From Ophelia neglecta (taxonomy: Eukaryota): a stretch of 64,000 nt of DNA. The notes beneath the pieces were generated by a model that had not been told where the DNA came from, ran no database searches, and saw only the letters and a program-made list of their open reading frames with translations. The position numbers and the translations under genes were made by a program. Positions 1 through 64,000 of this stretch are shown here, one piece after another. How positions within the stretch are numbered: position 1 is the stretch's first letter; each line of letters begins with the position of its first letter. The stretch is from NCBI GenBank assembly GCA_965285935.1, contig OZ260663.1, positions 93,062,001 to 93,126,000 on the forward strand, written 5' to 3'.

Positions 1-15
1 TTTTTGTAACAACAG

Positions 16-1800
16 ACTCGACTGAGAGCTCAATCAACCTTTGTGGTGGTGAAGAAAAAGAGAAGGTGGTATACTTATCAGAGTCAGAAGGCATTCAGAT
101 CGTCTTAAACAACCCTAAACACAGTGTAAACTCTGCGTATTTCCTTCTTCTTTACGAAAGTGAGTGACAATTGAATACATATTTGTATTGTACAAACACG
201 CATTATGTGAAAAAAAGAATGTGGGACATTCTAAATGTTTCGACCTATGTGTCAATAGAATTAATTTAATGATGTCTATCATATCATTCAGCCGTTGGAA
301 ATTTAATGAATACAGTTTTTTAGTGTTACTATTGAGTATGTTTTTTAATTTTAAGTTATCGGGTGTCTAAGTTACATACCACCAGAGGGCGCTGTTATTG
401 AGCGATACAAAAGTGATATATTGGTGGAGTGTCCAGATACCGGAAGTGGTTGGAAAGTATCGTGTGACGGGACGCGATGGCAAGTAGAAGGAAACGTCAC
501 AAACTGCACTAAAGCAGGTCGGTACAATATGTCAACGGGAGATAATATTTTGCTATAGATTGCAAAGTTGAAATCTAAGTTAGGACATAATCATTATACA
601 TTAAACAAATTATACACATTCATTAAATAATATGGAATATTATTTTAGCCACAGTTGAGAAGCCGTCCGTATCCATTGAAACCCAATTAGAGCGTAGTAG
701 CCTGACCTTATCACAAGGTGATGAACACGACTTTTTATTAAAGATTGACAGAAGCGCTTTTTTTTCTGGGATTAAAACAAGGTTCATCTCCCGAAATATA
801 TCATCATCTGGTTTTTCATATTTCACCATTTTTTGCAGTAATTATTTGATATCTTTCGAATATTTGTTCATTAAACGAATTGATAAACGTTCTGGTTTTT
901 TTTCTAGGACTCGTGATTGCTTTCTTTTTATCTATTGCTGTTCTCATAGCAGTCATTATCCTTGTGGTTGGCATTGTATGCCTTCGAAGGTAAGTGATGA
1001 GTTGGTCAAATGACATCTTGGAACTGATCTCTTCCAGGCAAAACTGGCATAATGAGCATATAGATCATATCTATAACTTTTTTAAAAATATGTTAATACC
1101 CCTTTCACGGTTTTTTTCTCTACATTTTCAAGCAAAGCCAAGCCACAGATCTATATGAATTTTTAGTAAAATGATAAATATAGCCAAAAATAAAATCACA
1201 TGCCCCTTTCTATATTTGTTTCTTTTCAGGAGGCAAGAAACCGGATCACGGTCAAGGCGGGATTCATTGATGGACTCTACGAAACGCATGTCAACTTTGG
1301 GATATACAGATAGAGAACAGTTCCCCATGCTAAGAAACAACGAAGAGGGTGAGCAATGGTTTCCCCACGAAAGGGGATATGCTACAACCGCCCAGAGGAA
1401 CGCGGTTGGCCCTCCGGGCGCCGTGCCGCCCAGGGGGAGGTTTCCACCACTACCACTTCCACCCACGGATACATTCCCTGACGCCGGGCACTGTACTATC
1501 CACGGGACACTTAGCCGTGACCGGTTTCAACGGGATAGTGTTCAGACAACACAGCCTTTCACCGAGCAGCGTTCGTCTAATGACTGGCCTAATTCCTTAC
1601 GGCGCACACGCAGTAACGGTAAAACCAAGGACCATTTCTACCATGAGTTGGATCCGGAACATACCAATGTTCCTATTGGGCTCCCACCGGATCACACAGC
1701 ATCCGACCTGGAAGCATACGGCAGGGACCAATCTGTGGCCCATCTTCCAGATGTACTCTCCTCTTCCTCAAGTGGGCCAACCAAGTGTGACAACGTTTGA
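16..1800 (+). CDS. Receptor copy A1, 5'-partial: CUB C-half, sushi-like module, stalk, TM, cytoplasmic tail
   Basis: Exons 16-159, 356-517, 649-717, 908-989, 1230-1800 with GT-AG introns and consistent phases. TM GLVIAFFLSIAVLIAVIILVVGIVCLRR; tail has FPPLPLPP and KDHFYHELDPEH. E1-E3 lie upstream of the window. Confidence 0.85.
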
Positions 1801-2777
1801 ATGTCCCATCTTTTTAGAGTTGCAATGTAAATGCACTGCAAAAGGCATTATGTGGATTCGGAACTTTTCATGCTGTTTCTGTTTATAATAACGCATTCGC
1901 CATCTATTCATGTTGATATATTCATCCTCTTTCGACAAGAAAGCATAGTGATCGCACTTTGCATGATTTAATTCAAACTAAAATTAATCCATGAACGAGA
2001 TTACAATGTCTGGATTTCATTCACATTGGCATGTGGGGATATTCAATTGAGGAGTATTCACTCATACCTTCTTGAGGAGTATTCTACTGCGTTTGATTAT
2101 AACAAGTGGTTATACACGAAGCATTTATAAATACAATGCCCTTAGTTGATATCTTGCTTTACTGGATAAGTGTGATACAGATGATGGGAGCTATGTACAA
2201 GATATAATCCGTGCTTTCTATATATCATTTATCTTGGCTGTCCGCTATGGATGTAATACAACCAATGAAGTCATGTGCTGTTGGATTGAAGGACAAGCCC
2301 TGAAGAAGTACCAGTGGCCAATCTACCAAAGAACTACAGTTTGAGAAACAAAACAACAACCAAATAATAAATTCTGATTTGCATCAGGACACACTGTGAC
2401 ATTGGATGAAATAAGTTGTTAATATGCCTCAGTGTCTGATGGCTCTGTCCCGTATGACGTAGTTCCATATACGGTCTTAAGACATGAGAACGTGCTTTAC
2501 TTTCTTATATTCAGCAGTTAGCTTGACATGCATGTCAGAACAATGCGTGATATAGACAGGAATGGAAGGAGATAACTTGAAGTTAAAAAACGTCGTAAAT
2601 ACATTAACATAAAACATTATTGCCAAAACGTAGAATTATGCCTCAAATTTCGCATCGAATGTAATATTTCAAATTCTTTACTTATAAGCTTATATTACTG
2701 ACTTGGGTGTTGCCCTTTGACTTTCAGTATTATATAGACAGCCTTTCTTTTTTCGTGTCCTAGAATAAGTGAGCGGC

Positions 2778-2892
2778 GAGCCGCGTGAGTGCTGCGCACT
2801 GCGCCGGCGCTATGTTTACCACCCATTGCTTTGCGCCGCGGTACTGGGAACATTAAGTTCTGATACTGACACTACCAGTCTGTGTAGGAATA
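2778..2892 (+). promoter_or_regulatory. Conserved upstream GC-rich palindromic element (before A2)
   Basis: Matches the consensus GAGTGNTGCGCAYTGCGCCGGCGC..ACCACCCATTGC..GCGCCGCGG..AGTTCTGATACTGACACTACCA shared by the other first-exon upstream regions. Confidence 0.7.
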
Positions 2893-2920
2893 GTAGCTTT
2901 AAAATAAGCACATTTTTAAC

Positions 2921-5900
2921 ATGGATACGCAATTAAAAGACTTCATTATTAGTCTTATAATCATCGCATTATGGATACCAACAGGAATCTCGAGTAAGTA
3001 CAGTCTATTTATTATCAATTGAAAGGGAAGGCCATCATAACAAATACTGATCAAATTGGTCTGTTTGCACACATACCGAGAATACGTGGCAATCCCGCCT
3101 AGATCGAGCCACGGTTTGAGTTAAACATTCGGAGATAGAACGCCGCTAATGCGTGCAAAGAACCAATTGTATTGAGGTGACATATTTTATTTCGGTGGAT
3201 GATGAAATCTGTTTTTATATCGATTATAAAATTTATGTACACTAGTCACAGCACAAAAATGGCCTCCTATTGGTATTAACTAGTATACATCTTAACGAAA
3301 ATACACCTATATATTCCTAGTCCATGGTATTCATAGAGGCGGTGCGATATCACATGTAGAATTAAGCATACTTAAGGACAAATTGACGTGTACCCATCTG
3401 ACCACTACCTGTTCTTCTTTTTCTCGCCCTACTCACATTTATTCACAACCAGATAATGCAGCTGTTATTGTTATTGTTACAAGTAAATAACTTATTAGAG
3501 AATAGCCCAGAAACAGCCCGAAATGCTACTTTTACAAATAAAAAATGCTGTAATTTGGAATTTTCTCGGCCTATCTTTATGGTGGATAAAAGAATGATGC
3601 CACAAAAGACAAGTTGCAGAACTAGTGTTATTTTGTAACAACTACAGAACAAGTGATATTTAAATAAAGAGAGAATGCCATGCCTCATTCTCGATTTCTT
3701 TTTTTGGTTATTCTACCGAGCGTCCTCTCTTTTCGGAGATATCGATCACCCATTTGGAAAATAAAAATATAATATGATGTGCTATATAATGTTATGTTAA
3801 ATTGTGTTTTGCCTGACGTCGACAATTACAATTTAAGTATATCTCAAAAATGATTTCAATAAAAGCAATGAGAAAGCTGCCGAATCAGTCTTAATATAAT
3901 AGGAGTAGATATTGTGAATGTATAGTCACAATGTGTAAGTAGCCTTGATTATCACTGGTCCCGCTAAGGTAGTAGAGATGCATATTATAAACATCTCCGG
4001 TGAAAAGGCCCATGTCACAAAATGTATCACTGGTTATTATTATTAATATAACACATTGTTGTCATATGGCATTAGCTCATTGTAAAATAATAAAATTCGC
4101 GTTATTTTGGCAGTTTGCATTTATCTTTTATATGTGGATTTAATAATATTATTTACAAAATACACATGTACTGTGTGACTTGGCATATTAGTGACGCTTC
4201 GGCTTTAAAGACTACATATTTTGAAAAGTAAGCAGCGAAATATAAAACTGAAACTAGCAATAATTTTCTCGATTTACTCAAAAAACGACACAAATACTGA
4301 GATAATTAAACGCTACAATTCCCCAACACAGGCTTTGTCATTTTTTATTTGGCACATGGAATATCTCAAAAGTTGGTTTATATAAACGGGCCTTCTATTT
4401 TGAAATAGACAAGTTGATACATTCACGATCCAGACTTTCTGCAACTAGTTTCAGAGTTTCAGGATGTAAATCCCGCAAAATGAACACCGTTGTTCAAAAT
4501 AACTTTGTGCACTGTGTAGTTAATTGGACAATGTAGCTGACAATAATCCAATGACCAGTTTTCTGTCCCTAGTATGTTTTTGCCCATGTCTTTGTTTAAT
4601 CTCCCCAATGTAGTTGCCAGGAGCGGGCGGCGCGGCGCGGCGATGCGTTGTGCGTCTTGGTGAAGCGGCTCTTGGCAAAGCGTCGCAATGCTTTGCCTGG
4701 CGTCTCGTTCGGAAATATCAAACACGGAAAATTAGTTATAGACTTTAACCTGCACATCATTATATATACCTCGTCAAAGAAATAGTGAAAACTCAACATT
4801 AGTTCCTTGTAATCGCTTATAATTAATGTTTGTCTGGAAATATTGATCAGACTGCATTTTTGTATATGTACTGAGCATGGCGGAAACATTCTATGATCTT
4901 TTGTGATTATCCGAGTGGTACTTTCATTTATATTTTCAATTATCTATTATTAAAACTGTATTTTGTTCTAGTCCCGCCTTTGACAGGCTGAAACATATAC
5001 TTTAAACATGATTCGTATCTACGCACACGTGCAAGTAGGAATGTAACCAATTTTTCCATAATACTTTTGTTTCCAGTGTGAGCATATGAGTTTGCTTCGT
5101 TGAAAAATCTGCGACGTTTCTATTAAACCCCTTCATTATTGAAGGCATACCGATAATATGCGTTCTCGTATACAACTGGAAATATGCCCACCAACCAATC
5201 TGCTTATTATTAATATTTCTAAACGAGTAATAAAGACATTTAGGTGATCTGTGGCTTGGAATTTGAGTAAGTCCCCGGCATCATCTTCCTTCAGCCCCAC
5301 ACACCACCCCCTTCTCTAAAATATTTCACCACTATATATTTCTGCTATTATTGTCGATAAGTATGACCTATATCCTGAGTATTCTATAGAAAACTAATAT
5401 GGTTTTGTAGTCGTGCTAAGGGAAATGAGCATGTGTATGCACTTACGGTATTTGAAGCTCAGATGGTTAGCTTTGTGTAAACGGAAATTGACAGAAGTGT
5501 TGCGACAGCTGTTTTGACCCTTTTGTATAGGCTAAAATGAACATAATGATGCCCATGCCAAAAGTGATTTATTCCCACTACATTATTGGGTTAAATAGAT
5601 TATACTGTTGGGCACATATTGCCAGATACTGTAGGCCATTTTGCATACAATATATCTTTCGCCACAGTTTTCGCTTTACACGAAAATGGGATTTAGTCAT
5701 TTAAGTTAAAGACCATTCGTTTTATATTTTAAAAAAGGTCAACGTACTTTGAGTAGTCGCCATACTTATATGAGCAGACAATATACAATGGTAATTGCAG
5801 GTAATCATTAAATAAGGAAATTTATTTGTCAGTTATTGGCAACGAATAAGACATTATAAATTCTTATTGAAATTGAGAAGAAGTCTTTGCAAACAAAGAG

Positions 5901-8900
5901 AATTTTCTAATTTGCTCAAACCTTAACAATAAGCCACGTGAATCGAACTCCGATGGCACTCCCGAATGGTTTTCAATGCAATAAAAGGGAATCGAGGCCT
6001 GGCGTAAAAACAATTTCAGATATCTTGAATATATTAATTAACATGGTCCAATACCAAATGCATTAGGAATTGTCAAGCGGATGTTCACAAAACGCCTATC
6101 TTAGTAAATGGGTGGTACACATTTTCATATCCTCTCACCCTATATCGAACTCTCGACATTTTATATTAATACTCTTCTCATATGCATTAAGCATGTGAGC
6201 TATTAATATTTTATCTATAATTATAACGTTTATTACACTATACTTTATTCTTTGATTTGACAGAAAAACAGGACGTTTGTTTTTGGAAAACATTAAACGC
6301 TACCTGTAGAGAGAATCAGATTATCCAAATGAAACATGCGTTGTACGGACGGATGGCGGCAGGGACCTGCATACCGGAAGACGTGGGATACAACATAGGA
6401 TGTCAGGTAGACGTGTTGGGTCACATGGACTCGGTTTGCTCAGGGAGACAGTCTTGTCAGCTAAGAGTGCCGGACGATTACCTGGCTAACATACAGAAGG
6501 CTTGCCTGCGAGGATTGGAGTCTTATTTACAGTTACAATACAACTGTATAGCTGGTGTGTTATACATTCGAGGTGTCGTTATACATTCGAGGTGTCAAAT
6601 CTAAATAAACTCCTGGAGTATTGTATGCATTACTAGGGCTATTCTACCGTGACACTTTGTAAGGCTTTTGTCTCTAATTGTGTTCATAATATTTGGTGAA
6701 TTTTGTATTATATGGCATAGCTCAGTAGCGGAGCTCCCTGTAAAACAAAATCACGGTTGATTGATTTGAATCTTTCAAGCAAGAAGTAACAATTTGATAA
6801 AACATAAACCAACATATGTGCTGAGGGGGGTGGGGGTTGGGAGGGGGGTGGAGGGGGTGGACATCTGGCCGTCATCAATTGAAGATGAGCCTTCGGATAA
6901 AGCACAATTAGTCTCATTATTCGGTTTTCTCATTAACTGCAATTGACAGTGTCATGTTTTCAATCATAAAGTAAATTATTAGTTGTTATGTATATGTATA
7001 TGCTTAGATATCATTTCCAGTACACACCTCGCCAACGCCGTGTGCAGGAAAAGCCATTAGAGTCACCGGAGAAAGTGGGTTACTGGCAAATGTCATAACG
7101 GAACGGACTAATCAAGGATCTACAGAATGTCCCTGGGAGGTCCGAGGGTCCCCTGGGCAGAAGGTCCGTTTAATATTACATGACAATGGGGTTTGGAATT
7201 CTCTTACATCAGATGAAGGCGACTCTGGAATTCCAGAGGCGGGAATCCAGCCACCAGAGAGGTCGAATATATGTCACATATACGCAAGGGTTACTGACGG
7301 TGAGGATTAAATTAAAAATCGTGTTGCCAATATATGAGTACGTTTTTTGTCACCAAATATATTGTGATGTTGAGGAATTATGACAAATCGTGAAGCTTTT
7401 GATGGACTCTTACGAGAGATGCCACATTACCCCTTGTGCTAACGATTTCAGATTGAGTGCTTGTTTGAAATACTTGGCCGGTGCACCATTAGTGTCAACT
7501 ATGTAATTTTCAAGCTATATGCTTTGTCTTCGACAGTTTCGGCTGAGACTTCCGTCACCCTTTGTAAGGGCGAGGCAAGAGAAAAAGAAATATACCTCTC
7601 GGAGACAGAGGGCGTTCGTGTTGCATTAACCGACCCTAAACACAGCAAGCACTCGTATTTTGTACTTCGTTACGAAGGTGAGTCTACATATTCAATGATT
7701 TAAAACGTGCTTAGATTTTCGTATAAGCCTGCGAAAATTTGTAAACTTCTGAGACATGATTATCAAACAATTTACCTCGACGTTAACTATCAATTAATTC
7801 AATATGTTATATACTCATGTTTTACGTTCGATTTGACATATTCGTTTGTCATTTCAGTAATAGGGTGTCTTACGTACAAAGCACCAGAGGGCGCGACAAC
7901 TGCACAACACGAAAACGATATAACAGTGACGTGTCCTGTGACTGGTAGTGAGTGGAAGGTGTCCTGCGATGGGACAAGGTGGCAAACAGAAGGAAACGTC
8001 ACAAACTGCACTGGAATAGGTTAGTGCAATAAATGCAAAGTAGCTCAAAGTTATGCTTCTGATTTCAAATTTTACTCATGTTCAACTCCAAACAATCAGT
8101 GGGGTCAGAAAGATCCAAACTATTAATAATGTTATAAAAACAATTCCAATTTTAATAGGGAATGGTATTGTAGACATTGTAGATGAGCCGTCCATGTCAC
8201 TGGAAGCGCCCTTGAAGGTCGGTCTAACCTTGTCCCAAGGTAATGATTAAGATCAGTATGTATATTACATAATAATAAGGGCTTATGATTGTCAATGTTA
8301 TGTATGTGTAATCGTATTTTGATGGCAATACCGTTAATACTCCAACACCTATTACAAAAATATCGGCTTTTAAGTTATCTTAGTAGTGTAACACTTGAAT
8401 TACAATGATAGTGTACCATTATTTTATATGCCTTAAGTTTTCAATTTAAATTGTTTAATTGTTAAACGTCTTTTATTTTTCCAGGGCTCGTGATTGCCTT
8501 CTTTCTATCTATTGCTGTTCTTATAGCAGTGATTATTCTGGTGATAGGAATTGTTGTACTTCGAAGGTAAGTTTCGTCACAGGACTTTGACTAATATGCT
8601 TCAGTATTGTATGTATCATTGAGACATAACTAAACCTCGGCATTGTATCTGTATTTATAACAAAATATAAGTTAGGGGATAGCCGAAACAAGAAACAAAG
8701 TACATACCATATATTGTGTCAATATGTCGTTGTAGGAGGCAAGGAACCGTGATAGAGTCCAGGGGAAATCCTTGGATGAACTCAACAGACCGCACGCCAC
8801 CTCCGCCATATACATGCAAGGAAAATGTTCCCATGCTGACAAAAGATAAGAGGACACAACAGGCTCTCCTGGAAAAGGGTTATATTGCTGCTCCCAAGAG

Positions 8901-9291
8901 ACAAGCGGCTGGGCTTCCGAACGCCATGGCGCCCAGTGGCAGATTTCCACCATTGCCTCTTCCACCGACAGAAGAGACCCACTGTACTGTTCATGGGACA
9001 TTAAACCGTGCTCGATATCCCCGCGATAGTAGCCATAACACTTTGACACGGCCTTATACCGAACATATGAATGAATCGCCCAGGTTCCTTCAGCACACAC
9101 GCAGTAAGAGTGACACCAAGAACCATTTCTACCACGAGTTGGACCCGGAACATATTAATGTTCGAGCAGGGCCGCCACGGGATACCAAGGACCCCGACAA
9201 TGACACGACCGACCTGGACACATCCGGGGCACCCCTTCCCGATGTTCTTTCGTCTTCTTCTATTGGGTTGAACAACTTGGACAATGTTTAA
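2921..9291 (+). CDS. Receptor copy A2: SP-SUEL lectin-CUB-sushi-like-TM-tail, 549 aa
   Basis: Exons 2921-2993 (MDTQLKDFIISLIIIALWIPTGIS, signal peptide), 6264-6554 (8-Cys SUEL fold with YGR, CSGRQSC, YL), 7021-7299, 7537-7677, 7858-8019, 8174-8239, 8485-8566, 8736-9291. Total 1650 nt, in frame, all GT-AG. Confidence 0.87.
6559..6596. repeat. 19-bp tandem duplication
   Basis: GTTATACATTCGAGGTGTC x2 immediately after the A2 exon-2 donor. Confidence 0.85.
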
Positions 9292-9816
9292 GTGTTAACA
9301 ACTCCCGATATTTTAATGTTGATTTATCAAGGTGCCCAATAGTGCTTAAACGGATTTATTCACTTATATGTTATGCGTTATTGATAGGAGCACAAAGTTT
9401 GTGAACGTTTATAGAATTCACAATATATAAAGTCTGGATTGTTTACATCTCATGTTACTATGGAGGAACAGCTTGAACTACAAATGTAGGTGTTGTTTTT
9501 GTGCTTTTAAATATAATTGATCTTTGAACGATTACAACAACTTGAATATAATCATAAACAAGGAACATACTTGACGGAGCAGAAGATTATATCAGGATTA
9601 TTAAACTACCATTATTTAGGATCAGGCACTGGACATATACATATTTTAGGATCAATTGGGCTATATAATACGTAGCTTTGTTCAAAAGGTGGGATATAAA
9701 CTGCAATGTAAAATACCTGTTTGTTTTGGCTTTGTACAAAATATAGCGCTTGAAGCCATTCATGCACCATAGTTTTAATTCAATATCATACTGCCTATAG
9801 TAAATAACAACATCAT

Positions 9817-9934
9817 GAGTCGAGCGAGTGGTGCGCATTGCGCCGACGCTGTGTTTTCCACCCATTGCACTGCGCCGCGGCGATGTGAGCGCCGAGTTCT
9901 GATACTGACACTACCAGTTTGAGAAGGAATACTA
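9817..9934 (+). promoter_or_regulatory. Conserved upstream element (before A3)
   Basis: Same consensus; ends ~25 nt before ATG 9960. Confidence 0.7.
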
Positions 9935-9959
9935 GGTGGAAAATACACACAGTATTAAA

Positions 9960-12900
9960 ATGGATACCTTGATAAAACACTTGATTTCAAGCTTAATTAT
10001 CATGACACTGTGGATTAGAACGGGAAGCTCCAGTAAGTACTGAATATTTATCATCATTATAACAAATACCGACCACATTGCCTAATGAACGAGGAAAACA
10101 GGCAACGCGATGTCCTACTTAAATACAGCCTGGGTTTCCATTAGGCCTTGCTCATAGTACGCCGCTATGGCACCGGTCTTCGTATGCTAAGGATAAAATC
10201 CGTTGAGGTCACATTGATAATTTGTTTGGAGGGTTACAATGCCCAATCCCGGTCCTCCCAAAGCTGTTCTCTTCATTAGTATGTTGCCTTTTTTCAAATA
10301 TCATGGGTCTAATTAAATTTTTGTGAACCAGCCATAGCAAAGCGTGTAATAATGAGTCTTCAACCCTTTATGTACCACCAGGAAAGTTACTCTTCCATAA
10401 GTTAAACCTAAGTCCCCCCCCCACACCCTTTCTTCGCTAAATCGCACATTTATTCGCTTGATATTGGTTTAAACGTTTTAATATTCGCTTGATACTAAAC
10501 ATAATCTATCAATAAAAATCGTCTGACATTTTAACAATAATGACCATTCATTCCTTATGATTAGTTTATTTATGCATTTCGAAATTTTGGTGTAGCACTT
10601 CTTCATTAAACTGCAATTTTCGTTTAAACAGATCTTTGTTTCTTACGAGTTGAATGCAATGAAATACTACCGATCATGTGAATATTCATAGGGAACGCAC
10701 GTTTAAGAATGTTTAACCAAATGTGTCATATGATGGCAATTTATTATAAATGTTTAGCTATGTATTTCATTTCAAGATTATGCATTAAATTGCTGCGGTA
10801 TGATTGCGTAAGTCACAGACAATGTTTGACATTGTAAACATACTGGGAGGACCCCCTGCTGGAATATCCCCCAGGTCTCCTGCCACTCCAAGTTGCCGCA
10901 ATATCAAGCCTGCAATCTCCGAATTGCAATATGTTAAGTCCATAGAAAATATACATTATGATGAATACAAATGTTTGTATTTTAAGGGGGTCCACTGTCA
11001 TTGATTACATGTGCATTATACTGAGTGTAACCGTTATATTTTATTAGGACAAAAATGTTAAAAAAGAAGTGTTACCTTGCTAAATTATTTAACATTTCCT
11101 TTGCACAAAAAATATTTGGGTATCTCGGTAGTTATATCTACTAGAAGAGACAGTCATGTACTACACCTCCGTATAAAGGGTTTTCCAACCTCAATCATTT
11201 ATTTCATAGGGCAAATAATGACCATCGAGTATCTTTGTGTGTGTATAATTCATAGTACTTTTCCTCTATTAACCATTTGCGCATATTTGTATTTGTTGCG
11301 GTTATGGTGGTATGAATCAGTACCGTCCATTTCCGATATAAACTTAACAAGGATATGTATACTATACATCACTTAAAGCTATCATGCCGTAGATTAATCT
11401 CAATAGAAATCATTTAATACACGGGTGGTCACGGTCTAGCATGCACTCAGGATAACCGGGACTACTTTTAGGTTTTTAACCAAGCCCCAAAAGGTACATA
11501 ACAGAGCAATGCAATTACCAATAAAGCAACATATCCTCCCTCCCTCCCCCGTGCGGATGGGGGGGGGGATGGGCGGGCACGTTTACAAAGCTGGTCGTAC
11601 TGAGGGAAGGCCAAGTTTGGATATTCGCTAAATTTCGCAATACGTGGGAAATGGCTTGGTCGATGAATGCATTGGAATTGTTTTCTAGAATTAGGCCACT
11701 CAAGCCGGCTGCTTCTGCAAACAGGAAGATTGTAGACCAAAACAAACCTGCATTACTAATCATGGCCGCTTGCCCTATTACATCTGACTGCACCATTCGC
11801 CTATGAGCTGGAACTATTTCTATGCTAAACAAATAAATGCACATTTCTATTGTCTTTAATTTTTCGTATTCTGACACCAGAATTTGCTTTTGTATAAAGA
11901 GCCACAAAGAGCCGAAGCATTTCTTCTATCCAACGCATGGGAGTGCAGAGCGGCGCGGCCTTGTGCGGCGTGGTGCATCGTCGCGGTTTGGCGTAATATC
12001 TTGTTCGGCGCTTTCATACAAACTAAGGTAGCTCCTATGCATTTATGCTATCAACCTTTAACTCATAAAACACCTGATACAAATAAAATGACGGTAGCGC
12101 CTTGGAGAACATAACCTCACAACTAATGAGTTGTAATTGGTGACAACAACCTATTGCCAAATGATGAAAATGTCGATTTACTGAGAAATGATGTCAGATT
12201 ACTCTGTTTTGCCATAGTGTGCCTCTTTTTTCAACTAAGTTATATAATTAGGCGTTCAGTTTGGCAATTTCCTTCCGTACATTGAGCTCATAATGGTTGC
12301 TTACTACTGCACAACAATTGTATTATATCATTAGAATTACAAAAGACTAGTAAACACATATTTCTTCGCTGCTTTTTCAGAAGAACAGGACGTTTGTTTT
12401 TGGAGTACTTACAACGCTATATGTGAAGAGAACGAGGTTATACAAATGGAGCATGCGCTTTACGGACGGATGGCGGTGGGGAGCTGCATACCGGAGGACT
12501 TTGGGGTTATAATGGGTTGTCAGGTAGATGTGTTGAGTTACATGGACTCAGCTTGCTCTGGAAAACAGTCTTGTCAAATACGACTGCCGGACGATGACCT
12601 AGCGGAAGCACATCAACCTTGTCCACGAGGGTTGGAGTCCTATCTTCAGTTACAATACAACTGCATGGCTGGTAAGTATATTACGGTTTCTGAAATCAAT
12701 GTATATGTAAAGCTAGATCTTAATACATATTACCCCTAATACGAAAATGGTTTCTATTCGTTTTATATATAACTCAAGACCCCCATGATCGACGGACAAA
12801 TTTGGTAATTTCCTGCCAACTTGTAGTTGTTTGCTTTCTTTTTAACAACATAATCGCTGAAGCCGTCAAGAGAACAGGTAATGTCAATGAGCATTGAATT

Positions 12901-15731
12901 GGAAAGTAAAACGGTAGTAGAAGATCGTATCATTCTGAATTTCGATGCAGCCCTATACTTAAGTAATCGCAGTTTCTTGTCTTCTTGCATACTTACGAAA
13001 CCAAAACACTAATAACCACTTTCTAAAAGGACAGCACATGCGAACAACCAGATATTTAAAATATATCAAATTTACGCCAGTTGCATATTTCAAATGGGAT
13101 AAACTACAAAGAAAGAGTATGTCCGCCTTAACGCCAATGCCAATTTTCTCATCGGATCTCTGTTCGATTATGTTTTCCTCGGTCATTCAAGGCATAAAAG
13201 GTGTTTCTCTCTGAAAGGGATTTTAGAATATATGTTTATGTTTTTGAACTTTTGCAGGGAAAGTGGCATTTTTAACAATTTCAACGCCGCAAAATCACTG
13301 CATGGACTTACAGTTACGACTTTAAGGAGGGATGCTATGGTGATATTTGCAATAGTTCAGCTAGCCTAGCGCTATGTGAATGGCAGGGTTATGGCTTTAA
13401 TCCTTTCGTTGAAGATTTGGATTTGGATTTATGGGGCTAAACGACCCAAGACCCAAAATTCCAAATTAGCGTTGAAGAAAACTTTATTCTTAATTGTGCT
13501 TATTAATATTTTCAGTGCACAGCTCGACGATACCTTGTGCCGACAGTTCCATAGCTGTCACTGGACAATCGGGGCTGCTGGCCAATTTTATAACGGAACG
13601 GACTGGTCAAGGATCTCAGCAATGCCCATGGATGATTCGTGGGTCTCCTGGACAGAAAATACGTCTCACATTATATGATTATGGGGTGTTGAATCCACCC
13701 AGGTCTGAGGGAGGCGATTCTGGAGTCTTAGAACCTGGAATCCGGCAACCAGAGAGGACAGACATATGTCACATATACGCAAGGGTTACTGAAGGTAACT
13801 TTAGATAGAAGGAATTAAAATTGTATTACCTGTTTTTACGTCATATTTCTAATGACTTACATGTTTTGTTCCATCAAAAGACCCCGCCGAAGGTTCCATC
13901 ACAATTTGTGGGGGCGAAGCAAGAGAGAAAATGGCATACCTTTCAGAGACAAATGAAGTGCACGTCACCTTAACCGACCCAAAACACAGTCAACGCGCGG
14001 CGTATTTTCTGCTTCTTTACGAAAGTGGGTGAAAACATTTGTATCCAAGCATGTTATTGTCATAAACGCACTTGTCATTGATTAGAAGTCCGACATGATT
14101 GTTAAACAAGTACCTCAATTCCGTTAATCTAATCATTTAACCATCCACAATTCAACGTTTGCAGCCAAATTTAACACCATTGAGTAACTCATTATTTCAG
14201 TCGTAGGGTGTCTTACGTACACACCACCAACGGGCGCTGTTTTTGTTCGTCGTGATAACGATATATCAGTTACCTGTACAGCTAGCGGAAGTGTATGGAA
14301 AATGGTGTGTGATGGGATACAGTGGCAGGCACAAGGAAACGTCACAAACTGCACTGAAATACGTAAGTACAAAAAGGGAAATCAGGAAAAAACTGTTTGA
14401 ACATTGATTACTAATTATTTATTGTTCAATAAAGCAATTGATATAAAGAATTGTATTACAGACCCTAAGTCAACAAAAATGGATAAAAGCGAGGCATCGT
14501 TGTCCACTGAAGCCCTGTTGGAAGGTGGCATTACATTATCTCAAGGTGATGAATAACAATCGAAGGTTAATTAAACTATAACGATAACGACCTTATATAA
14601 CATTCAATGTTCGTTATTATGCCACACTCATTCTTTGTGCGTAAAGGAAGGGAATAAGTTGTACCAAACAAGAAATTCGGTATGTGCATAGATGCGTTGT
14701 GTGTAAAAAATTCTAAAATATTTATATTTTGAAAGTTTCCAAAGAACTTTTGATTTGATATTTGAATTAAAACGCTCTTTTATTTTCAGGACTCGTGATT
14801 GCATTCTTTTTGTCAATTGCTGTACTCATAGCTGTCATTATTATGGTCGTCGGCATAGTTGTTCTTCGAAGGTAAGTGGCGCGTTTCTTATGGGACGATT
14901 TGATCTGAGTTCATAGTATTTAGCTAGTTGCTACATAGAGAATCACTTGATGCCTAATTTTCAAGGTGCCTATATTATGAATTCAAATTGAACAATATAT
15001 CTTAGTCTGAAATATGAATAATATGGGAATGACACTCGGGATCGACGTAAGTCGGCTTGTGGCAGTTGGTTTCTACTGATTTCAGACCGATTAACTAAAT
15101 CATTTATGATAAATGATATAGCTTTGTCTGCTGGGTATCCGGTTTTTACTGAACAAAAGTAAATGCGCCCGGGACTTTGTAATAAAAAGCCTATATAACG
15201 CCCTTTTTTATATAAACATAGCCTCTTTTCAGAAGACGAGACACCGTGCTAGAATCAACCCCGGGGTATAATAGCAAAGAACATTTCCCCATGCTGTCAA
15301 GTGACCAGAGAGCACAGCATATCCGGAATAAAGCTTATACTACTACCTCACACATGCACTCTGCTGGAGCACAGGGCTCTGTGACTCATCGGGAGACATT
15401 TCCGCCACTACCACTACCACCGACGACAACATCCCCAGACACCGGGAACTGTACTATCCACGGGACATTAGGCCGTGACCGCTATCCACGTAATAGTGAC
15501 CAGATTGCACAGCCTTTCATAGACGAGAGTTCATCGAATAATTGGCCAAATTCCTTACGTCGCAGTTACGGTAGAACAAAGGACCATTTCTACCACGAAT
15601 TGGACCCGGAACATACCAATGTCCTGATTGGGCAACCACTGGATAACACAGAATCCGAAATCGAGACGGCCCCACTCCCTGATGTGTTGTCAGCATCCTC
15701 TGTCGGAAACAATAAATATGGCGACATTTAG
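9960..15731 (+). CDS. Receptor copy A3, 537 aa
   Basis: Exons 9960-10032, 12381-12671, 13516-13794, 13881-14024, 14201-14362, 14462-14545, 14790-14871, 15233-15731. Total 1614 nt, in frame; ends ...NNKYGDI*. Confidence 0.88.
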
Positions 15732-16359
15732 AACCTCTTCTGGAAATATTAACACTTATGTTAATATTTTGATAGACAAATGTGTGTGATCAGTATCATA
15801 TGCAGTGTGAAAAGTGTTCTATTCCTTTCCGCAAAAGAACATCGGAATGTTTAGACAATTAAAATGTCTAAAATGTATGATACTTATAGTAGAAATGTAA
15901 TAATGGGATCATTGTGACACTTCGTCTTTATGATTGCAATGTGCTTGATGGCCGAAAGCCTTTTGACATATAACATATGGACTTATAATTCATGTAAAGT
16001 GGCTGTAGGATGCGTTTCTGCTTGTTTCTTTTAACACTTGTGATAATTAATCTTATTCAGCTGTATATGAAATTATATAAGCATGATGGAATTCTGGCTT
16101 ACCCAAATTATTATATCTCTCAGCTATTCGTGATTAATCTAAATCAACCAACTGAGCGACATACAATGGATTAAGGAGTGGATAGAAAATGTCAGTCATG
16201 CAACTTGTCTAATAATTTCCAATTCACAAACGAAAGTGAGGATATTTGTGGTTCTTTTCGCATTCTTATTTCAAGTGATTAAGGCGTCTCTCGATGTGCC
16301 TTCAAAATGTGGTATTATATAATAATAAATATATTTTATTTTAAGTATATTTGACAAAG

Positions 16360-16484
16360 GAAGCACCGAGCAGCTGAAGTGGTGCGCCAGTGGGATATAT
16401 ACACAATTACAATAACCATCCTGTTGAAATACTTCATTCTAATCTTAGTGATAATGGCGATTTGGATACAAACAGTGACATAAA
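16360..16484 (+). pseudogene. Orphan B-type first exon (B1), inactivated
   Basis: Signal-peptide-like ITILLKYFILILVIMAIWIQTVT* at 16412-16484: ATG changed to ATA, in-frame TAA before the donor, most of the upstream element deleted. Confidence 0.7.
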
Positions 16485-16852
16485 GTACGTACTGTTTCTC
16501 ATTATTACAATATAGTCGACGCAACCAAACCGCCTGGCTGTGGATTGCTCTAAAACACCCGTCCCGTTTATACATGAACACCTTCAAATTATCTGACCTT
16601 CTCGAATCTGTATAAAGTGAATGCACGCCATTCTCACACGGATTAAACTAAAGGAAAATCCTAAGAAAATGTTGAGGTCAGCACATCTCTGTCTCTTTTG
16701 CGTTATTTGTTTTATTATGATGTCGAGCTGGTTAACGCGACATTAAACAACATAATCCCAATTTTACAGGCTGTTTCGACCTATAACATTTTGCCCATTT
16801 GTCTGTTTCTTCTATATAGACGATTGTATATATATCGAGGCGTATAATAAAA

Positions 16853-16966
16853 GAGCCGCGAGTGGTGCGCATTGCGCCGACGCTTTGCTAACCACCCATT
16901 GCACTGCGCAGCGGTGATGTGAGCGCCGAGTTCTGATACTGACACTACCAGGTTGAGAAGGACTAT
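16853..16966 (+). promoter_or_regulatory. Conserved upstream element (before A4)
   Basis: Same consensus; upstream of ATG 16994. Confidence 0.7.
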
Positions 16967-16993
16967 TAGATGGAAAATACACCCAGTATTACG

Positions 16994-19900
16994 ATGGATA
17001 CCCTGATAAAATACGTAATTAAAAGCTTCATTATCACAGCTTTATGGATTAATACAGGGAGCTCTAGTAAGTACTGAATATTCTTCATCATTATAACACG
17101 TACCGATCACATTGTCCAATGAGCGAGGAAAGCAGGCACCGAGCTGTCCTACTTAGACACAGCTTGGGTTTGCCTTATATCTCTGCTTATAGTACGCCGC
17201 TATTGTACCGGCCTCCATATGCTAAGGAAAACGCATTGGGGTCACATTAATTATTTGTTGGAATGGTAATAATGCCCATTCTATAATTTTGTAAAGAAGT
17301 CAAGGTCCGTAACATGTTTGCTTTATTTTCATATCTTTGGTCTACTCATATTTATGCAAACCAGGCACATCAAAGCGTGTATATATAAGCTCAGACCTGT
17401 ATATTCCACCAAACAGGAAGCAGCTATTCTATTTAGTTCATCCACCCCCACCCACCGCCTCCCACAGCATTTTTTCAATTTTGTTCTCTATACCGTTTTT
17501 TTCCCCTTTGTAATCAAAAATACTCCATCAATATGCATTGCTGGACTTTCAAATTAATGACCCTTCACTACGTATATACTGAGATAGCCAATCTGAGAAT
17601 ATTTATGCACTGTGTAGTGCATATGTCATATGATGGCAATGTTGTATTAATTCATAGGTATGCATTTCAATTTTAGATGGTGCATTAGTGGTTTGTGGTA
17701 TTACTGCTAAAGTCAAATACAATAAATGGCGTTTGAATATAATTGAATCACCTGGTTGAAATGTCCCCAAGTCTCCTGCAACTTAAGGTTCTTTCCCAGG
17801 CCTGTAGCCTCCTATTTGCGGTTTATTAAGGCCATCGAAATATAAATTATAACAAATAGAACTGTTCGTTTATCAATTATCATTGAGTTTATGTATATGA
17901 AACTGACTGAAGCCTCTATGTTCCATAAGAATAAAAAAAATGTCGAACACGAAATTTTACCATGCTAACTTATTTAACTTTTCCTTTGTTTACAAATACT
18001 GGTGTATCGCGGTGTTCCTATCCACTTAAGGACAAATGTACACCTCGATATATGTGGTTTTCCGTCCCCGATCCTTTGATTTCATGTGGCAAATAATGGC
18101 CGTCATGTTTTGTGTACATATAAGAATAATTTTCGCGAATATTTCAAAAGTTTCAAGCAAAGGTCACATGGGATGCCCTAAAGCGCATGGGTAACCTCAA
18201 ATTGGAAAATAGTCAGTTAGTTAGTAGTCAAGTACTGGGTCAATAGTACTTGAATATTGGCCGATGACTTCATTCAACAAAACTCGTGTGTACAATCCAG
18301 CCCAGCCAAACCTTTTTTTCTATTCAACGCTTTGTTTTGCATAGCGCGGCGCTTTGCGGCGTGGTGCGTGGTGCATCGTCTTGCGGCTTGGTGAATTGTT
18401 TTGTTCGGCAGTTCGATGGCCACTAAGGTTTCTCCTGAGCATTAATAATATCTACTCACAAATGAATCGGAATCATATGTAAATGGCGGCAGAAAAGCCT
18501 TAGAACAGGGATAATGATTATGACATTTTATTGTTAGAGAATGATACATCCACCATCACTTGGTAGAAACATAGAACATATTCCATTATAGTATAACCAG
18601 TACTCTGCGTAAAAAATAGTGTCAATCTTTGGGGGGGGGGAGGGGGAGGGGGAACTGTAAATAATGAACCACAAGTGTAAATAATCCTATGTGCAATGCG
18701 CTTTCCTCCTTCCTCCCTCCCACCAAGAGGTTCTCGGCATTGTCCTCCCTTCATTTGAAGCCCGGCTTGATTTTTCTTTTCTAGCACCACTAACCCCTCT
18801 CGTATTTTCTTATCCCTTTTTCGTATATCCTTATAACACCCCCATCCCCCTTGCCTAGCACTCCACCCCGTATTCTTTACTTCAGTCCAATTTTCAGATC
18901 TGCATGCGCGAATGCCATGTGTGCGAAAGCTGCACCTTGCCAGCGAAACAGCTGTAAATAAATTTCCGCAGATAACGTACTCTCACCACCACTCAGGAAA
19001 ATTAATTGGTGACAGAATCCACATTTTGTCCGGTCATAATTCATAATGAGAAATGTTAACTTTGTTTTGATTTGGCAAATTATCTCGCAAAGCCTATGTA
19101 TAGGATACGCATGTATCTTCGTAACTCTTTCAGAACAGCACGACGTTTGTTTCTGGAGTACCTACAATGCTATATGTGAACAAAATGAGGTCATACAAAT
19201 GAATCATGCGCTTTACGGACGGATGTCGGTTGGAAGCTGCATACCAGAGGCCATAAGGATGGGTTGTCAGGCAGACGTGTTGAGTTACATGGACTCCGCT
19301 TGCTCTGGAAAACAGTCGTGTCAGATAATGCTGCCGGACAATGACCTAGCGGCAGCACATCAACCATGTCCACGAGGGTTGGAATCTTACCTGCAGTTAA
19401 AATACAGCTGCATAGCTGGTAGGTAAATTTCTTAATGTTTCAGATATCAATTTACAACGTATATGATAAGCTATAACTTAATAAATATTACCCCTAACAG
19501 TAACATGGTTTCTATTTGTTTAGATTCTATGCTCCATGGAGAAGTTTGGCAGTTTTGGGAAAACATGTACTTGCTTGCATTCTCTTCCAATTTATATAAT
19601 CAGCTAATAAGTAATATAAGGGGTCACAACAGCAATTAATCACACAGTACATTGATTTGGACGGTAAAGCGGTATTTAATATAGGAATACATTATAATAC
19701 TGAAGTTCCCTAATGAAGTATTCATAGTCTTTCATGTTGCTTTGTTTAATAGAAGCACCCAATGAGTTGCATATCCAAATGAGATACTTTGCAGAATAAT
19801 GTCTGTATATTCTCCGACGCCAATTTTCTCAGCAGATCTATGTTCAATGATGTTTCTTCTCAATCCTTCCAAGGCGTAAACAATGATCAGATAATACTTC

Positions 19901-22335
19901 TATTGGATGAAGCGTTCAGAATGAATATGTTGTTTTACACTAATCATAGCATTTTCCCCAATTCCCCTTTCACCGCGGCAAAATCACAACATTGGAACCT
20001 CAATAATGACTTGATGGAGGGATGCATTGGTGACATTTGCAGATATTCAGCATATGTAACAACCTCTATTAAATGTTAAAGTCAACGTTTAAGCGTTCAC
20101 CGCTGTTGGGGTTGATAAAGAATTATTTTTCAATTGTGTTAGGTAATATTTGCAGTGCACAGCTCGACCACGCCGTGTGCCGACAGTGCCATAGCTGTTA
20201 CTGGAAAAACTGGGTTGCTGGCCAATTTTATAACGGAACGGACTGGTCAAGGATCTCAGCAATGCCCATGGGTGATTCGTGGGTCTCCTGGACAGAAAAT
20301 ACGCCTCACATTATATGATTATGGCGTCCTAAATACTCATGTCGATTCTGGAGTTAGAGAACCGGGGTTACGGCAACCAGAGAGAACAGACATATGTCAC
20401 ATATACGCAAGGGTTACAGAAGGTAATTTTTGATATAATTAATTATAAGTTTGTTATATATGGAATGTCTTTTAGTTACCTGGTACCTGTTATGCTTCGT
20501 AAGGCTTCAGATATTTCTAATACGTGTATGCCTGGTTTCATCAGCAGACCCCACCGAGGGTTCCATAACCATTTGTGGGGGCGAAGCAAGAGAGAAAATG
20601 GCATACCTTTCGGAGACAAATGTTGTGCACATCACCTTAACCGACCCAAAACACAGTCAACACCCGGCGTATTTTCTGCTTCTTTACGAAAGTGGGTGAA
20701 AACATTTGTATGCATGCATGTTATTGTCATAAACGTACTTGTCATTGATTAGAAGTCCGACATGAATGTCAAACAAGTACCTCAATTCCGTTTATCTAAT
20801 CATTTAACCATTCACAATTCAACGGTCGCTGTCAAATTTAATACCATTGAGTGTATAACTATTTCAGTCGTAGGGTGTCTGACGTACACACCACCAACGG
20901 GCGCTGTTTTAGTTCGACGTGATAACGATATATCAGTTACCTGTACAGCTAGCGGAAGTGAGTGGAAAATGGTATGTGATGGGATACAGTGGCAGGCACA
21001 AGGAAACGTCACAAACTGCACTGAAATACGTGAGTATTAAAAGTGAAACCAGGAAAAAACTGTTTAAACATTGATTACTAATTATTTATTGTTCAATAAA
21101 GCAATTGATATAAAGAATTGTATTACAGACCCTAAGTCAACAAAAATGGATAAAAGCGAGGCATCGTTGTCCACTGAAGCCCTGTTGGAAGGTGGCATTA
21201 CGTTATCTCAAGGTGATGAATAACAATCGAAGGTTAATCAAACTATAACGATAACAACCTTATATAATATTCAATGTTCGTTATTATACCGCATTCATTC
21301 TTTTTGCGTAAAGGAAGCAAATAAGTTGTACCAAACAAGAAATTCCGTATCGGCATAGATAGTTTGTGTGTAATAACTTCTAAAATATTTTGACAGTTTT
21401 GATTTGAAATTTAAAATAATACGGTCTTTTATTTTCAGGACTCGTGATTGCATTCTTTTTGTCGATTGCTGTACTCATAGCTGTCATTATTATGGTAATC
21501 GGCATTGTTGTTCTTCGAAGGTAAGTGGCCCGTTTCTTATGGGACGATTTGATCTGAGTTCAGAGTAACTGCTCAGGCTATTTTTCAGGTGCCTATATCA
21601 TGAATTCAAATTGAACATATATTCAACAATATGCCTTAGCCTCACATATGTATAATACGGGAATAACTCTTGGGATTGATGTAAGTTGGCTTGTGGCAGA
21701 TGGCTCCTGATGATTACAGACCGATTAAATGAACCGGTATCCGTTTTTTACTATATAAAACTAAATGCGTCCGGGACATAGCGAAATAAGAAACCTATAT
21801 TTTGCCCTTTATAACATAAACATATCATATTTTCAGAAGGCGTGACACCGTGCTAGAATCAACCCCGGGGTATATTAGCAAAGAACATTTCCCCATGTTG
21901 TCAAATGACCAGAGGGCACAGCATATCCGGAATAAAGCTTATACTACTACCTCACACAGGCACTCTGCTGGAGCACAGGGCACTGTGACTCATCGGGAGA
22001 CATTTCCGCCACTACCACTACCACCGACGACAACATCCCCAGACACCGGGAACTGTACTATCCACGGGACATTAGGCCGTGGCCGTTATCCACGTAATAG
22101 TGACCAGATTACACAGCCTTTCATAGACGAGAGTTCATTGAATAATTGGCCAAATTCCTTACGTCGCAGTTACGGTAGAACAAAGGACCATTTCTACCAC
22201 GAATTGGACCCGGAACATACCAATGTCCTGATTGGGCAACCACTGGATAACACAGAATCCGAAATCGAGACGGCCCCACTCCCTGACGTGTTGTCAGCGT
22301 CCTCTTTAGGAAACAATAAATATGGCGACAATTAG
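16994..22335 (+). CDS. Receptor copy A4 (chimera of A5-like 5' half and A3-like 3' half), 531 aa
   Basis: Exons 16994-17066, 19134-19418, 20156-20422, 20548-20691, 20868-21029, 21129-21212, 21439-21520, 21837-22335. Total 1596 nt, in frame. Confidence 0.88.
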
Positions 22336-23002
22336 AACCTCTTCGGTTTGCTTTACATTGGTTATGTGAGCAATGTGCTAAATCGGTCATTTAAGACTTG
22401 GAAATATTAACACTTATGTTAATATTTTGATGGACAAATTTGTGTGTTCAGGATCATATGCAGTGTGAAAAGTGTTCTAATCCTTTCCGCAAAAGAACAT
22501 CGGAATGTCTAAAATTGTATGATACTTATAAGTAGAAATGTACTAATGGGATCATTGTGATACTTCGTCTTTACGATTGCAATGTGCTTGATGGCCGAAA
22601 GCCTTTTGACATATAACATATGGACTTATAATTCATGTATAGTGGCTGTAGGATGCGTTTCTGCTTGTTTCTTTTAACACTTGTGATAACTAATCTTATT
22701 CAGCTGTATATGAAATTATATAAGCATGATGGAATTCTGGCTTACCCAAATTATTATATCTCTCAGCTATTCGCGATTAATTTAAATCAACCAACTGAGT
22801 GACATACAATGGATTAAGGAGTGGATAGAAAATGTCAGTCATGCAACTTGTCTAATAATTTCCAATTCACAAACGTAAGTGAGGATATTTGTGGTTGATA
22901 ACACTTTCTAATTTCAAGTGATTAAAGCGTCTCTTCATGTGCCTTCAAAATGTGATATTATATATAAATAAATATACTTTATTTTAAGTATATTTGACAA
23001 AG

Positions 23003-23122
23003 GAAGCACCGAGCAGCTGAAGTGGTGCGCCAGTGGAATATATACACAATTACAATAACCATCCTGTTGAAATACTTCATTCTAATCTTAGTGATAATGG
23101 GTATTTGGATACAAACAGTGAC
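23003..23122 (+). pseudogene. Orphan B-type first exon (B2), inactivated
   Basis: Near-identical to B1; ATA in place of ATG at 23055 and the splice donor is deleted. Confidence 0.7.
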
Positions 23123-23444
23123 TGTTTCTCATTATTAAGATATAGTCGACGCAACCAAACCGCCTGGCAGTGGATTGCTCTAAAACACCCGTTCCGTTTA
23201 CACATGAACATGATCAAATTATCTGACCTTCTCGAATCGGTATAAAGTGAATGCACACCATTCTCACACGGATTGACTCTGTGTCTCTTTTGCGTTATTT
23301 GTTTTATTATGATGTCGAGCTGGTTAACGCGACATTAAACAACATAATCCCAATTTTACAGGCTGTTTCGACCTATAACATTTTGCCCATTTGTCTGTTT
23401 CTTCTATAGAGACGATTGTATATATATCGAGGCGTATAATAAAA

Positions 23445-23567
23445 GAGCCGCGAATCGAGCAAGTGGTGCGCATTGCGCCGACGCTTTTCTAACCACCCAT
23501 TGCATTGCGCCGCGGTGATATGAGCGCCGAGTTCTGATACTGACACTACCAGGTTGAGAAGGACTAT
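23445..23567 (+). promoter_or_regulatory. Conserved upstream element (before A5)
   Basis: Same consensus; upstream of ATG 23595. Confidence 0.7.
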
Positions 23568-23594
23568 TAGATGGAAAATACATGCAGTATTACG

Positions 23595-26500
23595 ATGGAT
23601 ACCCTGATAAAATTCGTTATTCAAAGCTTCATAATCACAGCTTTATGGATTAATACAGGGAGCTCTAGTAAGTACTGAATATTCATTATCATTATAACAA
23701 GTACCGATCGCATTGTCCAATGAGCGAGGAAAGCAGGCACCGAGCTGTCCTACTTAGACACAGCTTGGGTTTGCTTTATACCTCTGCTTATAGTACGCCG
23801 CTATTGTACCGGCCTCCATATGCTAAGAAAAACGCATTGGGGTCACATTTATTATTTGTTGAATGGTAATAATGCACATTCTTTAATTTCGTAAAGAAGT
23901 CATGGGCCGTAACATGTTTTCTTTATTTTCATATATTTGGTCTACTCATATTCATGCAAACCACGCACATCAAAGCGTGTATATATGAGCTCAGACCTGT
24001 ATGTTCCATCAAGCAGGAAGCAGCTATTCTATTTAGTTCATCCACCCCCACCCACCGCCCCCCATAGCATTTTTTCAATTTGATTCTCTATACCGTTTTT
24101 TCCCCTTTGTAATCAAAAATACTCCATCAATATGCATTGCTGGACTTTCAAATTAATGACCATTCACGCAGTAAATACTGAGATTATTCAATCTGAGAAT
24201 ATCAATGTACTGTGTAGTGCATATGTCATATGATAAGAATAAAAAAAATGTCGAACACGAAATTTTACCATGCTAACTTATTTAACTTTTCCTTTGTTTA
24301 CAAATACTGGTGTATCGCGGTGTTCTTATCTACTTAAGGACAAATGTACACCTCGATATATGTGGTTTTCCGTCCCCAATCCTTTGATTTCATGTGGCAA
24401 ATAATGGCCGTCATGTTTTGTGTATATATAAGAGTAATTTTCGCGAACATTTCCAAAATTTCGCGCAAAGGTCACATGGGATGCCCTAAAATGCATGGGT
24501 AACAATTGACCGATATCCGCTCAAGTCAAGCTTGCCGTTCCTTTCAATTCTCCCTACTATAGACGAAATGTTTTACATGACATTTGTGAAACAAACAATG
24601 CCAAAATTGACTTTTTGCTTTAATTTTTGTGAATAAACATTTTAGTATTGCTATATCAGTAAATAATTCGGCTCTTAAAGTACAAATTCCGCATCATTCT
24701 TTTTCTATATGTTGCAAATATGTGAACCTTTAGAATATCAAATTTGATCAGTGAAGTAATTAGGAATACTACACATTCCTGCTGGTAGTGTACATTTTGT
24801 TTCGGTTTACAGTCGAAAGTCGGTTCCTCCTTAATAACGGGTTATTCCTTTCCTGTTGGGTATTAGCGGTAAACTTCGCAAAGCTACTTCTGCATTTCTG
24901 AAAGCGCTCGGATTGTGTAAACACCCACGAGCCACAAAGAGCCAAATTTTTCTATTCAACGCTTTGTTTTGCATAGCGCGGCGCTTTGCGGCGTGGTGCG
25001 TGGTGCATCGTGACTTGGTGAATTGTTTTGTTCGGCAGTTCGATGGCCACTAAGGTTTCTCCTGAGCTTTAATAATATCTACTCACAAATGAATCGGAAT
25101 CATATGTAAATGGCGGCAGAAAAGCCTTAGAACAGGGATAATGATTATGATAATTTTATTGTTAGAAAGTTATACATCCACCATCACTTGGAAAAAACAT
25201 AGAACATATAAAGACAACCAGTACTCTTCATAAAATAGTCACCCTTTGGGGAGGGGGGGGGGGGGAAGGGGCACTGTAAATTATGAACCACAAACGTAAA
25301 TAATCCTATATGCAATGCGTTTTCCTCCTTTCTCCCTTCTACCAAGAGGCCCTCGGTATTGTCCTCCCTTCATTTGAAGCCCGGCTTGATTTTTCTATTC
25401 TAGCACCACTAACCCCACTCGTATTTACTTTCTAGACCATCACTTATTCGTACATCCCTATAAGCCTAAGTATAGGATACGTATGTATCTTCGTTGGTCT
25501 TTCAGAACAGCACGACGTTTGTTTCTGGAGTACATACAATGCTATATGTGAACATAATGAGGTCATACAAATGAATCATGCACTTTACGGACGGATGTCG
25601 GTAGGAAGCTGCATACCGGAGGCTTTCAGGATGGGCTGTCAGGTAGACGTGATGAGTTACATGGACACCGCTTGTTCTGGAAAACAGTCGTGTCAGATAA
25701 AACTGCCTGACGATGACCTAGCGGCAGCACATCAACCTTGTCCACGAGGGTTGGAGTCCTATCTGCAGTTAAAATACAGCTGCATAGCTGGTAGGTAAAT
25801 TTCTCAATTTTTCAGATATCAATATACAATGTACAGTGGGAACCCGCTTTAAAGTTCACCTCTATAATCATACCACCAGTCATTTCAGACCACTAATGTA
25901 TACTTTCAATGTTGAATAACTAAACAGACTAAACTGACTACCTCTGAAATCAGACCAGTATTTTCCAGTCCCTTGGGTGGTCTTAATTCACAGGTGTCAC
26001 TGTGTGATAAGCTATAACTTAATACCTATTACCCCTAACAGTAACATGGTTTATATTTGTTTGGATTCTATGCTCCACGGACAACTTTGGCAGTTTTAGG
26101 AAAATATAAATTTGCTTGCATTCTCTTCAAATATATATAATCAGCTAAAAAGTTAATATAAGGGGTCACAACAACAATTAATCACAACGTTCATAAATTT
26201 GGATGGTAAAACGGTATTCAATATAGGAATACATTATAATACTTAAGTTTGCGAGATGCATATGTCCAATGACATACTTGAATGATGTCTGTATTTTCTC
26301 CGACGCCAATTTTCTCAGCAGATCTATGTTCAAATATGTTTCTTCTCACTTCCTCTAAGGGGTAAAACAATGATCAGATAATACTTCCATTGGATGGGGC
26401 GTTCAGAATGAATATGTTGTTTTACACTTAAAATAGCATTTCCACCAATTCCCTTTTCACCACGGTAAAATCACAGCATTGGACCCAAAATAATAACTTG

Positions 26501-28853
26501 ATGGAGGGATGCTGTGGTGACATTTGCAGAAATTCATCATATGTAACAACCTATATTAAATGTTAAAGGCAACGTTAAAGCTTTCACCGCTGTTGGCATT
26601 GATAAACATTGGGTTTAAATCGTATAAATAATATTTTCAGTGCACAGCTCGACCACGCCGTGTGCCGACAGTGCCATAGCTGTCACTGGACAAACTGGGT
26701 TGCTGGCCAATTTTATAACGGAACGGACTGGTCAAGGATCCCAGCAGTGCCCATGGTTGGTTCGTGGGTCTCCTGGACAGAAAATACGCCTCACAATATA
26801 TGATTATGGCGTGCTAAATACTCATGTCGACTCTGGAGTTAGAGAACCGGGGTTACGGCAACCAGAGAGAACAGACATATGTCACATATACGCAAGGGTT
26901 ACAGAAGGTAATTTTTGATATAAATAATTAAAATTGTATTACATATGGAATGTTTTATTTGCCTGGAACGTATTATGCTTCGTAAGGCGTCAGATATTTC
27001 TAATACGTATATGCCTGGTTTCATCAGCAGACCCCACCGAGGGTTCCATCACAGTTTGTGGGGGCGAAGCAAGAGAGAAAATAGCGTACCTTTCGGAGAC
27101 AAATGTAGTGCACGTCATTTTAACCGACCCAAAACACAGTCAAATCCCGGCGTATTTTCTGCTTCGTTACGAAAGTGAGTAAAACTTGGACAACACGCAT
27201 CTAACAATTTGATTGTCATAAACGTGTTTGTAATTCGAAATATCTCGTCACAATTGTCCTCAATTTCATCTATCTAATCATTTAACCATTCATAAAATAC
27301 CGTGTCCATCCAAATCAAATGACATTCGGGATCTCTCTATTTCAGTCATTGGATGCCTTACGTACACACCACCAATGGGCGCTGTTTTCGTGCAACATGA
27401 TAACGATATATCAGTTACATGTAGAGCTAGCGGGACTGAGTGGAGAGTGGTGTGTGATGGGACGCAGTGGCAAGCGGAAGGAAACGTCACAAACTGTACT
27501 GAGCCACGTACGTGCAAAAAGAGGAACCAGAAAAACTAGTTTAACATTAATTTCTAATTAATTATTATTCAATAATGCATTTACAAGAACAATTGTATTT
27601 CAGACCTGAATACAAGAGGAATGGACAAAAGCGTGCCATCCATATCGTCCCAAGCACTATTGGAGGGTGGAATTACCTTATCTCAAGGTGAGGATTAATA
27701 GCAAACTTTTAACTGCAATATAACTATAACAACCTTATATGACGTTGAATGTTACTTATGTCTCATAAATTATGTATGCATAAAAAAACGTGAATACATT
27801 CTTCTAAAAAATAAATTCAGCATTTGCCTAATATTTTGCGTGTAAAAATCTGAAAATAATAATCAATTGAACTTTTTTGAATGCCTTCTGTTATGAGATT
27901 GAAAATGGCTCTTTTTTTCAGGACTCGTAATTGCATTCTTTTTATCAATTGCTGTACTCATAGCGGTCATTATCATGGTAATCGGCATTTTTGTTCTTCG
28001 AAGGTAAGTGGTGGGTTTCGTAATAAAACATTGATCCAACTTTCAAGGATTTAGTTGGTTTTATTGTGTGCATCGTGTAATGTCTAACTTGTTTCTATAT
28101 TATGAATTCACATGGAATAATTTTTCAACAATATTTCATAGTCTGGCATAAGTCAAATATGGAGTTAAATCTGGGGATTGTGGCTGGTGGTTTCAGATTA
28201 TTTCAATCCGAGTAAATGGACTATTCCTGAGTAATGATTTTGCTTTTTGTCTGTGGTGTATCCAATCCCGCTTTCTCTGTATTAGAGTAATCGCTTAAGG
28301 GGCTTACGGAAATAAGGAATTCTATATAGCGCCCTTTATGTTATACACATTTCTTATTTTCAGGAGGCGTGGCAGTGTGCTAGAATCAACTTCGGGATAC
28401 AACGGTAAAGAACATTTTCCCATGCTGTCAAAAGATCAGAGAGCTCAGCAGTATCTCCTTGATAAGAGTTATACTACTACCGCACACAGGCACTCGGCTG
28501 TACCCCAAGTCACTGTCACTCCTCGTGAGAGTTTTCCACCGCTGCCATTACCACCGATGAGAACATCCTCAGACACCGAGAACTGTGCTATTCATGGGAC
28601 ATTAGGCCGTGGCCGCTATCAACGAAATAGCGACCAGACAACACAGTCTTTCATTGATCAGAGTTCACTTGATGGTTGGCCAAATTCCTTACGTAGCACA
28701 CGCGGTAGAACCAAGGATCATTTCTACCACGAATTGGACCCGGAACATACCAATGTCCTCATTGGGCAGTCGCTGGATAACACAGAATCCGAACTCGAGA
28801 CGGCTCCACTTCCTGATGTGTTGTCAGCTTCCACTTGCGGACACACTAATTAA
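23595..28853 (+). CDS. Receptor copy A5, 528 aa
   Basis: Exons 23595-23667, 25506-25790, 26641-26907, 27031-27174, 27346-27507, 27604-27687, 27922-28003, 28364-28853. Total 1587 nt, in frame. Confidence 0.88.
25834..26002. mobile_element. Tc1/mariner-type MITE in A5 intron 2
   Basis: TA|CAGTG...CACTG|TG termini; absent at the homologous site of A4 (~19455-19470, ACAACGTATATGATAAG). Confidence 0.7.
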
Positions 28854-29315
28854 GGTGATATTTAAACCATCGTAAGTTTACAATGTCCATTTCACAAATT
28901 GCTGAATATTCATTTAAGAATATTAGAAATATTCACGTCTGTGTTAATATACTGTTGGATAAATTTATAAGTTCAGTGTCATATACATAGTGGATAGTTT
29001 AATCCCATTTCCAACACAACAAAAGAAAAAAAGGAATGATTACACAATTAACTGCAGAAATTAACTCATTATTGTGATCGTGAGCTACATCTGAATACAT
29101 TGTGAGTGATTCTGAATAGCACTTTGACAATTTATACGTGGAGCCATATTCTTAGTAGTGTCAATGGATCTAGGATACGTTATTGCTTGCGTCATTGAAA
29201 ACGTGTGATAAGTAATCTTATTCCGATGTATAACCGATTAATTATTTATGATGCCAGTTTTGCTTATACTACTTTTATAAGTAATATACTGTATTTAAAA
29301 TATATTCGAAAAAGT

Positions 29316-29430
29316 GAGCGCCGTTCATAGTGATACGTACTGCGCCTTCCCTGTGTTTACCAATCATTGCACTGCGCTGTGGCATTGTTTACGTCGTGTT
29401 CTGATACTGGCACTACCATTTTGTGAAAAA
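29316..29430 (+). promoter_or_regulatory. Conserved upstream element, diverged (before B3)
   Basis: Recognisable TACTGCGCC..TTTACCAATCATTGCACTGCGC..GTTCTGATACTGGCACTACCA. Confidence 0.6.
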
Positions 29431-31908
29431 CTAGGTTAAATAATTTAAGACACAGACAATTACAATGAATATCTGGAGTTCTTCATTCTAATCTTAGCGA
29501 TGATGAAGATTTGGATACCAACAGTAAAATCTAGTAAGTACTGCATCTCATTATTCAGACCTAGGGGACGCCATCTTAAGCAGCCAAACGGCTCCATGTT
29601 TTCGGATCACGTATTTAAGCGACAGCGAGGAATCCTATGCAGTTATCATAATTATTATTACATTACAAGTTATTTTTAATTCTTCAACGGTTTCGTTCAG
29701 CCTGCAACGGTAATTAAAGGTTTTATTGTACTATGGGTTGTTCCCTTAGCTAAAAATACATGTTAAAAATACAAGTTATGTATTATAATTTAATTCAGCC
29801 AGCCAATGTGTTTACATTGATATAACTCAGCTAGTACAAGTTAATCAACACGGACATTTCCGTGTAAGCATCATAACCCCCCCCCCCCTCCCTCCTCTTC
29901 TGACCTCTCCCTCTTAATCGGTGCTCTACAAATGCCTAGTCCACCTCTCTTTAAAGACAATAACTCGGGACAGCCGAATGTTTCACATAATAACAATTTT
30001 ACCAGCCATGCACTAGGAATTAAAAGTGTGAACGATTGAGAAGCAGTTATAATGTTGGTATATATGTTAAGTTAGTAACGCTGGACGTATAAATAATTTC
30101 TTGATATCGTATGTATTGATCTTAAATTAACTGACATAGAAGCATCAGTACGAAGTAGTTTTTTAGCAAGTTTAAATGTACCCATCAATGTATCGTCAGT
30201 TAACATGGACTATATTTATTCTATCTTTACTGGTAATGATTGAATTAGAGCCTAACAAAAACGAACGCTAATATTCAATTCTTATTAATATGCATAACAT
30301 TCATTTCGCATTCATTTGAATGATTGGCAACGGATGTAGATTTTTATAAGGAGCAATGCGGACGTTGTACAGGATTTCCCGATGCTACCCATAGAAAAGA
30401 AAAAAAAAGTCTGCTCTACGCTTGCTACCGAAAATTCACAAATATTTGTTTTAAGGCAAACACTTTTTTGGGGAAATAACAAGTAAGAAGCGTATGGTCA
30501 GGGAATGATACAGTATAACAAGTTAGAATTCAGTTATATGGAAACATTCAATGACAATTAGTTAACCGTTATCTATGATACAAGTCGAACCGCAGAAGAA
30601 ACTTGTCAGTGAGCAGTAAGACGAAGATGGAGTAAGTCTTAGAAAAGTCTAGGATTGTCTAGGTTTATGGCGAATGCTTCATGCCAACTATAAATACTTG
30701 TTAGATGTTAACGGGCTGCAGCTGCTAGTTCCAGGGGAATTTGTCCGATTTTTTAATAGTTTTTGATAAACAATTTTGTTATCGTTGGCTATCCACGACC
30801 GTCTTGTGATTAATGTTCTTGATACATGCCGCATTATGTCTACATCTATTGACAAATAGGTTCGTACTGTACCAGCCGTAAAACAAGTAACAAGGATGCT
30901 AGTTAATGCACTGAAAACATGTAGACCTAGCGACTCCATTTATTCCATTACAGTGGCTTTGTATTAAGGCGAGGCGTGTATATTGTTTACCGAGCGGCTT
31001 GGCGTGACGCCAGTTGGATCTGCCACGCACCTCATTCGAATATATGAAGAGCACAGACTTGTTTTACTACAGGAATATAAACACCCACGTATTGGTTAAA
31101 CAGAAGCACTACAAAAACTAGCAGCACAGTTTGAATGTTAATATTTAAGTACTGTTTAACACCACCCACCCCCCAACCCCCCGCGCAGGTTTAAGACCGA
31201 AAATCAACAATTTAGACGCATCTGTTTGTCAAATCTAGATGCTCATATTCAATAACTAATCATAAAATTTGCTCAAAAGATGAAAACTAAATGATAATAA
31301 CGGACTTGTGGTTAACATTTAAACGTAGAAAGTTAAGTTTATGGTGAGGTTTGACAGATACATAGCATCGACGGAAAGCCCGTTACTAGCAGTGTACACA
31401 AAACAGCTGTTGAATAATCTTCATAATTAATCAATAGTACTAGCAGCAGCGTTTGCACTAGATAATGTGCCTTTCATCTATCTAAGTGCCTTTCAGCGAG
31501 CATGCTAGAATTATTGATCGGCTGCATTAGCTAGATTGCCCGTACCTGTTTTACACTGGCGCAATGAGTCATGCTGCCCTACATACTGGCTGGCATGTGG
31601 GTTGTTTTGTCATCGGTACTAGATATCGGACGATATACGGGCAGCCGCTTGTGTTCGGTTTTCTACACACTCTCCGATATTGAATGTTTGATATAATACT
31701 ATTCCCATAACAATCATACTCACTGTTTAGAAACCTATTTAATGATGTTTACTGGCAAAGGTAATCACGCACAGCATCTGTTTGCTACTAAGTTTTAAAA
31801 AAAGTACATTCTAATCATATATCCAATTTCATATTCCTTCAATCCATTCTTATAATATAGAGAATTGCCTGAAATCTCATGTATAAATAAATCGTGGGGT
31901 TTTAAAAC

Positions 31909-32246
31909 CTTGCTTTGCCATTATATCTATATCGAGATAAACACAGATTGCCTGTCTTAGCGGAGAAACAGCGCTAAAATTGCAAAACCTGAGACAGAAC
32001 CTGTCGCACAGCTTAGCTTTTCGCATTGACCAGGCGAGGCATATTCTAATACACAATCCCAGACTGTAGTATTCTTGCTTTGCCATTATATCTATATCAC
32101 GGTAAACACAGATTGCATGTCTTAGCATGTTAGGGGAGAAACAGCGCTAAAATTGCAAAACCTGAGACAGAACCTGTCGCACAGCTTAGCTTCCCGCATT
32201 GACCAGGCGAGGCATATTCTAATACACAATCCCAGACCGTAGTATT
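31909..32246. repeat. Tandem duplication of ~165-173 bp
   Basis: 31909-32073 and 32074-32246 both begin CTTGCTTTGCCATTATATCTATATC and end CCCAGAC(T/C)GTAGTATT. Confidence 0.9.
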
Positions 32247-32291
32247 GATGCTGGTCTAGATAAGAGTTTAAGTACTCGCTCCCATGCCGAG

Positions 32292-32362
32292 CCAGCCTGG
32301 TATCTGTCTATACATGTTCTGCGGAAGGCATGCACGGGAAGGCAATTCATGTACCAGGCTGG
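32292..32362. mobile_element. Possible tiny MITE
   Basis: 11-bp inverted termini CCAGCCTGGTA...TACCAGGCTGG; no clear TSD. Confidence 0.35.
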
Positions 32363-34613
32363 AATAGGTGTATCGATTACAAACCGCAATATTCTAAATC
32401 TCTGCTATAACCAATGTGTCTGGCTTAGAGCTTTAGTATGCGCACCCTGGCGTCTACAAGCTTGAACATGGATATTGATCTGGTTGTGGTGCTTATGCCA
32501 CTATGGTTATCAACAGGGCGGATCCAAAGTCTTACCAAGGTTGTAGTCTATCATATGGGAGGTTTGGTTGGGTAATCGCTCCCAAACGCGGGCTACATAA
32601 GCGTGCCATGTTAATCTTATGAAAGTGTCTATTAATTATTTCAGCCTTTGGGTGAAACTTAAAACAAACAAGACCTGGAAGTGGGTGGTGTTTTGGAGGA
32701 GAGGGGCCTCACCTCTGTTCTCAAATCCGCCTCTACTATGACATTTGGTATCATTCTGTCAATATAGTTTTTAAATCTCAGGAGATATCGATTTGGCCCG
32801 GTTATATTTCTGTGTGAATGTAGGACATTATCAGATGTTTGTAATGTCAGACGGTGTTAACAAGAACAGACAGTATGTTTCCCATTGTACTTATCTTCTA
32901 TTTAGAGCCAGCATGTGTGTACATGAATATTCGCTAGCTGTTCAAACTGTATAGATTGTTAAGCCATATGTTCAGTGATCATTGGTCTTATATAAATTGT
33001 CCTTATAGTGCGCAAACCGCAATAAAAACATATTCTACACTATTTGTATCGGAGTTTCCCGCATGGAAATGTCTATTGAATAGTAAATTATCACATAGCA
33101 GTGTGCGTTGTTTAGTGACCCTTGGTTTGTGCCACTTCATAATTGTCAGTTGTTAGACTGACCTACATTGAGTACAGTGCATATTTTAAAGCGATGTTTA
33201 AATCGGTTTCCAGCTATATGTGTGTCGACACACATTTTGTCATGCAGAGAGAAAAAAAGGGGTGGCCATCCATTTGATTGATTTATTCAAATAGCATACT
33301 AAGCTCTACTATAGCATCAGCGGTAATCACATCACCCACACCACTTACTCTTCTAAGGTCAAGCTTAATTCTCTCATTTTCATTCCGACATTGCATGCAG
33401 TAATATAGACAAAGCGGTCTTGTAGAACATGCATTAGTGTGTACTTTTTTCATAAACGTCTGAAACCCTCTAGCAGTACCAGCTGCATATTCAAATAATA
33501 GCAGAAATATCGGTATGGCATTATGTCTATCAAGTTCGTGATTTTACAGGAATACAATCATGTGCCAAAAGTCTATTAAACTGTCTGATGTCTCTTATTA
33601 AGAATTATATTATTCTAGGGTGCGCTAAATTGTCATTCAAAGGTCGATCAAATACATATGAAAGGTTCGTATTTTCTCAGCCATTAAATGCAGTGTTTAT
33701 GTGATATATAGGCCCTACAATATGCAATGGTTTTCATGGTCATTTGACGAGGACATCCTATAACGACTTAATAACTTTTATATCCCGCTTTTCCATACAT
33801 ATGATCGGTGCTCCTTACAATAGCACATACCAATAATAAATTACAAAATTATAGCCGTTGTCGTTTACTTAGAATGACTAGATATAGTACACGACTGATT
33901 ATTATGATTAACTCAGGACTGTATTGCAAATAAATTAGTGTAATACATCATCTATACAAACCATAATTTTTTTATACATCCTATATTCATTTGGCATGCA
34001 TGTAAATTCTATATATGTATAGACATGTACATATATATACGTGTGTGATTGGCAAAATGTCACAATGTTCCATGTGGTTCTTGCATTTGAAACAATAGAC
34101 GTCCCAAGAATCGAAATCTCAAGGTTATCCCGTTATCCTTGAATGAACGGGACCGGTTTCGGCCTTTTTTCTCTAGTTAATCGCCATGTTGTAAGTAAAA
34201 TAACAAATCCAAACCATTACGGTAAATGTTGAGTATAACATGCCACAATATTGTCTATCATGTGATAACATACGTTTGAGATGTATAATCAGACATTCCT
34301 GGAGACTGACAGTCAAGTCAAGTTTATCTTATTTGATTTAAAATAATAGGTCTTAAAGGTTGGTATAAAGATCAAGAAGCCAAGTGTGTTTTAAATATGG
34401 ATATGTTATAGCAAATTCTATATTCCTGTTTCGAAGTTATTCCCTATTTCGAGGTGGTCTAAAAACGGTTGAACGTATACGTAACATTTTGTTTCAAATA
34501 TTGTAACCAGTCCACTCGGATACGATATATGAAAACCACTAATTTTTACTTACGACGCACAAGATCTGTCAAAATCTGATATCTGGCCGTCTCCACCGCG
34601 GTGAGTTGCAAAA

Positions 34614-34938
34614 TTGGTTGGTTGGATTTTGGAGGTTTTATGTGGCTTTCAACACTTGTCGGTCATATCGCCACGGTGTCTTCTTGTGACAAAGGGCTCG
34701 ATGCCCTCTTTGGAGTGTTGCCCCACTGAAGTACCTGCCGTAGACCCCAGACAGGGAACCCCACCCAGTCACATTGTACTGACACTGGGTTGACCAGTCC
34801 CGATGCTACCCCCGAAATACCGGGCGCCTGGCAGGGGGGCTATCAGTACCAATTTTTAAGTCTTGGGTTTTGACGCAATCGAGATTTGAACCTCTATCTA
34901 CCACTTGCGAGGCGGACCCTCTAACCACTCGGCCAACC
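34614..34938 (-). mobile_element. tRNA-derived SINE (possibly MetaSINE-like)
   Basis: Minus strand: A box TGGCCGAGTGG (34935-34925), B box GGTTCAAATCTC (34892-34881), body CCCAAGACTTAAAAATTGGTAC..GTGTCAGTACAATGTGACTGGGTGGGG, (CCAA)n tail. Family name is from memory and unverified. Confidence 0.75.
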
Positions 34939-35173
34939 AATTCCAAGTATACAAGGCAATGAATATAACAATGGATTCAACAAGGATGGATACCCCCTGG
35001 TTTATAGAAAAAAAAATTGGTTGATAAAAAAAATACGAGAGTGGATAGCCGGCAGACAAATAATTCATTGATCAAAATTAGTACCTTAAATCTGTCAAAA
35101 TCATCAGAAACCAGCCGCGACAACATCACACACATAATAAGTTAATTTCCAGCTCACCAACAGTAAATAGACA

Positions 35174-35482
35174 GGCTGTTCTGAATCGGCAGACGCGCGA
35201 ACGCGGACCTCCAAAATTTGTAGCATTACGGTATGAACTCTGGCACTGTCAGGAGACTGATCCGACTGGTGTCCAGTCAACTCGCGCGGGCCACAACTCG
35301 CGCGGATGCCAAGTCGCTCGGGGTTATTTTCACAGTTATTGTGTATGGATGGTTTACTGCATTGCCGTGGAGTGTCACACTACGTATGCAACACCAAACA
35401 TGGCGGGACACGTTGTTTTGGTCGTGGAGGGCGCTAAAACTAACTTGTGGTCATTTTACCTCCAGATAGATCGCGAGAATTT

Positions 35483-35531
<49 letters not shown>

Positions 35532-36641
35532 CTGCTCATTCCCATGTCACAGTGCTTTCTAAACTCAGATAATAGAAATGAAATATGTTGGGCGACTACG
35601 TATGGCACTCGAAGGCTAGTTCGCTAGTCACCATAGGGCTTCTTCTGCAAACAGGCCGACTTGGATAAAGCGTGGCTACGTTTAGGAGCGAGTAATGGTT
35701 TCTATTTATTTCCTTTATATTTACAAATCATAAAAGTAGTAATTGATGTCTTGACAACACGTCAAACATACTAAACTATATTAAAACAAGCACGCGCGAG
35801 TTGCCTGCCGTGCGAGTTGGCATATAAAGTCGTGCGAGTTGGGACTGCCACGAACTTATCAAGTAATCACTGACGGGCAATTAATCACATTAATGAAGGA
35901 GGGGGGGGGGGATGGGGGCTAGTCGCTAATACAAGCAGGAATGTGCTAGTGATTTGATGGAGAGGGGGGGGGTGTCAACAAGGCTTTCCCTCTAAAATCC
36001 TTTTTGTATCAAATCACTAATTAACCCCCTAAATAATGATAGATAAAGCTGCATTATTAGGCATGCGATTTCCACTAAAAATAATAGTACCACTATGGGA
36101 TTGCATATTTCATATATATCTGCTGATGCCACATTTCTAATTCCCCCAAAACAGTTAATTAATGTTAATAATTTCGTAACCCCCAATTACAACAGGTGGG
36201 GCCACAATGTATTGGAAAGACCCCCTCACCTCCGATGATTTGTCACCCATAATTATTATAAACCCTTAAACTTTTGTGGGTAGAAATTTTAATCCCTTAA
36301 ACACTACCGACTCAAGCCTAGCTGCCGCAAATATTAACATATACATGTATATAGTGTCGACATGGCCGATATTGTCCGTGGCCGATTTGAGTAATCCCGC
36401 TTTGGTTGTGCCGGTGGTTATAGATTTCGGAAATAATGCTGCCAAGCTTTTAACAAATTATTTCGAGGCCTGCAAGTTGACAGTTGACAGGCAGAGTGTG
36501 ATTATTTCAACTTCCAGACTAATCCAACTGTGCAGGATGTGAGCGATTCGCTGTAGCAGTTACCATAGGCCGTTACCGTAATGCTAGAAAATTTTGGAGG
36601 TCCGCGTTCGCCGTTCGCGCGTCTGCCGATTCAGAACAGCC
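35174..36641. mobile_element. Non-autonomous DNA transposon with 9-bp TSD (Mutator- or Merlin-like)
   Basis: Perfect 30-bp TIR GGCTGTTCTGAATCGGCAGACGCGCGAACG, extending imperfectly to ~60 bp; TSD AAATAGACA at 35165-35173 and 36642-36650; no transposase ORF. Confidence 0.85.
35485..35529. repeat. (AT)n microsatellite
   Basis: About 22 AT units inside the transposon. Confidence 0.95.
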
Positions 36642-38894
36642 AAATAGACATGCAACAAAATAAAATATTCCATATTGTAAATGCACATCACGTTAAGGAT
36701 GTACTTTTAGTTCTTTTCAAGGGGTTCTCATTGTGATAACCATATGCGCGGCCGCCATCATAGCAGTACCTAAACTTGTGGTTGGCATTCTTAGTTTTCC
36801 AGGGCTTCTGTTACATTTTACATTTAGGAAGTTTGTATGTCATATTCAGCAGGTAAATATAAGTACATCTACTACCAAACAATACACTAACAATAATAGG
36901 GCCAACTTGCTCTTGAAGTAAAGATACTGTTTTAATAAATCTTATAAATCTTACTTTCATATTATACCAGTAATTCACTCTGTTTATTTTTATTTCTTAA
37001 CAGGAGGCACGATGCGATGATAGCCCAAAGTCCCCAGAAAGATACATTGAAACGTATATCAGATTATGGAAAAAGTGATAAACAGTACGATCCCATGCTG
37101 GGCAAAGACAGGGACTACATTCTACTCCAGACAGACACGGGTCGTTGCGTCCAGATGTTGTGACACCTGGTGGAGCTTTCTGCCCTCTACCTCTATCCCC
37201 AACATCGCTTAACCTAGACAGGGAAAGTACAATCCACGTGAAACCAAACCACCTGTGCCACCCGTGGGAGAGTACCCATGCTGCACTACAACGACGGCAT
37301 TACCAGTTCCCGAATGCCCATCATGCGGTTTTTCATTGCATTTTCACATAAGAGGTATAACTGCTCATCCTAAAATCTAACTGAAATGATTTTTGGTCAT
37401 AAAAAATGGATCGGACACTATATATGCATCGACCAGCCTATCCAGAGTCAAGGATAGTGTTTCCTCGAATACACAGCACAGCACGGAGAACATCATTTCA
37501 CGTCCGGAACATACTTATTAAAAGTACACTCTTACCGTGGACATATACGTGGAATAAGCGAAATCTCTCCGGGAAAGGAAATATTCTTATAACGGACCAA
37601 AAGTGTCTATTCGTTCGGGTGCCCTGCCATCAACGTGAAACCTTCGGATACTGTGTTAATGCCATCGGAATCAATCCCTGACAATGGACCCTCCACCGTG
37701 TAGCACTACAAGGAGAGTGCGCGCCAAGGACTATGCTACATCCAAAATCCCTTTAATTAACACATTCTGCAGTTTTACACGTTATATAACTGCACATTCG
37801 CACTTACAATGGTCAATATTTCAACCTAGGCCGCAGGCACACTCACTATTATAATGCTTCACCGTTTTTTCACAAGAAAAAACGAGTTATTTTTTAATTT
37901 AAACTATCCTCGCCATTCTCAGCACGTATAATTTGGCAGTATACTGCCTACAAAGAATGGATATATATAATTAAGCTTCGTTGTGATAAGACGTAGTGGA
38001 AATAAGCTATGTACAAATATACTATTGAAAACTCAACATACAAATATAAATCAAATTAATTAGTGTCTCAACAGAAAGAAGAGATCTATCAACTGTCTGG
38101 AAATGACTTTTCTGTGATTTGCTTCTGCTTAGTTTGTAGGAGTACACTGCCTTAAAAGAATGAACATCTATACCTTACGTTCACCAAAACAAAAGACATG
38201 TTTGAACGCTAAGCATTATTGGAGTACACATATGTTTAGAACAATATATAATGTCTTCAAGAACGCCTATGTATTATAATGGACTATGTCTTGCAGACAT
38301 GCCGAGATGTATCACCAGATTAGTCAAATTTCGCTGTAAATAACGTATTTCTCATCTTTGAGTTAAACACAATATGTGTTAGAAATAAACAAGGTTGGTT
38401 TTTCACATGTGCATTATATCGTACCTCTGAGCCGTTTGCTCATTCTCAACATAACATTATCCACGGTCAAAGCCTGTATTAGGCGGTAAGTCAATGAAGC
38501 TGTATGACAACATCATATAAAGTAACAGCTAGATCATTTATAGTATGGCTGTCAAAAAGAAATGTTGATTGTCAATAATTTGATATTGGTCCTTTAAATA
38601 AGCGCATACCTGAACATGCCGCGAATAAGCATCTTGTTCCATATTACATTATTGTCACAGTTGCAAATAATTGGGCAAGCATGAGTGTCTTTCAGATCAA
38701 ACTTGATTTGTAAGCTATTACTTTTGCCAAAACTACGTGAAAGACACTAACCAGTAATGAGCTGATGATCAGCACTCTTCTGGTGTGAGCTCCCACCTTA
38801 CAATCCTAACTAACCATTTCCTTTTTCTGTCAGTTGCCTTGGAAATGTTTAAACCTAAATTGGTAATCTTTCATCATTGTTTATATATACAGCG

Positions 38895-39015
38895 ACCGCC
38901 GCAAGCTGAGCGAGTGATGCGCACTACGCCGGCGCTGGGTTTACCACCCATTGCATTGCGGCGCGCTGATGTACATCGAGTTATGATATTGACACTACCA
39001 TTTTGTGAAGGAATA
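38895..39015 (+). promoter_or_regulatory. Conserved upstream element (before A6)
   Basis: Same consensus; ~115 nt before ATG 39133. Confidence 0.68.
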
Positions 39016-39132
39016 ATAAATGTAATTAACTCATAAGGTGCGGCTGATTGCAATATCAGGATTAAAACAGCAGGAATACAGCAAGATTCCTTATCCGAAA
39101 GCTGAGTAATTGGTCAAATAGCGGTTATTACA

Positions 39133-42100
39133 ATGCACAGAGTACTGAAGGACCTTATTCTACGCGCTATGATCGTTGCAATATGGCTACAAACAGGAAT
39201 CTCGAGTGAGTACTGAAAATGCATTATCATATTCCAAGGAACGCCATCTTGCGCAGTGACTGACTTCATTGCTCCGCTTGTTAATATAACATGCCATGGT
39301 GGCGCATTGGTAAAGATCTCCGTATTATACGTTTGCTAACAATGAGCAATTAATGTGTAATGTTTTGCATGTATTGAACTAATATTATTTGGTGAAAATG
39401 GAACCAAGCACTTTGAACGTTTAACATTTCTTCGTGAGTAATAGTGTAAATACTATGCATCGAATAAAAATACGTGTATGTGCACATATATTTCGTATAC
39501 CAGTTACAATAAACGTGTTATTTTGAGAAAATCCACTGTTGTTAATAAAACCACGAGCAGAATCTATTGATATTAAGTTTGATTAAAACACACGAACACA
39601 ATTTCATTTGTGCAAATAACCCTAGGTCTTCCCACGAAATAACGTTTGTGGAGCCCTCTGTGAGCCCAAGTCGGTAGAAACTAGCATTGGTTATGTTTTG
39701 GAAGTGTATCAGTATGTATTCCCACTTGCGTTCATTCGTCAAATAAGCCCGGATCCGTTTTGGAACCATCATGGTTTTGTAGAAAAAGACTAAGTGTAAT
39801 TGTAATAGTCGGTATTTGTAATTAAAATACTCCCTATTTTGCCGATTACTAAACGCTCGCATAAAAAATCATGGTATAATTCTCGTGTCACAATCCGTAT
39901 ATTACAATCTGCCTCAACTGATGAGCTTGGTGGCATATTGTCAAAGGACTCATCCATATTAAAACCGAAGTACACTTAGTTTTCGACGAATATATATATA
40001 TCCTTTAATAAACAATGAAAATATATAGTTGATATCAGTTGTTATGAGGTGCAGTTAACAGGGTTCCGTCGTACGAACGCGATGCAAATGTGTTAGGGGT
40101 CAACTCCGGACCTCAGAAATATGCCTTAGGACACAGTATCAGTCAGTTCGGAACACCCTAAGGTTATCGTGTACTTTTCTTTAATACATATATTCAGAAG
40201 CGTTTGTTTTGATTTGCAGAAGAAGATGAAATTTGTTTTTGGTCTACATACGACGCTACTTGTGATGAGAATGAAGTTATACAAATGGTGCATGGGCTCT
40301 ACGGGCGGATGTCGGTGGGACGCTGCATATCAAAGGACTTTGATGTCGGGATGGGCTGTCAGGTAGACGTGTTGAGCTACTTGGACTCGGTGTGCTCTGG
40401 CAGACAGTCATGCCAGCTAAGACTGCCGCAGGATCATCCAGCACCTGAATACCAACCTTGTCCACGAGGGTTGGAATCATATTTACAGTTGAAATACAAC
40501 TGTATAACTGGTAGGTAAACCAAACCAGCTTTCTAAACCCCATAACTGAATAGTCATTCAAGCAGTCTCAGGATCACCTGGATATTTAAAATAAAGGCAG
40601 GGTCACATAAAATGCAAGATGACATAACCGATGCCAATATCCTTAACAATTGCTGGCCAGTTATGTTTTGCCACCTTTTAATTTCAACCAAAGTGTTGTG
40701 AATGAATTATTTAGTAGCTTCGGTACAAGAAACCAAACTCCTATTTCAGTAACGGCATCAAGGATAGTCCCTCCCCTTAATATTATATTACGCATATTCA
40801 AGCACGGAATCTACTTTAACTGCAGACTCGCCTTTAGTTACGTTACTTCATGTTATCATTTGCTTATTACTTCTAGTAATTTCTCCGACAAAGCCGTGTG
40901 CCGGTAATCCTATAACAGTCACGGGAACAACTGGGTTTTTGGCCAACTACGTTACAGAAGGAACTGGGCAGGGATCACAGGAATGTCCTTTGGAGATCCG
41001 GGGATCCCCCGGCCAAAGGATCCGTCTCACATTACACGACTACGGTGTGTGGACACCCTCGAAACCCCAGGGAGGCGACGCAGACGTTAACGACCTTGAG
41101 GAGTCGAATATGTGTCACATATACGCCCGAGTTAGGGAAGGTAAAGCAAGTTGAAATAAATAAATATGCTTTGTGTCTATCATTACAATACCTAACAATA
41201 TGTCATTTAAATAATATGCACACATAAGTTTCAAAATCGATTCCCCGAAGAAATGTTTAAGTTTCTCTATGAACCAACTGTTAAAAGACACAATTTGTTA
41301 ATAATAAACTATACCTGTTTGATTTCATTATGTAATGATTATTGTTTTCATTGCCAGTTACCTCTGAGAGTTCTGTCACTATTTGTGGAGGCGAGATGCG
41401 AGAGAAAATAGTATACCTCTCGGAGACAGAGGGCGTACACATCGCTTTAACTAACCCAAAACACAATCAACATTCCTCGTATTTCCTACTTCGATACGAA
41501 AGTGAGTGAAACTTTATATACTTGTAACCATTGTTCTGGGAACAATATATTTTAACATTTAATTATATACGACTTAAATGTCGACAAAAAATACCTTCAT
41601 TTTCGCGTTCAGTCCATCATTTACAGTTCGACATAGCTAGTGAAACTAATTTAATTGCGTTTTTTACCTTCAGTAATTGGGTGTCTTACCTACATCCCGC
41701 CAGAGGGCACTGTTATTGTACGCCGTGATAACGATATAGTAGTGACGTGTCCGGGTACCGGAAGTGAATGGAAGATGGTGTGTGATGGAACGCGCTGGCA
41801 AGCTGAAGGCAATATAACAAACTGTACTGTGATAAGTAAGTAATAAAGTAAAACATATTTGACATTGATTTTTCTTATTGCGTTTTAAACAATGCAAATA
41901 GTATAAGGAAATATATTTTTAGAGAATGAAATAACACAACTGGATAAACGGGAGCCGTCTGTGTCAACAGAGGCGCTGTTGGAGGGTGGCCTTACCTTAT
42001 CTCAAGGTGATGAAAACATTGAAACATTGATTATAATATAGCAACAGCTATAATGTACAAAAATGATTTGGAACCTCCGTTTTACTTCGAGCAGAAATTA

Positions 42101-42950
42101 AATGAATCATTCATTCCTAAGCAACATATGCAACATCTTTCCGACAATATTCAAAATGGGTTCCTTCTCTTCGGCATTCGAAGTGAAAACCGTTTCATAT
42201 ATTTCCAGGACTCGTGATTGCATTCTTTTTATCAATTGCTGTACTCATAGCAGTCATCATTATGGTAGTCGGTATTGTTATACTTCGAAGGTAAGTGGGG
42301 CGTTTCATCTCATCACCCTTTGCTCCGATTTCCCCTGGTTATCGCTGGTATATTTTTTTCATACGTAAGATACAGGCGTTGAATCTGTATTAAAATGCAT
42401 GCTTCTGGGATTACCCAAATAGGACACAATCATGCGATGCATATGTTACAAACTTATATTTTGTAGGAGGCAGGACACCTTGATGGAATCAACTCCCGGG
42501 TATAACTGTAAAGAACATTTCCCAATGTTGACCAAAGATCAGAGGGAGAATCAATCTCTCCCGGATAGGGGTTATACTTCTACAGGCCACAGCCATGCGT
42601 CTGTCCCTCCTGGCCCAATGACAACCCGTGGGCAATTTCCGCCATTACCACTACCACCGAGGTCATCGTTCACGGAAGCGGGCCACTGTACTATCCATGA
42701 TACACTAAGCCGTGACCGCAATCCGAGGAACAGTGACCAGGTACCACAGCCTTTCATCGAACAGCACTTACCCAGTCAGTGGCCTACACTCAGTAACTGT
42801 AGAACCAAAAACCATTTCTACCACGAGTTGGACCCGGAACATGTCAATGTTCACAAGGGGTCGCCACTGGTTCACACAGGATCCGTAATCGAGGGGTTTG
42901 ACGTTGACGATAACTCAACCCCTCTTCCTGATGTGCTCTCCGCGTCCTAA
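39133..42950 (+). CDS. Receptor copy A6, 527 aa
   Basis: Exons 39133-39205, 40220-40510, 40877-41140, 41358-41501, 41674-41835, 41923-42006, 42209-42290, 42467-42950. Total 1584 nt, in frame. Confidence 0.87.
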
Positions 42951-43686
42951 TTAGAAGGACACAGCTAATATGATGACACTGTTGATGTGATAAAATGCCG
43001 TATAGCCATTAGACGAATTAAAGTTATTCATGATTATATAAATAGTATGATGTAAGAATCGATGCGGATTACAACTACATTCATAATGCGGATAGTATTC
43101 ATTTCCTTTCGGCGAGAAAAAATATTGATGAAATGTTGGATAACGTTAATGGAAACAGTGTTTGTCTACACAACTACAATAAATAGTTTGTAATAATATT
43201 GACAAATAGGAATATATTCAGTTTAAAATGACACAAAAACCTTCTTCAGGAATAATATGTGTTGTGGCTGATTACGAAGGGATGGAACAAATGCCATTAA
43301 AAGGGAAAAATTCTTTCAGTGATATTGGATCAATGTCATGCGTAGCAGCGATATGTTCCAAGGTGACTCTGGATTAAAACGCACTGTCTCAGTGGCATCA
43401 TCATTTAGGCCCCTGATGCGAGGGTCATTCTAGTTTGGGCAGTGTTTATTTATTGCATGACAAGAACTTCCGAATGGCAACCACTGTATGCTTAACTGGA
43501 TAAGGCATAATGATTGATTTATATAAAGCTGCATCGTCGTGATGTTGATATTAATGATTATACACATTAGAATATACGGGACAATAGCATATTATACCTA
43601 TTATCTATTTCAATCACTTTTGGTTGCATTTTAACATTTAAGTAACAAATAGACTGAATTTCAACTATATTAGACCTGAAAAAAGT

Positions 43687-43795
43687 GAGCCGCGAACAGA
43701 GCAAGTGCTTCGCACAGCGCCGGCTGTGCATTTACCTTTTGCACATCTTGTTTTGAGTTCGTATACTGACACTACCATTTTGTGCAACTTTACTA
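43687..43795 (+). promoter_or_regulatory. Conserved upstream element, internally deleted (before B4)
   Basis: GAGCCGCG..CGCACAGCGCCGGC..GAGTTCGTATACTGACACTACCA. Confidence 0.55.
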
Positions 43796-45589
43796 GGGGG
43801 ATATTTGAATTTAAATATCATTACAATGAATACAAATTTGGAATACCTTGTTCTGTTTATAGCGATGTTGACTATTTGGATACCAACAGAAGCCTCGAGT
43901 AAGTACTGGTTTTCAAGGTTCAGTTAGAGGAAACGCTATCTTGTAGCCAGCCCAATCGCTCCTCATTTACGGATTGCATAAATATGTGTTAGGGCAATCC
44001 TATGTAAAAAGTGCGGTAAAACGAGTTGTACTTTAGTTCAAAGCGCTCCTCTAATTTTCTAATTGTATCCTAAAACGGACGGCTTCTATTCAATTGACGC
44101 TTTTAATGGTGACCTTGTTTAAAGTATGGTCAATCTCAGTCCCTAATAATATCTTATGCATAATGTGTTATAATTTCAAATAACATTGGCTAAACACTCC
44201 TGAATGTATTTATGCTGAAACGGACACGTTTTAATATAAAACATTTTAAGGCAAGGTAAATTCCCACTTATAGGCCGCAATTATATGCATACAATCAATG
44301 AGTTTATAGATATACCTCGTTGCCAACGACATATCCTCTTTCTTGTTTGTTGAATCTCGCTTCAGCTTAAATTAAAGCTAAATAACACACAAATTTGCGT
44401 CTTCGTCCGGTATATAGGTGACCATCAATGTATAACCATTCATGCAGTATATTTTTATTTTATTTGCAAGGGTTATGATTCGATTTGAAATTCAATAAAT
44501 ATCAGCATAACAATCTTATTTGACGAAGATTATTAAGTGACAAACCATCCAGTCATAGGTACGGAACTAATTCAAACTATTTGAAAAAGAGTCAACGTGT
44601 ACAGAAGAAAGTGTTTTAAACATTTTATTGGTAATATCAAACATTCAAGAAGGTTAAGTAAGGCGACACATATCTTGTATGTGCCTCGTATCTAGGCTAT
44701 GTCGGACATATGTAGACGCTCGAAAGGTGGGCATGGTTGGCTGAATCTTATAAAAACACATTTTGGTTGTTAATCTCTTTTGCATTGTTTAATGTGAATT
44801 GTTTTCTAAATACCAGCCTTCTTGTAAGTAAGCCAAGCTTACAATAACACTAGTGCATTTAAATATGTTTGTCCTTACTCTTACTTTTGAATAACACGTT
44901 GTTTATTAACATTGAGCTTTCCAAGAACAAAAAACTGTTTAAAAACAAATTACGTGTAATAGCTGGGTTTGCAAAATATTCTGGCACAACCCGTGAAACA
45001 ATATTAAGAACACTTCGTTTCAATTTACATTTAAATATGCGAATCACAAGACATTAGAGTCCATGCCCTTATTATCTCAAATTCATTCAATGGATCATTC
45101 TTGATAATTGATTTTGCTTTGTCCCCCGGGTATCCATTCCCGTTATTTCACAGTCTGTGAGCATTACATTCAGTAATTCAGCAGAAGAGCATACACAATA
45201 GTATTCCGTGTTATGCCTTTGGTATGTATCAAATGTATGTCAAGTCAGATGCTCTTCAGTGCCCTTAACGTGACAGAAATCATTTACAAGGAAAAACTAC
45301 CTGTTTTTTGTGCCATAGTAAAGCACGTAGCGACGTGCACATATGTTCTAAAAACATCAATATATAATTTAAGTACACGCTAAGACCGACACAACCACTA
45401 AAACGCCTTTTGTGAGAAGTGATGCTTCATCAAACAAGCACATGCTCTGTTTCCCGCCCATAGGCTGTCTGTGTTGGCAACATTTTGCAAACGGGCAGAT
45501 TTAACGGATAAGTGTTTTGTATCGGTTTTACAGAAGTATAAGTTTTGCATTCGCCTTATGATTTGACTACAATGGATTTCTATTCCATC

Positions 45590-46475
45590 AATCAATATTC
45601 TTCCAAATATCACTTTTTGTCATATTACTGATGCTCTTTCAAATGCTTTGAGTTAGTCACCTCAGCTAAGAAATATTAGGAAGTGGTAAAGCAAAGTCCA
45701 CGAAGTGCTTGGGATACTTGGTCCACACTGCTCTTGTTTTGTAGTACTTAATTTACCGCAATCTTTACTAAGTGGAAGGGTTGACTGTTAACAAAGTAAA
45801 ATATGTGGACCTTTGGTCGAGGTTTGTCTATAATTCGATAGCTTCAAAAGTGTGTCACTGGGTGCCTCGTGCCGGGTCCACAGCGGCTCGTGGCAAGCCT
45901 CGCGTATTGCTCGAATATCTAAAGAATACAGATGTTTTGTAATGGAAGTATGTGATATCTTCCTTGAGTACCATGGAGTCAATTTACAGCATAATCGGAA
46001 TGTATATTTATATGCATTATTTACCCATACTTAACATTCCATATTCTTCCAAACATCGCTTTATGACATATAACTGATGCCCCCGCATATACTTTGAGTT
46101 AGTCACCTCAACTAAGAATCATTAGGAAATGCTAAAGTAAAGTCCGCCAAGTGCTTGGGATATTTGATCCACACTCCTCTTGTTTTTTAGTACTTGATTT
46201 ACCGCAATGTTTACTGGATGAGTGTAAACAAGCTAAAATATGTGGACCTTTGGTCGAGGTTTATTTTCAATTCGATAGCTTTCTTTCATCAAAAGTGTGT
46301 CACTAGGTGCCACGTGAATGGGGCACAGCGGCTCGTGGCATTGCCTCGCATTGCATTCAAAAACTATGGAACGCAGATGTTTTGTAATGGAAATATAGGC
46401 AAGCTTCCTACTGTACCAGTGAGTCAAGCATAATTGGAATGTATATTTATATGCAGTGTTTACACATACGTAACA
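45590..46475. repeat. Diverged tandem duplication, unit ~445 bp
   Basis: ATATTCTTCCAAA..TTTGAGTTAGTCACCTCA..GTGGACCTTTGGTCGAGGTTT..GAATGTATATTTATATGCA present at ~45590-46035 and ~46036-46475. Confidence 0.85.
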
Positions 46476-48224
46476 GGCGGCTGGCAGGGTAATCCACAAT
46501 AACGGGGATTTAATGAACCCCCATAGACTGAGTGTAGCTTTTACATCCAATTGGATGATTTGTATTCACCACACGTTGGAATATACGTTAGGTTCCAAGA
46601 TTTCTTTTCTTGATCTTGATTTCTTTACTGATCCAATGCAAAGCCCAAGAACTGGCGGACAAAGACCTTGGTTATAAGGCATAATTAGCTATGTACCTTC
46701 CGAGGATGAAAACCACTCCGACCAAGAACAGCTATTCGTGTATTCCGTTAAGTGGCCATCAAAGGGTATTGCCCTGATGTTCGGATATCAGACGACTATG
46801 TATTTCAAAGGTAGATCAAAATGACAATTAAGTTCAACAGCCCAAATTTCTGCAGCATTTCTAGATTCACATACTTAACCTGCTATAGATTACCAGTATC
46901 AAGTAGGAATTTTAAAGCATACGCATTTTCTATAGAAACGGCGAAGGTTGCAGTATAAAACTTAAAAAAACATTGTCAATCTTTAAATAGCCACAGCTTA
47001 TATTCATAACAAATTCATATATTATCATCCTTGATCAGTCTTTTCACACATATAATCAGGCTTTCAGCTCTACGAGCCTTTCATCGAGCATTCTTCATTG
47101 ATCGGTTAGAGTAGCAAGCTTTGCCCTGAGCGGTTTTATACAGAGACGGTGAGTCATGCTGCCCTACATGTTGGCAGGCATGTGGGAAGTATTACCATTA
47201 GTACGAGATATCTGACAGCATAGAGCAGGCGCTTTGTTCGCCTGCTAATTTGCCGGTGTTTCAACATTTGATACATGATATGAACTAAGAGTATGTAGAG
47301 TTCCATGATATAAACACGCTCAACGCTAACACCTGGTGAAGTTAATAACATTTGGAATGAAACCCTACTTAATCTCATCTATTAAGATGTTTCTGTTGAT
47401 TTATTTTTGCATCACCTGAGAAATAAATTATTGCTATGAGACGCTTATGAAAGAGATATATGATGCACCTCCGTATCCGAGAAACATGGTTAAAAGAGCA
47501 AAACATATTTGACTTTATCGCTTTTTCATGTTCTGTCCTAGTCTGTACAGTGGTGGTCTATATTGATCTAGCGTATGTCATTGTATTGTACTGTCAGAAT
47601 TATCAGATATTCTAATCATGATGTTCTTTACCATGTTTCCTAATTTTTTCTAAAAATCGTTCGAAATATCGCAATATGCCTCGCTTTCACTCTTTTCACG
47701 ATTCCTCCAACCCTCCGAACTTCTACCCGTGTGATAACCTTCTATTCAAGCCGGGTGCATCATTTTTTATATATTTAAGGGGGGGGGGGGGGGGGGCTAA
47801 CAGGTTTCGGGAAATACATTTTTTCCAGCATATATTATAAAAAGCTAGTGAGTGCAATAAAGTACATGTAGTTAAACATCATTCCTCTTCCAATAACTTT
47901 TTGTTGTGTTAATTCAACCTTAAGTGACATTCTTAAAAAGGAAAAGGGACGGTGTCCCTCAAGAGAAACACAGACTAAAGTATGACTGACGTCTTCTAAA
48001 AATATATTTAATTATAAGTGTTGGGGTGAGACTATTTTCTTCAATAGGTATAAACCAATACAAATCTATTGTATTATTTAAATACGCCGTTACTTTATAA
48101 CCGGCTTCGGAGCTCATGAATGAGGACATTTAATTTAAACCATGTGAATAAAACCTCCTTAAAGTGAGAATTTATCAAACAAAAATAATATACGCTTTCC
48201 ACGTTTTTCGTCAACGGGAACCTT

Positions 48225-48377
48225 AATTACAGAATAGGCTGTAAGGGAGACGCGCTGAGCTTTGTGGAATCGGTCTGCTCGTGGAGACAGACGTGTCGGA
48301 TAAACAGCTGGCTACTGAACTTGACCCGTGCCTAAGTATGGTGTCGTACTCACAATTACAATACAATTGTGTACTTG
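48225..48377 (+). pseudogene. Frameshifted 3' half of a SUEL lectin exon (B4)
   Basis: NYRIGCKGDALSFVESVCSWRQTCRI / DKQLATELDPCLSMVSYSQLQYNCVL, followed by the donor GTAGGT. Confidence 0.75.
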
Positions 48378-49029
48378 GTAGGTAAAACACATCGGAATGT
48401 ACAGGTTTTGTTTGTTTAAATAGCTCTTTAAAATGAGCTAGGTAGTGCATAGACATTGTCCGAATTCAGCCTCAGAAATTTGATCGGTCTTGGTGATTTG
48501 TGCACATCTCACCCACGCCCCCTCGGCAGATTTTTTTTAATGCTGGCCAGAAACTATTATGACGGAAAGTTGATATTTTCTTGTAGAAAATGCCAATCCT
48601 GATCCATTTTCCCCAAAATTAGGGTAATAGTTTATCTCTGGGAAACATGCAAATCATAGTATTGTCTAGCTTTGGCTCTTATACAACCATATAATATACA
48701 TCTAACGAAGATACTGTTTACTTTGTTAAAGGTAGTCTTATAAATCAAACCCAGCACAAACATGAATAAAATTAAAATTTTAGATCGTTTTCGGTAACAC
48801 TTGTATTAGAAGTTTTCAGAAAGGGACTGTTATTACTGTTAGTCCACATTAAATTGACAATCGCATTACACAACCATTCAAGAAACTGCTTAAAATCATT
48901 TGTGTTTAAATGGTGCTGTGATTTATAATAATCACAATAATAATTTACAGTTTTGTTACTGTATAATTTTAATCAGTTTGTAAATAATTTTATGGCAGTT
49001 CAAGCCACGCAGTCCTGCCAAATATATAG

Positions 49030-49209
49030 CAAACCTTTATTCACAGTGAGAAACTTGGCCTTAGCCACACACAATCCTAGGCTCATTGGTCTATCTCACC
49101 CCCGAGCAGCCACATTTAGGAGCATCGAAAGGACGACTGGGTCTGATCATGAGATCGAACACCAGCGGCCTGCGTGCGAGTCCGACGTGTTGCCATTGAA
49201 TCACGCCCC
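49030..49209 (-). mobile_element. tRNA-derived SINE (tRNA-Ala-like head)
   Basis: Minus strand GGGGCGTGATTCAATGG (A-box-like)...GTTCGATCTC (B box, 49160-49151); ends AATAAAGGTTT. Confidence 0.6.
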
Positions 49210-50766
49210 TCCCCCCCCCCCCCCCCAAACAGTAAAAAGGCCCATCTATTTCTAAGCACTTTTTTTGAGTGGGTTTGTGAATAAATGATGTTTTGATATT
49301 GAAATTTCCATATAACCATGTTATGAATATCATTGTATCGTTGAACTTCTTTTTCAGGTATTCGCATTTTGTCAATCATACCAGCCGCCGTTATCATAGC
49401 AGTCCCCATAGTCGTGATCGGCATTATTAGTGTCCGAAGGTCAGTTTTAGGTTTTTCATTACCGCGGTCATTTATAAATCATATACGCTGGATAACTATT
49501 AACGTATCTGCTACCTATTTGTAGGTATTCCCAATGACGAGACTATAATTCTTCGCCCACTATTGGCTACAATCGACAAATGCACTCTTTCACAGAAAGA
49601 TCGAATTATATTTTATGAATGCCGATCTTATTAGTATATATTCTTATTATTCTGTCTGAACAGGAGGCACGGGGCTGTGTTTGAGTCGGCGCATTCTCCC
49701 CATATGGATACAATGAAATTCGTGTTACATTCAACAAATATTGCTAAAGAATACGATCCAATGTTTGGCAAAAAACAGATATCGCGGAAATCTCACCAAA
49801 GCAAGAAGTACACAACTACTTCAGACCGACACGGGTCAGTGCGTCCGGATGTGGTGACACCTGGTGCAGAAATTCCGCCTTTGTACATGTACCAGTCATC
49901 GGACAGTAACCAGTTAGATTTGGAGCACCTTGTATTTCATGCATATTTGCCACTAGAGTTCACGGAAGCAGACACAAAGACTCTCGATACAGACCCGCCG
50001 GTACCACCTCCACAGAATATACCTGTTCCTTCTTCGACCGGGGCAAGAGATGCTGAAAGCCTTCAAACATGATATTGTTATTTAGAATGTCGATGCAAAG
50101 GGATGCCATTATATCTATACAAGTTTAACTGGGCAACGGTTATGTTTATATTTATTTTCTCTAATTGCAATAGTACATTACTAGCATCTTATATTACCTT
50201 CATCACCAAAGAAATTGAAATCCTGTTGAATGTGTCCCTATGCAAACACAAAGGCATGTTATATCCGACCGTATTTCAAGTCCTAAATGTCAATATGTCG
50301 GTTTTCATGGGTGCTTAGGCCTATGGGTCCTTAGGCCTATACTTGATAACGGTTTATTCTCTTATTGTACTATAATAACAAATCCTTTATCGCATTAATG
50401 AATGTGTGCTGCTGCCTCAGATGAAGCAACAACTTCATTTTAAGCCGGAATATAAACATGAACTAACTGTTACTAGTTTAATATTGGTTCCTGATGTAAT
50501 GGCATGCCTGACAGTTGTTTGGATGAGGAGTTTAGTTCATTTACCATTTAACATAAGATCAAAACCTCAAATCGTATTACTGTCAAAAAAGGAGGAAAAG
50601 ACAATAAATGATGAGTTGACTTAAGTGTCTGGCTGATTATTAACAACTGACTGTAGCGAGTTCACACCTTACAATCATAACAAATCATTTCCAGGTCCTG
50701 ACCTGTACCATTGGACGTTTAATATCTAAGTTCGAGACCTTTTAACCATTGTGCCATGAATACGAC

Positions 50767-50890
50767 AGCCGCAAGCGGAGCGAGTGCTGCGCACTGCGCC
50801 GGCGCTATGCTTACCACCCATTGCATTGCGCCGCGGTACAGTGTGCATCGAGTTCTGATACTGACACTACCAGCTTGTGAAGGAATACTA
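50767..50890 (+). promoter_or_regulatory. Conserved upstream element (before A7); best hairpin example
   Basis: 5' arm 50788-50810, loop TTACCACCCATT, 3' arm 50823-50847. Confidence 0.72.
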
Positions 50891-51002
50891 CGTGGAACAC
50901 TGATATAAGGGGCGACAGATAATGATATGCGGAATATGAGAAGGTTATTGCATGATGCTTTATGAGAGAGTTCAGTGTTCGGAATAAATACCGAATATTA
51001 CA

Positions 51003-54000
51003 ATGGATAAACTGCTGAAGGACTTCATTCTACGCGTTGTGATCATGGCAATATGGCTACCAACAGTGTGCTCGAGTAAGTAATGTAAATACATTATCAT
51101 TTTTCAAGGAACGCCATCTTGCGCAGTAACCGACAGTGTTGCTCTGCGGGCTAATATAACTCGGACTGGAGGCGTCATTTGAGTGACCTTAATCGAGTTT
51201 GTTCATATATTTGCTTATAGTGCACCGTTGATTGGCATTTTTTACGCAATATATTGTTTATATTGGGGTCACATTATTTATGTTACTGGAAATGAAACCA
51301 AGCAATGTGAACGATTAACTTTCTACGTCAAAAATGTTTGACATGCTATGCATTGAATACGTGTATGTGCAAACATATTTCGTGTACCAGTGCGAAAATA
51401 ACCAAATTGTTATCATAGAAGCCCCTAATGTTGTTTGTGAAATAAAATCACAATTAGAATATTCTAAACGAAAAGCAACCGTGACTGAACCAATATATTA
51501 TCAGATGGTATATCAGTTTAAGTTACACACAATTAACACAATGAGTCTGGTTGTATATCTTAATTCCCGTCCCAATATCATCAAGGCGTGTGTCATACCG
51601 AAATAACTATTTGCAGTGTATAACTTAATAAAATGTTTCCAGCTTTAGATAAAACACAAAGCCAAGTTTGCACATAAAGACTAATATTATCTTCTTCAGT
51701 ATAAACAAAAACCATTTAGTTTTCCCTCGATTAACGTGGGCAGCACATTAAAGATATCGCATATGTGTTTCTAACACGCATACTATTAGCATTTGTTTTG
51801 CATTTGCAGTAGAAGATGAAGTTTGTTTATGGAGTACATACGACGCTATATGTGACGAAAACGAAGTTATACAAATGGAGCATGCGCTCTACGGGCGGAT
51901 GTCGGTAGGACGCTGCATACCGGAGAACGTAGGTATCATGATGGGCTGTCAGGTGGACGTTTTGAGCTACTTGGATTCGGTTTGCTCTGGAAGACAAACG
52001 TGTCATCTAAGATTACCGCAAGATCTCTTAGCCTCCGAATATCAGCCCTGCCAACGAGGGTTGGAGTCCTACCTTCAGTTGAAATACAAATGTGTAACTG
52101 GTATGTAAACCAAACAAAGTTTAAAATGCCAACATTAATTTATTTAATATTAATACAAAGCCGGGAAGTTGCACAAATTACACGTTAACAAGACAAGATA
52201 TCTACAACGTCCTATAAAGGAGGAGGATTGGGATGGGGAGTTCATACTTACCTAGATATTCGAAATAAATTCAGGGTCACATTCAAAACGAGATAACATG
52301 ACCTATGTCCATGTCCTCAGCAGGTGGTTGTCTAATCTTATATTTATCTCCGCCAACGTGTTATCTGTCACGGCAGCTGCATTTATTTCAGTAAATGCAT
52401 CAATGAAAGTCTCTCCCCCTTAGATGCCATATTGCTTCTGTTGCGGTCTTACACATGTCAATATCCTTCTTCTAGCTCCATTACTCATTATTTAAGCACA
52501 TAACCTATTGTACGTGCAGACGTATATGCTAAAATTAACTGTTTTGTATTTACCAGCGCCATTATTTGAAAGTAATTCTTTACTTCGTGTTAACATTTCC
52601 TTGTTATTTCTAGTAAACGCCTCACCAAAACCATGTGCCGGTAATCCTATACCAGTCAAGGGAACTACAGGGATTTTGGCCAATTTCGTAACCGGACGAA
52701 CTGAGCAGGGATCGCAGGACTGTCCCTGGGAGGTACGGGGGTCGCCTGGACAAAGAATCCGCCTCATATTACATGACTACGGTGTTTGGACACATTCTAA
52801 ACCTCTGAGAGACGACTCTGGAGTCCATGACCTTGGAGTACTTCCACCAGAGAGGTCGGATATATGTCACATATACGCTCGGGTTACGGAAGGTAAGTCA
52901 TGTTTATTCAAAAAATAATTATTTTGCCCCTCATTGCAATATTTTTCGGTGTCCCATGACTGTGTTATCACGATAACATATGTCCTTTTGTTTATTGCCA
53001 GGCCATACAGAGAGTTCAGTCACTATTTGTGGCGGCGAGGTAAGAGAGAAAGTAGTATACCTCTCAGAGACAGAGGGCGTTCACATCGCCCTAACCGCCC
53101 CAAAACAAAGCAAGAACTCTGCGTATTTCATGCTTCGCTTTGAAAGTAAGTGAAACGGTCTCAAATTAATTTAAATAAAACAACAGCTGTTTTCCCCCCA
53201 GAAAAATCATTTAAATAATCACAGTTAAATGTATCCAGTCAAATGTAATGCAATTGAGTAGTTTTTATATCATTTCAGTCATAGGGTGTCTAACGTACAC
53301 ACCACCAGAGGGTGCGGTAATTGTGCGTTATGAAAACGATATATCAGTAACTTGCCCATATACTGGAAGTGAGTGGAAGGTGGTATGTGATGGGACAAGG
53401 TGGCAAACAGAAGGAAACGTCACAAACTGTACTGAGACACGTAAGTGTAATAAAAGGTTTAACCGGAAATAAATTGTTTACCAGTGATTCTATATTTATT
53501 TGAATTAAGGAATGTTATCATTATAATCATATTTTAGATCTTGAAAAGGCGGAATTGGAAAGAAAAAAAGAGTTGCCGGTTTCCAGTGAAGCGGTGTTTC
53601 AGGGTGAACTTACCTTATCTCAAGGTGATGATCAAGAACGAAATGTTGATTCAAATGATGTCAACACTCGTTAATAACGTACCCTTTTTGTGAAGAGGCC
53701 TTTCGTGCAGTATGCACACAATATAGTAAAATGGTTCTTAGCAACACATTCGGCATCAGTTTTAATATTAGATTTGTAAATATATTTGAAATATAATCAT
53801 GTGAAGTCTTTTCAAATGCATTTTATCTTTGACATCGGAACTAAATAATAGTCTACTTATATTTCCAGGACTCGTGATTGCATTCTTTTTATCAATTGCG
53901 GTACTCATAGCGGTCATTATTATGGTGATCGGCATTGTTGTCCTCCGAAGGTAAGTGGCGCGTGTCGTTAGAAGATTCTTTGATCCGATTTCCACAGAAC

Positions 54001-54712
54001 TACGCTCTTGTATTCTGTGCATAACCTTTTCTTTGTTTTCTATTATCACTTTTAACGTGTTTTCAACAATTCCATGGTCTTGCACACGTAAGATGTGGGT
54101 GGGGTTAAGTTTGCATAAAATTTATTGTCTCTGGGGGCTAACCGAAATAAGAAAAAATCATGCACCCTATATTTCGAAACATATGTTTGCAGGAGGCAAG
54201 TGTCGGTGATAGAATCAAACCTGGGATATAGCAGAAAGGAACATTTCCCCATGCTCACAACAGATCAGAGAGAACAAGAGTCTCTTCGAGACCGGGGTTA
54301 CACGACTACCGCACATCTGTCCGCGGCTGTACCACCGGGCACCAGGACATCCCGTGGGAAATTACCACCACTACCACTACCACCGACGTCATCATTCGCA
54401 GAAGCCGACCACTGTAATATCCACGGGTCACTAAGTGGTGGCCGCTGTCCGCGGGATAGGAACCAGACAACACAGTCTTTCATCGAACAGACTCCATCTA
54501 ATGAGTGGCCAAATTCCTTACGCAGTTACGGTAAAACCAAGAACCATTTCTACCACGAGTTGGACCCGGAACATACCAGTATTCATACAGAGCCCCCACT
54601 GGTTAATGCAGATTTCGAAACAGATACATTAGTCGGGGTTGAACACGTAGCCCCACTGCCGGATGTACTGTTCGCATCCGCAATTGGGCATAGCGAATAC
54701 GGTGCAGTTTAA
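51003..54712 (+). CDS. Receptor copy A7, 545 aa
   Basis: Exons 51003-51075, 51810-52100, 52614-52892, 53002-53145, 53279-53440, 53538-53624, 53869-53950, 54193-54712. Total 1638 nt, in frame; ends ...HSEYGAV*. Confidence 0.88.
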
Positions 54713-55485
54713 ATAAAATCTCGTTGGTTTCCAATAGTGTAGAGAACGAACTGAAATATTCAAAATTATGCCATTATTGTGAAGTTCACATTTATGAAGA
54801 GTTCAGCTACATGTAAAATGCGAACAGGCTCCATTCGCATCGGTAAGAAGATATATTACTTAGACCTGGAATGTTATAAAGCAGATACGATGAAGACAAT
54901 AATGCCTGGGCCGTCATCTGAAGAGGAAATTCGCTTTTGTAACCACTATCCAAACTGGCAAACACCGAATGCTCATGTCAGTCGTCTGCGTTCTATCACG
55001 CGTTGGACCTCGATCACAGATTTGATTACAACGCATCACGTAAAGCACAGTCAATGGTGGTGGAAAATGCCCTGGTTGTAAATGTTGCCTCTCTTCCCCC
55101 GATACTACCTTCCACTTAGAGTTTATTTATTAGACAAAGATCCAAGATGAACATGTCATATGTAAAGAATTGTGTTAAAAAATACAATGAATTTTGTACG
55201 AGTTGGAACTCTACCAAAAGATTAATATCCGCCGAGTGCCCTGCATATAATTACAATATCCTGCTACTCACTAAAATATACAAATTGTCAACTTAGGTTA
55301 AGCAATGGTGTACTTATGGGATGCGCTTTAATTTTATTATTTAACTAATGTGGTATTCATGAAACTTCAACCGTTGACAATATAAATCGAAGCACATATG
55401 TATATTCTTAGTCATGTTCATATGTCATTTCTTGCGGTTGTCAGTAATGTAGCTAATTCAATATTACAGTCTGATATAGAATGGG

Positions 55486-55610
55486 TGAGACGCCAGCTCA
55501 GCACCTGGTGCGCACTGCGCCGGCGCTGTGTGTGCCACCCATTGCACCGCGCCGCGCTACTGTGTACATCGAGTTCTGATACTGACATTGCTTTGTGCAG
55601 GCATAGTACG
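55486..55610 (+). promoter_or_regulatory. Conserved upstream element (before A8)
   Basis: GGTGCGCACTGCGCCGGCGC..CCACCCATTGCACCGCGCCGCG..ATCGAGTTCTGATACTGACA. Confidence 0.68.
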
Positions 55611-55722
55611 TGGAATTCGGATATAATGAGCGACAGATCATAATATGAGGATTAAAACATTAGGATTACAAATTGATGGTGTGTGAGAGAGCGTATTGTT
55701 TTGAAAAATACACGGATTTACA

Positions 55723-58700
55723 ATGGAAATACTGGTGAAATACTTCATTATACGCGTTGTGATCATGGCAATATGGCCAACTACAGTTAGCTCAAGTAAG
55801 TATTGAAATAACATTATCATATGACCAGGGACGCCATCTTGCGCACGTACTGGCCATAACGGTGTCTGTGTTAATATCCATAGTATAGGAGCTACGTGTC
55901 AGTACACGATTTGAGTGATACGTTTTCTCATAGTTTGCCCCGAATGTGTAATATTCTTTTAAGGAAATAGTCGGCTCTATAGAGGTCATTTTAGTTATAT
56001 TGTGAAAATGGAGCATTGCATATTATGTGAACGCTTAAAATGTCCTCGTTAAAACTATATTTGATGCTATGTAAATGGCATATAGTCGTATTTTTCTTAA
56101 ATCTGTTCAAACAAAATTGGTCTCTCTATATATATATAACCAACAATGATTTATAGGCAATAAATTCTCAATACGTTTTGTGTCTTAAATCTCGCGAATA
56201 GTACACCGTTTCGCTCGAGCCAGGTGTCCGGCCATGATATGCCTCCTTGTATTAATGTGCCCACTGCCGCGCTTTTCCTTGCATGCTTCCATTCCAATAT
56301 TGGGTAAAACCTCGGGCACATAAATCATTTAAAAGAATATAACTAATCAAACAATGTTTTTAGAGAATACGACAGAATTTGAGGCTTTGTCTAAAGACAT
56401 AGTATACATTACAGTGTTTTTTTGACCATTGGTCCTTAAGATATGTTTAATAAATATAAAAACGAAAGGGAGTGGATACCCGGCAGACAATACAAATCAA
56501 TTAATCAGAAATAATCCATCAGATAATCGGTCAGATATCACCAGATGCAAACAAAATCAATTCCCAAACAGCATACCAACGTGTAATGAACATTAAAAAA
56601 GAGAAATACGTAAATGGTCCCTGCATATTTAAGGGGAAAAGTAACCCTGCAATAGATGCTTTTAATGCACATGCATATCATTTCAATGTCAGTTCGAACT
56701 ATATGAGTATCAATGTATGCAATGTAAATAGTGTTTGGTAACCACTGGTAAAAATAATTATAATCCCGGTTTTATTGGCAAACTTTAATACAAAGTTTAT
56801 CAGATATTTATAATGAAACAATGTCGTTTGTAGCAAAATAATGGTTATGTAAACAAATCGTATCGCGAGGTAAATAATTTTATACAGTACGTGTGCTTTC
56901 TTACTGCTCATCACACTGTGAAGGAACAGGGAAAACACAGTACACAATTTACAGAATGATGAAATATTACGATTAAATATTCCGGTTTGTAATTATTGGT
57001 ATATATTTTTTAAGGATTATTAAAACAATAACCATCTCTTAAGCGAAAGCAATGTTTGATGCCTTTACATTTACTCAAAGAAATTTTCACTGTAGAAAGG
57101 AGCTTTTAAGTGTTCCTGTCGTTGCTTCCGGGTAACACATATGGATGTCCGTTAATATACGTTATCGATCTGACGATCTGCCACTGAGTGAATAGAATGT
57201 CAACAGCACAGCCTGTTAAACAGAGGATCTAGTCTGCAATACCCCTATTTAGCTCATTTACCTAGTTCACTAGTTTACTCAAATTTAGAGCGGGGTCGTC
57301 GATGTATGTGTGGAATATTCAACGTTTAATTCCAGCTGGTAGTGATATAATAAGCTAGTGCTACCTGTTTGTTGTGCTTACTATATTGTTTATGATAATA
57401 TAAGCCCACTATGAAGTTTTAAAAAGTCGCATGTTAAGCGCCAGCACGGTACGTAAAACACTTACGTGTCTTATTAAAGTAATCGTATGATACTCTACCC
57501 ACCGTATGAAATAAATAACTTCCGTTTGAGTAACTTCTGACCAGAATACTGTCTATCCTTGAGTAGAGACTACTTGTATAACGACATTCATCGAAAGTGA
57601 GCACACATTGATCTATTGACTTCATTAAACTGCAAATAATAAATATATTTCACAACTGTAATAAAATATGAATAGGTAGAACCTAGATCACAATCAACTC
57701 ACAGGGACTACTGGTATCCATTTGATTCTATAATATATGCTGAATATACCCACGCATGTTGCCTATATATAGTTTGCTCTGCAGCCGTTTAGCGGCTGTT
57801 AGAGAGCTCTATCAATGGAAGCCCCGTGGGTTATTTTTCCTTGGATTTATATTTTGTACATCATTTAAAGTACACGTCTTTATGGCAGTAAAGATGCGTT
57901 CCAATAGTGTATTTCCCATTCCTTAATAGACATACAACATACAATAGACATAACTGTAATATTATTCTCATGACCTCAGCAAATGGGGTGTATACATTTA
58001 GGCTTTGTTTTTTCTGTCAGATCCTATGCTTTTCGGTCTGATTGCAACAAAAGACACGTAGCACTGGTGTTTGAATTACAGGATTGCTGTTAAAGGTAAA
58101 AAACAAGCGATTATCAAATTCACAGATACATATTTCACCAGTTTATCTTGCGCCCGCAAAGCCCTGCGAGACAAGGCAGCCGCCAACCAGCAGGGGCAGC
58201 GATAAACAAATCTGTTTAAACCCTCATGGCGGCGGCAAAGCCACGACACGAATGCGCAGACGACAACTTACATCATGGACGCTTGTTGACTACTTCACAT
58301 TGCATGTGATATCTTATTTATACTGTTTATTATAAATTCCTGTACACGCTTATTTACTAGTAAATATGTGTACGTGATTGAAACTGGCGCTATCTATTAA
58401 ATTTGGACCGAATTAATTTATTATTCTTGGTTGCAGAAGAGCAAGACGTTTGTTTTTGGAATACACTAGACGCTACCTGCGAAGAAAATGAGGTAATACA
58501 TATGGAGCATGCGCTCTATGGGCGGATGTCAGTAGGTCAATGCATACCGGAGGACGCGGGTTACAGCTTGGGGTGTCAGGAAGACGTGTTGAGCTATTTG
58601 GACACAGTTTGCTCAGGCAGACAATCGTGCACGCTTAGGCTGCCGGATGAACATCTGGCCGATGAGCACCAGCCGTGTCCCCGAGGATTGGAGGCATACC

Positions 58701-61425
58701 TACATTTACAATACAAATGTATACCTGGTAAACATTGTACTTATTACATAAACATATCATTTTTTTATACTAATAGGACGATTATATATATAACATTCCG
58801 CTCCGGTTTACCTGTACTGTGCTCTAAATCATACCAAAATTAAAAGCACTCCTACAAACACATTAAAGTCATGTGTGAGTAAAGCCACCTCAAACAATAT
58901 TCATACAATATGTTGTTTAAAATCACAATTTAGCTTACCGGAAGCAGCAGAATGGAGGTGAATTATGTCGCTTAACAAATTTTCAATGTGTTAATATTAA
59001 AAATATGCGTGTCTCGCCGAATGTGTAAATTGTCATTAATAAGACCCCATTAAAAAAGTCCATCTCGTGCAGTTGATATTGTAATGTTAACCTATTTCTT
59101 CCCCTGGTCAAACTATTAACTTTTCAGCGGTCTGAAATTGACTAAGTTTTGTTTCTAGCTGTTATCAACTACACGAGAAAAAGTCCCGAATCTTCCTGGA
59201 TGGCATAGTGAATTTTGGACAACTCGTCTTCACAATGCATGAGACTGGAAATAAGCTGTGAATATGCTTGAAATATGGTTATTTCGTGCTTAAGGGTAAA
59301 ATTATTATTTCCAGTGCACGCTTCGCCAATCCCATGTGCTGACGATCCGATACCATGCACGGGGATAACTGGCTTACTGGCTAATAGCATAACGGGACGA
59401 ACTGGTCAGGGCTCTTCGAAATGCCCCTGGGAAGTCCATGGATCCGCTGGACAGAAGGTCCGCCTTACATTATTTGATTACGGGGCAGGTAATCTTCCCA
59501 CATCGGAAGAAGGGGACTCTGGAGTTATGGAACACGGAAGCCGACTATCAGAGAGGTCGGATATATGCCAAATATACGCCAGGGTTACTGAAGGTACGCC
59601 AAGATAGCAATGAATTTGTTTTCAAACATGGGCGTAGTTTTTATCAAAGGTTTCATTCCCACCAACGGTTTCAGGATTAATGTTAGTTTCATTTATTTGG
59701 AAGATGCAGCACAACTTTTTTATATCAACTGATAATGCGTTTGTGTTAACTAGATCATGCTGGGAGTTCTATTACTCTTTGTGGGGGAGAGGCAAGAGAA
59801 AAAATAGTGTATCTCTCGGAGACAGAAAGGGTTCAGATTGCCATTACCGACCCTATAAACGACCAATACCAGGCGTATTTTCTACTTCGTTACGAAAGTG
59901 AGTAACGATAACTATACATATCAACAACCATTATTTAGTTAAAATTGAATCTGAAATCGAGGCTACTGGAGACACAATTGTTACATCATTTACATTCGCT
60001 CCATTGTGGAATTATTCTTAGACCACCCTTCACAATGTATGAATCTAAATGCAATGCCACTGAGTATTTTTTGATCTACTTCAGTTATAGGGTGTCTTAA
60101 GTACATACCACCGGAAGGCGCTGTTATTGTGCGTCATGGTAATGATATATCAGTGACGTGCCCAAATACCGGAACTGGGTGGAGTGTTGTTTGCGATGGG
60201 TCACGGTGGCAAATACAAGGAAATGTCACAAACTGTACTGAAATCGGTAAGTACAAACATTGAAAGCAGAAAACCTACCTGCCATCGTCTTTTATTGAGC
60301 TTTACTCTACAGTGCAATCGCTTATAAGGAATTGTATTTTAGGTCCCCAAATGCTGGAAGTAGATAAACCAGGGCCACCTCTGTCCACTGAAGTGCGGTT
60401 GAAGGGTGGCCTTACATTATCTCAAGGTGACGAGTAAAGGCAGGATGTTGATTATCATATAAAGTCAACTGCCGTTTATGAAAAAAGTGCTCTTACCTAT
60501 AAATCCGATTGATACCTTTAGCTTTAAAGTTAACAATAGTAATTCTTTGAAATGTTCGAATATATATTGCTCCGAGATAGGAACTGACCAGTGCTACGTT
60601 TATTTCCAGGCCTCGTGATTGCATTCTTTTTATCAATTGCTATACTCATAGCAGTTATTATTATGGTGATCGGCATTGTTGTACTTCGAAGGTAAGTCGA
60701 GCGTTTCTTCACAAAAATCTATGATCCGATTTCCCGGGATGAATTGAGTGCATCTCCTTATATTTCAAGGTTTAATTATAATCAGATTTGATATGTATGT
60801 TTTCATAGTCAGGCATACTATATATAGAATGTTAAATCTGGACAAAATTGTTCGCGTCTTGGGTTAACCAAAATGTAAAGTCAAGTATATATCGTATATT
60901 TCATGATCATGATGTTGCAGGAGACCAGTCACCGTGATAGAAACAACTCCCGGATATAACTATAAAGAACACGTTCCAATGCTGACCAAAAATCAGAGGG
61001 CGCAGCAGTCACTCGGTGATAGGGGTTATACTACTACCGTCCAGAGACACGCAGCCGTTCCCCCGGGCGCCGTGACACCTCGAGGAAATTTACCGGCACT
61101 ACCACTACCACCTACGTCATCGTTTTCAGACTCCGGACGTTGTAACATCCACGGAACAGTTAGCCGTGACTGCTATCCACAGCATAGTATCCAGGCCACA
61201 CAGCCTTTCATTCAACCGTGCTCATCCAATGAGTGGCAAGACTCCTTACGGCGCTCGCGAAATAACTGTAAACCCAAAGACCATTTCTACCACGAGTTGG
61301 ATCCGGAGAATACCAGAGTTAACACGGGGCCGCCACTGCATAGCACGGAATCCGATATCAAGAGACTTGGTACGGATGTTCTCGGGGCCCCTCTTCCTGA
61401 TGTACTATCCGATTCCTCGCGTTGA
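55723..61425 (+). CDS. Receptor copy A8, 539 aa
   Basis: Exons 55723-55795, 58437-58727, 59315-59593, 59754-59897, 60085-60246, 60343-60426, 60610-60691, 60921-61425. Total 1620 nt, in frame. Confidence 0.88.
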
Positions 61426-61900
61426 CATAGCAAATATTATGACGTTTTAGGACGAACACCGCTTCCATTTACAACTGCTTAATAATATTTTGAATCGTAA
61501 TGAAGACCTCACCTATTTATAAACGAGGACAGAATTCTTCTCCTCTCGACAAGACTTTATCGTTTACAATAGATTCGGCTAGTATTGAGTAGGCTACTCT
61601 TAACCCTTTACAACATGTTCTTTTGGTGGGTTTATCAGTAAGCAAATATATGGCAAACACAGTATGGTATAAACATGGATGGACACAATTTAGGACGACC
61701 ATGTTTTCCTCTTTTTACCAACATAAACATCTTGCTTGGATTGAGATTCAAATACTTCTTTCGTGATTGATAAGCAACACCAAAATGTACATGGCACATA
61801 AGTGGTAAATCATTTCAAATATCTCATGGTTGCCCTTTAACAGTGTTCTTAAATATACACCTATACATTATATTACACCTTTATTGGACCTGGACAATAT

Positions 61901-62018
61901 GAGCCACGGGCACAGCGAGTGTTGCGCACTGCACCGTCGTTATATTCACCACCCATAGCAGTGCGAACTGGTACAGGGCATTGAGTTCTGATTACCAGTT
62001 TGTGCACAAATACTACGT
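61901..62018 (+). promoter_or_regulatory. Conserved upstream element (before B5)
   Basis: GCGAGTGTTGCGCACTGCACCGTCG..ACCACCCATAGCAGTGCGAACTGGTACAG..GAGTTCTGAT. Confidence 0.6.
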
Positions 62019-62047
62019 AGAATAATGGACAAATACATATAATTACA

Positions 62048-62120
62048 GTGAATACCCTGTTGGAATACTTCGTTCTTGTCTTAGCGAAAATGGCGATTTG
62101 GAAAACAACAGGAAGTCCTA
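62048..62120 (+). pseudogene. Orphan B-type first exon (B5)
   Basis: (V)NTLLEYFVLVLAKMAIWKTTGSP, 73 nt with intact donor GTAAGT, but ATG changed to GTG; no B body before the next promoter element. Confidence 0.7.
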
Positions 62121-62238
62121 GTAAGTATTGTGTCATTTATCAGTTATGGGAGAAGTCATCTGGAACCGAGTCCAGTCGCTCCTTGATTTCTGAATATTAA
62201 AATGTGTGTCTACGAACAACTTATAATTGTGATATCGA

Positions 62239-62362
62239 GAGCCGCAAGCGGAGCGAGTGATGCGCACTGCGTCGGCGCTGCGTTGACCACCCATTGCATT
62301 GCGCCGCGGTACGGTGTGCATCGAGTTCTGATACTGACACTACCGGTCTGTGAAGGAATACT
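62239..62362 (+). promoter_or_regulatory. Conserved upstream element (before A9)
   Basis: Near-identical to the element before A7. Confidence 0.72.
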
Positions 62363-62475
62363 TCGTTGAACACTGATATAAGGAGCGACAGATAATGATA
62401 TGCGGATTAAAATAGGATTACAACAGGATGCTTTATGAAATAGTTCAGTGATTGGAATAAACACCGAATATTAGA

Positions 62476-62548
62476 ATGGATAAACTGCTGAAGGACTTCA
62501 TACTAGGCGTTGTGATCATGGCAATATGGCTACCAACAGCGTGCTCGA
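62476..62548 (+). CDS. First (signal-peptide) exon of receptor copy A9; the rest presumably lies beyond the window
   Basis: MDKLLKDFILGVVIMAIWLPTACS + A|GTAAGT; closely related to A7 E1. Confidence 0.75.
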
Positions 62549-64000
62549 GTAAGTAATGTAAATACATTATCATATTCCAAGGAACGCCATTTTGCGCAGT
62601 AACCGAGCGTATTGCTCCGCGTGTTAGTATTGCACGGATTGATGGCATGCTTTTAGTGATCTTATCCGTTTTATACGGTTGCTTACAGTTCGGCTTTAAT
62701 GCACATTTTTGTGTATGCAATGGACTATTTTTATTTGGGTCATGTTATTTATGTTGGGGAGGGGTGGGGGGGGAGGAACCAGGCACTTTGAACAAATAAC
62801 TTTCTACGAGAGTAATATTTTGCATGATATGTATTGAATCAAAATACGTGTATTTTCACATATTTAGTATACAATTTCTCAGAAAAGTGTTATAATGTGT
62901 GTTCCTATTGTCATTTACGAAATAAAATTATAAGCAGAATCTACTTAGCATGATATTTTTATAAATCAATCTAACACGATTTTCTTTTAGCATATAACTT
63001 GAGGCTGTCCAAAAAAACTTGGTGCTTGTATGCCCAAAATTAAGTAGAAGCTAACATAAATTTGATTGAAAGTTTATTGGCAAGTATTTCAACGTGTCCA
63101 ACTATTAGGCGTAGGTAAGGGAGTGGATAACCGACAGACAGCGTAAAATATATAATCAGGACGTATCTTTTAACACAGCCCAGAGTCCTTAGGTTCCATC
63201 AGCTGCATGTCCACAAAATTGATTTCCTTAACTTAATGAGCTGTATTTGATGTCATTTGTAATGGGATGAGGATGATTATTACATGAATGGCTATGGAGA
63301 GATTTGTTCATATAAACTGTCAAAGTATGCAGTAATATGATAAAAAACACTCATCGGTTGTATGATTCACCATTGTTGCTTAACGATTTTAGACAGCCCA
63401 CCGCTTGCACTTACTAAATTCCAGTATAATATTTTCAATACACATTTTAGTTGTTGTCTATTACGCTGTCTCGGAACAAAATCGAGGTTGTATAAACCAA
63501 AAACAATACATCCTGAGCATAGCCTGTATTTTTGCAGCAAGGAAAATAATGCGACCACTCGGTTGAAATTTACAGCATATATTACTAAAGTATGGCCAAA
63601 GGGTTTATTAATTGTCATTTGGTATGCAAAGGATTTCTCTAGAAAAAATAATATTCAACGTATTTAAAAAAAAAATTGACTGTCGAATTTCCGTATTGCA
63701 TCGCATTCAATGTAAAGAATTTTTTATATTTTCTTCGCCTGCCGGGAATCCATTCTCGTTTGTCCACATTGTAAATAGCCATGGAATATGTGGTTGCACA
63801 TTCACCTATTCCATGTTAGAACTCGACCCGCGGTGTGGTATATCATGTGATACATATAACTGCTAGTGCAGCGCATCATTGTCAATAGAAAATTCGCACT
63901 CTCTTTTAAAAAATGATATCATTCCATGTTTGGTTCAATGTATAAGGCTTGACTCATGTTTACTACACTATCATTGATCTTTCATTAGGTGCAAATAAAC

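Follow-up and report, generated by a model that had tools for sequence, protein, structure and literature searches.

A slice of a large tandem cluster of predicted SUEL-CUB-sushi type I receptor genes in the genome of Ophelia neglecta

The window, by which we mean the whole 64-kb stretch of DNA analysed, carries seven complete genes, two genes cut by its ends and five decayed relics, all on the + strand. Self-BLASTN of the window revealed head-to-tail + strand units of ~6.5 kb each, and clustering of its open frames showed exon families recurring in a fixed order. Splice-exact models were predicted for the complete genes (A, B, C, D, E, G and H). All seven follow a common 8-exon plan with GT-AG introns throughout, and their ORFs (527-549 aa) are intact; phases are 1-1 for exons 2-6 and 1-2 for the transmembrane (TM) exon. 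A preliminary description had counted at least nine genes (seven complete) sharing an in-frame 8-exon plan and five relics, arranged head to tail across the whole window and encoding the order signal peptide (SP)-SUEL-CUB-CCP-TM-tail. The gene models and relic mapping agree with it on each of these points, and the span of 16-62548 given there begins with the CUB-C exon of gene 0 and ends with the SP exon of gene I. The following features were annotated:

16..1800, + strand: gene 0, 3′ part (CUB-C exon to stop), 5′ exons preceding the window; exons 16-159, 356-517, 655-717, 908-989, 1230-1800 (+), AG/GT-bounded and in frame
2779..9291, + strand: gene A, complete, 549 aa; 5′ block 2779-2895; exons (+) SP 2921-2993, SUEL 6264-6554, CUB-N 7021-7299, CUB-C 7537-7677, sushi 7858-8019, stalk 8174-8239 (ambiguous acceptor), TM 8485-8566, tail 8736-9291
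9822..15731, + strand: gene B, complete, 537 aa, reference model; 5′ block 9822-9941; exons (+) 9960-10032, 12381-12671, 13516-13794, 13881-14024, 14201-14362, 14462-14545, 14790-14871, 15233-15731
16395..16500, + strand: relic 1, dead SP exon copy; start codon ATA, TAA before the donor
16858..22335, + strand: gene C, complete, 531 aa; 5′ block 16858-16975; exons (+) 16994-17066, 19134-19418, 20156-20422, 20548-20691, 20868-21029, 21129-21212, 21439-21520, 21837-22335
23035..23122, + strand: relic 2, dead SP exon copy without ATG; 98% identity to relic 1
23457..28853, + strand: gene D, complete, 528 aa; 5′ block 23457-23576; exons (+) 23595-23667, 25506-25790, 26641-26907, 27031-27174, 27346-27507, 27604-27687, 27922-28003, 28364-28853
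29329..29549, + strand: relic 3, 5′ part, decayed 5′ block (77% identity to the gene G block) and SP-like exon without ATG
36948..37348, + strand: relic 3, 3′ part, frameshifted tail-exon remnant split across two frames; closest match a minus-arm type tail (44% identity)
38902..42950, + strand: gene E, complete, 527 aa; 5′ block 38902-39018; exons (+) 39133-39205, 40220-40510, 40877-41140, 41358-41501, 41674-41835, 41923-42006, 42209-42290, 42467-42950
43660..43898, + strand: relic 4, 5′ part, 5′ block with internal deletion and intact-looking SP exon 43826-43898
48189..48373, + strand: relic 4, frameshifted SUEL exon fragment (tblastn pieces 48225-48305 and 48308-48373 in different frames); closest matches in minus-arm subfamilies
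49635..50069, + strand: relic 4, divergent tail-like exon, of which the first ~60 residues alone align (44% identity)
50772..54712, + strand: gene G, complete, 545 aa; 5′ block 50772-50900; exons (+) 51003-51075, 51810-52100, 52614-52892, 53002-53145, 53279-53440, 53538-53624, 53869-53950, 54193-54712
55506..61425, + strand: gene H, complete, 539 aa; 5′ block 55506-55615; exons (+) 55723-55795, 58437-58727, 59315-59593, 59754-59897, 60085-60246, 60343-60426, 60610-60691, 60921-61425
61914..62135, + strand: relic 5, decayed 5′ block (75% identity to the gene G block) and SP-like exon with start codon GTG
62245..62548, + strand: gene I, 5′ block and SP exon only, remainder past the window end; 5′ block 62245-62373 (+; 91% identity to the gene G block), SP exon 62476-62548 (+; ATG, 24 codons, phase-1 GTAAGT donor)

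In relic 4, CUB, sushi and TM exons are absent, and its tail-like exon retains neither the polyproline motif nor YxEL. The array thus combines intact genes with decayed relics and position-linked subfamilies, and birth-and-death evolution, as proposed earlier, is a fair reading of it.

The array proved to be far bigger than first described. About 91-96 copies of each exon type, corresponding to ~95 gene copies over ~1 Mb, lie on a single contig within 0.99 Mb and form two divergently oriented arms; the 91 tail exons are all on C5 at 92.53-93.52 Mb with a strand switch near 92.93 Mb. Open frames were found for 93 of the 96 CUB-N exons and 94 of the 95 SUEL exons of the cluster, and the other arm contributes six more intact E1-to-stop ORFs. 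More than 50 looser SUEL-CUB genes occur at other places in the genome. Three further public assemblies contain unannotated contigs with the SUEL-CUB-sushi(-TM) exon order as well, and the wider superfamily thus extends beyond the genome of Ophelia neglecta.

Upstream of every gene lies a non-coding block of ~125 bp which is specific for the cluster: all 40 scored matches fall inside it, each on the strand of its arm, and the block decays in relics. Paralogs are 82% identical in it, against a value of 53% for the fourfold-degenerate sites in these gene pairs. The block most likely serves as a core promoter or 5′ leader common to all members, which would place them under one regulatory logic. 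Gene conversion could have contributed something to the block identity, as the pair B-C is a mosaic.

Paralogs differ by 9-42% in protein at a mean dS of 0.87. This is too divergent for uncollapsed haplotypes, and the array stands in this respect. Positions 15000-20900, unique intron and intergenic parts included, are covered by short-read contigs from one sample (three runs), which is weak independent support because these runs may be from the source sample. Pairwise Nei-Gojobori comparison of the seven genes gave a mean dN/dS of ~0.26 at dS ~0.87, with the reservation that dS is near saturation in the older pairs and that site-specific selection could escape such a test. Values per exon were 0.19-0.39 (0.05 for the TM exon), and among all 12-codon ectodomain windows of the seven genes none was near-neutral (≤0.66). 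The youngest pair, B-C, has a dS of 0.22 and an ectodomain dN/dS of 0.19; its history is mosaic, with a dS of 0.07 in the tail versus 0.29 in the ectodomain. Since the genes are intact, old and under purifying selection, their sequences indicate that the predicted genes are working genes. The likeness to diversifying immune or allorecognition clusters suggested earlier was not borne out, as all exons are under purifying selection, and so is the ectodomain of the young B-C pair. Likewise, the variable ligand-facing loops reduce to a single indel-rich CUB loop and the stalk.

The identity of the SUEL domain was checked by profile searches. All 20 scanned copies match Pfam PF02140 above the cutoff (best E-value 1.5e-13; the gene B exon scores 41.8-42.9 bits vs a cutoff of 31.4), and the family profile matches solved RBL structures, namely SUL-I at 7.7e-17 and the RBL domains of LAT-1, ADGRL3, latrophilin-1 and ADGRL2 at 5e-10 (LAT-1) to 8.5e-4. 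The cysteines C5, C14, C35, C46, C58, C64 and C80 do not vary between copies, and C94 hardly does; this agrees with the eight conserved cysteines forming four disulfides in RBL domains (PMC10817417). The YGR motif is kept as well, a few copies having F at the Tyr or Q/H at the Arg position; DPC is changed to QPC throughout. At the two sugar-binding positions, all 20 copies deviate: the first Cys is followed by F, L, N, K or V and never by Glu, and the Lys of KYL is replaced by Ser, or by Ala in two copies (SYL, AYL). In latrophilin-1, E42 and K120 were both required for sugar binding in a mutational study, and even the conservative changes E42D, E42Q and K120R abolished it (PMC2430599). Of the earlier label "SUEL lectin", the fold therefore stands, and the term lectin is doubtful. 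A protein ligand is more likely for a SUEL domain without this Glu and Lys, and the RBL domains of EVA-1 and latrophilin have been argued to bind protein ligands (PMC2430599). By analogy, the ectodomain would most likely bind a protein or a non-canonical glycan. The canonical pair is lost; another mode of glycan binding stays compatible with these exons.

For CUB and sushi, Pfam gave no significant match to the window exons. The CUB-N exon alone reached 12.3-12.6 bits (E about 0.2), below the PF00431 cutoff of 21.4, and the CUB-C exon alone had no PF00431 match, the domain being split by an intron. However, the four CUB cysteines are conserved, and CUB-N (exon 3) matches single-exon paralogs at 1.5e-10 to 3.3e-10, one of which (L002) is a Pfam CUB with 28.7 bits vs the same cutoff; the E2 and E3 exons are colinear with the CUB domains of these paralogs. 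Three of the four top PDB matches of the CUB-N profile are CUB proteins (Neto2, cubilin, TSG-6), Neto2 leading weakly at E 0.044. An AF2 model of a paralog from another locus (L004; pLDDT 86) was built on an alignment that took in window exons, and its top ~38 Foldseek matches are all CUB domains, including those of MASP, C1s, Neto and neuropilin. The sushi exon had no PF00084 match even at E up to 10 and no CCP match by sequence profile in the PDB. Its framework C3, Y6, P9, G11, C25, W32, C36, G38, W41, C50 is invariant in 22 copies, and an AF2 model (pLDDT 84) compared in an unbiased scan with 48,161 PDB chains returned CCP modules, among them those of MASP, C1s and PAPP-A, in ~37 of the best 50 rows. 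These matches have Z 4.0-4.6 and rmsd 2.3-3.0 Å over 51-53 of 53 residues, the low absolute Z being due to the tiny domain; Foldseek E-values were not significant. Thus, of the proposed domains, SUEL was confirmed by Pfam, and CUB and sushi failed there; CUB passed by homology to bona fide CUB domains, and sushi by its cysteine framework and predicted fold. Taken together, the support for CUB and sushi comes from cysteine patterns, transitive homology and predicted folds, that of CUB via the L004 model.

A single hydrophobic TM window was found, with NxT sequons in the ectodomain and a stop codon ~170 aa past the TM segment. Each gene would accordingly specify a 24-aa signal peptide, one SUEL/RBL-fold domain, one divergent two-exon CUB, one short sushi/CCP, a short stalk with a conserved LTLSQG end, one TM helix and a tail of ~165-185 aa.

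The tail had no relative among 1.84 billion representative proteins searched by sequence, none of 21 tails matched a Pfam family, EVA1/FAM176 included, and no TIR, death, ITAM or ITIM feature was found. The variability ascribed to the tails before resides in neutral linkers (pN/pS 0.6-1.07) that separate strongly conserved motif islands (0.07-0.38). These motifs, conserved in both arms, are FPPLP(L)PP, (F)YxELDPEH, an invariant Tyr in R-x-Y-T-x-T, KExxPML and the C-terminal LPDVLS. We take the polyproline motif to be of EVH1, SH3 or WW type, and (F)YxELDPEH is presumably of YxxL type, for SH2 or AP-2 sorting. The tail is probably disordered and would work via these short motifs, which together suggest that ligand binding may be coupled to the actin cytoskeleton or to endocytosis. 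ITAMs are defined by YxxL/I-x6-8-YxxL/I and ITIMs by (S/I/V/L)xYxx(I/V/L); an assignment to ITAM/ITIM immunoreceptors was rejected against these definitions, as the tail has one YxxL alone (F-Y-H-E-L, His at −2) and no second at ITAM spacing.

Full-text literature searches found no described receptor with the order SP-SUEL-CUB-CCP-TM-tail, in line with the preliminary description, and the tail is without sequence relatives. Several known systems share parts of it. The Slit co-receptor EVA-1/EVA1C (C21orf63) is likewise a single-pass type I protein with an RBL ectodomain, and its RBL domains also lack the sugar-binding Glu and/or Lys (PMC2430599). EVA-1 has two RBL domains, no CUB or sushi, and is not a ~95-copy tandem family; membership was rejected, since the window genes have one RBL exon each and tails without EVA1/FAM176 match. 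Latrophilins (ADGRL) and C. elegans LAT-1 are cell-surface receptors that also have an RBL domain at the N-terminus. As adhesion GPCRs, latrophilins have a 7TM region and olfactomedin, HormR and GAIN domains, unlike the window genes with their CUB-sushi pair, and this class was rejected because of the one hydrophobic TM segment followed by the stop. The window SUEL domain agrees with soluble RBLs (SUEL, SUL-I, CSL) in its fold, its eight cysteines and the YGR motif. These lectins are secreted and have tandem or multimeric RBL domains with DPC and KYL intact, and the window domain differs from them also in lacking the Glu after the first Cys. In C1r/C1s/MASP, the SEZ6 family and CSMD, CUB is directly followed by CCP as in the window genes, and SEZ6 shares the type I membrane topology; these proteins have no SUEL, contain multiple CUB/CCP domains, a protease domain or an unrelated tail, and are not tandemly expanded. 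NETO1/2, SOL-1 and LEV-10 are auxiliary subunits, small single-pass proteins of type I that bind other membrane proteins through their CUB domains, but their domain set is CUB-CUB-LDLa and they are single genes.

With moderate confidence, we regard the window as a slice of a lineage-expanded type I receptor family that would form a repertoire for protein-ligand recognition or adhesion rather than for glycan pattern recognition. The specificity of each paralog would reside in variable SUEL loops, the sushi surface and the indel-rich CUB loop, which we take to be the L5 ligand-binding loop.

Big lineage-specific expansions are typical of invertebrate immune gene families, and the very large expansion of this family would fit innate-immune pattern recognition, in which the SUEL domain binds microbial glycans, the CUB-CCP part is complement-like and the paralogs cover different microbial patterns. 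CUB-CCP is the module pair of C1r/C1s/MASP, proteins also found among the structural matches, and soluble RBL/SUEL lectins bind LPS and have a role in invertebrate immunity (PMC10817417). We nevertheless consider this reading unlikely, given the replaced Glu and Lys in all 20 copies, a tail without TIR, death, ITAM or ITIM features or Pfam match, and no diversifying selection detected by pairwise dN/dS of the seven genes.

It is a good deal less probable that the genes provide a cell-identity or self/non-self code, whereby each cell would select one gene or a small number out of the ~95 via the 5′ element and display homophilic or matched-partner ectodomains. The large clustered set of adhesion-type ectodomains, the cluster-specific element of 125 bp that each gene owns and that is conserved above neutral level, and a strongly constrained TM helix compatible with oligomerisation would fit such a code. 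Clustered protocadherins are a tandem array of recognition ectodomains in which the promoter of each unit has a conserved element and all units share constant exons, to which their variable exons are spliced. The cluster described here resembles them in genomic organisation only, as a large tandem array with a conserved candidate promoter element per gene; its ectodomains are unrelated, and no constant exons are shared, since TM exon, tail exon and stop codon come separately with each gene. Moreover, a conserved promoter also fits plain co-regulation, and allorecognition loci as a rule evolve fast and show high polymorphism, whereas fast evolution is not seen between the paralogs. By the same analogy, it is conceivable, if rather speculative, that the ~95 genes form a combinatorial cell-surface identity or self/non-self code of an undescribed kind, an invertebrate protocadherin/Dscam analogue made of SUEL-CUB-sushi ectodomains, with choice via the 5′ element and hetero-oligomerisation mediated by the invariant TM helix.

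Gamete-recognition or fertilisation proteins appear very improbable. The idea draws on domain types only: SUEL was originally discovered in sea-urchin eggs, among solved structures the SUEL exon matches a sea-urchin RBL best, and CUB and sushi are also known from sperm-egg proteins. In contrast to the usual fast evolution of reproductive recognition proteins, ectodomain dN/dS is ~0.2 throughout, and ~95 maintained paralogs would be unusual. Finally, that the array is non-functional or an assembly artefact, made of dead duplicates or uncollapsed haplotypes, is strongly disfavoured despite the five relics, in view of seven intact ORFs with canonical splice sites, a dN/dS (~0.26 at dS 0.87) that neutral pseudogenes could not give, protein divergence (9-42%) far above allelic level, open exons across the cluster (93/96 CUB-N, 94/95 SUEL) and unique spacers tiled by short-read contigs.

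If expressed as modelled, the ~95 genes in 1 Mb would be among the largest single-locus receptor families in the genome. The cluster may serve as a natural experiment on SUEL-fold domains as non-lectin binding modules of receptors. Its conserved tail motifs are directly testable for partners, and the 5′ element of each gene makes co-expression versus gene choice a testable question.

Self-BLASTN of the window, which covers positions 93062001–93126000 of contig C5, revealed tandem units of ~6.5 kb on the plus strand with 66–96% DNA identity, and clustering of all stop-free plus-strand segments yielded recurring exon families in a constant order. Gene B was modelled splice-exact first and then projected onto the remaining genes. 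Thereby, seven complete genes (A, B, C, D, E, G, and H) with an identical eight-exon plan were obtained, encoding signal peptide, SUEL, CUB-N, CUB-C, sushi, stalk, transmembrane helix (TM), and tail. All their introns are GT-AG and the open reading frames (ORFs) are unbroken (527–549 aa). Exons 2–6 are in phase 1-1, the TM exon leads from phase 1 to phase 2, and the signal-peptide exon, 73 nt long and comprising 24 codons, has the phase-1 donor GTAAGT or GTGAGT. The seven genes with their intact ORFs, GT-AG introns, and fixed exon order confirm the tandem array recognized in the preliminary description. Also, its borders are exon borders: at position 16 lies the CUB-C acceptor of a gene truncated by the window start, and at position 62548 the signal-peptide-exon donor of a gene running past the window end. 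Short-read contigs cover 15000–20900 end to end, all from a single sample which may be the assembly's own source. The remaining window ORFs matched no Pfam family.

In intron 1 of three genes, a conserved, GC-rich block of ~150 bp ending in AAG/GT is present:

11910–12055, plus strand, intron-1 block of gene B
18304–18455, plus strand, intron-1 block of gene C
24929–25082, plus strand, intron-1 block of gene D

The block is exon-like, yet has neither a start codon nor a reading frame that could be used. It was rejected as signal-peptide exon because, in the phase needed, its AAG/GT end produces a stop, and because C and D have no ATG in it; the actual signal-peptide exons were recovered from a second exon family. 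The block may be a relic exon or simply reflect recent shared ancestry. Between gene D and relic 3, the decayed sequence contains two copies (91% match) of a 173-bp unit within 31909–32246 and an (AT)22 microsatellite at 35486–35529.

Searches of the 762-Mb genome gave 91 matches of the tail exon, all located on contig C5 at 92.53–93.52 Mb; those up to 92.92 Mb are on the minus strand, those from 92.94 Mb onwards on the plus strand. The cluster therefore consists of two arms, and transcription in each leads away from a point at the centre. Within the same interval, 96 matches of the CUB-N exon (93 open) were found, and the SUEL exon has 94 open matches and one broken match in the cluster. About a fifth of the cluster was read directly, and cluster counts were taken from the genome search tables. 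In the minus arm, sampled as twenty alternate 10-kb pieces, the exon plan is identical to that of the window genes, and all six genes modelled automatically from SUEL exon to stop codon are intact. In a tree of the ectodomains, well-supported subfamilies track chromosomal position. One minus-arm gene (L021:2388–5637; C5 ~92.766 Mb) nests in the window's clade with E and G (support 83/81), a possible sign of inverted transfer across the two arms. The window also contains five relics interspersed among the intact genes, with signal-peptide-like exons carrying ATA or GTG at the start codon, a SUEL fragment with a frameshift, and two disrupted tail exons. The relic pieces are closer to subfamilies of the other arm than to the adjoining intact genes.

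Outside the cluster, more than 50 further SUEL exons were detected; in many cases a single-exon CUB-like domain follows some hundred bases downstream:

C1 ~16.3–16.4 Mb and C2 at many sites, further SUEL exons
C5 ~26, 34.8–35.2, 51.2, 67.9–68.1, 77.3, 80.2, and 104.8–105.0 Mb, further SUEL exons
L001–L008, loci of this group

These loci form a wider SUEL-CUB superfamily without the CUB intron. Just past the plus arm, C5:93585804–93616834 holds three more SUEL exons, two of them on the minus strand, with 47–49% identity to the SUEL exon of gene B; no tail exon match was found in this region. Unannotated contigs of three other public assemblies show the same exon order as the cluster genes:

L029 (ENA ERZ25069296), SUEL and single-exon CUB; the contig ends after the CUB exon
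L030 (ENA ERZ26859052), SUEL, single-exon CUB, sushi, and TM exon
L031 (NCBI GCA_029979845.1), SUEL, single-exon CUB, and sushi

In its wider form, the architecture thus also occurs outside this genome, although it is annotated nowhere.

Pairwise Nei-Gojobori comparison of the seven window genes resulted in a mean dS of 0.87 and a dN/dS of 0.26. With paralogs at this dS and intact ORFs, uncollapsed haplotypes, considered in the preliminary description as a possible origin of the array, are excluded for practical purposes, as are a dead array and assembly artefacts in general. The per-exon values were as follows:

dN/dS of the exons of the seven window genes
SUEL exon, 0.19
CUB-N exon, 0.24
CUB-C exon, 0.23
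sushi exon, 0.20
stalk exon, 0.39
TM exon, 0.05
tail exon, 0.35

Windows of 12 codons reached at most 0.66 in the ectodomain, the most relaxed parts being the indel-rich CUB loop and the stalk, and the youngest pair, B and C (dS 0.22), has an ectodomain dN/dS of 0.19. Positive selection, sought per exon, per 12-codon window, and in young pairs, was not found. At the dN/dS and dS of these genes, and with no ectodomain window above that maximum, the suggested diversified repertoire could not be upheld; the window genes are old and maintained by selection, not rapidly diversifying. Comparison of B with C (13484–17634 vs 20123–24234) also revealed a mosaic, with a dS of 0.07 in the tail and 0.29 in the ectodomain, a pattern suggestive of gene conversion or unequal crossing-over within the unit's 3′ half.

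For domain identification, searches were run exon by exon, and exons were joined only to check the ORFs, to estimate dN/dS, and to build the tree. The SUEL exon was scanned in 20 copies, 7 of the window and 13 of the other arm; it scored above the cutoff of Pfam PF02140 in every one and retains 8 of 8 cysteines. Against solved structures, its family profile matched sea-urchin SUL-I (7.7e-17) and the LAT-1 RBL domain of C. elegans (5e-10), followed by CSL2 and latrophilins, and by sequence its SUEL identity is unambiguous. The CUB domain is divergent and divided by a phase-1 intron over two exons, which singly remained below the Pfam CUB threshold (12.3–12.6 bits vs a cutoff of 21.4). The best PDB matches of the CUB-N profile were Neto2, cubilin, and TSG-6, each weak. 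About 50 looser relatives in the genome have the entire CUB domain within one exon; one of these passes the Pfam CUB cutoff, several more fall just short, and the CUB-N and CUB-C exons of the window align colinearly with their N- and C-terminal parts. An AlphaFold2 model of one such relative (pLDDT 86), whose input alignment contained window exons, gave structural matches almost exclusively to CUB domains (TSG-6, MASP-1, spermadhesin, cubilin, neuropilin, PCPE-1, and Neto2). Modelled as a two-chain complex, CUB-N and CUB-C scored 0.32, the mark being 0.34 and the controls lying at 0.00–0.02, a result which weighs neither way.

The sushi exon (53 aa) alone had no Pfam match, its sequence profile found nothing relevant in the PDB, and Foldseek with the 53-aa model returned no significant E-value. 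A four-cysteine framework together with Trp, Pro, and Gly is invariant across 22 copies. When 48,161 chains were scanned with the model of this exon (pLDDT 84) independently of Foldseek, ~37 of the 50 top rows were CCP modules, matched over nearly the full length with Z 4.0–4.6 and rmsd 2.3–3.0 Å. The sushi domain is followed by a stalk ending in LTLSQG, a single hydrophobic TM helix, and a tail of 165–185 aa. Of the originally proposed domains, SUEL is established by Pfam, whereas CUB is supported via the relatives and sushi via the fold; a Pfam-level match of the window exons to CUB or sushi was not obtained. A full-text literature search found no described receptor with this domain combination.

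To bind sugar, the RBL domain of latrophilin-1 requires the Glu that immediately follows its first Cys as well as the KYL Lys, and E42D, E42Q, and K120R each abolish binding (Vakonakis et al., PMC2430599). The authors argued that RBL domains of transmembrane receptors bind non-carbohydrate ligands (PMC2430599). In all 20 SUEL copies examined, the first Cys is followed by F, L, N, K, or V, and the position of the KYL Lys is occupied by Ser, or by Ala in two copies; these copies therefore lack the canonical sugar site. Also, the DPC motif is replaced by QPC.

In the cytoplasmic tail, near-neutral linkers alternate with tightly held islands:

pN/pS of the tail islands
KDHFYHELDPEH, 0.07
APLPDVLS, 0.17
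GYNxKEHFPML, 0.20
FPPLPLPP, 0.38

Most of these motifs are kept in both arms; their reading follows consensus patterns. An exhaustive phmmer search for tail relatives against 1.84 billion representative proteins gave no match, nor did a word-index search with a single tail or a 21-sequence profile, covering proteins of 0.55–1.75 times the query length. None of 21 tails matched Pfam, and nothing was found in the PDB.

Upstream of each start codon (~35–130 nt), a previously unreported conserved block of ~125 bp is located (e.g. 50772–50900). This 5′ block shows 82% identity among paralogs, compared with 53% for the fourfold-degenerate sites in these pairs of genes, and is equally conserved between the arms (81%). 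Of 91 candidate matches in the genome, 40 were scored; every one of these falls within the cluster and has the orientation of its arm. In the relics the block is decayed. No Rfam family was matched, and an RNA structure is unconvincing (−7.5 kcal/mol, negligible covariation). TATA-like sequences directly precede the block in several genes. It probably represents a shared core promoter or 5′ leader. Between block and ATG, E, G, H, and I carry a conserved insertion of ~95 nt, which A–D are without. The regions from block start to ATG are:

38902–39132, plus strand, gene E
50772–51002, plus strand, gene G
55506–55722, plus strand, gene H
62245–62475, plus strand, gene I

Besides a protein-binding receptor family, three roles are possible for the array: immune recognition of glycans, the likeliest of the three; a code of cell identity, which comes second; and recognition of gametes, which ranks after both. 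These sequences are best read as functional type I receptors of one lineage-expanded family, with an ectodomain that most likely has proteins as ligands. The specificity of the paralogs would be located in loops of the SUEL, CUB, and sushi domains, short conserved tail motifs would mediate signalling or trafficking, and a common cis-regulatory element would control the whole family.

What the first reader, a model, noticed from the sequence alone, without database searches (positions are those of the whole stretch)
50778..50872. Conserved hairpin element with apparent compensatory changes upstream of the receptor first exons
Seen: a ~115-bp GC-rich element recurs 11 times (2778, 9817, 16853, 23445, 29316, 38895, 43687, 50767, 55486, 61901, 62239), 25-115 nt before the start codon, and is far better conserved than its AT-rich flanks. 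By hand, UGCGCACUGCGCCGGCGCUAUGC (50788-50810) pairs with GCAUUGCGCCGCGGUACAGUGUGCA (50823-50847): 21 pairs including G-U, two mismatches and a 2-nt bulge, around a conserved ACCACCCAU loop. A nearly fixed GAGUUCUGAUACUGACACUACCA follows. Apparent double substitutions keep pairing: GAUGC/GCAUC (62259) vs GGUGC/GCGCC (9830, 16864, 23464); AUGC/GCAU (50807) vs GUGU/GCAC (9851, 55528); G-C to U-A in GUCGU/GCGAA (~61936). Inference: an undescribed structured cis-regulatory 5'-leader RNA or pre-miRNA-like hairpin shared by the cluster. Alternatively, it is a palindromic DNA promoter element (two GCAYTGCGCC repeats) coordinating paralog choice, analogous to the protocadherin CSE.
Basis: partly seen in the sequence, partly recalled or inferred. 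Interest (0 to 1): 0.8.

Follow-up and report, generated by a model that had tools for sequence, protein, structure and literature searches.

The report
Shared promoter module, not RNA hairpin
A 115-base GC-rich element sits in front of each of about 99 tandem lectin-type receptor genes and is better conserved than their coding exons, but it behaves like a shared DNA promoter module, not like a folded RNA.

Summary
The repeat is real. There are 11 copies in the window and about 99 in the genome. All lie in one 750-kb, two-armed cluster of SUEL-lectin receptor genes on contig C5, always on the gene's strand just upstream of exon 1. It is the best-conserved block of the gene unit: 84% identity against 70-80% for exons, with flanks unalignable.

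The hairpin with compensatory changes does not hold. On 56 copies, paired cells and covariation equal the shuffled means, three stem pairs are broken in 25-39 copies, and RNAalifold predicts no pairs. The median folding z-score is -0.6.

Conservation comes in fixed-spacing blocks. The strongest, ACCCATTGCAY, fits the XCPE2 core-promoter consensus in 43 of 56 copies, on the sense strand only. In the 18 copies with a short spacer, no ATG lies between the last block and the start codon (about 15 expected), while ATGs do occur inside the element. This suggests transcription starts within the element or at its 3' edge.

Most likely it is a TATA-less promoter module private to this cluster. No RNA data exist, so the start site is inferred. 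The idea of paralog choice is untested.

The parts
2767..2887 (+). element copy 1
   Evidence: nhmmer hit 119 bits; aligned in A1 and A3
9813..9926 (+). element copy 2 (short-spacer class, ATG 43 nt after the 23-mer)
   Evidence: nhmmer 116 bits; spacer
16855..16960 (+). element copy 3 (short-spacer class)
   Evidence: nhmmer 108 bits
23441..23561 (+). element copy 4 (short-spacer class)
   Evidence: nhmmer 118 bits
29312..29427 (+). element copy 5, diverged (CCAATCATTGCA), in front of a diverged gene unit
   Evidence: nhmmer 95 bits; no XCPE2 match
38894..39010 (+). element copy 6
   Evidence: nhmmer 112 bits
43683..43786 (+). element copy 7, with a 16-17 nt deletion that removes the ACCACCCATTGC block
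   Evidence: nhmmer 72 bits; deletion seen in A3
50762..50882 (+). element copy 8, the reference copy of the finding and the best-folding copy of all 56
   Evidence: nhmmer 126 bits; z -3.4
50789..50799 (+). block GCGCACTGCGC, an 11-bp palindrome with one central base (NRF1-like half-sites)
   Evidence: mean information 1.59 bits; GCGCANTGCGC present in 26 of 56 copies; exact 13-mer 25 times in the cluster and 2 times elsewhere
50813..50826 (+). best-conserved short block ACCACCCATTGCAY; ACCCATTGCAT (50816-50826) fits XCPE2 VCYCRTTRCMY, which puts the predicted +1 at A 50825
   Evidence: information 1.73 bits; XCPE2 fit in 43 of 56 copies, sense strand only; consensus from PMC2659449
50850..50873 (+). 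24-bp near-invariant block GAGTTCTGATACTGACACTACCAG; in the family consensus it ends in an initiator-like CCAGTTT
   Evidence: information 1.70 bits; 83 genome matches against 0 control; YYANWYY here in 33 copies (42 of 56 by the column count)
51003..51075 (+). exon 1 coding part (signal peptide, 73 nt), followed by donor GTAAGT at 51076
   Evidence: read; conserved ATGGATA...GTAAGTA in the copies
51111..51121 (+). second conserved non-coding block ACGCCATCTTG (YY1-type core) in intron 1, 35 nt after the donor
   Evidence: present 34-39 nt after the donor in 44 of 53 copies; 0 of 53 control segments
55485..55599 (+). element copy 9
   Evidence: nhmmer 99 bits
61898..62006 (+). element copy 10, a degenerate duplicate with an 8-nt deletion in the 24-bp block; the exon-1-like sequence after it has GTG in place of ATG
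   Evidence: nhmmer 86 bits; sequence
62236..62355 (+). element copy 11
   Evidence: nhmmer 121 bits

Best explanation
The element is a DNA-level, TATA-less promoter module (core plus proximal promoter). It was inherited with each duplication of a SUEL-lectin receptor gene and kept by purifying selection on protein-binding blocks.

Shown:
- About 99 copies exist, all in one cluster and all in the gene's orientation, just upstream of exon 1.
- It is the best-conserved block of the gene unit.
- Conservation is block-wise, with strict spacing.
- It has no RNA-structure signal.

Inferred:
- RNA polymerase II starts inside the element or at its 3' edge. One candidate start is the XCPE2-like ACCCATTGCAY. 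The other is the initiator-like CCAGTTT that ends the 24-bp block.
- The GC-rich upstream half (GCGCACTGCGC, GGCGCTG) and the 24-bp block are bound by sequence-specific factors, possibly multi-zinc-finger proteins.
- The intronic ACGCCATNTTG adds a downstream site.
For: 1. Location. Genome searches find the motifs almost only in C5:92.63-93.37 Mb. There are 39 copies on the minus arm and 60 on the plus arm.
2. Strength of conservation. Identity is 84% in 33 of 35 units, against 70-80% for coding exons. Flanks and introns can be aligned only between the closest paralogs.
3. Selection in recent duplicates. In 11 independent pairs the substitution rate per site is 0.062 in the element, 0.104 upstream and 0.088 downstream (Fisher p 3e-4).
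4. Footprint-like pattern. Blocks of 1.5-1.7 bits are separated by variable columns. In 47 of 56 copies there is no indel across the 87 core columns.
5. Core-promoter match. ACCCATTGCAY fits the XCPE2 consensus (PMC2659449) in 43 of 56 copies, on the sense strand only. About 3 background matches occur in 520 kb of both strands.
6. ATG pattern. In the 18 short-spacer copies the first ATG after the 24-bp block always opens the receptor reading frame (0 upstream ATGs, about 15 expected). ATGs do occur inside the element at -109, -86, -66 and -34.
7. RNA structure is rejected, and Rfam gives no match.
Against: - No transcript data exist for this organism in the tools. The three runs that hold the locus are DNA, so the start site is not observed.
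- In the 35 long-spacer copies, upstream ATGs occur at the chance rate between the element and the start codon (101 observed, 99 expected). That is awkward if transcription starts at the element in those genes.
- The XCPE2 and initiator fits are post-hoc consensus matches.
- The DPE-like AGTTCT sits one base off the canonical register.
- No binding factor is identified.
- The sub-motifs are not enriched outside the cluster, so they are not general promoter words of this genome.
Confidence: 0.7

Rival explanations
1. The element is transcribed as the 5' leader of each mRNA. It is conserved as a linear RNA signal, for example a binding site for an RNA-binding protein or a shared small-RNA target such as the 23-24-nt invariant block, not as a fold.
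For: The element has a fixed orientation and lies close to the start codon. The invariant block has the length of a small RNA. No TATA box or observed start site excludes an upstream start.
Against: ATGs are not avoided inside the element (67 observed, 75 expected), while the short spacer just downstream has none. The GC-rich palindromic blocks and the XCPE2 fit are typical of DNA sites. No antisense copy of the 23-mer exists elsewhere in the genome at up to 3 mismatches.
Confidence: 0.15
2. One reading: a structured RNA hairpin (cis-regulatory leader or pre-miRNA-like) maintained by compensatory substitutions.
For: The reference copy folds at -46.8 kcal/mol with z -2.2. Sense-strand folds are slightly better than antisense folds (median z -0.63 against -0.13).
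Against: All five covariation measures equal their shuffled means. RNAalifold gives 0 pairs on 56 copies. Three stem pairs are broken in 25-39 of 56 copies. Only 7 of 56 copies reach z below -2, and the described copy is the extreme. Rfam gives no match.
Confidence: 0.03
3. There is no function of its own. The similarity is kept by gene conversion or recent spread, or the element is a relic of a mobile element that carried exon 1.
For: This is a tandem family with evident recent duplications. Duplicated or orphan copies of the element and of exon 1 exist, at window 61898 and 16397.
Against: The boundaries are the same in all copies. Variable columns are interleaved with near-invariant blocks, whereas conversion would homogenise the whole tract. 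The element has fewer substitutions than the flanks within the same recent duplicates. No copy lies outside the cluster. The two degenerate copies, at 43683 and 61898, belong to a diverged gene unit and to a pseudo-exon 1 respectively.
Confidence: 0.07

Closest known systems
Conserved sequence element (CSE) of clustered protocadherin promoters
   Same: A short, highly conserved motif is shared by the individual promoters of a large tandem array of cell-surface receptor genes. It lies just upstream of each first exon (about 22 bp, common to all 52 Pcdh promoters; PMC3333863).
   Different: Here every gene is complete, with its own tail exons and no shared constant exons. The element is about 115 bp and composite. 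It contains no CTCF-type consensus. Stochastic choice is not shown.
XCPE2 core promoter element (VCYCRTTRCMY, -9 to +2)
   Same: ACCCATTGCAY fits all 11 positions in 43 of 56 copies, in the sense orientation and in a TATA-less context.
   Different: XCPE2 was defined in the hepatitis B virus X promoter and in human promoters. Initiation at this site is not observed here. The conserved block extends 3 nt further 5' (ACC) than the consensus.
ZNF143/Staf binding site SBS1 (example TTCCCATTATGCACCGCG)
   Same: It shares CCCATT and GCAYYGCG with the element's CACCCATTGCAYYGCG (PMC3627581).
   Different: The cluster motif is 2 bp shorter between the halves and has CA where SBS1 has TT. This genome uses the canonical spacing: 196 matches against 0 control. 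The 2-bp-shorter form is barely enriched, at 22 against 6.
NRF1 / P3A2 / Erect-wing palindrome GCGCATGCGC (from general knowledge, not verified here)
   Same: The GCGCA and TGCGC half-sites are in palindromic arrangement in the upstream block.
   Different: There is one extra central base (GCGCA-C-TGCGC). It is present in only 26 of 56 copies. Binding was not tested.
YY1 site (core GCCAT; from general knowledge)
   Same: ACGCCATCTTG sits at a fixed place downstream of the promoter in 44 of 53 copies.
   Different: It lies in intron 1, about 110 nt after the start codon, not within about 25 nt of a start site.

Membership tests
Structured cis-regulatory RNA or pre-miRNA hairpin | Base pairs maintained by compensatory (covarying) substitutions | tested here: not met
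   Covariation is 0.117 against a shuffled 0.117. Seven pairs show double changes, against 7.0 in shuffles. RNAalifold gives 0 pairs.
Structured cis-regulatory RNA or pre-miRNA hairpin | Folding more stable than shuffled sequence across the family | tested here: not met
   Median z is -0.63, and 7 of 56 copies are below -2.
Structured cis-regulatory RNA or pre-miRNA hairpin | Element is transcribed; small RNA products | not testable with these tools
   No RNA run holds the locus.
Known Rfam family | Score at or above the gathering threshold | tested here: not met
   0 matches in the 64-kb window.
Dispersed mobile element (MITE or Helitron relic) | Copies dispersed and unlinked to the genes | tested here: not met
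   All strong matches lie in C5:92.63-93.37 Mb and are oriented with the genes.
XCPE2-type core promoter | Match to VCYCRTTRCMY in the sense orientation | tested here: met
   43 of 56 copies match, 0 on the antisense strand, with about 3 background matches in 520 kb.
XCPE2-type core promoter | Transcription starts at position 10 of the motif | not testable with these tools
   There are no RNA reads. The ATG pattern is only compatible with it.
Protocadherin-type CSE / CTCF promoter-choice element | CTCF-type motif in each promoter | tested here: not met
   CCASYAGRKGGCRSY (recalled from memory) with up to 2 mismatches gives no hit in any element. The hits lie in the Sushi-like exon.
Protocadherin-type CSE / CTCF promoter-choice element | Variable first exons spliced to shared constant exons; stochastic single-promoter use | tested here: not met
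   Each unit carries its own transmembrane and tail exons. Expression pattern is not testable.
ZNF143/Staf SBS | 18-bp YYCCCANNATGCAYYGCG with canonical spacing | tested here: not met
   The cluster motif lacks 2 bp. The canonical form is used elsewhere in this genome, 196 against 0.
SUEL-lectin receptor gene (context of the element) | Pfam SUEL_Lectin above its cut-off | tested here: met
   39.9 bits against a cut-off of 31.4 for the exon at window 51797-52108. CUB is weak (E 0.18). Sushi is not detected by Pfam.

The most novel reading that the evidence does not exclude
The module is a cluster-private promoter code, with a long 24-bp block plus GC-rich sites. A dedicated multi-zinc-finger or architectural protein reads it and lets each cell activate one or a few of the ~99 SUEL-lectin receptor genes. 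This would be an invertebrate counterpart of protocadherin or olfactory-receptor promoter choice, built from unrelated sequence.
Probability: 0.1. Interest if true: 0.8.

Novelty: new member of a known kind. Interest (0 to 1): 0.35.

Why it matters
The finding removes a false lead: there is no new structured RNA or miRNA family here. What remains is a clean and unusually strong case of promoter conservation. About 99 tandem receptor genes have ectodomain exons that diverged to 70-75% identity, yet they keep a 115-bp upstream module at about 84% with fixed internal spacing. That makes the module a ready-made handle for several questions. Which factor binds it? Are the genes co-expressed or used one at a time? 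In which cells is this large lectin-receptor repertoire used? If the genes are used one at a time, the locus would be an independent invention of receptor choice.

Tried and rejected
- **RNA hairpin.** All were negative.
- **Short upstream coding frame inside the element.** Rejected. The ATG at GTGATGC is present in only about half the copies. Indels of 1-2 nt occur inside the would-be frame, and there is no 3-base periodicity.
- **tRNA-derived or SINE origin.** ARAGORN finds nothing, and there are no dispersed copies.
- **CTCF site in the element.** None found.
- **Canonical ZNF143 site.** The spacing is wrong.
- **DPE after the XCPE2-like site.** AGTTCT fits DSWYVY but at +27 to +32, one base off. 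Not counted as support.
- **Start-site mapping by reads.** No RNA run holds the locus. The three runs are DNA from one sample.
- **Cross-species copies.** An exact 20-mer scan of metagenome contigs found nothing. No eukaryotic relatives are reachable with these tools.
- **Joined spliced protein model.** None was built or searched. Exons were scanned one by one by reference. The large protein searches were not used.

Full report
**What is there**

The window is G000:C5:93062001-93126000 of a 762-Mb eukaryotic genome. It holds nine to ten tandem gene units of about 6.5 kb. The 11 listed copies are all real. The 3' 23-mer recurs 9 times with up to 3 mismatches, against none in shuffles.

The genes encode single-pass membrane proteins.
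- One exon passes the Pfam SUEL_Lectin cut-off at 39.9 bits against 31.4.
- A CUB match is only weak (E 0.18).
- The Sushi-like exon is not recognised by Pfam.

I scanned exons one by one by reference. I did not build or search a joined spliced model.

**Extent in the genome**

BLAST of the element against the whole genome gave 40 scored matches, all in C5:92.63-93.35 Mb. The motif CCACCCATTGCANTGCGC has 61 matches with 0-1 mismatch, all in that interval. The 23-mer has 83 matches against 0 for the control, and 81 of them are in the interval.

Merging the positions gives about 99 copies.
- 39 lie on the minus strand at 92.628-92.932 Mb.
- 60 lie on the plus strand at 92.938-93.371 Mb, with one outlier at 93.5075 Mb.
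- The two arms are head to head, and their innermost copies are 5.8 kb apart.

The element is therefore not a dispersed mobile element. Contigs from three DNA runs of one sample confirm the multiplicity independently. Word depth is 573-649 over the element, against about 20 beside it.

Other SUEL-CUB-Sushi genes noted elsewhere in this genome by first-stage readers gave no match in these searches. The element therefore seems private to the large cluster. This is only partly tested.

**How conserved it is**

I collected 56 distinct copies from the window, 30 small loci and a 196-kb tile of the minus arm.

- A profile from 250 nt upstream to 400 nt downstream of the element start shows a sharp island of conservation over about 115 nt. 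Upstream sequence is near random. The leader and even the signal-peptide exon are weaker.
- Against 35 paralogous units, the element is found in all. It shows 84% identity over at least 60% of its length in 33 of them.
- Coding exons reach 70-80% and are found less often. The upstream flank and the intron are found only in 3 close paralogs.
- In 11 independent recent duplicate pairs the substitution rate per site is 0.062 in the element, 0.104 upstream and 0.088 downstream (Fisher p 3e-4). Indels are about ten times rarer in the element.

**The RNA hairpin**

- 79.0% of cells are paired, against a shuffled mean of 79.0 (252 of 500 shuffles reach it).
- 7 pairs show double changes, against 7.0 in shuffles.
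- The covariation score is 0.117 against 0.117.
- Pairs 41/98, 46/92 and 60/75 are unpaired in 36, 39 and 25 copies.
- The top mutual-information pairs are subfamily signatures, and none of them is a pair of the stem.
- One C-G to U-A change (columns 51/82) is in a different register and represents a single event in five close copies.
- RNAalifold predicts no pair at all on the 56 copies, and only a weak structure without compensation on 10 copies.
- Per-copy folding gives a median z of -0.63 on the sense strand and -0.13 on the antisense strand.
- Rfam has no match and ARAGORN finds nothing.

The self-complementarity comes from GC-rich, partly palindromic DNA words. The RNA-structure reading is rejected.

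**Anatomy**

Information content defines five blocks: GCGCACTGCGC, GGCGCTG, ACCACCCATTGC, GCCGCGG and the 24-bp GAGTTCTGATACTGACACTACCAG. They are separated by variable columns. In 47 of 56 copies there is no indel in the 87 core columns. Interleaved variable and invariant columns with fixed spacing are what protein footprints look like. Gene conversion would not produce this pattern.

GC content is 57% against 35-39% in the flanks. CpG observed/expected is 1.20 against 0.9.

Both GCAYYGCGCC repeats occur in 14 of 56 copies, always 32 bp apart. The palindrome GCGCANTGCGC occurs in 26 of 56.

A further conserved block, ACGCCATNTTG, lies 34-39 nt after the exon-1 donor in 44 of 53 copies and in none of the control segments.

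**Where transcription may start (inferred)**

No RNA run holds the locus, so this rests on sequence alone.

1. ACCCATTGCAY fits the XCPE2 core-promoter consensus VCYCRTTRCMY, which spans -9 to +2 (PMC2659449 and PMC4581360). It fits in 43 of 56 copies and never on the antisense strand. About 3 matches occur elsewhere in 520 kb of both strands.
2. The only recurrent initiator-type word (YYANWYY) is CCAGTTT at the 3' end of the element, found in 33 copies by one count (42 of 56 by the column count).
3. The copies fall into two classes.
   - In 18 copies the start codon lies 19-48 nt after the 24-bp block. The first ATG after that block always opens the receptor frame: 0 upstream ATGs, about 15 expected from shuffles.
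   - ATGs do occur inside the element at -109, -86, -66 and -34.
   - This fits a 5' UTR that begins within the 3' half of the element or at its edge. In that case the 5' arm of the proposed hairpin would not be in the RNA.
   - In the other 35 copies an extra 90-110 nt separates the element from the start codon and carries ATGs at the chance rate (101 observed, 99 expected). This is unexplained. These genes may start downstream, may tolerate upstream reading frames, or may be poorly translated.

**Comparison with known systems**

- **Protocadherin CSE.** This is the closest analogue in logic: a motif of about 22 bp common to all 52 promoters of a tandem receptor cluster (PMC3333863). It differs in three ways. 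Each gene here is complete and has no shared constant exons. No CTCF-type consensus lies in the element. Choice is not shown.
- **ZNF143 site.** The ACCACCCATTGCAYYGCG block resembles the ZNF143 SBS1 (PMC3627581) but lacks 2 bp. The canonical SBS is strongly used elsewhere in this genome, at 196 against 0. The shortened form is barely enriched, at 22 against 6. It is therefore not a canonical ZNF143 site.
- **NRF1 and YY1.** The NRF1-like and YY1-like resemblances rest on general knowledge only.
- **Sub-motifs outside the cluster.** They are not enriched there. TGCGCACTGCGCC occurs 25 times inside and 2 times outside. ACTGACACTACCA occurs 43 times outside, against 37 for the control.

**Verdict**

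The compensatory-hairpin interpretation is rejected. Within a known kind (family-specific conserved promoter modules) this is a new member, notable for its length, its strength and its 99-fold recurrence. Paralog choice is possible but has no support yet.

Noticed in passing
window 51111-51121, and the same place in 44 of 53 copies: Conserved intronic block ACGCCATNTTG (YY1-type core), 34-39 nt after the exon-1 splice donor. It is absent from the control segments.
   Followed up: partly
window 379, 7881, 14224, 20891, 27369, 41697, 53302, 60108 (+ strand): A CTCF-type consensus (up to 2 mismatches, one perfect match at 379) recurs at the same place in the Sushi-like coding exon of each unit (codons T-P-P-E-G-A). 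There are 12 hits in the window against 2.4 expected. It is probably a by-product of coding conservation.
   Followed up: no
G000:C5:92.628-93.371 Mb: The cluster has two head-to-head arms, with 39 minus-strand and 60 plus-strand element copies. Their innermost promoters are 5.8 kb apart, at 92,932,187 and 92,937,963. One isolated copy lies at 93,507,523.
   Followed up: partly
spacer between the element and the start codon, all copies: There are two spacer classes, 19-48 nt in 18 copies and 81-158 nt in 35 copies. The long class carries 0-6 upstream ATGs per gene (34 of 35 have at least one), at the chance rate. Its origin and consequence are unexplained.
   Followed up: partly
window 61898-62134, 16397-16498 and 23040-23141: A degenerate duplicate of the element is followed by a pseudo exon 1 (GTG in place of ATG), 338 nt upstream of the intact copy at 62236. 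Orphan exon-1-like copies lie about 450 nt upstream of the elements at 16855 and 23441.
   Followed up: no
whole genome, e.g. C1:4322961-4351605: The canonical ZNF143/Staf site TTCCCACAATGCAYTGCG occurs 196 times against 0 for the reversed control, partly in local groups. The host features of these sites were not examined.
   Followed up: no
window 29312-38893 and 43683-50761: Two gene units are much more diverged than their neighbours: many exon families are not detected and the spacing is longer. They carry the two most degenerate elements in front of gene units, one of them lacking the ACCACCCATTGC block. They may be pseudogenes or a separate subfamily.
   Followed up: no
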